A stretch of DNA of 64,000 bases from Octopus sinensis (lineage: Eukaryota): assembly GCF_006345805.1 (NCBI RefSeq), contig NC_043001.1:39432001-39496000 (forward strand). The letters are read 5' to 3'. The position numbers were made by a program, and so were the translations under genes. This document shows, one piece after another, positions 1 to 64,000 of the stretch. Position 1 is the first letter of the stretch. Each line of letters begins with the position of its first letter. The notes under the pieces are model-generated. The model was not told the DNA's origin, made no database searches, and saw only the letters and a list, made by a program, of their open reading frames with translations.

Positions 1-91
1 GGGACCATCAGTACAGAGATATGGTATGGTAAGTTTGCTCTTAAAGTTTACACCTACTGTTATGACCCACTGTAATATTAAAACTACATGA

Positions 92-354
92 CAGGGGTGG
101 ATTCAGAGGGAAGGGATAGGGGGAATGCACCTTCCCCCACCAATCAAGAAAGTTTTCAAATTTGAATGTTCTGTTTAAATATGTACGATGGAAAGCATAT
201 TTTTGTACCAGCAATAAATAGCCCTTGAATGGTTCAGTATAAAAATGAATTTTTTCAGTATCTCTGAACATATTACACTTTCATTTCATTAACCAATTGC
301 AATGAATCAGACCTGAGACCCATCCCCCACCAGAAATTTCTGAATCCACACCTG
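92..354. mobile_element. Small TIR element (hAT-like MITE?)
   Basis: Ends caggggtggattcag ... ctgaatccacacctg are near-perfect 15-bp inverted repeats; no clear 8-bp TSD. Confidence 0.4.
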
Positions 355-798
355 CACTACGATATTCCAGTTCAACTATTCACTGTTCAGCCCAGCACTG
401 ATATTTATCTCCATGTGTTTCATCAGTGTCTCAATTCATGCAAGTGGATGGGGCTACAGCTGGTGTAGTATTTTAAGAGTTTGGTAGCATTGCATGTACA
501 CTTATACAGTACTTCATTTTTGTCCCAGACAAAGGGAAAACTAAACTTCACAATAAGAAAATTGTGAGTAATATGGAATAGAAGTACCAAATAGAACAAA
601 ATAAAAACAGAACAAAGATTAAAATCTGCACAGTTGAAATATTACAAATGAGAAAACATATTTTAATCTTCAAATCCTAAAAATATTTCATGTTATTACC
701 TTTTGTATAAATTTCACATGGACATGACAAAACAAAAGTTACAACTAAATTGCAATGGAAAAAGATTAAAAAGTGTGCAAATATTAAATGTACGAATA

Positions 799-1476
799 CA
801 GGCATACCTCGGCTTAAGTCGTTTTGATTTAAGTCTTTCTCGAATATACATCGGTTTTCAAAAATAATATATGGGAAAATAAAAATCAAAGCTTTTGCTC
901 CCTATAATGTAATCTTTGACAAAACGAAGACAGTTCAAGGAACTCTCATCCAGTTTTTTTAGTGCATCAAACAAGAACAGCTAGAGTCAGCTGTTGATGT
1001 TGATGATCCACAATCATCTACAACCATGATGTATGTATGTATTGGTAAATTTAAAATAATTTAGTTTTTTCCACTATTGCAAAATAGTAATATTTACTGA
1101 ATTTGTTTTTGAGCATAAAAAAGGCTTTTAGTTTACCTTGTCTTATTGCAAACCACATTCATAAATAAAGCATCTGCAATGTATGGTAAACACTGCCAAA
1201 TTGTATTGTAAATTTAGATTACTTTTTTTTACTGTACTGTATTAAAAAATAAAAATTATTTGTTTGTAAGCTTAAAATAGGATTTTATTAACCATGTATT
1301 TATTGAAAATGTATTCATAAATAAAGTACAGAACTGGGAATAGTTATTATCGGTTTAGCCAAGAGACAAGTAAATTTGGCCTGGCCTAGCCTAGAAAAAA
1401 CTAATTCGACTTAAGTCATTTTTCAACTTAAATCATGTCTCCTGGAACCAATTAACAACGTAGAGGGAGGTATAAG
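799..1476. mobile_element. Tigger/pogo-like non-autonomous DNA transposon remnant
   Basis: Starts TA+CAGGCATACCTCG (Tigger-type end); the right end ggaaccaatt...gaggtata is degenerate; subterminal cttaagtc/gacttaag motifs. Confidence 0.45.
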
Positions 1477-1489
1477 GAAAATATTTCAC

Positions 1490-2030
1490 TCTTCAAATCC
1501 TGAAAACTGACTGCAGTCATCCATAACCCCAAAACCAAAAAATCATCAAGGTCATCAATACTGTCCAAAGTGTCAATCTTCAAGCAGAATGTCATCTTCT
1601 GTGCCATCTCATGCATTACTGATGTCACATTTAAAAAAAATTTTACAACTGCTTCAATATCCACAGCGTTCCATGATTTCAGGACCTACTCACACACTTG
1701 AGAAATTGTTGGCCTTTTCAACTGACCTGTTGGTGTTAGGTCATGATCATTGGCTCTCATCCACTGATTCTTCTCTTCTTTCATAAATGCCTTAAAAAGT
1801 TGTTGATTGATATATCCAGTGGTTATAATTGGTTTGTTAAACCACCAGGGATCACTGCCATTTTTGCTTTCAAATTCTACACCCTTTCTTTAATAGCCTT
1901 TGTTTTGTGGAGATGAAACTGGTCCCACACAAGAAGGGAAGGTTTTTTTTAAGGAGGCCATCGGAACGCTTTGACCAGAACTTATATAGCCATAACTTCA
2001 CTCCCTTTTCATCCATCCACTCCATTTGGG
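1490..2030 (-). pseudogene. pogo-family (POGK-like DDE_1) transposase fragment
   Basis: Minus translation across frameshifts gives GWMDEKGVKLWL..WSKRSDGLLKK..LLVWDQF, GGLTNQL*PLDIS and CDISNA*DGTEDDILLED. Confidence 0.75.
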
Positions 2031-2362
2031 TGGATGTGAACATACGTACATAAGTATTCGTATGTTGTATGTATATATATATGTGTATTTATGTTATGAT
2101 CTGTGTATATTCCACTGAAGAGGCAAAGCATTTCCTATGCATAGCCAGATATCTAGGATATGGAATTATCCAGTAATTTTTTTGCTAGTTCATCTTGTCT
2201 ATTTGTCTTCTCTCTTGGTGTGGTATGAACATTTAATGTGGTTTTTGGAGTCACGTTTTGGCTGCTATTTCCAGCGTGGAGGTATCTCTTAGATACTCTA
2301 AATTATAATTTTATATATATATATATATATTTGTGAAATTTTTTACCTAAATATTTGATATA

Positions 2363-2414
<52 letters not shown>

Positions 2415-2766
2415 TAAGTTCGAACAATTCAAACTTTTTGAGAGATCCAAAAAGAGAGTAGAAATTATTTCTAATAAAGATTCATCATATTCATAAAAAT
2501 CAGCCAGAGCAAGTAATAAGAATATGAAAATAATAGCTGAAAAATTACGTTATAGGTATAAATATACCATAAACAATTAATTAAAAATGGAGAAAAAAGA
2601 TGTTGAATCAAAATTAGATTTAATACAAAATTGGATTCAATATATACACATGTTTTGAAAGACAATACAAATATATAAGAAAAAAATTATAATCATAGTA
2701 ATTATAATTAAATTTATCCAGTGTCATTCTCATCAGTGTGAGGAATTTTTGGAAAACCATCAAAAA

Positions 2767-2810
<44 letters not shown>

Positions 2811-3289
2811 TGATGATGATGATAGTTAAGTTAGTGAGAGAGACAAAAAAGAAAAAGAAAGACATATCAATGTGTATGCAAGTCTATATGTGCAGTAAAC
2901 AATAACATAAAAATAAAAATCTAATTCAAAGAAATAGTAACAGGTTGAGATGAAGTATAATGTAAACAAGGCCATATGTGCCTAGTAGAATATAATGTAA
3001 CAGGTTCACTACTTGGTGTTATTAGTTTTGTTAATATTGTTAATCTTATTGATTATCACTTTATCGGTATTAGTGTTGTGGTTATTTTTGTTGTTATTAG
3101 TGGTTTGTGTATGGGCCTTGGCATTGTTCATATTGGTGTTGTTTTTATTGGAGTTACTCATACTGTTCTTATTGTTGGTGTAGTTTGTGGTGATGTATGG
3201 TGTGTGGTTGGTGTTAATTGTATTAGTGAGTGGGTTTCTATCATTTGGGTTACTTGTATAGTGATTAGCATCAAGGTAGTTAATTTTTT

Positions 3290-4099
3290 GTTTAAATCCT
3301 GCTTTCCATAGTGCAGGGTTATAAATTTTTATGTCTATTAAAGATATTTATGTTGGAAGAGAGGTGTGATATTCTATTGCTAATGCTATGTACTAGGCTT
3401 CTCTTAATAAAGGTTGGGTGGTTACTAGAAGCTTTATGTATTTGAGGTTCATGTTGGGTTTTTTGTAGGGTTCATGGAGTCCTGTGTCTAGGTTGCAGTT
3501 TGCATCTAAGTACTTAATAGAGGTGTGTTCCTTTTCAATAGAAATAGTCCAAATCTTTTAAAGAATTTGTGTAGTTTTTTTCTTGATAAGCTCTAGCTTC
3601 CTATTTGAGGGTTTCTTTATTATGAAGAGGGTATCGTCCCTGTATAATCCGCCTTTGAGTTCTGGGAATTCATACATACACACTTACATATACAAGCATA
3701 TACACATATAGACATAAACATAAAATGCATTCATGCACAAACACAAATACATACAAGGAATAAATAATCCTAAATAAGTTAGGAGAAACCAAAAAACCAA
3801 ATCTAATCATTCTGTTATTGAATATCCCAGCATACCTTGATTTACTAAAATTTGATTTAACAAAAGAATGAATAGACTTTATAGAATTAGATTTCAAATT
3901 TTTAGTAAAAGGAAATATAGTCCAAATTATGTTATTATTATGTTTCTTATTGGTATGGTGGTTTTTATTAGATGGGTCACCCATTCGAATATATGGTATA
4001 GGTTTCTTTTTACCTCCCGTATTAACATTATCATTAATGTTATTCTTATTATTATTGCTATTGTTGTTATTATTATTATTATTATTATTATCATTATTA

Positions 4100-4154
<55 letters not shown>

Positions 4155-5131
4155 AAAAATATTGAACATCATTAAAATTGGTTATGCAGTTGTGTGGGGA
4201 ATTAAGAGTATGTGAAGAAGTAAGAGAAGATTCTTTGTGAAAAGACTTTGTTTCATGTTACTATTTCCAGCTATGTTAATGTTTTTTCTCACAATGACTG
4301 TCTGTAATGTTACAATTGTTTATATTATTAGAAATATTAGTATTGGTAAAAATCTAGTTAGTAAAAGTCTTGTTAATTGGTCCATAGTTGTTAAAAATGT
4401 TTTCCGTTTTATGGTGGAGTTATCTTTACAAATATATTTCATAGATTAAGCTGTGTGCCAAGGAGTTCAAATTTATGATGGTGTTTGGAATTTGAGGTGT
4501 GTTTATTGAAATTCTTATCCATATAACTGTTGGTATGATTGGAAAACTCATTGTTAATTTTGTTGTACTTAATTTGATATTTATAACCAGCATTCCTAAG
4601 AGCCAGATTGTAATAGTCTTTATGCTTATTAAAAATTTCTTCATTTGAGGATAATGAGTTAATTCTATTTTCAATGTTATAAGGTATGTTATCAAAAATA
4701 TTAGAAGGATGATTGCTCTGCGGATATATATAAGTAATATTTCTATTAGGTTTATGACAAGGTTGCTAAGATGATGTAGTGAGGTTAAAATTTGCATCCA
4801 AGAAGTTCACAGAAGTGTGATCCTGCTCAATGGTGATGGTAAGTCCATGGCTTATGAAAAATTTATATAATCTTTTCTGACATATTTCGATTTTACGGTT
4901 GGAGGCATTTCTAACTGCAAATAGAGCATCATCCCTATAGAGACCACCTTCTGGGAGTTCCTCAAGGAGTAGGTATAGTAAATAAATCCTGACTAAGTCT
5001 GTGACTTCAGCTGAATCTTGCAGTCCCATTAGTATATCAAAGCAATCTGGTGTGTCCTTTGTAGTCCAAAATTTTCCTTGATGACAAATTATGGTCTTCC
5101 TCACCTCAAGTATAACCTTTATTTCCTTCAT
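3290..5131 (-). mobile_element. Nested Penelope-like element RT remnants
   Basis: ORF 4766-5131 gives FDILMGLQDSAEVTDLV...GGLYRDDAL...VNFLDANFNL. A second YRDD/KYLDAN segment lies near 3450-3600; IIWTIFPF-type post-RT segments are interrupted by (ATT)n. Confidence 0.75.
4066..4152. repeat. (ATT/ATC)n microsatellite
   Basis: Direct inspection; source of the poly-Ile and poly-Leu ORFs. Confidence 0.95.
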
Positions 5132-5280
5132 TGATAAGTTATATACATAATTATAACAAGGGGTCGGCTTTATGCCTCACCATGCAACATTAGAAATTCA
5201 TATCTCTCTTTTATACCCATGTGTGTGTTAAGATTTAGACTGCAGTAAATGCAGTTTCAATCATGGAGTGAATTTATTCT

Positions 5281-6073
5281 AATATTGTTTTAATAATAGA
5301 GGGTAAAATCAGTAAGGATTTTACCAGATAGCCAATGCATAAATAAAAACCTTTTAGGTAAATTTTACAAATTATTTTATAGTTATATTCATAATTATAA
5401 CAAGGGGTCAGCTTTATGCTTCCCCATGCACCATTAGAAATAGATGCTAATTCCTCTTTGCTACCTTAAAATCTCCTACTGTTTTGAGTACCCACAAGCA
5501 ATCCTGCTCACAAACATCACTGACATGAAAGTAACATTGGAAAATAGTGAACAGCTTCTCTTAATATTATTATATTTAAATATCTAGAAAATATTATATT
5601 TGAGTAGCAGAAATAGTAGAATACCATACTAAAAGAGAGATATGAATTATACTTGGCAGTATATTTTTGTGAGTGTGGATGGATATCGCACATACGTTGT
5701 CGCAGATCATGCGCATATTTTTGAAATACTTACACAAATTTATACGGAATATCATGATGGAGGGTAACAGTAAGTAAAATTATTTTTACTTTAAGTTTGA
5801 AATGCATCCATGGTTAACTGGCTTTGTTGATTCATTATTTTTCTTTTGTTTGCCAACAATAAAGTGTATTAATCTTGGAGATTTTAAGGTAGTAAAAAGG
5901 ACCTTAGTGTCTATTTTTAATGGTGTGTGGTGAGGCATAAAGCTGACCCCTTGTTATAATTATGTATACAATTATAAAATAATTTGTAAAATTTACTTAA
6001 AAGGGCTTTATTTCCGCACTGGCTGCCTGGTAAAATCATTATTGATTTTATCTTCTATTATTTAAAAAATATT
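5281..6073. mobile_element. Foldback/MITE-like element with ~160-bp imperfect inverted arms
   Basis: 5281-5440 is the approximate reverse complement of 5915-6073; a partial third copy lies at 5145-5200. Confidence 0.55.
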
Positions 6074-6133
6074 TGTGTATATATATATATACATACATAC
6101 ATAGATATATGTATACATATATATATATATATA

Positions 6134-6588
6134 TCATCATCATCATTATCGTTTAACGTCCGTTTTCCATGCTAGCATGGGTTGGATGGTTCGACCGGGG
6201 TCTGGGAAGCCAGGAGGATGCACCAGGCTCCAGTCTGATCTGGCAGTGTTTCTACAGCTGGATGCCCTTCCTAACACCAACCACTTCATTAGTGTAGTGG
6301 GTGCTTTTTACGTGCCACCAGCACAGGTATCACAACTACAATTTCCATTTGATTTTTTATTTTGATGTTGATGTACTTGACTCAATAGGTCTACTCAAGC
6401 ACAGCAGGTCACCCTACGATCCAAGGTAAGCACAGCAGACTGTTCTGTGATCCAAGGTACTTTGGATGGACTGGGGCTGCTATGTGAAACTGGTGCAGGA
6501 AACAGCCATGAACTCACATTATTTGTCGGGTCTTCGCAGTCACAGCACATCTCCAGAGATCTCGATCTTTTGTCATTGCCTCATCAAG
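6134..6588 (-). mobile_element. RTE LINE 3' end (5'-truncated)
   Basis: Reverse complement of the 3' UTR and (GAT)n tail of the 54000-57621 copy. Confidence 0.85.
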
Positions 6589-6676
6589 GGGTAATCAGAA
6601 ATATTAGAAATTTCCATTACCAGTGGCCTAGCAAGTAAAAATTTAATCAATAGACTATATATTATTCATATATATA

Positions 6677-7050
6677 CAGTGTACATTTAAACATATAAGA
6701 GGCATGCATCACAGGACTCCTTGCACGCTAGAGAGAACAGTTAAATTCCAAACCACTATTAGGGATAAAATTTCGAACGGAATTTACTGTCTGTTGTGCC
6801 ATGGTTTCTATGGCTGGATGCCCGTCCTAACGCCAACTACTGAACAGGGTGTGCTGTGTGTCTACTATGTGGTACCAGCATGGGTGCATTTGTGCAGCCC
6901 CAGCATGGGTGTGTTGACTCAGCACAAGTACTTTTTAAATGGCATTCCCTTCGAAATTTTATCCCTAATAGTGGTTTGGAATTTAACTGTTCTCACTAGC
7001 GTGCAAGGAGTCCTATGATGGATGCCTCTTATGTGTTTAAATGTACACTG
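6677..7050. mobile_element. Tc1/mariner-type MITE with ~110-bp TIRs
   Basis: TA-CAGTGTAC...GTACACTG-TA; arms 6677-~6785 and ~6945-7050 are near-perfect inverted repeats. Confidence 0.8.
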
Positions 7051-7057
7051 TATTTAT

Positions 7058-7129
<72 letters not shown>

Positions 7130-7247
7130 GCAATTCTCCACCAAAAAACTTCGAAATATATATATTATGATTGTTAGCTTTCTATTCTTATTTTAGATAA
7201 TTCTTATTTAAAATATACTGCATACTATCAATATTGATTCTACTTAC

Positions 7248-7293
7248 ATACATATTTGGGAACACTAACTCCAGCATATTGAAACTTAAACAG
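7248..7293 (-). pseudogene. Degenerate type-A exon copy (46 nt; in-frame TAA plus an extra nucleotide); pseudo-exon or terminating exon
   Basis: aatttcttgaAG|ctgtttaagtttcaatatgctggagttagtgttcccaaatatgtat|GTAAGT. Aligns to type-A exons (QYAGVSVPKY vs QYAEISDPKY), but GAA is TAA and the length is not divisible by 3. Confidence 0.55.
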
Positions 7294-7415
7294 CTTCAAG
7301 AAATTTTTAAAAAAACAGGCATATTTACAGTTTGAGAGTGTATTTTAACTATTTTGATGTTGTGCAGAAGGTAATTAAAATTGATAATGAAATATAGTGC
7401 ATATTTTATACATAA

Positions 7416-8785
7416 CATCATCATAATCATTTAACATCTGCTTTCCATGTTGGCATGGGTTGGACGTTTTGACATAGAGCTGGCTATCAGGGAATTCTCC
7501 AAACCCATACTGTCTGTTGTGGTATGGTTTCTATGGTTGAATGCCTGTCCTAATGCCAACAACTTAACAGGGTGTGCTAAGTGCCTACTATGTGCTACCA
7601 GCATGGGTGCATTTATGCAGCACAAGCATGGGTGTGTTGAGTCAGCACAAGTACTTTTTAAATGGCAAGGACAAGCCTGTATGTGTGGAAGATAGTGATT
7701 TTACATAGCTTGATACATCTTACTAAGTACAATACATTACCCCATCTCTCAGTCCCTTGTCCTTTCCCAATTAAGTTCCAGCATCCAAAGATCCTCTCTC
7801 ACCACTTCAATCCATAGGTACCCTCCACAAGGTATACTCCACAACTAGAGCTTGGCACTTCTTTATGCAGCTCTCCTCATCTGCACACATCACATGATCA
7901 AACCAGCACATCCTTCTCTCTTGCACACATCTGATGCCTTTTATACCCAGTTTTCCTCTTAAATTATTTACACTGTCATGCATGCACATCGACATTACCC
8001 ATTCAGCAGAGCATGCTAGCTTCATTTCTTACAAGCCTTCACAAGACCTCCGTAGTCAAAGCCCTTATTTCACTGTCATGTAACATAGTTGTACGTACAT
8101 AGGCATCATACAATCTGCCTTTTACTCTGAAGGAGAGGCTTTTAGTTACCAACAAAAGTAGAACCTCTCTGAACTTTGCCCAATCTATTCTTATTCTAGC
8201 AACTACACTTTCAGAACTTCCCCTCCACTGCTAACTCGGTTTCCTAGGTAACAGAAGCTATCTACTACTTCTAATGACCCCATCGAGCATTTGAAGGAGC
8301 TTATTGTCTGCGTATTTTTAACAGTTATTGTACTTGAGCATTTGCCATACACAAAGATTATATTCTCTGTTAACTTTCCTGTGCTGCCACTATACCACTT
8401 ATGAGTCCAATGTTTGCACTAGGTGCATTATATGGAATTTCTACCAACACCCTTCTTACATACTGGACAGGACCATCTCCAAGAGGGGTCTTGTAATTTG
8501 TCAGTTTTCTTACTTACTAAGACTTTGGTTTTTGCTAAATTAACTGGAAGGCCCTTAGATTTCAAGGCTTGTTTCCACACTAAAATTCATTCTCTAGGTC
8601 AGGTAGTGATTCAGCTATAAGAACAAGATTATCAGTGTAGAGGAGCTCCCAGGGACAGCAGGTTTTTGATTCCTATGTTAAGGCCTGGAGGACTAAGATA
8701 AACAAGAGTGGGACTGAGATCAGAGCCACGGTGGACTCCTACTGTACACTGAAATCATTGATACCCTTGTTGCCAACCTTTGTAA
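7416..8785 (-). mobile_element. RTE LINE, decayed and 5'-truncated
   Basis: 3' tail plus RT C-terminal homology (LREKLGIKGIRC..QERR..WF, DSFCYLG). Confidence 0.85.
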
Positions 8786-8795
8786 CTTTGCAGTA

Positions 8796-8939
8796 AAAAA
8801 TTGGATATTAATTTGATAACATCAATTGTAACACCAGTGGTCTAGCATATAAGAAACTGAGGTTCAGTAAATAGTATTACATACATATGCTAGACCACTG
8901 GTGTTAAAATTGATATTTTCAAATTAATATCCAATTTTT
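8796..8939. repeat. Inverted repeat, ~55-bp arms with 34-bp spacer
   Basis: aaaaattggatattaatttg...ctagcatat / atatgctag...caaattaatatccaattttt. Confidence 0.75.
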
Positions 8940-9387
8940 CACTCTCATTTTAATTTTAATTTTAAATTAATACGTTCTCAAACTGACAGAGGCTACTGCA
9001 ATGAATTATTTTATGCAGTATTATTTCCGGTAATTTAGCACGCTAAAACGAAGACTTTTGAAAAATAACCACAAATGTAATAGGTAGAACTGCATGCATT
9101 TTCGACCCCGTGTTGATGTCTGGCGTGTAGTTCTGCAAATTATATTTGTATAGACGATCATACTGAAGATCTACAGATAAATTATGTAAAATTACGTAAT
9201 TTATTGATAGTGAAACATTTGTTTATGGTTAATCTATATTTTTGTTACTTTTCATTTGTCTTGCTCACTTACATTTCTGGTGTTTGCTAAATTTTCTAGA
9301 AACAATTCTTAATGGTTAAGACCATAGCGGATCTTCTAGCATAAGGGTTTCCACATAGTGGTAAAATTCCCTCTTATATGTATGTAA

Positions 9388-9431
<44 letters not shown>

Positions 9432-9596
9432 AGGGTTTCTTTCAGTTTCCATCTACCAAATCCACTCACAAAACTATGGTTCACCTAAAGCTATAATTGA
9501 AAACCCTTGCCTAAAGTGCCACACAGTGAAACTCAAACTGGAAACATGTAGTTGGGAAACAAGCTCTTCTTAACACACAGCCATGACTGCACCTAT
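9432..9596 (-). mobile_element. tRNA-derived SINE (octopus OK/OR-like family)
   Basis: Matches copies at 19981, 28546 and 38768; A/B-box-like head and gagtggatttggtagatggaaactgaaag tail. Confidence 0.7.
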
Positions 9597-9754
9597 ATTA
9601 GTATAAATAAAGCTTACAAGATATATGCTTATGAAGGGTGTAGATTAGTAAAAGGGTAAAATATCAGAGCTACATATGAATATTAGCAACAAGTTTATTG
9701 TATGTGCAATGAAATTTTCAAAGTTTCAAAATTTTAATTTCAATCATACATATA

Positions 9755-10971
9755 TTAGGTCATCCCATAAGTTCTGTCTGATTTTACCTTTTTTAAAAGT
9801 GAATGAAATTTAATAGTATTTTAGAATGTCTGATGGAATTAAAAATTATTTTTATGCATTGATTAAAACCCTTTGTAACGTGGAAGTATCCAAAGAGCAT
9901 TTGAGGTACATAATGCTTTATGAGTATAAAAAGGAAACTCTGCAGCTGAAGCGACTTGAATCATACACTCAGTTTATGGGAAAGAATGCTTGAATGAAAG
10001 AACGTGCAGAAGATGGTTTGCAAAATTCTGAAGTGGAGATTTCAGCCTTGAAGATGAAGATGGAACAGAACGTCTAGTTGAGTTTGATGATAAGTTCCTT
10101 GAGGCATTACTTGAAGAAAATCCTGCATTATCAGTTGAAGAATTGGCAATAAAGCTTCGTTCAAACCATACAACTAACTGTTCATCATCATCTTCAACAA
10201 CTTGGAAAGGTTCCTAAACTTGGAAAATAAGTGCCTCATGAATTGTCCAAAAGCAACCACAAATCCCGAGTTGACATCTGCTCTTCTCTCCATTCTCGCA
10301 AACTAATTTCAACCTTTTTGGATAGACTTGTGACTGGTGACAAAAAATGGATCTTCTATCGAAATGTTAAACATTGGTAAAAGGGAAAAAGCTCAACCAC
10401 AACTGAGAAGGTAACTTCATGGGAAAAAGGTTCTTCTCTCTATCTGGTGGGATTGCAAAGGGGTAATTCACTTCCAATTGTTACCACCTAATGCAACAAT
10501 AAGTGCTCAAGTCTACTGTCAGCAATTAGAGCATTTGAACCAAGCTTTGAAGGAGAAAAGACCCGCTTTAGTGAATCGAAAATGAGTGATCTTTCATCAG
10601 GACAATGCACAATACCACATTGCAAAGATCACATCATAGAAGATCGAAGAGCTCAGTTGGGAAAAATTTCCTCATTCACCTTATTCTCCTGACCTTGCTC
10701 CTTCAGACTACCATTTGTTTCGTAGTTTACAGAATCATTTAGGGGACATAACCTTTGCAAGCCAAGAGGAGGTCGAAACTGACATTTCAGAGTTCTTTGC
10801 TTTGAAACCAAAAGAGTTTTACATTGATGGGATTAAAAAGCTTGTAAACGGATGGAAGGAAGTCATAGATAATCAGGAAAAGTACATTGATGATTAAATT
10901 CAATTAAATATAATTTTTGATCAGTTGTTTTCTTTATTCAAAATTCGGACTGAACTTATGTGATGACCTGA
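9755..10971 (+). mobile_element. Full-length defective mariner (DD34D-type) transposon
   Basis: TA TSD; TIRs ttaggtcatcccataagttctgtctgattt / aaattcggactgaacttatgtgatgacctga. Transposase motifs VPHEL, TGDKKWI, QDNA and YSPDLAPSDYHLF, with stops and frameshifts. Confidence 0.93.
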
Positions 10972-11076
10972 TATATTAAGCTGCATATTCTACTCAAAGA
11001 AAGAATGAGCCAAAATATTTGCTAATCTTGCTCTAATGAATGTAATTTTTTGTTAATAAATTGCTTATATACTTAC

Positions 11077-11118
11077 CAGCAGGTTTCTTTGAAACGTTAA
11101 TGTAAGTGCCATCCATGT
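11077..11118 (-). CDS. Host-gene exon type B (42 nt, phase 1-1), peptide (D)MDGTYINVSKKPA
   Basis: aatttcttaaAG|acatggatggcacttacattaacgtttcaaagaaacctgctg|GTAAGT; open frame. Confidence 0.75.
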
Positions 11119-11357
11119 CTTTAAGAAATTAGAAAAAGAACAAATAGCATGGCTATAAATAATAATTAATTTAAGATAGTTGTGTACTGATTCTACCATA
11201 GAAATACTAATGAGATAGACTCAAACGCACTCACACATACTACATGCATATTAATAGACAAAAGTTAGTTACATATTTCATAATAGTTAGCTTTCTGTCC
11301 TTTTTAAAGATAGTTCCTAAGATCATGTTGTGTACTAATAATATCAATTGCACTTAC

Positions 11358-11417
11358 CTCGTTTTTCCATTTCTAAATATTTGGGCTCGCTAACTTCAGC
11401 ACTTTGTTCTTCCACAA
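11358..11417 (-). CDS. Host-gene exon type A (60 nt, phase 1-1), peptide (V)VEEQSAEVSEPKYLEMEKR
   Basis: aatttcttgaAG|ttgtggaagaacaaagtgctgaagttagcgagcccaaatatttagaaatggaaaaacgag|GTAAGT; open frame. Confidence 0.75.
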
Positions 11418-11541
11418 CTTCAAGAAATTAAATAAAAAAATAGGCATATTTATTGTTTGAAGAGGATGTTTTAAATATTTTGACATTGCACAGAAAGTAG
11501 TAATATATATATATACATACACATATATATATATATATATA

Positions 11542-12812
11542 TCATTATCATCATCATCACCATCATCATTATCATCATCTTTTAAGGTCTGTAGTCCATG
11601 CAAGTATGGGTTGGGCAGTTTGATCAGGGCTGGCAAGCTGGAAGGCTGCACCAGATCCCAGTCTGATTTGGCATGGTTTCTATGGCTGGATGCCCTTCCT
11701 AACACCAACCACTCCAAGAGTGTAATGGGCGTTTTTATGTGCTGCTGGCAAGGGTGCATTTTGTGTGACACCAGTATCTGCCATGACTGTAGTTTTGCTC
11801 AGATTGATGGGCCTTTTTTCAAGTATGACATAAAGTTAAAGGTCTCAGGCATTGACTTCGTGAGGCTGAACACTCTAAAGGCACTCAACTACTATGACTC
11901 CAGGAGGCTTAATGCTTGAAAGGTGCTTTTTATGTACCACCAGCATGGGTGCTAGTTATATGACACCAGCATCAGTCACAATTACAATTTCTCTTGGCTT
12001 GATGGATCCTCTCAAGCACAGCACATCACCAAAGGCCTCTGTGAGACCCAAAGTTCAAATTTCATACTTCACCACTTTGTCCCATAACTTCCTGGGTCTA
12101 CCACAGGTTCCTTCCACAGTAAGAGATTGGCACTTCTTTACACAGCTGTCCTCATCCATATGCATCACATGACCATACCACTACAGTCGTCTCTCTTGCA
12201 CACCTTATTCCCAACTTTTTTCCGAAAATGCTTACATTGTTGAACATGCACACTGACATTGCACATCCAGCGAAGCATACTGGCTTCATTTCTTTCAAGC
12301 CTATGCATGTCCTCGGCTGTCACAGCCCATGTTTTACTGCCATGTAGCATAGGTGTTTACACACCGGCATCATATAATCTGCCTTTCACTCTGTGAGAGA
12401 GGCCCTTTTTGCCAGCAGAGGTAGAAGCTCTCTGAACTTTGCCCAGCCTAGTTTTATTCTCACGGCTATGCTCTCGGAGCATCCACCTCTACTACTAATT
12501 TGGTCACTTAGATAATGGAAGCTATCTACTACCTCTAGTTTGTCCTCTGGTAGTTGATGGAGTCTGTTTGCTGTACATTTTTGATGTTTACTTGTGCATC
12601 TACAACGCATAAAAGCTATTTTCCCTGTTAACCTTCCTCTGATATTGTTGCACCTTTAGTGTCCAAAGCTTACACCAGGTGCATCTTATGGAGTTTATAC
12701 CTATGCCTTTTCTACAGATTGAGCAAGACCTCTTTCTGAAGGGATTTGTGATTTGTCTGCCTTCCTACTTACTAAGACTTTGTTTTTTGCTAGGTTAACT
12801 CTAAGGCCCTTT
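11542..12812 (-). mobile_element. RTE LINE, decayed and 5'-truncated
   Basis: MLHGSKTWAVTAEDMHRLERNEASMLRWMC and LEVVDSFHYL segments plus 3' tail. Confidence 0.88.
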
Positions 12813-12902
12813 GACCAATGTAGGCCTTCAATTTTAGACAGATATATATATATATAATATTAATTCGAGACAAAACCACTATTATTCCCTAATATTTATT
12901 AT

Positions 12903-12958
<56 letters not shown>

Positions 12959-12969
12959 TCACACACACA

Positions 12970-14139
12970 CTAGCAGAAATACCCAGCATTGCCTGGGTTA
13001 AAGAAAATAGTGGAATTTTAAAATGCCTTTTAGATCTCTAACATGAAACATAGACTATGCAGGTCTTACCTGCTAGTAGCTGAGATACCTATTTTATACA
13101 TTAATAACCTAGCATTTCTCAGGTTATTGAAAATAATGAAATTTAACTATGCCTTTTAAACCTCTAAGTAAAATGAAACATGGATTATGCAGTTCTCAAC
13201 AGTAATTAACTAAGGTGCAAACTATTAATGTCAATAACATGTTTTATCCAATGTTTTCACTACTAAAATTGTTAAAAAACCTGGTAGTTCTTTGTCTTTG
13301 CAATCACCTTCAATTGTCAGTACTTATTTAAAACACATTGAACATAAATGGATAAATTTGAGAAGAACTGATCTACTATTAATGAGTACATTTAACAAAA
13401 ATTCTACCAGATGATATAAACAAATGTATTGAAACAAATCTGAAAATCAATCACGGTTTAATTATCTAGAACTTCTAAATATACAATGTGTCCTTTAATT
13501 GGTGTTTAAATGAAAAAATTTTGGGGACTTCCAACTCCTGAACATCCTACATATAATTTCCCATGAAAGAAGCAAGGTGAATTTCAACAACCTTGAGAGA
13601 CTGTTCTTGAGACTTGTTTATTGACATAGCGAAATTTAGTTTCATTGGGAACTGGAACTGTTTAAATTCAAAGGGGAGGTCATATGGGATTAACGGGATC
13701 CATGGAATGAAGACAACCTCACCCTTATAGTCCCCAGTCATAATTGTTGCCTCTAGGACATGGAGTTGCATTGCTTTCACCACCAGTTTGGTGCCATTAC
13801 ACAGACGAGGTGGATCCAGATTCCTGAGCAGCATGATTGGGGCGCCCTTTTTAAGTGTTTAGTTGTGAGATAGCTTACCAGAATGGCTGTAGAGAATTCA
13901 GGAACTCAGTTGGAAAAACTACAGCCTGGTCATGATCATTGACAATTTCAAAAGATTTGAAAGACTGTTCTTGTCCAGGCAACAGCTGCAAGTGATCCCA
14001 GTTATGGAATAATCAAGACGGTATTATTCTTTCCAAGGTCAAATTATTCATGAACCCCAAGTATGGTGCAGATTGATCCAGAGGTTTGAGCATGCATTGA
14101 GGACATACACACACAGACAGGGTATTTTGTATATTAAGA
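12970..14139 (-). mobile_element. Non-autonomous Helitron carrying a Pif1-like helicase fragment
   Basis: Minus strand A|TC...hairpin (cccagcattgcctggg, 12982-12997)...CTAG|T. ORF 13547-13834 gives MLLRNLDPPRLCNGTKLVV...QFPMKLNFAMSINKSQ. Confidence 0.85.
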
Positions 14140-16563
14140 TTAGTCAAGGGAGAAGCCGAAAAGAAGAAGTTTGCCAATATTCAGTGACATGAGGACCAAA
14201 GAACTGAAATATTTCAGATTGCAAGACAGTGTGTGAGATAAGATCATGACGTCATGAGAGAGAAATGTTTCTGCATAGATGACGGTGCACTTGCATTTAA
14301 TGATTCTGCAAAGAAAGAGGCTTAGAAATGCCGTTTTGAAAGACAGTTGAATGTGGAGATTGAATGGAAGGAGGAGAGTTTGCTAAATGTTGACCCAATT
14401 CAGGTACCAGCTACACGAATCAACGGTACCTATGTAGATAAAGCAATTAAGGATATGAAGGCAGGGAAAGCACCCAGTTCATCAGGAATCTCCGCTAAGA
14501 TTCTTAAAATATCTGGCAGTGTGGGTTATGGTCTAGTCACTTGTATTGTAAATCAGGTGGTTCACAAAAGAGTCATACCCAATGACTAGTGTATCAGCAC
14601 CTTAGTCAACAGCTACAAAGGTAAAGGTAATGCTTTAGATAGAAATAATTACAGAGGTATCAAATTGTTGGATTAGGTGATGAAAGTTATGGAGAGAGTC
14701 ATAGCCCAACTAATTAGGGAGAGGGTTATCTAAGATGAGATGCAGTTCGGTTTTGTGCCAGGGAGAAGCACCAGTGATGCTATATTTCTGGTAAGGCAGC
14801 TGAAGGAGAAATACCTAGCCAAAGATAAATCGCTGTACTTGGCCTTTGTTGATTTGGAGAAAGCTTTTGACAGTGTCCCCCGATTCCTTATCTGGTGGTC
14901 AATGCGAAAATTAGGGATAGACAAGTAGTTGGTGGGAGCTGTACAAGCTATGTACAGGGATGCTACCAGTAAAGTGAGGGTTGGCAATGAGTACAGTAAA
15001 GATTTCAGGGTACAAGTAGGGGTTCGCCAAGGATTGGAACTCTGTATGATGAACAAGAGGCTTGTTCATCATAGTCCTCCAGGCTATTACAGATGAATTT
15101 AAGACAAGCTGCCCCTGGGAGCACCTCTACACTGATGACCTTGCTCTTATAGCTGAACCACAACCAGAACTAAAGAAGTTCCAGGTATGGAAGCAAGGTC
15201 TAGAATCGAAGGGTCTTAGAATTAATGAATCAAAAACCAAAGTCTTAGTAAGTAGGAAGGCAGACAAATCACAAATCCCTTCAGGTAGATGGCCCTGCTC
15301 GGTCTGTAGAAAAGGTGTAGGTAGAAATTCCATATGATGCACTTGGTGTAAGATTTGAACACATAAAAAGGTGAGCAATATCAGAGGAAGCTAGACTTTG
15401 TATATGGAAGATGCACAGGTACAATAAACACTGAAAATAAGCAAAAAATAGACTCCATCAACAGGTAGAGGTAGTAGATAGCTTCTGTTATCCAGGTGAT
15501 CAAGTTAGTAGTGGAGGTGGATGGGCTGAGAGGATAGCTGTGAGAATAAGATTAGGCTGGGCAAAGTTCAGAGAGCTTCTACCTCTGCTGGTAACAAAGG
15601 GCTTCTCTCTCAGAATGAACAGCAGATTGTATGATGCCTATGTGCAAATGGCTATGCTAGATGGCAGTGAAACATGGGCTGTGACAGCCAAGGACGTGTG
15701 TAGGCTCGAAAGAAATGAAGCCAGTATGCTTCATTGGATGTGCAATATCAGTGTGCATGTTCAACAGAGTGTATGCATCTTGAGAGAAAAGTTAGGCATA
15801 AAAGATATCAGATGTGGTGTGCAAGAGAGATGACTGCACTGGTATGGTTATGTGATACATATGGATGAGAACAGCTGTGTAAAAATGTGCCAATCTCTTA
15901 CTGTGGAAGGAACCTGTGGTAGATGTAGATCCAGGAAGACATGGGACAAAGTGGTGAAGCATGAAATTTGAACTTTTGACATCACAGAAGCAATGACTAG
16001 TGACTGAGACCTTTGGTGATATGTTGTGCTTAAGAAGACTTGTGAAGCTTAATGAAATCCTTGTCATGGCTGATGTTGGTGTCACAAAACTGGCACCCAT
16101 GCTGGTGGCACATAAAGGGCACCACTCAAGCATTGGGCCTCCAGAGGCAAAGTGGCTGAGTTCCTTTCAAGTGTTGGGTCCCATGGAGGCATAAGTAGCT
16201 GAGTTTCTTTGAGCATTGGGCCTCACAGAGGCAAAGTGGCCAAGTTTTTTTTTTAATGTTGGGTCTCATGGAAGCAAAGTGGCTGAGCTCCTTTGAAGCA
16301 GTGGGTCTCATGGAAGCAATGACTGAGATCTTTGGCAATTATGTTGTGCTTGAGAAGAAGACCAGTATCATGCAAATGGCATCCATACTGGTGGCACGTT
16401 AAAGCACCCATTACACTCTCGGAGTGGTTGGTGTTAGGAAGGGCATCAAACCATAGAAAATCATGCCAAATCAGACTGGAGTCTGGTGCAACCTTCCAGT
16501 GTGCCAGCCCAGTCCAACCCATGTCAGCATGGACAACGGACATTAAATGATGATGATGATGAT
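14140..16563 (+). mobile_element. RTE LINE, decayed and 5'-truncated
   Basis: MQFGFVPGRSTSDAIF, LAFVDLEKAFD and YTDD segments, 3' UTR and (GAT)n tail. Confidence 0.92.
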
Positions 16564-16599
16564 ATATACACACATATATATACATATATATATATATAT

Positions 16600-16675
<76 letters not shown>

Positions 16676-17261
16676 GAAATATGTATTTAGAAACAAAAAT
16701 ATTTAAATCCAGCCAAATTCCATCCTCTCATTCAGATATTGTGAAAAAGAAAAGCATTGCTAAATAAATAATTTATTTGGTATGAACAAGAAGAAACAAA
16801 GAGTAATTTTGGTTAATATGCCATTTCAAAGTGAGAGTTTGGAAAAGGGCTCCTCAGTGGATTGGCACAAAAATTCTATTCTATAAGCAAAATGCTAATA
16901 ATTATGTAAAAGTAGTGTTTATTGAGGAGTTGAGTGAACAAAATATATTTCATCGGGATATGACCTCAGAATGTGCAAACACTAAATTTAATTTTGTCAT
17001 TATTTAATACAATACTGTACTATTTCTGTCACTTTAATATTTTATTGATATTCAAAAGTGGTGATGTTAAGAGAAGTTATTCACAAATATGTTTACAGAA
17101 ATTCATTTCTGTATTTGTTTGGCAAGATTACTTATGTAAAATTGTGTGTTGAAACAGATATTGTTCTGTTTGAGGATGTTCACTTTTTTTTTTTTTTGTG
17201 GGGAATGGGGGTGGCACAATTAACTACATGTACTATATAGTTGCTCTTCACTTCAGTTTTA

Positions 17262-17630
17262 TTATTACCTCCGCCTTGGCAAAGGCGGGGGTTTTGTTTT
17301 CAGTCGTGTTTGTTTGTTTATTTGTCCATGGGCAAGATATCTCAAGAACCGCTGGATGGATTCAGATGAAATTTTCAGTGATGTTTGGCCTCATGACTGG
17401 CATGAACTAATTAAGTTTTGGGATTGATCTGGACAAGAATTCTGGATTATTTTTCCTGTTTTTTTTTTACTTAATTTTTGAGAGTGGTTGGGTTCATTTT
17501 TATATTCTCATTTGTAAGCGCTTTCAAGTTTATTTCAGATATTCTCATTTTAAAAGTCATCTCAGGCTAATCATTGAGAGGACATTGATGTTGCTTTGGT
17601 GGAGGTTTGTGCTCTCTGCGAGCTCTTGTT
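17262..17630 (+). mobile_element. DINE-1/HINE-like non-autonomous Helentron-type element
   Basis: Starts ttattacctccgcc..ggcggggg, then a (GTTT)n tract, and ends ggtggaggt...ctcttgtt; architecture typical of DINE-1-like elements. Confidence 0.55.
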
Positions 17631-18139
17631 AATCTTATCTTAGTGTTGTTTTCAATTGGTCTATGGACTGTTGAGACCAATGAATGCCAACTATTTTAGT
17701 GTACAGAAATAGGTTTCTTTCTAAGATTACTTTCTTGCTAGAGTTAACCATAACCAGGAGTGAATTTGGATACTCGATCACATTCACCTTTACAAATCTC
17801 TTTAATACTTTATTTCATGTCTATGCAAATATCTACTTAATTCAATATTAGTCATATAATTATTTGGTTTATTTGTACTAATAAGAATTACAAAATCTAC
17901 GCTTATGAACTGCATTATTAAGTGTATGGATTAATAAAAGGGTAAAATATCAGAATCGCGTATATCTACAAGAAATTTATTGTATGTGCAATAAAATTTT
18001 TAAATTTTCAAAGTTTTACTTTCAATCATGAATATATATTAAGCTGTATATTCTACTCAAAAAAAGAATGAGCCAAAATATTTTCTAACTTGTGCTCTAA
18101 TGAATGTATTTTTTGTTAATAAACTGCTTACACACTTAC

Positions 18140-18181
18140 CTCCAGTTTTCTTTGAAATGTTAACATAATCACCATCCATGT
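18140..18181 (-). CDS. Host-gene exon type B (42 nt, phase 1-1), peptide (N)MDGDYVNISKKTG
   Basis: aatttcttaaAG|acatggatggtgattatgttaacatttcaaagaaaactggag|GTAAGT; open frame. Confidence 0.75.
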
Positions 18182-18425
18182 CTTTAAGAAATTAAAATAG
18201 GAACAAATAGCATGGCTATAAATAACATTTATTTTATGTTAGCACTGTGCTGATACTAGCATAATAAACACAATTGATATAGACTCATACTGACACAAAC
18301 ATACATGTATATAAATTAACAAATAAAAGTTAGAGAGTGACATATTTCATGAGACTTAGTTTTCTATTTAGTTTAAAATAATTTCTAAAGTTATGCTGTG
18401 TACTGACAATATCAATTGTACTTAC

Positions 18426-18485
18426 TTCGTTGCTTCATTTCTAAACATTTGGGCTCACTAATTTCAGCATATTGCTTTTCCACAG
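18426..18485 (-). CDS. Host-gene exon type A (60 nt, phase 1-1), peptide (A)VEKQYAEISEPKCLEMKQR
   Basis: ttttttgaAG|ctgtggaaaagcaatatgctgaaattagtgagcccaaatgtttagaaatgaagcaacgaa|GTAAGT; open frame. Confidence 0.75.
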
Positions 18486-18570
18486 CTTCAAAAAATGAAA
18501 TTAAATATTTGGTATATTTATTGTTTGGAGAGGATGTTTTTAATGTTTTGATGTTGCATGGAATGTAGTA

Positions 18571-18601
<31 letters not shown>

Positions 18602-19182
18602 AGTGTGTGTGTGTGTGAGTGTGAGTGAGTGTGTGTGTGTGTGTATGCATGTATGTATTTTTATTTATATTAAGGGCATTACTACACATAAATGCCTCAT
18701 GCTATGAAGGACTCTTAAAGTCAAAATTACCATAATAAAAATACAGTGTACCAAACATGAGGGAATGCAAATCTTGCGCCAAACTCTTAAAAAAAGATTC
18801 AGCCACAAATCATATATGATACCATTGTTAGTGTACAAAATACATTTTCTAATCATCAGTGCAGACATAATCAAGACACAAAAATAAACAGAAAAATCAA
18901 CATATCAGGTGATCACCAAATGTATCCAGCATAGTACATAGGGCTGTTCCCTCTTATATATCTATGTAAGAGGCAGGCTTTTCGAATTGCATCTCGGTAC
19001 ACATGTATATTCAAAATAATTCAGCACTGAATATATTCTGGTTAAATTAAAAATTATATAAATTTAAAATAATATAAATAAATATATTTAAAGGGAATAA
19101 TTATGAATTTTTCCCTTATAATGTTTTTTCACGCTGACTACTTGATAAATTCTTATAAAGATTTTATCCTATTTTATAATTT

Positions 19183-19217
<35 letters not shown>

Positions 19218-19980
19218 CACATATATATATACATACACACACACACACATATATATATAGATATATATATAATACTATATTGTATTATATATTTTATATA
19301 GAACCTTTTATTTAGAAACAAAAAATTTCTATATCCAGCCAATGTCCATGTATAGCCAAATAAATTTATTTGGTATAAACAAGAGGAAACAGAGCAATTT
19401 TGGTTAATATGCCATTTCAAAGTCAGAGTTTAAATTAAGTAGCACAAAAATTCTACCCTATGAACAAAATTCTAATAATTCTGTAAAAGTAGTACTTATT
19501 GAAAAGCAGAATGAACAAAATTCACTTCAATGGGATTTGATCACAGAATGTACTAACTCTAAATTTGATTCTCTCAATATTTAGTACAGTACTGTACATT
19601 TCTGTCACTTCAATATTTTATATGGTGATGTTACCATTAAGAGAAGTCATTCACAAGTATGTTTACAGCAATAATGGTCTTTCTAAGATTACTTTCTGGC
19701 AAGAGTTGTCCATAAGCAGGAGTGATTTGGGATATTCAACAAAAGCTGATTACATTCACCTTTTCAAATCTCTTCACTACTCTGTGTCTCATGTCGAGGC
19801 AAATATTAGTCATATAATTAACCGGTTTATCAGTATAAATAAAGTTCACAAGGTATATGCTTATAAACTGCATTATTAAATGTATCGATTAATAAAAGGG
19901 TAGCATATCAGAGTTGAATAGGAATACCTGCAAGAAGTTTTTTGTACACGTTTGAAAACGTTAACATTTTCAAAGCTTTG

Positions 19981-20138
19981 CAGTTGCAGCTGTGTGGTAA
20001 GGAGTTTACTTCCCAAACACAAGGTTCTGAGTTCAGTCCTACTGTGAAGCACCTTGGGCAAGTATATTCTTCTATAGCCATGAGCCAATGAATGCCTTGG
20101 AGTGGATTTGGTAGATGAAAACTGAAAGTAACCTGTTA
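19981..20138 (+). mobile_element. tRNA-derived SINE
   Basis: gctgtgtggtaag ... gagttcagtcc ... cttgggcaagt ... gagtggatttggtagatgaaaactgaaag. Confidence 0.75.
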
Positions 20139-20157
20139 TATATACATATACAAATAC

Positions 20158-22672
20158 ATCATCATCATCATCGATTAACATCCATTTTCCATGCTGGCAT
20201 GAGTTGGACAGTTTGACTGAGGTCTGGAGAGCCAGCGGCTGCACCAGGCTCCAATCTTATCTGGCAGTGTTTCTACAGCTGGATGCCCTTCCTAATGCCA
20301 ACCCTCCGAGAGTGTAGTGGATGCTTTTTACATGTCACTGGCACAGGAGCCAGTAAGGCAGACCTGGCAATGATCACATTCAGATGGTGCTTTTTACATA
20401 CCACTGGCAAAGGAGCCAGTCAGTGGGTACTGGCATCGGTCACAATCGGTTGGGGATTTTTCCATGCTACTGGCATGGGAGCCAGTCAGGTGGGCCTGGT
20501 ATCAACCACATTTGGATGGTGCTTTTTACGTGTCACTGGCACAGGAGCCAGTCTGAGGGTACTAGCATCGGCCGTGTTTGGTTGGTGCTTTTTATGTGCC
20601 ACCGGCATGGGAGCCAGTCAGGCAGATCTGGCATCAACCACATTTGGATGGTGCTTTTTACATGTCACTGGCATGGGAGCCAGTCTGAGGGTACTGACAT
20701 TGGCCACGTTCAGTTGGTCCTTTTTACATGCCACCAGCATGGGAGCCAGTCAGGGGGCACTGGCTCCAGCTACAATATTGGTTTTACTTGACTCAACAGG
20801 TCTTCTCAAGCATATCATATCACCCAACACATCAGCAGTATTCTTAACAGGACCGGACATGCATGGCAGCGATCTCACTTTAGCTGCTGGGTCTTCTCAA
20901 TCACACCATATCTCTAAAGGTCCTGGTCTCCTGTCATTGCCTTTGTTTGGTTCAATGTTTGAAGGTCATGCTTCACCACCTTATCCCATGTCTTCCTGGT
21001 TCTACTTTTTCCCTAGGTTCCTTGTACTGTTAGGGAGTGGCACTTCTTCACACAGCAGTCTTCATTCATACATAACACATAGCAATACCAGCACAGTCAC
21101 CTCTCTTGCACACCACATTTGATGCTTCTTACACCCAACTTTTCTCTCAGGGTGCTTACACTCTCAGAGCGACCACCCCCACTACAGACTTGGTCACCTA
21201 GGTAGCAGAAGCTATTAACCACTTCTAGTTTCTTCTCCTGGCATGTGATGGAATCTGTTTTCTGTACATCTTCAGCGTTCATTTCCTTAGTGCATCTTCC
21301 ATACAAAAACTATCTTCCAAGTTAAACTTCCTTTGATATTACTGCATCTTTTATTTGTCCACAGCTTACACCAGGTAACATCATATGAAGTTTCTACCCG
21401 TGCCTTTTCTACAGATTGTGCAGGCCATCTACCTGAAGGGGATTGTGATTTGACAGCCTTCCTACTTACTAAGACTTTGGTTTTGGCTATGTTAACACAA
21501 AGGCCCTTCGATTCTAGACCTTGCTTTCACACCCTAAACTTCATCTCCATTTCTGGCAGTGATTCAGCTATTAGAGCAAGGTCATCAGCATAAAGGAGCT
21601 CCCAGGGGTAACCTGTCTAGAATTCCTCAGGTATTGCCTGGAGGACTATAATGATCCTTGGTAAACCCCTACTTCTACTTGGAATTCTTCCCTATACTCA
21701 TTGCCAACCCTCACCTTACTGACAGTATCCTTGTACAGGACTTGTACAGCTCTTACCAGCCACTTGTCTATCCCCAGTTTCCGCATTGACCACCAGATAA
21801 GGGATTGGGGAAACCTGTCAAAGGCTTTCTCCAAGTCAATAAAAGCCAAGTACAGAGGTTTATCTTTGGCTAGATATTTCTCCTGCACTTGCCTTACCAG
21901 AAATATAGCATCAGTGGTGCTTCTGCCTGGGACAAAACTGAACTGCATCTAGACTAACTCTCTCCCTAATTAGTTGGGCTATGACCCTCTCTGGAACTTT
22001 CATCACATTATCCAATAATTTGATACCCTTGTAGTTACTTCTGTCTAAAGCATCACCTTGTAACAATTGACTATGGTGCTGCTACACTAGTCATTGGGTA
22101 TGACTCCTTCATGAACTATCTGATTTACAATGCAGGTGACAAGACCATAACCCACATCACCCAATATTTTAAGTATCCCAGCAGTTATTCCTGATGGGCC
22201 AGGTGCTTTCTCTGTCTTCATATCTTTATTGGCTCTATGTACCTGGATACTGTTGATTTGGATAGCTGGTCACTCAACTGGGTCAACCTTTGGCAGACTC
22301 TCCTCCTCCCATTCATTCTCCACATTCAGCAATCTTTCATAATGGCTTCTCCAACACATTTTCTTTGCAGAATCATTAAATGCAAGTGCACCATCATCCA
22401 TGCGGACACATTTCTCTCCTGTGACTTCACAGTTTTCTCTCACACACTGTCTTGCAATCCAAAATACTTCAGTTCTCTGATCCTCATGTCACTGAACATT
22501 GGCAAATGTCTTCTTTTTTGCTACTCCCTTGGCTATATATACCTGTCCCTTAGCTTCCCTTTTAGCTATCTGATATATTCTCCTGCCATCCCCACTCTCC
22601 CAGGCATTCCAAGCCTGTTTCTTTGCTCTAATGGCCCTGTCTACAGCATTGTTCCACCACCTTTTACCCTTA
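20158..22672 (-). mobile_element. RTE LINE (5'-truncated) with expanded 66-bp 3' UTR tandem repeat
   Basis: MQFSFVPGRSTTDAIF, FIDLEKAFD and YADD segments; about 7 repeats at 20320-20790. Confidence 0.92.
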
Positions 22673-22673
22673 C

Positions 22674-22719
<46 letters not shown>

Positions 22720-23055
22720 ATAAGTATATATTCTTTGTTTTTGTACCCATTGACAAGGTTGCAAAAGCAACAAACATTTTTGGAAGAGACAATAGAAAAT
22801 TGTAAGTGAATTGAAATTGAACAAAGAATAAATAGCATGGCTAGAAATAATACCTAAATTATGTTAGTATTGCGCTGACACAGACATAGTAAATACTACT
22901 GAGACAGGCTCAAACATTCTCACACACACACATACATGCATGTACACATACATTAACAGACAAAAGTTCGAGGGTGACATATTTCATGATTGTTACCTTT
23001 CTGTTTTTGTTCTTCTAAGATCATGCTATGTACTATCAATATTGATTATACTTAC

Positions 23056-23115
23056 CTGGGAGTCTCATACATAAATATTTGGGATCACTAATTTCAGCAT
23101 ATTGATCTTCCACAG
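23056..23115 (-). CDS. Host-gene exon type A (60 nt, phase 1-1), peptide (T)VEDQYAEISDPKYLCMRLP
   Basis: ttttttgaAG|ctgtggaagatcaatatgctgaaattagtgatcccaaatatttatgtatgagactcccag|GTAAGT; open frame; paralog of 18426-18485 and 11358-11417. Confidence 0.75.
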
Positions 23116-24379
23116 CTTCAAAAAATTATATAAAAATGGGCATATTTATTGTTTGGAGAGGATGATATATGGATATTGCACAGAAAGTAACTAAAAATAT
23201 TGGAAAACATATTGTACATTTCATATATATATATATATATATACAACCAAGCTGAATGTATAGTATAAGTTCTTCATCCTCTAACTGATGTATTGGAAAA
23301 AAGAAAAGAATTGCTTAATAAATTCATTTTGTATGAACAAAAGGAAACAAAGAGTAATTTTGGTAAAATGGCATTTCGAAATTTGTGCTTGGAGAGAAAG
23401 TTCTTCAGTAAATTGGCCTTCAAAATTTTATTCCATAATCAAAATGCCAATTTTATTAGAGAAATGATATGTAAGTTACTACATATAGGGTGGTTCACAG
23501 AATAAAATTTACTTCTGTGGCTTTTGAACTCAGAATATTGATTCTACTATTTCTGCCACGTTACCATTAAAAGTCATTCCTAAATATGGCTGGAGAAATA
23601 AGATATTTTTCATAATCCCTTTCAAGCTAGAGATATTCAAAAACAGGACTCATTATGGTTAATTATCAACAAAACATATATTATATAGAATGCATATATA
23701 CTTAGTAATTAAGTGGAGCATGCAGAAAAATATGTGTATAAAGTATGTGGATGATGTGGATGTATATATACATACATTTTATGCAATTATATGTACTTAT
23801 GTGGGTGAACTTAAAATATTTAGGTACATGTATGAATGCATAATCAAGTATGTAAGGAGATGTTTAGTGTGGAAAATGCCTGTTGTGCAAATTTACATTG
23901 CATGGGGTATTTAGAAAGGTTGTATTAAGTTGATATAAAATGGTTTCAATTTGGCATTAATTTTTAAAAAAACGAACTGGTATTTGAAAATTATAGATTA
24001 AAAATTGACTATTAAAAATAATAAAATAAATCTTAAAGAGTTAAATATTATTAAGGGAATAAGAATATGGGTTATATCACTAATAAGAAAAGGTATTAAG
24101 AGTGGGTTATAATATGGTAATTGATATTTTTAGAGTATATAGGTAATACTTATAGTGCAATTGAAACACTAAAAGGCAGGAATTATATAAAAATGGCAGG
24201 GTTTATATAAAAAGTATGTGATTAAGGTGATTAAGGTATGTATTATATATTATTATTTGCCAGAACAGAAGTGGGGAATTATTTATATTTAGAAATAATA
24301 TATTCGTGTGCATATAAACATTGGAAAATTTTCTCTGATCTACCATTTAAATGTTTATGCTACAAAAATAAAATATTGT

Positions 24380-25740
24380 GTGTCTCATCTAGGCAAAGTG
24401 AGCAGGTTTTTGGCTAGTAGTTCATACACACGAGCATTGCTTAGAATTTTCCATTTAATTTTATAAGTTATATTGCTATATTTTATTTTCCAGATAAATT
24501 TACTTAGGCCAGTGCTATTTCATTTACTGAGATTTCTAAAGGAGATTTGATGGTTTGCAATTCTAGATTTCACATAACACAAGGTTGCTCCAACATAATA
24601 GAAATATTTGCCTTCTGCTTCAACAGTTGCTTGGTATACTAGGTTTTTATGTTTACAGTAATTCTTAAATTTACAATTTTCTTTAACCCTACAATTTCAG
24701 AAATCACTTAAATGGTTATTAGATGTGTTATTTGTGTTTGTATTATTGTTTATGTGTTGTCTAGACATAACATGTTTGCCATTTATGTTTGAATATAATT
24801 TGTGTTGGTATTTGGAGGTGGGGTTATTTCTATTTGCGTAATATGCATCAAGTTTTACATTATTAAAAGATGATATATGTCTAAATAGGTTTTTAGTTAT
24901 TGAAAATCCAATCCATATTATTTTATTATTAATTATAGTACTATATTTATAAGAATTGAAATGTTTATTAATGATTGAATGAATTATGCAGATGAGGCTA
25001 ATCTGTATCTGCTTCCCATGAGGTAATATTAGCCAGATATTATTATTATCGTTTTAGTTATTGAAAATCCAATCCGTATTATTTTATTATTAATTATAGT
25101 ACTATATTTATTAGAATTGAAATGTTTATTAATGATCGAATGAATTATGTGGATGAGGCTAATCTTTATCTGCTTCCCATAAGGTAATATTAGCCAGATA
25201 TTATTATCGTTCTTACTCATGTATTCCTTGTTGTTTCCATGTGTATGTTTAATATATGGAGTATTTTTCTTACATTTTAAGGATATTTTAGTTTTTAGAT
25301 TGTTTTGTTGGTAGTTGGTTTCCTGTTGGTTGAAATTCGAATTTTTAATACCATTATAATTGCAATAGTTTTTATGTTTACCTTTATTCTTGTTAATGTT
25401 AGTTTTTAGGTCATTTTTATATATTACTATCAAATTTTCATTTATCTGCTTGTTACTCTTTATGTGTAGGTTATATTTATGTGGGTCAAATTGAATTTTT
25501 TGTTTATATCCTGCTATGCTATGTCATAATGGTCCTTATTTATATTAAAACTCTCTTGATTGGATGACAGATAGTAAATTCTATGTTAGATATTCTTAAC
25601 TAAGTAATTTGTGATTATTTTTGAATGATTACTTTCTATATTTATATATGTCAATTTAGAATTGGGTTTATGATATGGTGCATGGATACCTGTGAGTAAG
25701 TTAAAGTTAACATCAAGAAAATTTACTGAGTTGAATACAA
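24380..25740 (-). mobile_element. Penelope-like element 3' half (RT C-terminus plus GIY-YIG endonuclease)
   Basis: Minus: CKHKNLVYQATVEAEGKYFYYVGAT..KSRIANHQISF..STGLSKFIWK; NFLDVNFNL..PYHKPNSKLTYIN; internal ~160-bp direct duplication (24892-25210). Confidence 0.8.
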
Positions 25741-26039
25741 AATGTAAATACAAGAGCATGTGCGAAAAAAGAAAAAAAGAAAAAGGGGGGAAAAAGGAGG
25801 AAAGAAAGAACATGAAGAAGAACAAGAGGAAGGAAGGAGGAAGGTAAAGGGTAAGAGGAGGAAGACAAAAAGAAGAATATAGTAGGGAGAAGAGATTACT
25901 TTATCAGGAATAAAGAAATGGAATATTTTATGAGTGGTCAAAAATGTTGAGTTCTTGTCAAAAGATGACCTTTGATGATCTTTTGATTTGAGGTCATTTT
26001 ATTCATCACTCACAGCTGGTACACTGTGCCCCTACTCAA

Positions 26040-27090
26040 TCATATACACACACACACATACATCCACACATGCATGTATACATACATCCACACACACACA
26101 CATGCATACACGTCTCCATGTGTACCTATGTATATGTGCACACACACACACATATATATATACACACATATATATACATATATATATATATATATACATA
26201 CATATAAACATACACATACATACATGCACATATGTATACAAATATCTACACACACACAACCACACATATACACGCATACATACACACACATATGTATATA
26301 CATACATATACATATACACATACATGCATACATACATATATACACACACACATATGCACACACTTGTATATATATATAAGTACTTATATGAAGTTAATCC
26401 AAACAAGAAAGCACAAAAAAACACAACGCAAGGACGTGGAACAAATATAGTATTATTGGACGCTCAGGAAAGAAGGAGGGTTTAACGTTTCGAGCGGAGC
26501 TCTTCGTCAGAAACATAGGAGAAGGAAAGATCCAGAGAAGGGAAGACAGAGGAAAAAAAATCGCCAGTGGTACACACGCGGTCACATTTTGAATGACCGG
26601 AAGGAAATGGGTAAAGAAAATTTCTTTCAAAGACAGGAGAGTGGTAGAGGAGGAGGAATGTGTGTGTAAGTGTGGATATGTGCATGCGCAGAGGTCTGCG
26701 TGTGTGTGTGTGTGTATGTGTGTATGAGTGCAATGATAACACGTGTGTGTGTGTGTGTGTGTGTGTGCGTGTGTGTATATGTGTGTGGTTGTGGCTGTTA
26801 ATCTTTGCATGTTGTAGGGCTAGTAGTGTTTAAGGTCAAGGAAGAAGGAATTGGGAGTGGCTCCTTTTGTCTCTGTAGTAGGTACTGCAAGTTTGAAGTA
26901 TGTGTGTGTGTGCGTGTATGTATATGTATCGTGTGTGTGTTTTGTTTGTAGTGTGTGTGTATGTGTGTGTATGCGTAGAGTTTGGGTGTGTGGCGAATAA
27001 CTGTGCTTTACTTAGTGTACGTGTGCATGTGCGCTTGCACATGCGTATGTGTGTATACATGTACACATGCACACATACACACACACACAC
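26040..27090. repeat. Compound CA/TA/TG microsatellite field flanking the hammerhead-bearing insert
   Basis: Direct inspection. Confidence 0.9.
26480..26514 (-). ncRNA. Minimal type-I hammerhead ribozyme fold
   Basis: GUUU CUGACGA A GAGC-UCC-GCUC GAA ACGU U AAAC: stem I, conserved core, stem II and palindromic stem III are all present. Confidence 0.65.
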
Positions 27091-28238
27091 TACTCTTTAC
27101 TTTCCTCTTTCCTCTTGCTTCCCTTTCGTTCTCCACCTTTTTCTTTTTCCTTTTTCTTTTTTCTTTTCTTCTTTCTTCTTTTTCACACATGTATTTATAT
27201 TGTGTATTCTTTTATTATTTTTTATGTTGATTTTTATATTTCTTATTTTTTATTTTCTATCTGCAATTTTATTTTTTATTTGTATACTTGTAAGAAAAAT
27301 AAAAGCCTTTTTCTATACAAGCAACCTTCTAAACCACAGAATTTCAGTTTGAAAATGGATATCGAAGAGCTAGAAACTCATTAGAGTAACTGTAAACATT
27401 ATCATTAAAATAAAAACTATCCCCGCAAAAGCCATCTCAACTCATTTTATCAAATTTCTGTAGATTAAAATAGTTTTAATCTACAGTAATTTGCCGGCAG
27501 ATAAGTCATGTTTTTTAATTTTAAATTTATTCTAAACAATATCGACATATGTCTTTTATTAACTTTATACACTAACATGTATTTACATTTATTTACATTC
27601 TCCAAAATGAATTACTCATGTTCCCAATAATACTCAATTGGAATTTTTAATAATACTAATATCATTATATACATAGAGATTACATATAGTTTTTGTTTCT
27701 TTATATATATATATTTTTTATTCCTTATTATTTTCTTATTATTTTATTATCTTATTATTTTTTATTCATTATCATATCATGAGGTAAGTTAAAGTTTTAG
27801 TTTTAGGTTTTTTTAGGAATTTGACCTGAGGAGTGACTGATTTTGGGAGTAATATCATTTTTCCGTTCTAATGAACTTGGATAAGGTTTCTTATATGATT
27901 TTCTATAGTCCTAAGTCAGCATGAAACGTGCGTAGTCAATATATTAATACTTACTTTTATGCATTATATTTTGGATTAATTTTTTGTTTAATTTATACTT
28001 TATTGATTTTAGATTAATATTTTTATGATGAATGTTTTCTATGTATGATATTCGATTTTCTATAGTATATGACTCACAGCATGGTTTTGGATGGGTCCTT
28101 TACTGACTGAGTTGTGAAATGGTGGCTCATCTCTAAATTAGTTATATACATATATTATATATTATTTATTACGAATTTTGGTATAATATTATTATACTGA
28201 ATTTTACCTGTAAGGTTGGAATAATAATTTATTCCCTA

Positions 28239-28294
<56 letters not shown>

Positions 28295-28309
28295 TATTAG
28301 TCGCCATGA

Positions 28310-28485
28310 TAGATCGTTAGCCACTACACACATTTTTTTCTCTCCTTGTTTTTTCTGTGTCCCTTTCTGTAGAAGAGCGTAAGCTCAAAACATAAAAGAC
28401 TTTTTCTATTCCTGAGCATTATACTAATACATCTGTTTGTTTTGTACACCACCTGTCTTCGACTTTTGTTTTTTTCCTAAACTCT

Positions 28486-28490
<5 letters not shown>
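28310..28490 (+). mobile_element. ~180-bp TA-flanked interspersed element with degenerate hammerhead-like motif
   Basis: cttt-ctgtaga-a-gagc-gtaa-gctc-aaaacat-a-aaag followed by tcctgagc; same layout as 26380-26580. Confidence 0.45.
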
Positions 28491-28538
<48 letters not shown>

Positions 28539-28545
28539 ATGGGTA

Positions 28546-28692
28546 CAGCCATGGCTGTGTAGTTAGAGTTTGCTTAACAAATCAAGTTCTGGATTCAGTT
28601 TTACTACTTGGCAGCTTGAGCAAATGTCTTCTACTATAGCTCCAGGCTGGCCAAATCCTTGTTGAGGTATTGGTAGGTGGAAATAGAAAGAA
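28546..28692 (+). mobile_element. tRNA-derived SINE (decayed)
   Basis: catggctgtgtagttag ... ggattcag ... cttgagcaaatgtcttctactatagc ... ggtaggtggaaatagaaag. Confidence 0.65.
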
Positions 28693-28697
28693 ACCTA

Positions 28698-29232
28698 GGA
28701 TCTTTTCGGTTTGAATGGCAGTTTTTAACATAATTTTTTTTAGAAGTATATGTTTCAAACATAGGAGATCATGATTCCATACAAAAATTAAGGCTAGCGT
28801 TGGGGATTGGGTTTAGGATTTAATATTAGGGTTAGTATTGTAGTTTATATTTTAGGGATAAAATTAGGATTAGGATCTTAAGTTTTAAGGTAAGAGCTGA
28901 GGTTTAGAATTTAGCGTTAGGGTTTCGTGTTAGCATTTAGGATTACAATTTTGAGTTAGGGTAAGGGTTAGTTTAAACTGAAATAGAAAAGGGATTAAAA
29001 AAATTTTAATTTGTGTACAAATTTTTATAGAATTGAACTTGCGTATGTTTGGAATATAGAAATCAAACTATAGCCTTAAAAAAATAAAAATTAAAAGGTC
29101 TACAAAGTGTTCTTAGTCCGAAATTTCCTTGAGTGATTTTTTTCTTTGAAAATATTTACAAAAAGTTAGATAAAGAGCTTTGCAATGTTACTGTTAATTT
29201 TCTGAGTCAGGCAATGTTGGGTATTTCAGCTA
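28698..29232 (+). mobile_element. Chimeric DNA-element remnant with degenerate TTAGGG repeats
   Basis: The left end equals the TIR of 35402-35829; degenerate ttaggg array at ~28800-28970; the right end caggcaatgttgggtatttcagcta resembles the Helitron 3' end at 12970. Confidence 0.45.
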
Positions 29233-29304
29233 ATGTGTGTATATATAATTTTGAAAATGATATGAAATATAATGCTATTTATTAATTGTATTTATTATAC
29301 TTAC

Positions 29305-29346
29305 TGCTTGGTTCAGACAAAATAGTAGCATAACCGCCATCCACAT
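29305..29346 (-). CDS. Host-gene micro-exon (42 nt, phase 1-1), peptide (N)VDGGYATILSEPS
   Basis: Minus strand reads tttcattttcttttatgaAG|atgtggatggcggttatgctactattttgtctgaaccaagca|GTAAGT. Flanks resemble those of the 33151 exon. Confidence 0.72.
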
Positions 29347-29793
29347 CTTCATAAAAGAAAATGAAAAATGAATATATTTATTGCTTGTGTGTGTGGTGCA
29401 TAATATCTAAAACAAACTATTTCTAGGATAAAAATAGATTCTACAATCATATTTCCAAATTATATTTGGAAAATATGCTAATTTTTTGTTCATGTAACGT
29501 TTTTGTTTCACCATCATTAGTTAATGTTCACTTTCCATGCCAAACATGAGATGGATGGTTTGGTTGGATCTGGCAAGCTCCGAATTCAGCTCTTGCATAG
29601 TTTCTGCAGTTGGATGACATTCCCAACACCAGCTACTTTTCAGAGTATACTGTATATCTTTTTTTTTTTAATCATGTCACTGACACTATTGAGTTAGCTG
29701 GTTAACTTGCAAGACAGAAAAAGAACATGGAAAAAATGAAAAAGTAAAATCTCTCGCTACTAAGTAGAGAGTATTTGAGGTGTAGCTTGATTT

Positions 29794-29980
29794 CATCACC
29801 ATCATCATCATCATCATTGTTTAACGTCCACTTTCCATGCTAGCATGGGTTGGATTATTTTGACTGAGGACTGGCGAACCAGATGGCTGCACCAGGCTCC
29901 AATCTTGATCTGGCAGAGTTTCTACAGCTGGATGCCCTTCCTAACGCCAACTACTCCGAGAGTGTAGTGGGTGCTTCAGG
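29794..29980 (-). mobile_element. RTE LINE 3' tail
   Basis: catcatcat..gtttaacgtccactttccatgctagcatgggttgg... Confidence 0.85.
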
Positions 29981-30739
29981 TATTAAAAGGCTAAAATATA
30001 ATAGAGAAACAAGCACTGGTGTCTTTCTATAGAGGAAATATATGGCTACCCCATTTTAGAGGTGGGTTGGAGTAGCAGAGGTTAGGGTGATCTACCTATG
30101 TGCCAAGATCATTAAAATCGGTTGGACGGTGTGGGAGGAGTTAGAGTAACCCCAAACACACACACACACACAGACACCATTACACATTTATGTATATGTA
30201 TGTGTGTATGTATGTATGTATGTATGTATGTATGTACGTATGTATGTATGTATGTATGTATGTATGCATGTAAGTCTGTGTATGCATGTATGTATATGTG
30301 TGTATATGTATACATGTATGTGTGTACGTTTGAATGTATTCTACATATTCATATGTTTGGGTGGGTGTGTTTTGGCGTTTGTGTTTTGTCTCTGTGTGTG
30401 TGTGTACCTCTGTCTCCTTGTGTGTGCATGTCTGAGTGTGTATGTGTGTGTGTATGTGTGTGTCCATATGTGTGAACGTGTGTCTCCATATGTGTCCTTG
30501 TGTGAAGTGAAGTGTGTGTGTGTGTGTGTATAAGGTCGTGCATTTCAGTCTTCATTTGCGTATGTGTGTGTATGTGTGCTTGTCTGTTCATATTACCTAT
30601 GTACCTATCCGTCAGTATGTCTATCTGTTTACTTTCATATCCATTTACCTACATACATGTGCATACACACACACACATACATACATCTACATAACAGCCC
30701 ACTAACTACCTGTATATAAATATAAACTGTAGGTATAGG

Positions 30740-31075
30740 GGTATGATTATCTACTACGTATATTTCCTATTTAGTACAGGGGATGTTTCATTTATGAGAA
30801 CGTACTCTGTATTTGTCTGAGTGTTGGGTCCTTCAGGTGCTTGGATAAAATGCAGCTGTCAAGTTGATCCAGGTTGCCTCTATGTTGGTCCTTGACATGT
30901 TGGTGGAGTATGGAGGACTATTTTTTGTCATCATATTGTCTCAAATGTTCATTTAGTCTTTATACAATGCTCCTAGATGTCTTCCCTATACATGTCATGT
31001 TCATGTCTTTATAAGCACCTTCTACGCATCTTATTCCGTAGACTACATTTCTAGTTTGCCACTACTTTCCTTAGG
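30740..31075 (-). mobile_element. Penelope-like GIY-YIG endonuclease remnant
   Basis: Minus: TRNVVYGIRC..MTCIGKTSRSIV*RLNEHLRQY...SSILHQHV. Confidence 0.65.
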
Positions 31076-31489
31076 TAAATCAACACTCACTGCACTGTTG
31101 CAAATATAATAACATCATGATTTTATTCACAGCATTACTGTTTCATATGCATATGGTCTGCTACAACAAAGTTAGAATGCATAAAAATGTGTCCATTCAT
31201 TACGAATTACGATTTCTACCCTTATATAGTATTTTTTTGAAACTTTTAGGGCAACGCAAAAAAAAAATCCTGCCCCCCCCCCCCGGTTCAGTTAATACAA
31301 AAGAATAAAGTCCCACAGTTATTTTAAAATCAGTCTCTTTTGTTATTTCCATGAATGAACATGTAACATATATTGTATAATGGTATATACATGATTCTTT
31401 TGTAGAACCAAGGTGAGGCCTTAGACCAATGTAAAATTATGCATGCCAGGAAAATCTTTTATTTCAATAAAAGTTGAGCAGAGGTCAAG

Positions 31490-31990
31490 CAAACTGACTC
31501 AGAAGGTTCATTCGATATGGTGGTGAGAGCCTCTGACAGTGATAACATATGTGAGCTTATTGATTCTAGACACACAAGAAAATCCCCTTTGGTCTATAGA
31601 GGGCTGATGCTTTGGTGTTATGAAAAGGGGCAAATGGACACAACTTCAATAGGTTCAGGAAAGACTTTTCCCTGCTCTTAATTCCCTTGAGCTCAAAATT
31701 ACTATAGAGACAAATTTGAAAATAATTAATTTCCTAGGTGTGACATTACACCTGGACAAATTCTCTTGAACTCTTCCAGAAAGCAACTACAAAACTGACT
31801 TATATTAACACAACTTCCTGCCACCCAGCCATAGTTAACAAAAACCATATGAAGGGTGTTTGCAGAAGGATCTTCATCACAATTTCCTGTAAGATCTTTG
31901 ACAAGGCAGTCCTATATTATAACGAAGCCTTGATTACTAACAGTTTCAAGGATAGCATCAGAATAGCCTGACTCATGTCTTCATTAGATT
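31490..31990 (+). mobile_element. Penelope-like RT remnant
   Basis: FDMVVRASDSDNICEL, GLYRADAL and NFLGVTLHLD segments, heavily decayed. Confidence 0.6.
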
Positions 31991-32571
31991 AATGAAAATT
32001 TTCCACAGATGCATAAGCACAGAAAAATTTTCAACACACACACGTTGAGGGTTTCTTTAAGTTGTACACAAACAAAAAGCAAATTTTAGTAAAGCAATCC
32101 AAACCAAACACAGGAGCAGGTTGCTCATGTGGAGATAATGCCACATTCCCTCTCCCCTACACTCTATATCACAACATTGCTCCCCACTTCACACTTCCAT
32201 ACACAATTGAAGCTAGCCTATGGGGCAATGCCTAAAAAGATCAGTCCAAGGAATATAATTCTAATGTGGCTGAAGGCTAAATTTGCTTTTTGACTGTGTG
32301 ATTTCCATCATGCTTTGATTTTTTTTTCCCAACATCTCTATAACACTTTGACAGATATTGTTATTTAAATATTCAGTTGGAAAGATCACAAGCTATACTT
32401 TTCCATGTCTAATGTGTAATGAGTATAAAATTATTCGTTTTAATGTAGAAATTTTGTTGTGAAATTATTGAGTAACACAAACTGGCTATTATAAGACAAA
32501 ATTAGTAACACGGAATACAAAATATACAATTATGCTCTTCTTTTCTGACTTATAGAAACTCCTTGGAAAGT

Positions 32572-32611
<40 letters not shown>

Positions 32612-32811
32612 TAGATAGATAGATAGATAGATAGAGAGATAGAGGAAGATATATTCAGACATGCATATACATATATATATACACACACATATATACATGC
32701 ACATGCATACACACATATATACATGCATGCAAGTATACATTCATTCATACATACACACATACATACATGCATACATACATACATACATACATACATACAT
32801 ACATACATACA

Positions 32812-32842
<31 letters not shown>

Positions 32843-32870
32843 GTATAAAATAATATCAAATATAAAACTA

Positions 32871-33065
32871 AGGAGGCAGGCTGCCAGAAGCTTTAGCATG
32901 CCAGGCAAAATGTTTAGCAGCATTTTGTCTGTCTTCATGTTCTGAGTTCAAATTCTGCTCAGGTCAACTTGGCCTTTCACTCCTCCAGGGTTTTAAAAAA
33001 AGTACAGGTTGAGTAATGGAGTCGATGAAATTGAATTTCCTCTCCCCTGAAATTACTAACCTTCT
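32871..33065 (+). mobile_element. tRNA-derived SINE (second family)
   Basis: ggcaggctgccagaagctttagcatgccaggc...gttctgagttcaaattc...gcctttca; reverse copy at 39945-40152. Confidence 0.65.
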
Positions 33066-33150
33066 ACCAATGTTCATGGTAGAAGGTTAGTAATTTTAAA
33101 ACCAATATCAAATATAAAGCTATTTATTATTTGGTGTTAATTATACTTAC

Positions 33151-33192
33151 TGTCAAGTGTTTCTGAAATACTTGCATAATAATCTTCAGTGC
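33151..33192 (-). CDS. Host-gene micro-exon (42 nt, phase 1-1), peptide (S)TEDYYASISETLD
   Basis: Minus strand reads ttttccatttcttttcttaaAG|gcactgaagattattatgcaagtatttcagaaacacttgaca|GTAAGT. Pyrimidine tract, length divisible by 3, no stop, and paralogous to the other tyrosine-motif exons. Confidence 0.72.
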
Positions 33193-33399
33193 CTTTAAGA
33201 AAAGAAATGGAAAATGAAAATTTATTATTTCAGTGTGTAGTAAATGATTTCTAGCATTTCATGTGTGTGTGTTTGTAATAGGTATGTACAATAAGTGCTT
33301 GGGCTAGTTTACCACTAAACTTCTAACTTGAACTGTGACTAAAACAAAAAGAAAGCAAAAACAATATGCTTTCACAGTTCTATATTTAAGAGATGAGGA

Positions 33400-33537
33400 A
33401 TTATTTACATTTGATGGATATTTGTCCTCATCTTGTTTGTTGTTAACATGTTTCGGCTGATATACCCTCCAGCCTTCATCAGGTGTCTTGGGGAAATTTT
33501 GAACTTGGGTTCTCATTCCTAAGGTATTTTTCGATGC

Positions 33538-33575
<38 letters not shown>

Positions 33576-33836
33576 TCACTGCTCATGGGCATATGGCATA
33601 GTGGTTAAGAGCGCAGGCTACTAACCCCAAGATTCCGAGTTCAATTCCAAGTAGTGACCTAAATAATAATAATAATGATAATAACAACAACAACAACAAC
33701 ATCGAAAAATACCTTAGGAATGAGAACCCAGGTTCGAAATTTCCCCAAGACACCTGATGAAAGCTGGAGGGTATATCAGCCAAAACGTGTTAACAACAAA
33801 CAAGATGAGGACAAATATCTGTCAAATGAAAATAAT
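33400..33836. mobile_element. Foldback element: tRNA-like head (33587-33659) between ~180-bp inverted arms with hammerhead-like core
   Basis: 33400-33580 is the reverse complement of 33653-33836. The head has TGGCATAGTGGT and GAGTTCAATTCC boxes; the left arm (minus strand) has CTGATGA-stem-GAAAC. Confidence 0.7.
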
Positions 33837-34379
33837 GTAAATAATATGCCTTCACCATACCAGAATAGTCTCTATCTACTCCTTAGTATTCATGACTCTC
33901 TTTCTTTGATACTGTCCTGTATTCCCCATAAGCCTTCCACTATAAATCTACCTCATTCTGTCTTCAATGATCAAACTGGCAACTACTAATATCTTTCATT
34001 AAAGATACTCTTTAATTCTTTGATGATAGAATTGGTAAATATTAATATCCTTTATGAAGGATATTACTTAGTCCTTCCTCTCTGAAGACCCAAAGTGGAG
34101 AAGGGAAGGTGTTAAAATATATAAAAGTATTTTAAATTCTCTTATGTATTTTAACACCTTCTCTTCTTCATTTTATCAAAATTGTTGAGTTTTATGGGAT
34201 TTCTTTCCATAAATTCACAACACACCATAGACAAGTATTATTTTCATATTCACAATTTTACACCAGTAAGCTACTAGCAAAAATATGAAGAATCTATATT
34301 AGAAATCTTTTTTTGAGACCTCCAAATTAAAGGATGAATCTAATTCAACCTTTTTACATATACATTTATATATACATAT

Positions 34380-36470
34380 TTATTTGTTTTTAATATCCAA
34401 GTCCTTATTATTGTTCTTCGTGTTGGGGTCAGCTAGGTTATCTCTATTGGTTTCATTACTTCTAAGTTTAAGTCTATTATTGGCTGTGATGATAGATCCA
34501 AGATTGTTTGTGGTAGAATAAGATAATTTAAGACACAATCTATTAAACATAGAATTGTATCTATGGCCAGGTGGGAAGTTCCTATCGATAATGCTTAAAA
34601 AGAGGTTTCTTATCTGGAGGGAGAAGTGGGGTGTAAACCATACAATTTTTCGTTTCCTCCCAGAATGGTTCCTATTCTGCTCCATATCGTTATTGCTATA
34701 CTTGAAAAATCTATAGTGTCTTCTAAAGTGTTGTTGGTTTCTATATTCGGTGGGTTGTTTATAGGATGTGTGTCAATGTTAGAATTTGTAATATTTGGAA
34801 ACTGTTTGCCTAATATAGTATATTTTACTGTCAAAATCAGTATTTTAATGCTGTATTATAAAGGGGTGCTAACTTGTTAAACATATTTTCATTTGCAGAT
34901 AAATTAGATATTCTTATTGACACACCTCTAATTATTCCCTTAATGACACTTTGGGGATGATTGATAAGGTGTGGATATACTTAATAGTTTTGTTAGGCTT
35001 TCCAAATTTAATGTTACATCCAATATGTTAACACATTTAGAGACATTTTCAAATATGATATCTAATTTGTATAATTTAATAAATTTCACTAATTTTTTCC
35101 TAATTCTATCAGTTGATTGTGCAGAGGATTCAGATATGGCAACTAAGGCATCATCTCTATATAGGCCTCCACTAATATTAGGGAGTTTTTCCCTAATTTT
35201 AGAGATTAGAAATAGTCCAGCAATATCTGTGACCTGGGCAGAATCCAAACTTCCCATTGTAACATCAAAGTCATCGTGAAGGTCAGATTGGGAGCATGTT
35301 CTATTTTTGAAGGATATCAGTATTTTCCTTGTGGTAAATATGATATTTTTCTCCAAAGGCATGATACTAGTAAATTTCTTTACAAATTTAATACTTTTGT
35401 CGGATCTTTTTGGTTTGAATGGCAGTTTTTTCTAGCAGTGTCATATGAAATTGTCACCCATAATTATGACCTTAGTATCGATCTATTGCATTTCAATCTG
35501 TTTTAGGGTTAGTTAGGGTTAGGGTTAGGGGTGGGGTGAAGGGTATCTTTTTTTCTTCTCAAATGTAAATAAACCCAATCTGTTTCTTAAACGAGGGACA
35601 TATTCATACTGCACAGAATGTTTTTTTTATCTCAATAGACGTCATTGATTGGTTGAAATTGCAGAAATTGAAGGAAAAAACAACAAATATCTTACAAACT
35701 ATAGAATTTTCTCAATAAAGCCAAGAGAAAAAGATGTTTTATAAACACATTCTACCAGTATACGAAGTTTAAAATTTTTTAGTTACCTAGAAATAATGTT
35801 AAAAACTGCCGTTCAAACCGAAAAGATCCCTTTTGTCTAGTAAATCAGGTTTAATGGACTGGTAGTAATTACTAATGTCAAATTGAATAAAGCAGGTTTT
35901 CTTTTTGTTATTTGAAGAGCAGAACCAAGTTATGACATCTCCCGTGAATACCCAAAGTGGGAGGTTCATGTTCCTTTTAATATGAGGGATAATTCTATTG
36001 ATGATAGATTTACTAACTCTGTCCAGATCCAGTTTGGTTGGGCAGATTAGTCTAACAGTTGGTTTGCTCTCGAAGTTGGCTTTGTGGTCCTTAAAGGTGA
36101 AGTGTGGGATTTTAGGGGCATAGGGTTCAATTCTATCTAGTAGTTTTAGCTCTTTAATTAAATCGAAATGTTTCTTATTAATTTCATTCAATCTATTACT
36201 AGCCACTATTTTATATTTAGAGTTCAATTCCTTCAAAATAAAGTTATTATAGGCGTCAGTAGGTAGTGAATATAGTTTTCCCATTTTATGAGAGAGAACA
36301 TGTATGTTATCAGAATTTTTAATTTGAGAAATAATGTCAGTTAATTTCTTTTGGATGTGGTTTGTGGTTCAAGAGAATTTAAGTTTTTTCACCAGGTTAA
36401 TGAGGTATTTCTCCAGTTTCAATAGTGCAGGATTGAAAGGGGGGGTGGTCTGTAGGTTTTCATGTTATAA
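34380..36470 (-). mobile_element. Penelope-like element RT, interrupted by a TIR element
   Basis: PTVRLICPTK, FIQFDISNYYQSI, FDVTMGSLDSAQVTD, GGLYRDDAL, VNILDVTLNL and KIVWFTPHFS segments. Confidence 0.88.
35402..35829. mobile_element. 428-bp non-autonomous DNA transposon, GG-terminated TIRs and 8-bp TSD (Merlin-like)
   Basis: TSD CTTTTGTC at 35394-35401 and 35830-35837; ~28-bp TIRs ggatctttttggtttgaatggcagtttt / aaaactgccgttcaaaccgaaaagatcc; internal (TTAGGG)n. Confidence 0.8.
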
Positions 36471-36574
36471 TTATATATATATATATATATGCCAGTCCCC
36501 AGTCAAACTGCCCAACCCATGCCGGTATGGAAAACGATGATGATAATGATGATATATATATATATATATATATA

Positions 36575-37235
36575 TACATTTATACTGTAGATGTCATCAA
36601 ACATTCTACATTGAAGATCATTGCAGATGATTCCCAACTCCAGAAAGCCATAAACGGCATGTGAGACTGAACATGCCTTCAGTCAGATCTGTTTGCTATT
36701 GTCCAATGGGTGGGAAAAAAAGCAATATGCTTTTAAAGGAAGATAAGTTTGATTTGATCCACTTTGGAAAAGAGGAAACTCTGAAATTACCATATGCTCT
36801 TCCCTCAGGCGACTCCCCAGTGTCATCCAACAACACCAGAGACCTTGGAGTAATTGTTGATAACAATCTAAGCTGTAGTTCCCACGTAAACAGCAAAGTT
36901 GACTTGGCCCACAAGATGTACTCCTGGATTCTGAGAACTTTCTGGTCTAGAGATGCCTACATTCATCATCTTTCTCTACTCTACTTTTGCCCAACCCCAC
37001 CTTGAATACTGTTGCCCAGTGTGGTCCTCCCATACGAAATAACTCATTATGAAAGTAGAAGCACTCCAAAGGTCAATAACAAGAAAGATAGACAGCATGA
37101 AAAGCATTGATTATTGGGGTCAACTAAAAAAAAAACTCTATCTCTACTCTCTCCAATGCCGCTGGGAGTGCTACATGATTTGTGTTATGTGGAAAATATT
37201 CCATCAATATTGCACAAACATCATTCATATGTATA
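36575..37235 (+). mobile_element. CR1-group LINE RT C-terminal remnant
   Basis: IADDSQL, RDLGVIVDNNLS, ILRTF, LEYCCPVWSP and VEALQRSITRKI segments. Confidence 0.8.
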
Positions 37236-37628
37236 GAAATATTTTAAAAATACATTATACTATGTAATGATTTCAACGATTAGCTCATCTTTTAATTCAA
37301 ACCTAGGAGTGTCGTTCAATTGGACACCTCTGATACATATTTGCCCTATGCTACTTATTTGGAGTTTAAATCTCTAATTTCCATACTCATCTATAGAGGG
37401 AACATCTATGATACCTCTTTACTTATATCTTCAAATATCTGTTGTAGCTGTTAGTTATATATCTGACATGACTCACATCTCTTTTCCACACAGATAAAAG
37501 TATGAATCTCCTAGATTCAATTTTTCTACTATATTCCTTCTCAAGTTCTTCGTATTATGGTTTTTACTTCCTGCACTGAAGAGTATGTTGATACGTAATT
37601 AATTTTATTTTATCCAATCATGAATTTA

Positions 37629-37629
<1 letters not shown>

Positions 37630-37708
<79 letters not shown>

Positions 37709-37748
37709 CCACCACCATCATCACCATCACCATCATCATCATTATTAT
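37630..37748. repeat. (CAT/CAC)n microsatellite
   Basis: Direct inspection; produces the poly-His ORF. Confidence 0.95.
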
Positions 37749-38544
37749 TATGTCTCTGTTCGAAATGATCATCTTCAAGGATTAAACATATATTTTAACA
37801 ACTTGTCTCCTCTGTTTTTAACTAAATTAATGAATTTTATGGAACTTCATTCCATAAATTCACCATATATTATATACAAGTACTACTTTCATATCTTTGC
37901 AAATTTACACCTGTAAACTCCCAGCAACGTATGAAGAACCAACATCAGAAATCATTTTTGGAAACCTCCAAATTAAAGGACAAATCCACATTCAACAGTT
38001 ACACACCTATATATATATATATATATACATACATACATACATATGTTAATATTGCACAAGGAGAATGAGTGCTTCACACTGCATTGGTGGATAGTTTTTA
38101 ATTGTAGGTTAACCTGGTTACCAATGGTTTTATGGTAAGACAGGTATCTCTTAGCTATTACCAAGTCTGTCACATGGAATGTGGCTGCTTGAATGAAAAC
38201 AGTAAAATCACATGAGATCACACATGGATTTAGAGCAAACAAACAAATATGCCCAACAGGAGGAACTACTCTCAAATTATCATCTCCCTTGCATTATATA
38301 TACATACATATGTTTGTGTGTGTGTGTGTATATATATTCAGTAATCCCTTGACTATCACAGATGTTATATTCCAAATCCTCTATGATAGGTGAAAATCCA
38401 TGAAGTAGAAACAGTATTGTACTGTATATTTTTTATTACTTTTTTTGTAGATATTTATTTTATTATTAATTCAAAACAACACCAAGGAGGAAACAACGTA
38501 ATCTTAAATAAACCACGATATGGTAAGAGATTACTGAGTATTCT

Positions 38545-38716
38545 TTGCTTTTACTTGTTTCAGTCATTTGATTGTGCCATACTGGAGCACTGCCTTTAGT
38601 TGAACAAATCTTCCCCAGGACTTATTCTTTGTAAGCCTAGGACTTATTCAATCGGTTTCTTTTTGCCAAACTACTAAGTAATGGGAATGTAAACACACCA
38701 ACATTGGTTGTCAAGT
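38545..38716 (-). mobile_element. SINE body fragment
   Basis: cttttacttgtttcagtcatttg...ggacttattc...aaacacaccaacattggttgtcaag, a recognisable octopus-type SINE 3' region. Confidence 0.45.
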
Positions 38717-38767
38717 ACAAATAACAAATACATACATACATATAAATACATATATATATATATATGT

Positions 38768-38924
38768 TACAGGCTTCTTTCAGTTTCCATCTACCAAATC
38801 TACTCACAAGGCTTTTGTCGGCCCAAGGCTATAGTAGAAGACACTTGCCCAAGGTACTATGCAGTGGGTCTGATCCTGGAACCATGTGGTAGGAAGCAAG
38901 CTTCTTACCACACAGCCACTCCTC

Positions 38925-38930
<6 letters not shown>
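38768..38930 (-). mobile_element. tRNA-derived SINE
   Basis: Reverse complement of the 19981 family. Confidence 0.75.
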
Positions 38931-38980
<50 letters not shown>

Positions 38981-38994
38981 TTCTTTCTTGGCCT

Positions 38995-39270
38995 GACCGC
39001 CGACCGCCAACATCTCTTATGTCCATCTCATGGAACGCATTGTCAAGAAATTGATCACATTCCTTGAAGATAATGAATTGCTCCCTGACACCTAGCATGG
39101 CTTCCACTCAAGAAGAAGTTGCATTACACAGCTTTTGCAGCATTATAACTGGGTGTTGAAACAAAGAATCACTCATCAGTGAATGTGATATATATCAATT
39201 TTGCAAAGGCCATTGATTAGATCAATCATGGAATGATACATCAGAATCTATGGAGGTTTGGCATATGAAA
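38995..39270 (+). mobile_element. CR1-group LINE RT N-terminal remnant
   Basis: MERIVKK..FLEDNELL..HGFHSRRSCITQLL..YINFAKA.D. Confidence 0.75.
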
Positions 39271-39944
39271 CCAGAGAAAAGTGAATAATAAAATAAAATA
39301 AAATTATATAACATAATATTGTTAGGGAAAAGCTGAATGAAAAGTGTTGGGATGCAAGGTAATTGGTGAGTTGGTCTTGCAATGCCTTCAGTTTGTACTA
39401 TAATGATTAAGTTCTATATCTAGGATTGTGTCTAGAGTTTTGTACTCATAAATTAGATGTATTTTGTTATTTATTTAGGTACATGTACAATCACTGCATT
39501 TGGTATACATTAATGTTTTATACATACATGCACAGTTTTTCACTGGTAACATGTAGAGGCAGCTATCTCTGTGTTTTTTTACACACCTGTGTCTATTTAA
39601 ATATGTGTATATGTATGTGTGCGTATGTATATCTATATTGTGTGTGTAAATGTATATATCTGCAAATATATATGTGCATATATAAGTGCACGGACTGTAT
39701 GTAATGGTAGTTGTCTGTGTGTCTCCTATGTGCATGTCTACATATATGTACATACCTACCCCTTTATCATGTGTATACTTATGTGTACGTGAGTATAAAT
39801 ATATATATAGTGACAGAAGGAGAAAGAGTGAGAGAAACATACATATACATACACATACATACTCATGCGTACATATATATAAGTAGGCATTTTGTAGAAA
39901 AAAAAGAATAGTAATGGAAACAAGTATAAATATAATAATCCTTT

Positions 39945-40152
39945 CTACTAAAGGCACAAGGCCTGAAATTTGGCAGGAGGGGACTAGTCAATTGCATTGA
40001 TCCCAGTGTTTCACTGGTACTTAATTTATTGACCCTGAGAGAATGAAAGGCTAAGCTGACTTGAGCGAAATTTGAACTCAGAATGCAGCAGAAGACGAAA
40101 TACCACTAAGCATTTTGCCTGGTGTGCTAATGATTTTGCCAGCTCACCACCT
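39945..40152 (-). mobile_element. tRNA-derived SINE (second family)
   Basis: Reverse-strand homolog of 32871-33065. Confidence 0.65.
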
Positions 40153-40399
40153 TAAGTATAAATATAACAGTGCAAATGCAACTATCAGATCAAAATGCCA
40201 CAAATAACACAAGAAAAAGAAACTAATTATATTATAAGTATAATGTTATATAGGTTTACAGTATAGAAAAGATTAATATTTAACAAGTTGGCAGCTTAAA
40301 ATAAGTTCATCATGCCAATTATAATCATAATTACGCTATTTTTACTATTTTAAAAATGCTTCTGATATTCAAAGACCACACCACTATAATGTTGCACAT

Positions 40400-40675
40400 A
40401 ATCGAATAGTGACCAATAAATTTTGTATTCAATATTACTAACCCTTAATGCATGTACAAAATTAGGTAGGGATGTATGATTAGCTTTTCTTTATATCTAA
40501 ATGTAGATCTAGGATTATTCCATCTAATTTTAAATGAAGAGGATGCACCAATGTAGATATGTTCATTACCAAGAGCCTTAATTGAACATTTACATACAAT
40601 ATTTTCTCTAATACATTGGTTATTAATAGGACATTTGGTTTTATCACGACAGTTACAATAGGTAAAATAATAATA
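40400..40675 (-). mobile_element. Penelope-like GIY-YIG remnant
   Basis: Minus: YCNCRDKTKCPINNQCIRENIVCKCSIKALGNEHIYIGASSSFKIRWNN. Confidence 0.7.
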
Positions 40676-40681
40676 ATATTG

Positions 40682-40741
<60 letters not shown>

Positions 40742-40749
40742 TGTTGTTG

Positions 40750-40801
<52 letters not shown>

Positions 40802-41149
40802 GTATATGATTAGTTAAATAATACTATTATTACTGAAATTAGAAGCATGAGTATAATTATTTTTGAGGTTACATATTATAGATGGATGAGCTATAAAAGT
40901 ATTAATTGCAGCATTGAATGTATTATCATTTGTTTGATTATTAGAAGCTAGCTATTTTAGATTCTGATAATTAAATCTAGATTCAGTAATATTGAGCATT
41001 GTTAAAATAGAATAATTTAACGATATGTCTATTGAAAATCCCATGAAATGGGCTAGATTTAAGGAAATTTTAAACCTAGAAGAACTTTCACCTGAGGACA
41101 TAGCTTAAATTCTGTATTATTAAAAAAATTTTTGCCTTATACAAATCTC

Positions 41150-42350
41150 TTGGCAAAACTTCCCATTTATGAGTTCTAAACATCTTTCATCTCTTAGACT
41201 GGTAGCTTCCTATCAGATTGAGCCATTGCAGCATATGCTGATCAGAGCCCTTTCTATTTCCCTCTCAGTCAAACTTGATGGTCCCCAGGGTTCAGTTTTA
41301 CCCCACCACTCTTTTCCTTCTATACATCAATGACTTATCAGCCATGGCATCTAACAATGCCCATTCTTAGGCTAATGATATGAATCTTTATTCCTCCCTA
41401 TCTTTCCCTGACCATGCATCATTCTTACCTCCTGCCAAACTTGCATTGATTCCATGAATAGAGACCATGTGAACATCCTCCAGAGGGTTCGTGCCAACTG
41501 CATCTCTTTTAGTAGCAAAAACAAAAAGAAAGAAAAAATTTTAGCACTACTGATAACAAGAAAACAACACTGCACTCACCTCACATATGTCATACACAAC
41601 TAACTTACAGTCACTCCAAATACAGGGTTTCATTACCACTGGAGACATCTCCAAGTGAAAGCACATTCTGAGCATGAATAGGAATGCAACTCAGAATAGC
41701 CTTTCTCTTCATGATCAGAATATTTCAGACTCTAACAGCTGCAGAATCTCTACAAGATTCAAGTGAGATCCTCAGTAGAGTAATGCATTCACAATTAGGA
41801 CAGGGTTGCTGCTATGCACACAAACGTTTTGAGTCCACATCCACAGAAGGGCTACATAGTCTGTGCACCTTGGAGCATGCTGGCCTTTAATACTATCACT
41901 CAGACCTCCTCCATCTCACTCCACTCTCCTCTTGTTAACCACTCTTGTTATCTCCACACTAACCACTATACCCAGTCCTTTGCAGATTATTGACCTTTTG
42001 TTTCAAATCTCCTACCTGCTCATAGACATGCAGATACTATCATAAAAATACCAGGTAATTTGTAGAAGACATGGAGGGATGTGATTTCATAGCTAAGTAA
42101 GAAGATCCACATAAAAAGTGGGAACAAACCCATCATATAAGAAAAAGATTTTTCAACTACACATGGAGGAGGCAAGAACTTTGCAAGCTGGAACAACAAC
42201 CTGGCAAGGAAAGCAGTAACTCTGAATGATAAGATGTTGTGGGCACATCTGATTCCAGAAAGACCAGCTTTCCAGTGCCACTGATATGATAGTATACACA
42301 ATGATATAAAGCAGTTACTCATATGAAGGGCATGCAGCCCACTGAAAGCC
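41150..42350 (+). mobile_element. Highly decayed CR1/L2/Jockey-group LINE RT
   Basis: PQGSVL..LFLLYINDL segment and downstream RT C-terminal homology. Confidence 0.6.
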
Positions 42351-42500
42351 TTACCAAAATCATGTTTATCACAAATACTATATAAAACCTTAACAATTTC
42401 ATATATAGAAGAGTTAGAACACTTAATACTGGGTATTCCTGAGCTTTCTGATCCAGATTTGTAGATAATAGCCTCATGCTGACTTCTCTCTCTCTCTCTC

Positions 42501-42552
<52 letters not shown>

Positions 42553-42555
<3 letters not shown>

Positions 42556-42655
42556 CTGTTTACTTATTTATACATATGATTATAATTAATAGATAGATCC
42601 AATTGATGTTTGCAGGCTGATATTTGTTAATTGAGTATTTCCATTTTCTTCTTTG

Positions 42656-42693
<38 letters not shown>

Positions 42694-42797
42694 GCAAAGA
42701 AAAAAATGGAGATAATCAATTAACAAATATCAGCCTGCAAACATCAATTGGATCTATTTATTAATTATAATCATATGTATAAATAAGCAAACAGAAA
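42553..42797. repeat. Inverted repeat with 106-bp arms around a (TA)n spacer
   Basis: 42553-42658 vs 42692-42797, reverse-complementary with few mismatches. Confidence 0.85.
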
Positions 42798-43029
42798 AGT
42801 AAATAAATAAATGAACAAGAATAAGAGAGTGAATAATATTTCTTTGCCTTATAAATTCTGGGTAAATTTCTGTTTACACCCACTCATACCTATTATTCAA
42901 CTGCACTATTTCTTTGCAACAGTATGCATTTGGATATAAATACATAGGTATACATTCAGTAGTATATTTATTATCCCTTAGATGGTTGTTTAACCTCTAA
43001 CTCAAATAGACGTATACATATACATACAT

Positions 43030-43091
<62 letters not shown>

Positions 43092-43486
43092 AGATTGAAT
43101 AAAAAGAGCACAATAAATGGAAAAATTTAACAGAGCCACAACATATGGAAAAGTAGACAAAATCATAGTACACAGAAAATTCACAGTTGTTTCCGCATTA
43201 GTCAATGTCCAAGAAATCACAGTGGTTTCATGGTTTTACCATTGATATCACTCCATCTTGGCAGTGCCAAAGCAGAAAGCTTCTGGGAATAGCTAGCGAA
43301 CATATATAACAAGCACTAAAACAAACAAGACAAACTAAAATAATATAACAATAATATGGCTACAATAAAAAAATAACTATACAAATACAGCAGAAAAAGA
43401 ATAATTATACATGTACATCAGTAAAAAGTCTTACAGCCATAAAATGTGTGTGTGTATATGTATATATATATATATATGTGTGTGTT

Positions 43487-43525
<39 letters not shown>

Positions 43526-43609
43526 GTATATATATGTATGTATATGTATATATATATGTATATATACATATGTTTATATATATGTATTTATATATATATG
43601 TTTATATAT

Positions 43610-43648
<39 letters not shown>

Positions 43649-44539
43649 CCAACCCATGCTAGCACGGAAAACGGACGTTAAACGATGATGATGATGATTA
43701 TGATGATGATGATATATAATATTAGGGAGCATAACTCCAAACTTACAAGGAAAAATTCAATTTAGTATTAAATCAAATTTCACAATATAAGTATATAATA
43801 TATAAATTAGAGAAAAACCACTATTATGCAATTCAAACAATGATAGACATAAACCAAATCATAACTAAAAAATAAAATATATTTTTTAAAACATATAACT
43901 AGATCACAAAAAGTTTAAAATTGTATAATCAATATATAATAAGTAAAAAAATCTATGTACGTTTCATGGCTATAATTAAATTCGAATTACAATTAAATTT
44001 AAATTTAATTGAAAATCAATTCAATTTTAAATTATAGTCCCCCCTTTATATCAATTTATGTGATCAGCACGGATGATGGTGAAATCTTTTATTTTCACCT
44101 TGGCAGCCATATGTGTGCTGTTCAGGAAAGTGTCAGTGAGGATAAAGAAAGGGAAGCAATGTGTCATTTTGGCAAGCCAACTATAAATGGGATCTTCCAT
44201 TTTTGGGCAATGAGTGATGGGTTGATGCCACATACATTTAACAAGAATGTTGAGGTAAAGGTAGCTTGATATTTGCATTGTTCTAAGTTATGTTTTATGT
44301 TGTTCAGAGGTAGCAATGTGAGTAGTTTTTGTATGGAGCTGTGTGTGTATGATTTTCTAGCTGGTGGTGGGTGGGTGTTCCTTGTGTTTTGCATAGATGG
44401 TTGCTGATAGCTTGTTGTATCTCCTGGTTTAGGTCGACCTTCATATTTTCTAGATAAGTTAGTAATAAATATATATATATGTATATAAATTAGAGAAGAA
44501 CCACCATGTAGCAATTCAGCAATGATATACTTAAATCAT

Positions 44540-44790
44540 ACCATCATCATCATCATCATCATCGTTTAACGTCCATTTTCCATACTAGCATGGGTTGGAC
44601 GGTTCAACTGGGGTCTGGGAAGCCAGAAGGCTGCGCCAGGCCCAGTCTGATCTGGCAGTGTTTCTACAGCTGGATGCCCTTCCTAATGCCAACCACTCCG
44701 AGAGTGTAGTGGGTGCTTTTTATGTGCCACCTGCACAGGTGCCTGATGAGGCTGGCAAAGGCCACAATCGGATGGTGCTTTTTACGTGCC
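44540..44790 (-). mobile_element. RTE LINE 3' tail
   Basis: Same tail sequence as the other copies. Confidence 0.85.
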
Positions 44791-45566
44791 AAAAATTAAA
44801 GATACAATAAAGCATTTACCTAGAACTAAATAAAGTACAAAATAATAAATAATTAGTATATAATTAGTAAATATAGTTACTCATCAGGTCTAAGATAAAA
44901 ACAACAAAATACTTAAATAAATGTACGTATATTATCTTATAAGAAAATATAAACATATATAAAAATATGTAATTTTACAATAAAAAAACGAACAAAATTC
45001 TACAATAGCTCCATCTATTTCTGACTTGAATTCATACAAAAAGCGATTCATTAATTCCTTCTTTCATGAGAAAGCTACCTGTAGGAATTTTTTAATGAAT
45101 CAGCCCTAATAACCTGTACTAAAGCTGCCTATGTATGGAATGAAATGTGTAGACACAATAGTAGTAGTAGCAGTGGTTTGGGACCATGCACTGTAACAAC
45201 ACATCACTGCATCGATCATTTGTTGGTGATTCCATACTCCTGGAGGGTGACACCTCTGCACCACTCAGGTGACAACCTTCTAGGCCATGGGCCTGTGTGT
45301 GTAGTCATTGCAGGTGAGACTTTTATGAGGTCAGAGTGCAAATCTTATTTCCACCTCTTCCACATGTCATATAGAGAAAACATTGGATCTATTCTTTGAC
45401 ATGCAGACCCCCACACAGCACTAAATGAAGTGCTTTACTCAAGAACAGAATACATTGCTCAGTCTGAAAATTGAACCCATACACTGGCGATTATGATTGC
45501 AATACACTAACCTCTTGGCCATATGCCTTCACAAAAAAAACAAGAGATGCAGTAAAATGAGAAATA

Positions 45567-46150
45567 CAAGGTGTAGTCAAAAAGTATCCAACCTTGATTT
45601 TTTACGCACAAAATAATAATGCATGAACAAAATCTGCATGAATATTAGGTGGCTGCATTCTTCCTGAGCATGCACAAAAATTTTCATTTCTGTAGGTTGT
45701 GCCATTCACCCACAGTGATGCATTGAGTACAGACATGGAGAGTGTGTGGTGCAATTTTTCTTTTTGTGTCGTGATGACCAAGCACATTGAGCAAAGATAC
45801 TGTATCAAATTTTACTAAACACTTGGTGATACGCAAACCCAGGCTATTGAGGAGATTCAGAAAGCCTTTGGAGATGATGCTATGGGAAAAACACAAATAA
45901 AAGAGTGGTACAACCGGTTCAAAAATGACTTCACCTCAGTGGACAGTGGGCCATGTTGTGGCCAGGCAATTAACAAAAAGTACTACCTGGGGGTTCTTTG
46001 TCACCTTCATGAAGTTGTGCGGTGAAAACAACCCAACCTGTGGGCAGCAAAGAACTGGCAACTCCACCATGACAACACACCCACTCATTCCACCCACATC
46101 ATCCAAGCATTCCTCATCAAGCAAAACAAACACTTTCTCTCTTGCAACAT
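45567..46150 (+). mobile_element. Internally deleted mariner remnant
   Basis: MTKHIEQRYCIKF..QKAFGDDAMGKTQIKEWYNRFK joined to WQLHHDNTPTH. Confidence 0.8.
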
Positions 46151-47371
46151 GACCTTTTAAGTCATTTATCTGTCTGACTATATTCATCTTTTCTTTATTC
46201 TTAAAGATGAAGTTATGTTTAAAGAAATGGCTAAACCATACTCAACCATCTTAAAAAAGGAAAAAGGAACACATTGAATAATGTTTTTCCAGGTCCACTG
46301 AACACAAAGAAAAGATACAGAGGTCACAGCTAGTATACCTCTGGTGAAAGGTTTTGCTCAATCAAGATTACCTTATTAAGATGTAGTCTTTTTCAGCTTT
46401 TATATAAGCTTCTTAGTATGCGGCTTTAACTCTGTAGATGGTTAACTTAACCATTGAACAGACTGTTTTCTTTCATCTTATATTCACTTTCTTGGGTGCT
46501 GCTTTTGAATTTGATTTCTACAATACTGCTGGCATTCCTTATGAATTGCAAACTTCAAAGTATTTTATTGAATATCTTATAAAGTAGGTGGTTGATTGAT
46601 AAATGTCTCCTGATTAATATTAAGAAATTTCTAGTTAGATTTGCTATTTCATATTTTCTGAGCAGTAATTTCAACTAGACATTTCATTGTCTACATTGCT
46701 TCTAGTGTTTCTCTTTTTTAAAGACATTGCAATAATAATTTGATTTTAACAGAAGTACATTTATATGAGACTACTTTAAATATTACACTTCTGCTGATTG
46801 CTGTTCTTAATTTTTCATTCAGCTGCCTAAATAATTGTATTTTATGGATTGTTAGAAGGTAAATTATGTTGAGGTTAGTAGTGTCTTTAAATTTATCAAA
46901 AGTTTCTAAAAATGTGAGCCAGGTCTCTCAATGTCTATTACATTTAAATTTGCTACTCATTTAAAAATAAATAGGGAGGCAAGCAGTTAGGTTAGCCAAA
47001 ATGTATTTTTGAAAAATGAAACTTACTTTTTGTTGAGCAAGTGTATTAAATTCATAAAACAATTATAAAATCATGTATTTACAATATTTTCAAAATAAAA
47101 TAATAAGAGTTAGATTAGTGATTATTATTTTCGTTTGACTCATTCCTGGTAGGATTTATGTGGATAGTGGGTTACTACCTGTAACTTTAGATAGCCACAA
47201 GTTTTCAAGTGCTTAGAAAGGTCCTAATAATCCTTGCTGTCCCTAAGAGATAAACTTTCTATTGGAGCTTTACCAGTCATTCCATTTCAATCTCCTTCAG
47301 TCATTTCCAACCAAACCGTCCAACCCATGCCAGCATCGAAAGTAGAGGTTAAACAACGATGATGATGATGA

Positions 47372-47456
<85 letters not shown>

Positions 47457-47496
47457 CATATATATATATATGTATATGTATATACATACACACACA

Positions 47497-47536
<40 letters not shown>

Positions 47537-47561
47537 TAATATATATGTATATATATATATA

Positions 47562-48710
47562 CAGGGGCTGGACAAAATAATGGAAACACCTTAAAATTTC
47601 AAACAGTAATTGGCAGTAATTATAGCTTGAATTCTACGCGGTATAGACTTGTACGTAGTTTGAATTATTTTCAAAGGAACTTTTGTCCATTCTTCAGCTA
47701 AAACAGTCACCAGTTCTTGTAGTGATAATGGTGGAGGATATTGAATCCTTGTTTTTCTAAAATGCACCATAAATGTTCAATAATATTGAGATCTGGAAAC
47801 TGTGGTGGCAAGATAAGACGTTCAACTTCACTAGAATGTCCTTCATGCCCTTCAGTAACAACTTTAGCTGTGTGAATTGGTGCATTATCATCTTGAAAGA
47901 TTGTGTTTCCCTCCGGAAACAGTTCCACAAACATAGGATGGATTTGATCAGATAAAATGCTTAAATAGTCTTGGGCTGACAAATCTCCAAGACACAGACA
48001 GCCCACCCCCGATCATCATAGATCCTCCTCCAGTAGGAGAAGGCAGTCTGGGTCAAATGCTTCTTTTGGTTGGTGGTCGGAAATAAGGTAAAGGATGACT
48101 CGTCAAAGAAAATAACATTCTTCCACTGCTCTAGGGACCAATTCTGTAGGTTTTTACTCCACTCTAAATGCTTTGCAACGTTTGTTTTTGAAAGTAGTGT
48201 GTTTTGGCTTTGTGCAGCTCCCAGTGAACAGTTTTTGTGGAAACTGAGTTTCCACAAGCTCATTAAGCTGTGCAGTAATATTGAGAGCTGTACTTTTGTG
48301 ATCCTTTCTAGCAATTCACGTAAGATTCCGACGGTCCCTATCTGAAAGTTTTGGTTTTCTTCTGGAGTTTTTTTTCAGTGAGGAGGTTTTCTCACTTTCT
48401 CAAAGGCTGTCATTACTTTTGAGACAGTACTTCTTGATACACTAAACATTTCGGCTGTTTTTGCTACACTAGCACCTACCATATGGGCACCAACAATTTA
48501 ACCTCTTTGAAAGTTTGATAGTTCTGTCATTTTGATGAATTTTAATCAACTTTTTCTGATGATATCTGAAAAGAAACAGCAATTTTAGCAAAACATATTA
48601 AGAAACACCAATAATAAATCAAAAAACAAAAATAAACAAGCTTTTGAGGGTTTTACAGATATTTTAAAATTATGATGCTATGATGCCAGGTGTTTCCATT
48701 ATTTTGACCA
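47562..48710 (-). mobile_element. Defective Tc1-family transposon
   Basis: TA+CAGGGGCTGGACAAAATAATGGAAACACC left TIR; partial right TIR ggtgtttccattattttgacca; FFDESSFTLF, FQDDNAPIHTAK and PQFPDLNIIEHLW motifs. Confidence 0.88.
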
Positions 48711-48727
48711 ATACACATATATATATT

Positions 48728-51033
48728 AGGAGAGAAATGTGTCCACATGGATGATGGTGCACTTGCTTTTAATGATTCTGAAAAGAAAGAGGTTTCGAGA
48801 AGCCATTATGAAAGACTGCTGAGTGTGGAGAATGAATGGGAGGAGGAGAGCCGACCAAATGTTGACCCAGTAGAGAAACCAGCTATCCCAATCAGTTCCC
48901 TGGCAGATAAAGCAATTAAGGGTATAAAGCCAGGGAAAGCCCCCAGCCCATCAGGAATCACTGCTGAGATGCTTAAAACAGCTGGTAGTGTGGGCTATGG
49001 CATAGTCACCTGCATTGTAAACCAGGTAGTTCATGATGGAGTCATACCCAATCACTAGTGTAGCAGCACCCTAGTCAACTACTACAATGGTAAAGATGAT
49101 GCCCTAGATAGAAATAACTACAGGGGTATCAAACTGCTGGATTAGGTGATGAAGGTCACAGAGAGGGTCATAGCCCATCTCATTAGGGAGAGAGTCTACT
49201 TAGATGAGATGCAGTTTGGTTTTGTGCCGGGTTGAAGCACCACTGATGCCATATTCCTGGTTCAACAACTACAGGAGAAATACCTAGCTAAAGATAAACC
49301 CCTTTACTTAGCTTTTGTGGACTTGGAGAAAGCCTTTCACAGGGTCCCCCGATCCCTTATTTAGTGGGCGATGCAGAAACGGGAGATTGACGAATGGTTA
49401 ATAAGGGCTGTACAAGCCCTATACAGAGAGGCCGTTAGTAAAGTTAGGATTGGCAATGAGTATAGTGAAAATTTCCAGGTAGAAGTAGGAGTCCACCAAA
49501 GTTCAGCCCTCAGTCCCCTTTTAATCATCATAGTCCTCCAGGCAATAACAGGAATTCAAGATGGGTTGCCCCTGGGAGCTTCTCTATGCTGATGACCTGG
49601 CCCTAATAGCAGAATTACTACCAGAACTAGAAAAGAAATTTTGGGTGTGGAAGCTAGGTTTAGAATCAAAAGACCTTAGAGTCAATGTAGCAAAGACCAA
49701 AGTTCTAGTGAGTAGGAAGGTGAACTCATGACACACTCCCTCAAGTAGGTGGCCCTGCTCGATCTGTAGAAAAGTTGTAGGTAGAAACTCCATAAGATGT
49801 ACCCAGTGTAAACTATGGACACATAAGAGGTGCAGCAACATCAAATGAAAATTAAGCGAGAAAATAGCTTTTGTGTGAGGCCGATTCACAGGGGCAATAG
49901 ACACCACACATACACAGAAAACAGATTCCATCACACTCCAGGGAGAGAAACTAGAAGTAGTTGATAGTTTCCACTACCTAGGTGACCAAGTTAGTAGTGG
50001 AGGTGGATGCTCAGAGAGTGTTACCACTAGAATAAGAATAGCCTGGTCAAAGTTTAGAAAGCTTCTACCCTTACTGGTAACAAAGGGTCTCTCGCTCAGA
50101 GTGAAAGGTAGATTGTACGACGCATATGTGTGAACTGCCATGCTTCACAGCAGTGAAACATGGCCTGTAACTGTGGAGGACATGCGTAGGCTCGAAAGAA
50201 ATGAAGCTAGCATGATCCACTGGATGAGTAATGTCAGTGTGCACACACAACAGAGTGTAAGCCCCTGAGGGAAATGTTGAACATAAGAAGATCGGATGGG
50301 GCATGCAAGACAGACGTTTGTGCTGGTATGGTCATGTACTACAGATGGATGAGGAGAGATGTGTGAAGAAGTGCTACTCCCAAACAGTTGAAGGAATCTG
50401 GGGTAGAGGTAGACCCAGGAAGACATGGGATGAGGTGGTTAAGCATGACTTTTAAATGTTGGACCTCACAGAGGCAATGATGAAAGACTGAGACCTCTGG
50501 AGATATGCTGTGATTGCGAAGACCCGACAAATAAAGTGAGTTCATTGCTGTATCCTACACCAGCTTCACACAACCAGCCCCAGCCCAGTCAAAGTACCTT
50601 GGATTGCAAGATGATCTGCTGTGCTTACCTTGGATCATGGGGCAACCTGCTGTGCTTGTGGAGACCTATTGTGTCAAGTACATCAAAATAAAAATCAAAT
50701 GGAAATTGTAGTTGAGATACACGTGATGGTGGCACGTAAAAAGTACCATCCAAACGTGGCTGATGCCAGCGCTGCCTTGGCTGGCTTCCGTGCCAGTGGC
50801 ACGTAAAAAGTACCAACCGATTGTGTCCTTTGCCAGACTCCTCTGGCCCCGGTGCTGGTGGCATGTAAAAAGCACCCACTACACTCACGGAGTGGTTGGC
50901 ATTAGGAAGGGCATCCAGCTGTAGAAACACTGCCAGATCAGACTGGAGTCTGGTGCAGCTTCCTGGCTTCCCAGACCCTGGTCGAACCGTCCAATCCATG
51001 TTAGCATGGAAAATGGATGTTAAACGATGATGG
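48728..51033 (+). mobile_element. RTE LINE (5'-truncated, decayed)
   Basis: RT motifs (MQFGFVPG, VDLEKAF, YADD), 3' UTR repeats and tail. Confidence 0.92.
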
Positions 51034-51410
51034 AGATATTTATACATACATATATATATATATATAAATATAAGTATATGCACATTTTGCTTTGATAGTT
51101 ATTGGCGGGCAAACCGAGGCTAGGATTGAGCTGAAAATTGGCAGGGATACTAAATGCGTGGTGAGGATGAGACCCGCAATGGTTAAAATTCGCAAGCTAT
51201 AAAGATGTGGTTGCTATGGCAAAAAGAGTGAAAATTCATTGTCTTTAAACGGACTTTGACAAGTGTTTGTTGTTTCTCTCTTACAGTTATCACCCTTTCT
51301 TCTTCCATCTCTCTCTTTCCCCCTTCCCTCGTCTTTATCTTTTGACAGCTTCTACTCACTCTCTTTCCCTCTCAGTATTCACTGTTTTTCTGTCGCTTTT
51401 TCTCTCCCAG

Positions 51411-51455
<45 letters not shown>

Positions 51456-51680
51456 ATCTTTCTGCATCTATAGAGAGAAGGCGTTGACAGCCGCAAGTGT
51501 GATTAATGGAGAGGAATAAAATAGTAAATAATTATATTGTGTCGGAAATATATTTCACTGTCTTGAAGTTTAAATATTCCTGCTACAGGGCTTTTACAAC
51601 GGTGAATTATTATCACCCAACACCACCACACAATAATGATAACAGATATTATTAACCAGATATTTATGTTAATTTATATA

Positions 51681-51742
<62 letters not shown>

Positions 51743-51897
51743 TATATGTAGTTGAATGAATTATCTTAGTATGGATAATTCAGTTAACCGATACCTGGGT
51801 AGCAAATTCACGTCAGAAAAACACGGTTGAAGCTACATTCCAAGGGCAGAGATCACGTACTTTCGTGTGGAAATTTGTGTGTTTTTCTAATACAAAT

Positions 51898-52207
<310 letters not shown>

Positions 52208-52465
52208 TGTATATATCGATATTTGAATATATATATGTGTGTGTGCATATATATAATGCATATATATGTGCATATATATTTAATGCGTATGTATATATAT
52301 AATGTCTGCATATGTGGTTGGATTAAGCTGAAAATTTGCACACCTACGTTAAAAGTGCCGGCGAGTTTGCATAGCAATTCTTCATCTTTTAAAATGTGGC
52401 CCACATAGATGCAAATGAAACTGGGTTATAATACCGAAACAAGTAAAACAATAATTGTCTTCTAG

Positions 52466-52511
<46 letters not shown>

Positions 52512-53204
52512 TGGTGGCTGCCCCCTCGTTAGTGAGTATGGCCATTGCACGAAGCTTAATCAATGTTTTTATCGTGCAATGCCTGTGCAAGAAGATTTTT
52601 TTTAAGTGAGGAAAGGCTGTGCACTGAGTCAATCCCACTCACTAAGCAACTGCAGCCATAATCCGAAAATAAGAACAAGTCAACATCATCAGTAACCACT
52701 GAGCCACAGGTTTTATGTCGGAGTTATCCCTGTTACATGAGTTACATTCTCCTAGAAGGATGCCTTAACAAAGGCTAGGAGTCCTTCACTCCAAATGGTT
52801 TAACCGCACGATCGAGTATTTAGTCCGATTATTTCTGACCCCACACATGATACAGCCTTAAGACATTTATTGGATGGCCGTTGACTCTCAAGAGTTCCTC
52901 TGCCCTTTAACGGGTTTTGTTATTCATCCCACAGGGCGTCCAATAAACACCCTCCTCACCAAGCAAGCTTGGTGGGGTTGCCGGTTTAGTCGCCGACGAC
53001 CTGACCATGCAACAGGTTGTACTGGGTTACATGTTACCAGTAGCACTCGAAAGTGACCTGACATACATATACACACACATACATACATATATACACATAT
53101 ACATATAGATATCTATACATATAGATATCTATACATATACATTTATACACACATATATATACATACATTTATACATGCATATATACATATAAATCTATAG
53201 ATAT

Positions 53205-53243
<39 letters not shown>

Positions 53244-53399
53244 TACATATGCATCTATACGTATATATGTATACATATACATCTATATATATACCTACAG
53301 ATATATATACACATATATATATGCACACAAGTATACATGTATATATGTTATGTGAAATAAGTTTCACTTTTAATAGTTTCGCTATTAATGGTGAAACTG

Positions 53400-53663
53400 T
53401 TAAAGTGAAACTATTATCTCACATTACAATAGAGATGTTATTGTTTCATGTTTGACATGTAATGCTGAAACAGTGTAAGAGATTGCTTCTGGCTCATATT
53501 AGACAAGAAGTTGAAAATTTATTTTGGCCCATGACACTTCATGAACCCTAAGCAGTGCATTTGTAAAATTTGAACGAAATCGGTTGGATACTTCTTGAGT
53601 TTTAGTGATGCACACATACAGATACTCAGACAGACACACATTCTCAGTTTTATATACATAGAT
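53400..53663 (-). mobile_element. Helitron-like non-autonomous element 5' end
   Basis: Resembles 14040-14139 (catgaacc..., acagacac..., tatatacatagat); TC start on the minus strand. Confidence 0.4.
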
Positions 53664-53999
53664 AAATCTGTGGATTCATATGCCCATAAAAGAACTTGAT
53701 CATCTATAATTTAGTTCTGAATTCAATGATGAAATAAAATCCATGGTTAGCTTCTTTATATAGGACTGGACTCATGAATTAAATCAAATTTAGTTGACTT
53801 CATGTTATTTAAAATATTTTCCAAGTAAATGTATGTGGAGACATCACTTCCTTCACAAGACTTTATCTTGCAAAGACTCTAACAAGTACTGTGAAAGTTT
53901 GAGATTTTATGTTTTACAACTTTAGAACTAAGCTAAATTGCATTTTATTTATTTAAATGCTTGAATGTTGTCAGGTCGGAAGAGAGATCAGATGAAAAA

Positions 54000-56900
54000 T
54001 GCCTAAAAAATGACGATCACCACCACAACAACCCTCTTCTTTTCAGGCGCTGAATTGCACCCTCCCCACCACATTACCTTCCCAGTTTTCAGAGTTGGCA
54101 CTGTCAATGCTGGTACACTGAAAGGTAGGTCTAGTGAGATTGTAGAGATGCTTGAGAGAAGACAGGATGATGTATGCTGCATACAAGAGGTAAGATGGAG
54201 AGGCGCTTCAGCTAGGGTCCTCACAGGCAAGGTACATAGGTATAAAGTCTTCTGGCAAGGTAACATGGATGGTGTAGGGGGTGTAGGCATTCTCCTTGCA
54301 GAGAAATGGGTGGATAAGGTCATAGAGGTTGTCAGGGTTTGCGATAGAGTGCTTAAGCTCAGGTTAGTCCTCCAGAGTGGCACAGCTACGATTATCTCCA
54401 CCTATGCCCCACATGCGGGGCTACCAAATGATCAGAAGGACCACTTTTATGATACCCTTCTACAGGCTACCTCAAAGACGAGTGGCAAGGACCTCATCTT
54501 TGTGGGTGGAGATTTTAATGGGCATGTTAGGCGGGAATCAGGTATCTTCACTGGGGTACATGGTGGCCATGGTAGTGGCACCAGAAATGATGAGGGAACT
54601 AGACTACTGGAATTCTGTGATGCATGTAACCTTTTAATCTGCAACACTAACTTCAGGAAGCCTGACTGCCACCTTAGAACCTATCAGTCAGGAGACTCCG
54701 CTAACCAAATAGACTTCATCCTCACCAGACAGCGGGATGCAGGGTTGCTCTTAAATACAAAGACCCTCCCGGGTGAAGGATGTACCCCTCAGCATCGGCT
54801 AATTATTAGTGACTTTAGGCTTGAGGCCAGAAGGATTTCAAGAAACAGACCAATCCAGAAAAGAGGGATTTGGAAACTAAAGAACCCTTCACATGGTCAG
54901 AGATTTAGGGACATCCTCATCAAGAAATTTGATGAGAGGGAGGAGGAGCTACAGACGTCGGACATAGAAGGTAGCTGGAAATTCCTATGGGACAGCTTGC
55001 TGAGTGCCACAGACCAAGTCTGTGGATGGTGCAAAGTCCCTTCCAGACCTAGAGTTACGTGGTGGTGGAATAGTGTAGAAGACAAAGTCATTAGTGCAAA
55101 GAAACAGGCCTGGAAAGCCTGGTGGGATGGGGGTAGCAGAGAACTGTACCAGGCAGCCAAAAAGGAGGCTGGGTGGCAGGTATACATAGCCAAAGATGTA
55201 GCAGAAAAGAAGAAGTTTGCCAATGTCCAGCGACGTGAGGACCAAAGAACTGAGGTATTTCGGATTGCTAAACAGTGTGTGAGAGAAAATAGTGATGTTA
55301 CAGGAGAGAAATGTGTCCTCATGGATGATGGGGCACTTGCTTTTAATGATGGTGAAAAGAAAGAGGCTTGGAGAAGCCATTATGAAAGACTGCTGAATGT
55401 GGAGAATGAATGGGAGGAGGAGAGCCTGCCAAATGTTGACCCAGTAGAGGGACCAGCTATCTGAATAGAGATCTCCCTTGTAGTTAAGGCAATTAACGGT
55501 ATGAAACCAGGTAAAGCCCCCGGCCCTTCAAGAAGCACTGCTGAGATGCTTAAAACAGCTGGTTATGTTGTCTATGGCCTAGGCACCCGCATTGTAAATC
55601 AGGTAGTTCATAATGGAGTCATACCCAATGACTGGCATAGCAGCACCATAGTCAACTGCTACAAGGGTAAGGGTGATGCTCAAGATAGAAATAACTACCG
55701 GGGTATTAAACTGTTGGGTCAGGTGATGAAGGTCTTAGAGAGGGTCATAACCCATCTCATTAGGGAGAGAATTTGCTTAGATGAGATGCAGTTTGGTTTT
55801 GTGCCGGGTAGAAGCACCACTGATGCTATATTCCTGGTCCGACAACTGCAGGAGAAGTACCTAGCTAAAGATAAACCCCTCTACATAGCTTTTGTGGACT
55901 TGGAGAAAGCCTTTCACAGGGTCCCCCGATCCCTTATCTGGTGGTCGATGCAGAAACGGGAGATTGACGAATGGCTAATAAAGGCTGTACAGGCCCTATA
56001 CAGAGAGGCTGTCAGCAAGGTTAGAATTGGCAATATAGTGAAGAATTCCGGGTAGAAGTAGGTGTACACCAAGTCTCAGCCCTCAGTCCCCTTTTATTCA
56101 TCATAGTCCTCCAGGCAATAACAGAGGAACTCAAAACAGGTTGCCCCTATGCTGATGACCTGGCTCTCATAGTAGAATCACTACCGGAACTAGAAAAGAA
56201 ATTTCGGGTGTGGAAGCAAGGGTTAGAATCAAAGGGCCTTACAGTCAATATAGCAAAGGCCAAAGTTATAGTAAGCAGAAAGGCAAACTCAGCACACACA
56301 CCTTCGAGCAGGTGGCCCTGCTCGATCTGTAGGAAAGGTGTAGGTAGAAACTCCATAAGATGTACCCAGTGTAAGCTATGGACGCATAAGAGATGCAGCA
56401 ACGTCAAAGGGAAATTAACTGATAAGATAGCTTTCATTTGCGGCAGATACACAGGGACAATAGACACCACAGATACTCAGAAAACAGATCCCATCACACT
56501 CCAGGGGGAGAAACTAAAAGTAGTTGATAGTTTCTGCTACCTGGGTGACCAAGTTAGTAGTGGAGGTGGATGCTCAGAGAGTGTCACCACTAGAATACGA
56601 ATAGCCTGGGCAAAGTTTAGAAAGCTCCTACCCCTACTGGCGACAAAGGGTCTCTCGCTCAGAGTGAAAGGTAGATTGTATGATGCATGTGTGTGAAGTG
56701 CCATGCTTCACGGTAGTGAAACATGGGTGGTAACTGCAGAGGACATGCGTAGACTTGAAAGAAATGAAGCTAGCATGATCCGCTGGATGTGTAATGTCAG
56801 TGTGCATGCACGACAGAGGGTAAGTACCCTGAGAGAAATGCTGGACATAAGAAGCATCAGATGTGGTGTGCAAGAGCGACGCTTGCGATGGTATGGTCAT

Positions 56901-57621
56901 GTACTGCGGATGGATGAGGAGAGATGTGTGAAGAAGTGCTACTCCCAAACAGTTGAAGGTATCAGGGGGAGAGGTAGACACAGGAAGACATGGGATGAGG
57001 TAGTCAAGCATGACCTCAGAGCGTTGGGCCTCACAGAGGCAATGACGAAGGACCGAGATCTCTGGAGATATGCTGTGACTGCAAAGACCCAGGCTGCTTC
57101 CTGCACCAGTTCCGCATAGCCCCTGCCCATTCAAAGTACCTTGGATTTCAGAACATCCCACTGTGCTTGAGGAGACCGATTGAGTCAAGTACATGAGCAT
57201 CGAAATAAATATCAATGGAAATAGTAGTTGTGATACCTGTGCCGGTGGCACATAAAAAGCACCATCTGAACGTGGCCAATGCCAGCCTTGCCTCGTCTGG
57301 ATTCTGTGCCAGTGGCACGTAAAAAGCACCATCCGAACGTGGCCGATACCAGCGCCACCTCGACTGGCTGGTTCTTGTGCCGGTGGCACATTAAAAGCAC
57401 CAACCAATCATGGCCGATGCCAGACTCCCCTGGCACCTGTGCCGGTGGCACTTAAAAAGCACTCACTACACTCGCAGAGTGGTTGGCGTTAGGAAGGGCA
57501 TCCAGCTGTAGAAACACCGCCAGATCAGACTGGAGCCTGGTGCAGTCCTTGGCTTCCCAGACCCCGGTCAAACCGTCCAACCTGTGCTACCACGGAAAAC
57601 GGACGTTAAACGATAATGATG
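54000..57621 (+). mobile_element. Near full-length RTE-clade LINE (APE endonuclease + RT + PHD-like finger), inactivated by a few stops and frameshifts
   Basis: ORF 54010-55464 (VGTVNA, CIQEVRW, GGDFNGH, SANQIDFIL, HRL) is an APE domain. 55501-57119 holds RT motifs MQFGFVPGR, VDLEKAFH, YADD and FCYLG. 3' UTR repeats and a (GAT)n tail follow. Confidence 0.96.
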
Positions 57622-58559
57622 AATTCATTATTTTATTCTGACAAGAATATTTTCCCCCTCTTCCTTGTTGATATCTTCTGCTTAAATGACTTCTAAGTGA
57701 AATCTTAGTCTCAATTTTTAAAAAGGGATTTGATCAGCATTTAAAATATTTTTCTTGGGGCCCAATTATTTCTGTAAGTGATGAGATTAACTTTGTACTA
57801 CACTTTAACATGGTTACCATCCATTTCCACCTCAACATTTCTGTAGTCCTGGACTCATCTCTTTTATTCATCTATCACCAAATCCTTTATTTCTGATGCC
57901 TTATTTAATGTGCAAACACAGTTTCCCTCTAGTTGTCAACCTTGATGCACATCAGAACTGCAACAGAACTTTTCACTTTTTCATCTAAATAGTCATTAAT
58001 TATGAGAGCATACACTTCTGTAACTGTACGTTACATCTTTCAAAAGAGACCTGCCTACTCTCTTTTCTAATATGCTTTCCTTGTTCCACTACTTATAGAA
58101 AGAAACAATGAAGTTTTTCAAATAGAAGCTATATTAAAGAAACAAAGAAAATTTCAATGCAAATAAGAGCTTTTCTAATATGTTTCTAGACACACAAGAT
58201 AATATACTGACTGATTAAATTCAAACCAAATGCCACCCAAGTGATAATTACATAAATATGTAATTGAAAGCATATCTAATTATCAAAACATCGAAATGCA
58301 TAAGTATATTTAGAAAAGCAGTAAAAGAAAAACATTATTAGTTGATAGCTAATATCATTTTCAGCAATATGTACAGAAGAAGATTTCAAATGCATTTTAA
58401 CCTCAACTAAACTGTAACCTTTCTGTAAATTGCCAAAGCATTGGCAGGTATATTACGAGGTAAACCTACTGATTGATGAAAGATAAAAGTTTAATCTTTT
58501 GAAAGAAATTTTCTCTCAACTTTTCAAATAAACAACAGATAAAAATGTTATGTACTTAC

Positions 58560-58578
58560 TTTTTATTGTGTTTCACAC
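58560..58578 (-). CDS. Candidate 19-nt micro-exon (open only as phase 1->2: xVKHNK), possibly upstream part of the same gene
   Basis: Strong sites: catgtttacttttttcAG|gtgtgaaacacaataaaaa|GTAAGT. The other two frames contain stops. The link to the tyrosine exons is inferred. Confidence 0.35.
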
Positions 58579-60544
58579 CTGAAAAAAGTAAACATGATTT
58601 GTATAAAAATTGTCAATATCAAACACTTCTAGAAAGAGTAACAATTTTCTATTTCAAACATAACTATCATTAGTTATGGCATAATTTTATCAGAAGAAAT
58701 TTTATCTCCAGTTTTCCATAATGGTGAGATTTAGAAACAGCTTTTCCAATCTCTCTTAACACCCACATGAGATACAGTTCTTCCCATTCATCTCCCACTC
58801 TTCTTTTGCAGTCTCACAAACTTACCCATCCACTCACCCTATCCATCTTTTGGTTCTATGTCACTTGAATGCACCTCGCACCATCACACCAACATTTCTT
58901 CTCTCCACTCTCTCTCTCTTCTCTTTCTATCTCTCTCTCTCTTCAACTGAAGGAACCAAAGTATTGGGTTGTCTGGAAAGTTCGTTCCGATTTTTAAAGG
59001 AAAGAAAAAGGTCAATAAACACTTGCCATTACATTTTTAATCAACTAAATATGAACCATTTTGTTGCACCATCTTTCCTTTAACTTGAAAATACCCTCTT
59101 CCCAAAATTGAGGTGCCTGGGAGGGTAAGTCAAAAGGTAAGCTATTATAAATCAGCATGAACTTTCTGGACAACCCAATACTTTCTCTACTGCAAGACAC
59201 CTATATCTGTGTGTAGTGGTTGCCCCAGTAGAGTATATGTGTGTATGGATATATGTATGTATATTTGGAGGTATATGCGCATACTGATGCATATGTTTGG
59301 GTGTATGTGGATGTATACACAATATATATTAGTCATTAGTTTTATTTTGTGTGTGTTTGTACCTCTTCCCACTAACATTAACTGGCAAGGAAGAAAGACA
59401 ACTGATAAAAAACAATAAAATTGTTAATCAAAAAGTGTTTTATTTCTCTCTCTGGCAATATTTAATCTCCAGTCCATCTCCTTTTCTGGGTGGTTTTTTT
59501 TCTGTAGCTTTCTCTCATCAAATACTGAATATAAACTGCTTCCCCAATTGAACACAGTTAAGTGTTATCTCCCCAATAATATTTAATTCAACAATCCAGA
59601 AACATTACACATAAAGTTTACACATCTTTGAAGATTTTAAGTGTGTGTTTTCATTAGATAACAAAATATCACCTTTTGTTAATCAAATATATGTAAGATG
59701 GAGAAATTAAATATTCCATATAAAATGACTCATTCATTGTTATATATGTATGTATATTTTTTTCTCTTCATCTTCTAATAGAAACTACCCAACTTTCTAG
59801 GCTCTTCTTACAGCTATCCTGTATTCAAAGATTAAACGGGTATCTAAAAATGTTTCATTCAATAAATAATAAATTACATATACATTAACAGAATAAACTG
59901 TTGGTTTTCCAAATAGGGAATGAAAACTTAAAAGAGAAAGTGAGAGACCTTGCAAATGAGAAAGGAATACTCCACAGTGAATGCAATGAATATTTAAATT
60001 CATGAATTGGACACAGTGAATGCAATGAATATTTAAATCTGCGAGAAATTGGAATTTTAAAAAATTCAAGAAACTTGAGTAATTGAAATTATAGGAAATT
60101 TCTTAGAACATGGATTTATAAAGATATTTCCAGATGGTAAACCCTTTAATAATTGCTTTCTTTTAGTACTTTTAAAGCAGTTTTTTCCATTATAATATAA
60201 ACATACATACACACAAAAAAAAAAATGTGTGAGTGTGATGACAGATTTTCATGACTGAAAATCATAAAAAAGAGTAGGATATTGTCAAAGGAGTGTGAGT
60301 AGGGACTAGTCTTCACAAAAATGTAAAGAGTATGGGGTAGGGAAGACAGTTACTGGGGAAACTTGGGTAAATAAAGAGGGGGGGGACTGCAGAATAGCAA
60401 TGATACAGTGAGCAGAGAAGTGATGACAGAATTGGAGAGTGAGAGATTAGCATAGTGCATGGAAAGAAGAAATGTGAGGAAGAGAAAAGGTGTAGTTGAG
60501 GTAGGGTGTGTGAAAAGCTTTATTGTTACATGTAGGTAGAACAC

Positions 60545-63500
60545 ACAGCACTTCTAGGACTCGGTTTTGCTGAAGTGGGTGGGATCTTCTCAAGAACCTC
60601 ATATTGCCAGACATCTCAGGCCATTGTCATTTCCTCTGTGAAGCTCAGCATCCTGAGATTGGTCCTTACCACCTCATCCCATGTCTCCCTGGGTCTCCCT
60701 CTTCTATGGGTGCCATCTACTTTCAGTGATCAGTACTTCTTTATACAGCTGTCATCATTGATATGCACCACATGTCCAAACCAACGTTGCCTTCTCTCTT
60801 GCATATTGCATCTGACTTCTCTAATTCACAACTTTTCTCTCAGCACATTTGCGCTTTATTGTACATAGACACTGATGTTGCATATCTAACACAGCATACT
60901 GCTTTCATTCCTCTCTAGTCTATGCATCTCTTCTGCGTTCAGAGCCCATGTCTCACTACTATGAAGTATAGCTGTTTGCACACAAGCATCATACAATCTA
61001 CCTTTCACTCTGAAATAGAGTCTTTTTGTTGCCAACAGAGGTAATAGCTCTCTGAACTTTCTCTGCCTTATTCTTATTCTAAACAATACTTTCAGAACAT
61101 CCTCTGCCATTACTAATTTGGTCACCTAGGTAACAAAAACTATCTACAACCTCAAGCGAGAAAGCATCCTGGGCATTTGAGACAACTTTATCTGTTAACC
61201 TGCCTGTGATTCCACTGCACCTCTTATGTATCCATAAGCTATATGCAGCAAATGGAATAACTTCCAACTCCTTTCCTACATACTGAACTGGGCCATTTAC
61301 CTGATGGAAAGAAAGTCTTATCTGCTTTCTTGCTGACAACGACTTTGATTTTTGCTAGATTAACTTTAAGACCCTTTTATTCTAAGTTTTATTTCCATAC
61401 CGGGAATTTCTTCTCCAATTCTGCTACAGAATCTGCAATAAGAGCAAGGTCAATAGCATCCAGTTTTGAATTCCTCTGTTATGATCTGGAGGACTATGAT
61501 GAATAAGAATGGACTGAGAACTGAACTCTTATGAACCCCTACTTGTACACTAAGCTCATCACTGTATTTATGGCCAACTCTCACCTTACTGACAACACCA
61601 CCGTATATGGCTTGTAAAGCTCTAACAATTAACTCATCTACTCCTAACTTTCTTAGAGACCACCAGATGAGAGAGTGGGAAACTCTGTCAAAAGTTTTCT
61701 CCAGGTCAACAAAAGCCAAGTACAATGGCTTACTTTAACCAAATACTTTCCTGCAGCTGTCTCACTAGGAAAATGGCATCTGTGGTACTCTTCCTAGATA
61801 CAAAACTAAATTAAATCTCATTTAATTTAATTCTATTCCTAATCAACTGAGCTATAAAACTTTCTGTAAGTTTTATGATCTGGTCCAGCAGTTTGATACC
61901 TCTGTAGTTGTTTCTTTCTAAGACATCACCTTTATCCTTGTATGAGCTAACTATAATACTACTACATCAGTCATTGGGGATGATGCTTTCCTGAATAATC
62001 TGATTAACTATATGGTTGGCTAGGCCATATCCTACACTGCTAGATATTTTAATTATCTCGGCAGTGATTTCTGATGGCTTTCCCTGTCTTCATATTCTTA
62101 ATTGCCTTATCTATTATACTGGTATCAATACTAATGCTGGTCTCTCAGTTGATTCAACATTTGAAAGTCTCTCCTCCCATGCATTTTCCACATTTAGTAA
62201 CCTTTCATAGTGGCATTTCCATGCATCTTTCTTCTCTGAGTTACTAAGAGCAAATGTACCATTATCCATTCACACACATTTCTCACTCACCACATCTCTA
62301 TTCTCTCTGATACACTGCTTTGCAATCCTGAACACCTCACGCCTCTGATCCTTATGCTGTAAAACATTGGTAAACTTCTTACCTTCTGCTATTCCTTTTG
62401 CTATTTAAACCTGTCACCTAGCTTCCCTTCTTGCTTCCTGATATAATTCTTTGCTTCCACTATTTTTCCAGTCTTTCCAGGACAGTCTCTTTGCTTTGAT
62501 CGGACTGCCTACCTTTTTGACTCACCATCATGTCACCATAAGCCTAGATGGAACTTTACACCAACCACAGAATTGGCCAGCAGACTTTGGTAGTTTGTCC
62601 TGCAAGAACTTCCAATTGTTCACTAAGCTATATGTTCCCAACTTACCTCTCTTTTGTCAAAAGCTTCCATTAGACTATCTCTAAATTTCTGTCAGTTTGC
62701 TGGGTCTTTGAGCTTCCATAATCTTCTTTTCCAAAATGGTTTATTTCTCAGAGTCATTCGAGCTCTAATTCTGAAGTCACTTACTAGTAACCTATATTGG
62801 GTTGTACACTCTCCACCAAGGAAACACTTTGCATTTGCAAGTATCTGTCTATTTTGTTGTCTAGTGAGGGGGTAATCAATCTGGCTTATGTGCCCATCAG
62901 ACTGATAAGTGATTAGGTGGCAGTCTGATTTTCTGAAGCTAGTGTTGCAGATCATGAGATTATTTGCATCACAGAACTCCAGCAGCCTTGTTCCCTCCTC
63001 ATTCCTAGAACCAAAGCTATAACCACCATGTGCACCATGCTGCCCAGTATGTTCATTGTAGTCGTTGAGACCCCCTTCAGTCATGACTACCCTCCCAGTT
63101 ACAAGTCCGGGCAAGGTTGTTTATGGAAGACCAGCAGTCACCCATGCATACCAGCCTCCCCTCTCCACACCACCAATGTTATCCAAGGGAAAGGCAAGGG
63201 CCGATACAGCTTGGCACCTGTGATGTCGCAACTCATTTCTACAGCTGAGTGAACTGGAGCAACGTGAAATAAAGTGTCTTGCTCAAGAACACAATACGTA
63301 GCCCGGTCCAACTCACAACCTCACGATCATAAGCTCGATGCTCTAACCACTGAGCCATGCACCTTAACTGTTGTCACCAACTACAATAACTAAGTCACTG
63401 TCATTTGTCACTGAGGTAGTCTGCAGAAGAACCTCGTAAAATTGGTCCTTCTGGTCATCAACCAGCTCAGACAGTGGAACATATACAGAGATAAATGTAA

Positions 63501-63830
63501 CTGTTAATTTATCTATGATAAGTCTCAGCTCAATAACCCTATCACATATTCTGACTAATTCAATTACCTTTTCTACTTAATTTTCTGCTAAAAGTGTGCC
63601 AACACTACCCACTCCATCACTCCTGCCTACCCAGAAGAATTTGAACCTCTGTTTCTTACCCATGAGAAATCTAGTAGAGGCTCCTCTCCATCTTACTTCT
63701 TGCACACTACCACATCGACATGGTGATGCTCCAGCATTTCAATAATCTCACCAGACCTTCCTTTCATTGCACCAATGTTGATGGTAGTGGTCATAAAATT
63801 GTGTATTCAGGAGTGATAGTTGGAAAGCAG
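60545..63830 (-). mobile_element. Older RTE LINE copy (endonuclease to RT end), interrupted by a SINE
   Basis: MKGRSGEIIEML (63700-63780), DDQKDQFY (63430-63480), RLLEFCDANNLMICNTSFRK, YLAFVDLEKTFD and DSFCYLG segments. Confidence 0.88.
63080..63365 (-). mobile_element. tRNA-derived SINE inserted in the RTE endonuclease region
   Basis: Minus head aggtgcatggctcagtggttagagc... and central cttgagcaagacact motif; RTE coding sequence resumes on both sides. Confidence 0.65.
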
Positions 63831-64000
63831 TCGTTGTAGGACCTTTGTCAACACCTGAAAAGAAGATCTGCACAAGCACATGTCAGCTTGCACAGAACTT
63901 TGGTATATAGTTTATTCAATGAATTACAATTTCCTTAATCCCATACAACATCCAAATTAAGGGCCAACAATGAGGAGAGGTAAAGGGGGTATGCAAGTAT

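What the first reader, a model, noticed from the sequence alone, without database searches (positions are those of the whole stretch)
11077..33192. Hidden minus-strand gene built from duplicated micro-exons, each carrying a tyrosine signalling motif
Seen: seven 42- or 60-nt segments, each bounded by a pyrimidine tract ending in AAG and a GTAAGT donor, and each symmetric phase 1. In genomic order they splice into 348 nt with no stop: STEDYYASISETLD-NVDGGYATILSEPS-TVEDQYAEISDPKYLCMRLP-AVEKQYAEISEPKCLEMKQR-NMDGDYVNISKKTG-VVEEQSAEVSEPKYLEMEKR-DMDGTYINVSKKPA. Six of seven have Tyr at module position 6 after acidic or Gly residues, with Ile/Val at +3. Established: YxN is the Grb2 SH2 consensus, YxxM is the PI3K p85 SH2 consensus, and acidic-YxxI/V is typical of Src-family substrates and SH2 docking. 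These are not strict ITIMs because the -2 residue is D/G/K. Inference: this is the disordered cytoplasmic tail of a receptor or adaptor, possibly immune or phagocytic, whose SH2-docking code is expanded one exon per motif. Symmetric exons would allow any combination of skipping without frameshift. The ORF track misses it entirely.
Basis: partly seen in the sequence, partly recalled or inferred. Interest (0 to 1): 0.85.

Follow-up and report, generated by a model that had tools for sequence, protein, structure and literature searches.

The report
Octopus receptor tail built from micro-exons
The seven tiny exons are real: they encode most of the intracellular tail of an uncharacterised octopus immunoglobulin-type surface receptor, one tyrosine docking motif per exon, and the sister-species gene is annotated with isoforms that skip them in different combinations.

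Summary
Observation confirmed. All seven 42/60-nt segments sit on the minus strand with AAG acceptors, GTAAGT donors and phase 1-1, and splice into one open 348-nt frame. A strict scan finds 6 such segments on the minus strand and none on the plus strand.

The window is Octopus DNA, 97-99% identical to O. vulgaris chromosome OX597818.1. The exons are not a separate hidden gene. They are the 3' half of an IgSF type I receptor gene, orthologous to O. bimaculoides LOC106874069. Its Ig and transmembrane exons lie just beyond window position 64000.

O. vulgaris annotates only a 123-aa fragment using six of the seven exons. The eight RefSeq isoforms of the ortholog differ only by whole 14- or 20-aa tail modules and by two alternative terminal exons.

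Across the family, the 14-aa module conserves YxN (Grb2-type). Orthologous dN/dS is 0.42.

SH2 binding, phosphorylation, tissue and ligand are untested. This is a new, unstudied member of a known kind of receptor.

The parts
58560..58578 (-).
   Evidence: Orthologous to the exon encoding VKHNKK in all 8 RefSeq isoforms of O. bimaculoides LOC106874069. Splice sites are ttttttcag|..|gtaagt, and 18/19 nt are identical to O. bimaculoides.
41429..41505 (-). E0, 77-nt exon (K)DAVGTNPLEDVHMVSIHGINASLAG.
   Evidence: Homologous to the N-terminus of O. bimaculoides XP_014777805.1 and to the exon at L004:57909-57985 used by RefSeq. 69/77 nt are identical, the donor is gtaaga, and it is in frame with its neighbours.
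33151..33192 (-). E1, 42-nt cassette exon (G)TEDYYASISETLD
   Evidence: AAG|..|GTAAGT, phase 1-1. Included in O. vulgaris model P0001. It has no ortholog in O. bimaculoides; its closest relative is the E2-type exon.
29305..29346 (-). E2, 42-nt cassette exon NVDGGYATILSEPS
   Evidence: The ortholog at L004:67293-67334 is skipped in RefSeq isoforms X4 and X8.
23056..23115 (-). E3, 60-nt cassette exon TVEDQYAEISDPKYLCMRLP (YAEI and YLCM)
   Evidence: Skipped in O. vulgaris model P0001. The ortholog at L004:78444-78503 is present in all 8 isoforms.
18426..18485 (-). E4, 60-nt cassette exon AVEKQYAEISEPKCLEMKQR (the YxxM tyrosine is Cys here)
   Evidence: The ortholog at L004:80635-80694 keeps YLEM and is skipped in isoforms X5, X7 and X8.
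18140..18181 (-). E5, 42-nt cassette exon NMDGDYVNISKKTG (YxN)
   Evidence: The ortholog at L004:80899-80940 is skipped in isoforms X3 and X6.
11358..11417 (-). E6, 60-nt cassette exon VVEEQSAEVSEPKYLEMEKR (YLEM)
   Evidence: Included in P0001. Its O. bimaculoides ortholog is a dead pseudo-exon: acceptor AG lost, 5-nt deletion, donor GT lost.
11077..11118 (-). E7, 42-nt cassette exon DMDGTYINVSKKPA (YxN)
   Evidence: The ortholog is at L004:86422-86463.
9744..9787 (-). Alternative terminal exon, coding part (G)KIRQNLWDDLIYV-stop
   Evidence: 85% identical to the O. bimaculoides exon encoding GKISQNFWDDLIYV*, which five of the eight RefSeq isoforms use. The ORF and stop are conserved and it is in frame after E7.
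4276..4301 (-). Terminal coding exon of the O. vulgaris fragment model P0001 (DSHCEKKH-stop); support unknown
   Evidence: Mapped by tblastn. The acceptor has a weak pyrimidine tract. It is in frame after E7.
7246..7300 (-). Decayed eighth copy of the 60-nt exon (pseudo-exon)
   Evidence: Homologous to E3/E4/E6 including flanks, but with an in-frame TAA, a 1-nt insertion and a truncated 3' part.
22813..22851 (-). Orphan acceptor-side flank of a lost 42-nt exon downstream of E3
   Evidence: It aligns to the conserved block upstream of E5 and E7 (tatttatagccatgctatttgtt...). Homology ends where the exon should begin.

Best explanation
Window 4-59 kb (minus strand) is the 3' half of one large gene (at least 89 kb) for a type I immunoglobulin-superfamily receptor. 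It belongs to a clustered family seen so far only in Octopus and is orthologous to O. bimaculoides LOC106874069.

Shown:
- The Ig-domain exons and the transmembrane exon lie just upstream of the window.
- The window carries the whole cytoplasmic tail as a string of micro-exons: 19 nt, 77 nt, then seven 42/60-nt phase 1-1 cassettes, then alternative terminal exons.
- The cassettes arose by tandem duplication of a [60-nt exon, short intron, 42-nt exon] unit.
- They turn over by birth and death: decayed copies occur here, E6 is dead in O. bimaculoides, and the O. vulgaris reference has one extra exon absent from this window.
- Cassette exons are annotated as skipped in several combinations in the ortholog and in a paralog.

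Inferred mechanism:
- The tail is an unstructured scaffold of short tyrosine motifs.
- After ligand-driven clustering, Src-type kinases phosphorylate the tyrosines, which lie after acidic or Gly residues.
- The 14-aa modules (x[MVL]DxxYxN[VI]SKKPx) then bind the SH2 domain of Grb2/Drk.
- The 20-aa modules (..SEPKY[LV]xM..) bind the SH2 domains of PI3K p85.
- YAEI sites bind Src-family SH2 domains.
- Exon copy number and splicing set how many docking sites of each type a given isoform carries.
For: Exon anatomy and non-chance occurrence.

Locus identity:
- The window is 97-99% identical to O. vulgaris OX597818.1.
- P0001 joins six of the seven exons at exactly these junctions.
- The annotation that produced P0001 integrates Iso-Seq, RNA-seq and ab initio evidence (PMC10700109).

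Receptor context:
- Homologues have Ig ectodomains, a TM helix and tails of the same modules.
- Four intact Ig exons and a TM exon lie upstream on the same strand in the O. vulgaris locus.
- TM + VK + E0 + E1-E7 + any of three terminal exons is one open frame.

Orthology with LOC106874069:
- Exon order matches, with about 90% nucleotide identity in exons and flanks.

Splicing:
- Eight RefSeq isoforms of the ortholog and seven of paralog LOC106869178 differ only by whole 14/20-aa modules and terminal exons.
- In paralog LOC115212119 (O. sinensis) every tail module is its own 42- or 60-nt phase 1-1 exon with an AAG acceptor and a GTAAGT, GTGAGT or GTGAGC donor.

Constraint:
- dN/dS is 0.42 (p=0.04) between orthologous tail exons.
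- There are 0/423 exon differences against 24/2413 flank differences between the window and the O. vulgaris reference.
- Across 23 14-aa modules, Tyr6 is kept in 22 and Asn8 in 20. Across 15 20-aa modules, Tyr14 is kept in 14 and Met17 in 15.
- Unconstrained copies decay.

Disorder: AlphaFold2 gives no confident fold for P0001 (mean pLDDT 38). This is weak support because it was a single-sequence run.

Motif meanings (pYxN for the Grb2 SH2 domain, pYxxM for p85 SH2 domains, pYEEI/YAEI for Src SH2 domains) come from established knowledge and were not tested here.
Against: - No read-level transcript evidence for this locus could be examined.
- The only annotated product here is a 123-aa fragment with a doubtful first exon. 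The Ig and TM exons of this locus are in no annotated protein.
- No transcript-derived protein matching the window tail was found in the large protein collections, although that word-indexed search is not exhaustive.
- Exons are no better conserved than adjacent introns, between orthologs (0.904 vs 0.911) or between paralogous units.
- Conservation shows no third-codon-position pattern across modules. Constraint is therefore modest and partly at the RNA or splicing level.
- Two motifs are already lost in this gene: E4 has Y14 changed to C and E6 has Y6 changed to S.
- Every motif also fits the generic endocytic signal YxxPhi.
- Phosphorylation, SH2 binding, ligand and tissue are all untested.
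Confidence: 0.75

Rival explanations
1. The tyrosine motifs are mainly sorting signals. YxxPhi motifs would bind the AP-2 mu2 subunit and drive endocytosis or recycling of the receptor, rather than serving as phosphotyrosine docking sites.
For: All eight Y-x-x-hydrophobic sites in the tail (YASI, YATI, YAEI x2, YLCM, YLEM, YVNI, YINV) fit YxxPhi. Splicing-controlled tyrosine sorting motifs are known in IgSF adhesion molecules; the L1CAM RSLE mini-exon is an example (own knowledge).
Against: Family-wide conservation is more specific than YxxPhi. Asn at +2 is kept in 20/23 14-aa modules and Met at +3 in 15/15 20-aa modules. Those residues define Grb2 and p85 SH2 selectivity. One sorting signal normally suffices, so an array of 8-10 is hard to explain. 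The two roles are not mutually exclusive.
Confidence: 0.1
2. The tail exons form a separate short gene (a TM-less or short-anchored adaptor) with its own promoter. This is how O. vulgaris P0001 and the O. bimaculoides models XP_052824007.1 and XP_014777805.1 are drawn. On this reading they are not joined to the upstream Ig and TM exons.
For: P0001 (123 aa) starts at its own ATG exon. P0005 and P0008 are short tail-only models.
Against: - The P0001 first exon lies between Ig exons of the same strand and has no homologue in the family.
- The TM exon ends in phase 1 and reads straight into VK, E0 and E1.
- All eight RefSeq isoforms of the ortholog join Ig, TM and tail.
- P0008 simply begins at an internal Met of E0.
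Confidence: 0.08
3. In this species the locus is a decaying, untranscribed duplicate, and P0001 is an annotation artefact. The exons merely look intact because the duplication is young.
For: - Exon identity does not exceed intron identity.
- E4 and E6 have each lost a tyrosine.
- Relic copies and a lost exon lie in the array.
- One exon is deleted relative to the reference.
- The ectodomain exons are unannotated.
Against: - All ten window exons (VK, E0, E1-E7, alternative terminal exon) keep open frames and consensus splice sites.
- Dead copies lose these features quickly.
- The four Ig exons and the TM exon are intact.
- dN/dS is 0.42.
- There are no exon differences against about 1% in flanks versus the reference.
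- The ortholog is a multi-isoform RefSeq gene.
Confidence: 0.06
4. The segments are parts of a transposable element or satellite consensus.
For: The window is full of interspersed repeats, including LINE debris. The exons do recur together with their flanks.
Against: - Copies occur only in one orientation and inside this gene family's tails.
- They lie at orthologous positions in O. bimaculoides.
- They are spliced into RefSeq proteins.
- None overlaps the LINE-like repeat families found by self-comparison.
Confidence: 0.01

Closest known systems
O. bimaculoides LOC106874069 (XP_052824255-263, 'uncharacterized protein', 8 isoforms) and its Octopus paralogs (LOC106869178, LOC115212116, LOC115212119, LOC115212249)
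   Same: Orthologous or paralogous genes. They share the Ig ectodomain, TM segment, VKHNKK and NPLED exons, the 14-aa YxN and 20-aa YxxM modules, one exon per module, and the alternative ends ...LIYV* and DYQ*.
   Different: Exon content differs. E1 and an intact E6 are present here but not in O. bimaculoides. The O. vulgaris reference has one more 42-nt exon than this window. None of these genes has a described function, and no paper mentions them.
PECAM-1/CD31 (vertebrate IgSF receptor)
   Same: It has an Ig ectodomain, one TM helix and a cytoplasmic domain encoded by a series of short exons (exons 9-16). These are alternatively spliced, and a 19-aa cassette exon (exon 14) carries a functional tyrosine (PMC2132561).
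   Different: No sequence homology was detected. PECAM-1 tyrosines are ITIMs that recruit SHP-2, and its tail exons are unique rather than tandem duplicates of two module types.
LAT and other transmembrane adaptors; CD28/DAP10 (YMNM/YINM)
   Same: These work like the proposed tail. LAT has several pYxN sites that recruit Grb2-family adaptors on an unstructured tail. CD28 and DAP10 combine YxN and YxxM specificity for Grb2 and PI3K p85 (own knowledge).
   Different: LAT has no ectodomain, and CD28 and DAP10 have a single motif. In none of them is each motif a separate duplicated cassette exon. No homology.
Nephrin / SYG-2 / Sns family
   Same: These are multi-Ig adhesion receptors whose tyrosine-phosphorylated tails recruit SH2 adaptors (Nck, p85; own knowledge). 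One family relative in O. vulgaris was auto-named 'synaptogenesis syg-2-like'. A CD80-like C2-set Ig domain hit is present.
   Different: No fibronectin III domain was detected, the motifs differ (YDxV in nephrin), and there is only weak Ig-level similarity. No PDB relative was found by sequence.

Membership tests
Immunoglobulin-superfamily type I membrane receptor | Ig-like domains in the extracellular part | tested here: met
   The ortholog P0024 has Ig_3, I-set, Ig_2, C2-set_2 and ig hits above the Pfam cut-offs. Four intact Ig-type exons with the conserved Cys/Trp pattern lie at L001:523-13862, just outside the window.
Immunoglobulin-superfamily type I membrane receptor | Single hydrophobic transmembrane segment between ectodomain and tail, followed by basic residues | tested here: met
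   The TM exon at L001:14812-14913 encodes IIIGCTVGIVLLIILGLLIYKCHKKR. It is in frame with the window exons. It lies about 830 bp beyond window position 64000.
Immunoglobulin-superfamily type I membrane receptor | N-terminal signal peptide | tested here: inconclusive
   The ortholog has a hydrophobic N-terminal stretch, FNLLYLKYLFIIQFFCVSL. No signal-peptide predictor was available, and the 5' exons of this locus were not retrievable.
Octopus LOC106874069-type receptor family | Tail made of 14-aa x[MVL]DxxYxN[VI]S[KR]KPx and 20-aa xVE[ED]QxAExS[ED]PKY[LV]xMxxx modules, one 42/60-nt phase 1-1 exon each | tested here: met
Octopus LOC106874069-type receptor family | Orthology: same exon order and about 90% nucleotide identity in exons and flanking introns | tested here: met
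   Exons are 309/342 identical and flanks 2377/2610 identical. VK, E0, E2, E3, E4, E5, E7 and the alternative terminal exon are all collinear.
ITIM-bearing inhibitory receptors | [S/I/V/L]-x-Y-x-x-[I/V/L] | tested here: not met
The -2 residues are D, G, D, K, G and G for the six Yxx[IV] sites, so none fits.
ITAM-bearing activating receptors | YxxL/I - x6-8 (extended definition 6-12) - YxxL/I | tested here: inconclusive
   E1+E2 give YASI-x10-YATI. That fits only the extended spacing. E1 has no ortholog in O. bimaculoides, so the pair is not conserved.
Grb2/Drk SH2 docking sites | Tyr with Asn at +2 (pYxN) | tested here: met
   E5 has YVNI and E7 has YINV. Across 23 family modules, Tyr is kept in 22 and Asn in 20. 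This is a sequence pattern only.
Grb2/Drk SH2 docking sites | Phosphorylation-dependent binding of the SH2 domain | not testable with these tools
   Needs biochemistry.
Class IA PI3K (p85) SH2 docking sites | Tyr with Met at +3 (pYxxM) | tested here: met
   E3 has YLCM and E6 has YLEM; E4 has CLEM, so its Tyr is lost. Across 15 family modules, Tyr is kept in 14 and Met in 15. This is a sequence pattern only; binding was not testable.
Nephrin/SYG-2 family | Eight Ig domains plus a membrane-proximal fibronectin III domain | tested here: not met
   No fn3 hit in the ortholog or a paralog. No significant sequence match to any solved structure.
Transposable element or satellite repeat | Dispersed copies in both orientations unrelated to gene structure | tested here: not met
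   Copies occur only in one orientation within family tails and at orthologous positions.

The most novel reading that the evidence does not exclude
The tail is a signalling scaffold whose valency can be programmed. Genomic exon copy number varies between species and apparently between haplotypes, and combinatorial cassette splicing varies within an animal. Together these would set the number and ratio of Grb2-, PI3K- and Src-type docking sites. They would also set whether two 14-aa modules lie adjacent, which gives ITAM-like YxxI-x10-YxxI spacing. The same ectodomain could then deliver graded or qualitatively different signals. The family would be an octopus-lineage invention for immune or neuronal cell recognition, organised as a rapidly evolving gene cluster.
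Probability: 0.3. Interest if true: 0.75.

Novelty: new member of a known kind. Interest (0 to 1): 0.55.

Why it matters
Cephalopods lack antibody-based adaptive immunity, have very large nervous systems, and are known for lineage-specific expansions of cell-surface genes. This locus is a clustered, fast-evolving IgSF receptor family found so far only in Octopus. Databases list every member as "uncharacterized" and no paper was found that mentions them.

Its tail is an unusually clean case of a signalling code written one motif per exon. It grew by tandem exon duplication, is pruned by exon death, and is re-dealt by cassette splicing. That makes a general question directly testable: how does the number and mix of SH2 docking sites tune receptor output? 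Natural isoforms serve as the allelic series.

There is also a practical annotation point. The O. vulgaris reference models this gene as a 123-aa orphan fragment and leaves its Ig and TM exons unannotated.

Tried and rejected
1. A candidate terminal exon at window 8767 (aag|GGTATCAATGA, giving G-Y-Q-stop, which matches the family C-terminus) was rejected. Alignment shows it corresponds to intron sequence upstream of the true terminal exon. About 0.2 such hits are expected by chance (own estimate from base frequencies). The orthologous DYQ-type terminal exon lies outside the window at L001 ~89.0 kb. There it reads DY-stop, with TAG where O. bimaculoides has CAG.

2. A search for a 'VKRNKETSSAK'-type juxtamembrane exon, as seen in paralogs, found nothing. 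A first pattern scan for VKxNKK also failed. The exon was only found by aligning the O. bimaculoides exon.

3. I looked for a third-codon-position pattern in conservation across 21 paralogous exons. There is none: identity is 0.69/0.72/0.72 and 0.68/0.71/0.67 by codon position. That test gives no support for coding constraint.

4. Exons are not better conserved than introns.

5. Genomic DNA for P0002, P0003 and P0021 could not be fetched because their gene ranges exceed 100 kb. P0015 and P0020 were not on record.

6. A PDB sequence search gave no hit. Pfam finds nothing in the tail.

7. Three literature searches, including by LOC identifiers, found no description of the family.

8. No exact annotated ortholog of this locus's ectodomain was found in any octopus proteome.

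9. The AlphaFold2 single-sequence run is uninformative beyond showing no confident fold.

10. P0010, a bacterial-type repeat protein in the HMMER list, was dismissed as a spurious low-complexity match.

Full report

Yes. The seven peptides map to the minus strand. The exact exons are:
- E1 33151-33192 (42 nt)
- E2 29305-29346 (42 nt)
- E3 23056-23115 (60 nt)
- E4 18426-18485 (60 nt)
- E5 18140-18181 (42 nt)
- E6 11358-11417 (60 nt)
- E7 11077-11118 (42 nt)

Each is preceded by a T-rich tract ending in AAG and followed by GTAAGT. Each begins with two bases that complete a split codon and ends with one base of the next codon. This is phase 1-1, so removing any of them keeps the frame. Joined, they give 348 nt that are open in one frame only.

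A strict scan for this anatomy finds 0 cases on the plus strand and 6 on the minus strand, all of them claimed exons. E3 has 13 rather than 14 pyrimidines and just misses. A looser scan gives 12 hits per strand, and all seven claimed exons are among the minus-strand hits.

The exons are paralogous together with their flanks. A unit of [60-nt exon, ~245-nt intron, 42-nt exon] is repeated at 18 kb and 11 kb with 80.8% identity over 543 nt. A third copy at 23 kb keeps the 60-nt exon and the acceptor flank of the 42-nt exon but has lost that exon. A fourth copy at 7246-7300 is a wreck, with an in-frame TAA, a 1-nt insertion and a truncation.

**2. Where the window comes from and what is annotated there**

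The spliced peptide hits one protein in the 5.8-billion-sequence collection. This is P0001, a 123-aa 'Hypothetical predicted protein' of Octopus vulgaris.

Its gene spans 70 kb of chromosome OX597818.1. The window aligns to that locus (L001) at 97-99% identity in reverse orientation. The window is therefore from O. vulgaris or its sibling O. sinensis.

The O. vulgaris annotation combined Iso-Seq, RNA-seq, protein alignments and ab initio predictions through EVidenceModeler and PASA (PMC10700109). P0001 may be transcript-supported, but I could not see the reads. So the gene is not completely hidden, although it is annotated only as an orphan fragment.

**3. What the gene really is**

A HMMER search of 1.84 billion representative proteins with P0001 found relatives only in O. 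sinensis, O. vulgaris and O. bimaculoides. One further hit, a bacterial-type repeat protein, was dismissed as spurious.

The long relatives (for example XP_036359227.1 at 1220 aa, CAI9722592.1, XP_036359229.1) share one architecture. They have a hydrophobic N-terminus and several Ig-like domains. These are followed by one TM helix and a basic stop-transfer stretch. The tail is made of the same two modules, a 14-mer like DMDGTYVNVSKKPA and a 20-mer like VVEEQCAEVSEPKYLEMGQR, repeated from a few times to more than 20 times. Pfam confirms Ig_3, I-set, Ig_2 and C2-set_2 domains. No fibronectin III domain and no solved-structure relative were found.

In the O. vulgaris locus, four intact Ig exons lie on the same strand upstream of the window's end, at L001:523-864, 9239-9490, 11303-11560 and 13554-13862. 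A TM exon follows at L001:14812-14913 and encodes ...IIIGCTVGIVLLIILGLLIYKCHKKR, leaving in phase 1. The TM exon is about 830 bp beyond window position 64000. None of these exons belongs to any annotated protein. The 'first exon' of P0001 sits between two Ig exons and has no family counterpart, so I regard it as spurious.

**4. The ortholog and the missing exons**

The cluster listing showed that O. bimaculoides LOC106874069 has eight RefSeq isoforms. Their tail reads KCHKKR-GVKHNKK-DTVGTNPLEDAHMVSIYGINASLTG-DVEDVYATISSEPS-TVEDQDAEISDPRYLCMRHL-TVEEQYAEISEPKYLEMKQQ-NMDGAYVNISKKPG-DVEGTYINVSKKPG, followed by GKISQNFWDDLIYV* or DYQ*. This is clearly the window's gene.

Its locus (L004) is collinear with the window. 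Guided by it, I found three further coding exons in the window:
- A 19-nt exon at 58560-58578, encoding GVKHNKK.
- E0, a 77-nt exon at 41429-41505, encoding DAVGTNPLEDVHMVSIHGINASLAG.
- An alternative terminal exon at 9744-9787, encoding GKIRQNLWDDLIYV-stop.

The other terminal exon (DYQ* in O. bimaculoides) is at L001 ~89.0 kb, about 4.8 kb past window position 1. There it reads DY-stop.

TM + 19-nt exon + E0 + E1-E7 + any of the three terminal exons is one uninterrupted frame. It gives a tail of about 170 aa with 10 tyrosines.

**5. Splicing**

The eight isoforms of the ortholog differ only as follows:
- The E2-like 14-mer is absent from X4 and X8.
- The E4-like 20-mer is absent from X5, X7 and X8.
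- The E5-like 14-mer is absent from X3 and X6.
- They use one of two alternative terminal exons.

The seven isoforms of paralog LOC106869178 differ only by 14-, 20- and 54-aa (20+14+20) blocks of the tail. In paralog LOC115212119 of O. sinensis, every tail module is its own 42- or 60-nt phase 1-1 exon, with an AAG acceptor and a GTAAGT, GTGAGT or GTGAGC donor.

NCBI's pipeline creates isoforms from transcript or RNA-seq alignments (own knowledge of the pipeline, not checked here). Read-level evidence for this particular locus is still missing.

**6. Evolutionary behaviour**

- Window versus O. vulgaris reference: 0 differences in 423 exon bases against 24 in 2413 flanking bases.
- Window versus O. 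bimaculoides: exons 90.4% identical and flanks 91.1%. Exons are therefore not slower than introns overall.
- Substitutions are nevertheless biased towards synonymous changes: dN/dS 0.42, Fisher p=0.04, 21 of 114 residues changed.
- Across 21 paralogous exons from three loci, exon bases (0.69-0.71 identity) and splice-proximal intron bases (0.72-0.92) are better kept than distal intron (0.45-0.55). There is no codon-position pattern.

I read this as a fast-evolving linear-motif tail with strong selection on splice signals and a few residues.

The array turns over:
- E6 is intact here but dead in O. bimaculoides (AG lost, 5-nt deletion, GT lost).
- E1 has no O. bimaculoides ortholog and is a duplicate of the E2 type.
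- The O. vulgaris reference has an additional intact 42-nt exon (DMDDTYVNFSKKPD, L001:59947-59988). It lies in a ~976-bp segment that this window lacks.

**7. The motifs**

Aligning 23 14-aa and 15 20-aa modules from ten tails gives the following:
- 14-mer: x-[MVL]-D-x-x-Y-x-N-[VI]-S-[KR]-K-P-x, with Tyr 22/23, Asn 20/23, Asp 22/23 and Pro 22/23.
- 20-mer: x-V-E-[ED]-Q-x-A-E-x-S-[ED]-P-K-Y-[LV]-x-M-x-x-x.

Tyr14 (14/15) and Met17 (15/15) are nearly invariant. The conserved cores are therefore YxN and YxxM.

By established knowledge, pYxN is the Grb2 SH2 consensus and pY[MVIE]xM is the PI3K p85 SH2 consensus. YAEI is the Src-SH2 site of FAK Tyr397 (own knowledge).

This window's tail carries the following sites:
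- Two YxN sites (E5, E7).
- Two YxxM sites (E3, E6; E4 has lost its Tyr).
- Two YAEI sites (E3, E4).
- YASI (E1) and YATI (E2), which are spaced as YxxI-x10-YxxI.
- A C-terminal LIYV.

None is an ITIM. AlphaFold2 finds no fold in P0001 (mean pLDDT 38). This is consistent with disorder but weak, because it was a single-sequence run.

**8. Mechanism, with status**

Shown:
- Gene structure and membrane topology by homology.
- One module per exon.
- Annotated cassette skipping.
- Motif conservation.
- Exon birth and death.

Inferred:
- Clustering of the Ig ectodomain leads to Src-type phosphorylation of the tail.
- pYxN then recruits Grb2/Drk, leading to Ras or Gab signalling.
- pYxxM recruits PI3K, and pYAEI recruits or retains Src-family kinases.
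- Exon number and splicing set the valency and mix of sites.

Main rival for the motifs: generic YxxPhi endocytic signals, which every site also fits. The specific conservation of Asn+2 and Met+3 argues against that being the whole story.

**9. Comparison with known systems**

It works like PECAM-1 in gene logic. [quoted passage not shown] It works like LAT, CD28 or DAP10 in proposed biochemistry. It is homologous to none of them.

It fails the ITIM pattern and the nephrin architecture, and it meets only the extended ITAM spacing. It is a member of an Octopus-restricted IgSF family, as far as these databases show, whose members are all labelled 'uncharacterized'. I found no paper on it.

**10. 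Verdict**

Novelty: a new, unstudied member of a known kind (an IgSF receptor with a spliced tyrosine-motif tail), with an unusually regular, tandemly amplified exon-per-motif design. Interest is moderate (0.55). The sequences are already in RefSeq, but the architecture and its implications appear undescribed and are readily testable.

Noticed in passing
window 23676; L001:59455-60430: A ~976-bp segment present in the O. vulgaris reference is absent from the window. It carries an extra intact 42-nt cassette exon (DMDDTYVNFSKKPD, AAG|..|GTAAGC). This is an exon copy-number difference between haplotypes or sibling species.
   Followed up: partly
window 7246-7300 and 22813-22851: There is a decayed eighth 60-nt exon copy with a stop, a frameshift and a truncation. 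Separately, an orphan acceptor flank remains where a 42-nt exon has been lost downstream of E3.
   Followed up: yes
L004:~86130-86190 (O. bimaculoides): The ortholog of E6 is a dead pseudo-exon in O. bimaculoides (acceptor AG changed to TG, 5-nt deletion, donor GT changed to GA). It is intact and included in the O. vulgaris model here, so exon loss is lineage-specific.
   Followed up: yes
window ~23141-23165, ~18511-18535, ~11443-11467 (25-45 nt upstream of each 60-nt exon): An intron block, CATCCTCT(C/T)CAAACAATAAATAT, is conserved upstream of all 60-nt exons in three species and in paralogs. It may be a branch-point or splicing-control element. It is mistranslated ('LNHTLQTINMPFILF') into O. 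vulgaris models CAJ1099246.1 and CAJ1099336.1, which are annotation artefacts.
   Followed up: partly
window 41504-41507: E0 has a tandem acceptor AG|AG. The 77-nt form is needed after the 19-nt exon (phase 1, then 2, then 1). The 75-nt form would restore the frame if the 19-nt exon were skipped.
   Followed up: no
window 29305-33192 (E1+E2 spliced): Adjacent 14-aa modules place tyrosines as YASI-x10-YATI, which is an extended-ITAM-like spacing. Skipping a 60-nt exon would create the same spacing between other 14-aa modules. The E1/E2 pair is not conserved in O. bimaculoides.
   Followed up: partly
window 9744-9787: The alternative C-terminus ...DDLIYV-stop fits the class II PDZ-ligand pattern (hydrophobic-x-hydrophobic at the C-terminus; own knowledge). 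It is conserved as ...DDLIYV in O. bimaculoides.
   Followed up: no
L001:523-14913 (outside the window, beyond position 64000): Four intact Ig exons and the TM exon of this gene are in no annotated O. vulgaris protein. The reference annotation models the gene only as a 123-aa fragment with a doubtful first exon at L001:10001-10059.
   Followed up: yes
L001:~89004 (outside the window, beyond position 1): The conserved DYQ-stop terminal exon reads DY-stop in O. vulgaris, with TAG where O. bimaculoides has CAG.
   Followed up: partly
window 54010-55464 (+); repeats at 48728-50879, 55302-57404, 14141-16039, 21152-22661: The introns are packed with LINE-type retroelement debris. One 484-aa ORF has an endonuclease/exonuclease/phosphatase (endonuclease-RT) domain. 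A ~2-kb repeat family occurs at least six times in both orientations.
   Followed up: partly
window 7050-7130 and 22690-22730: Long (TA)n and (GT)n microsatellites lie inside the decayed or partial duplication units.
   Followed up: no
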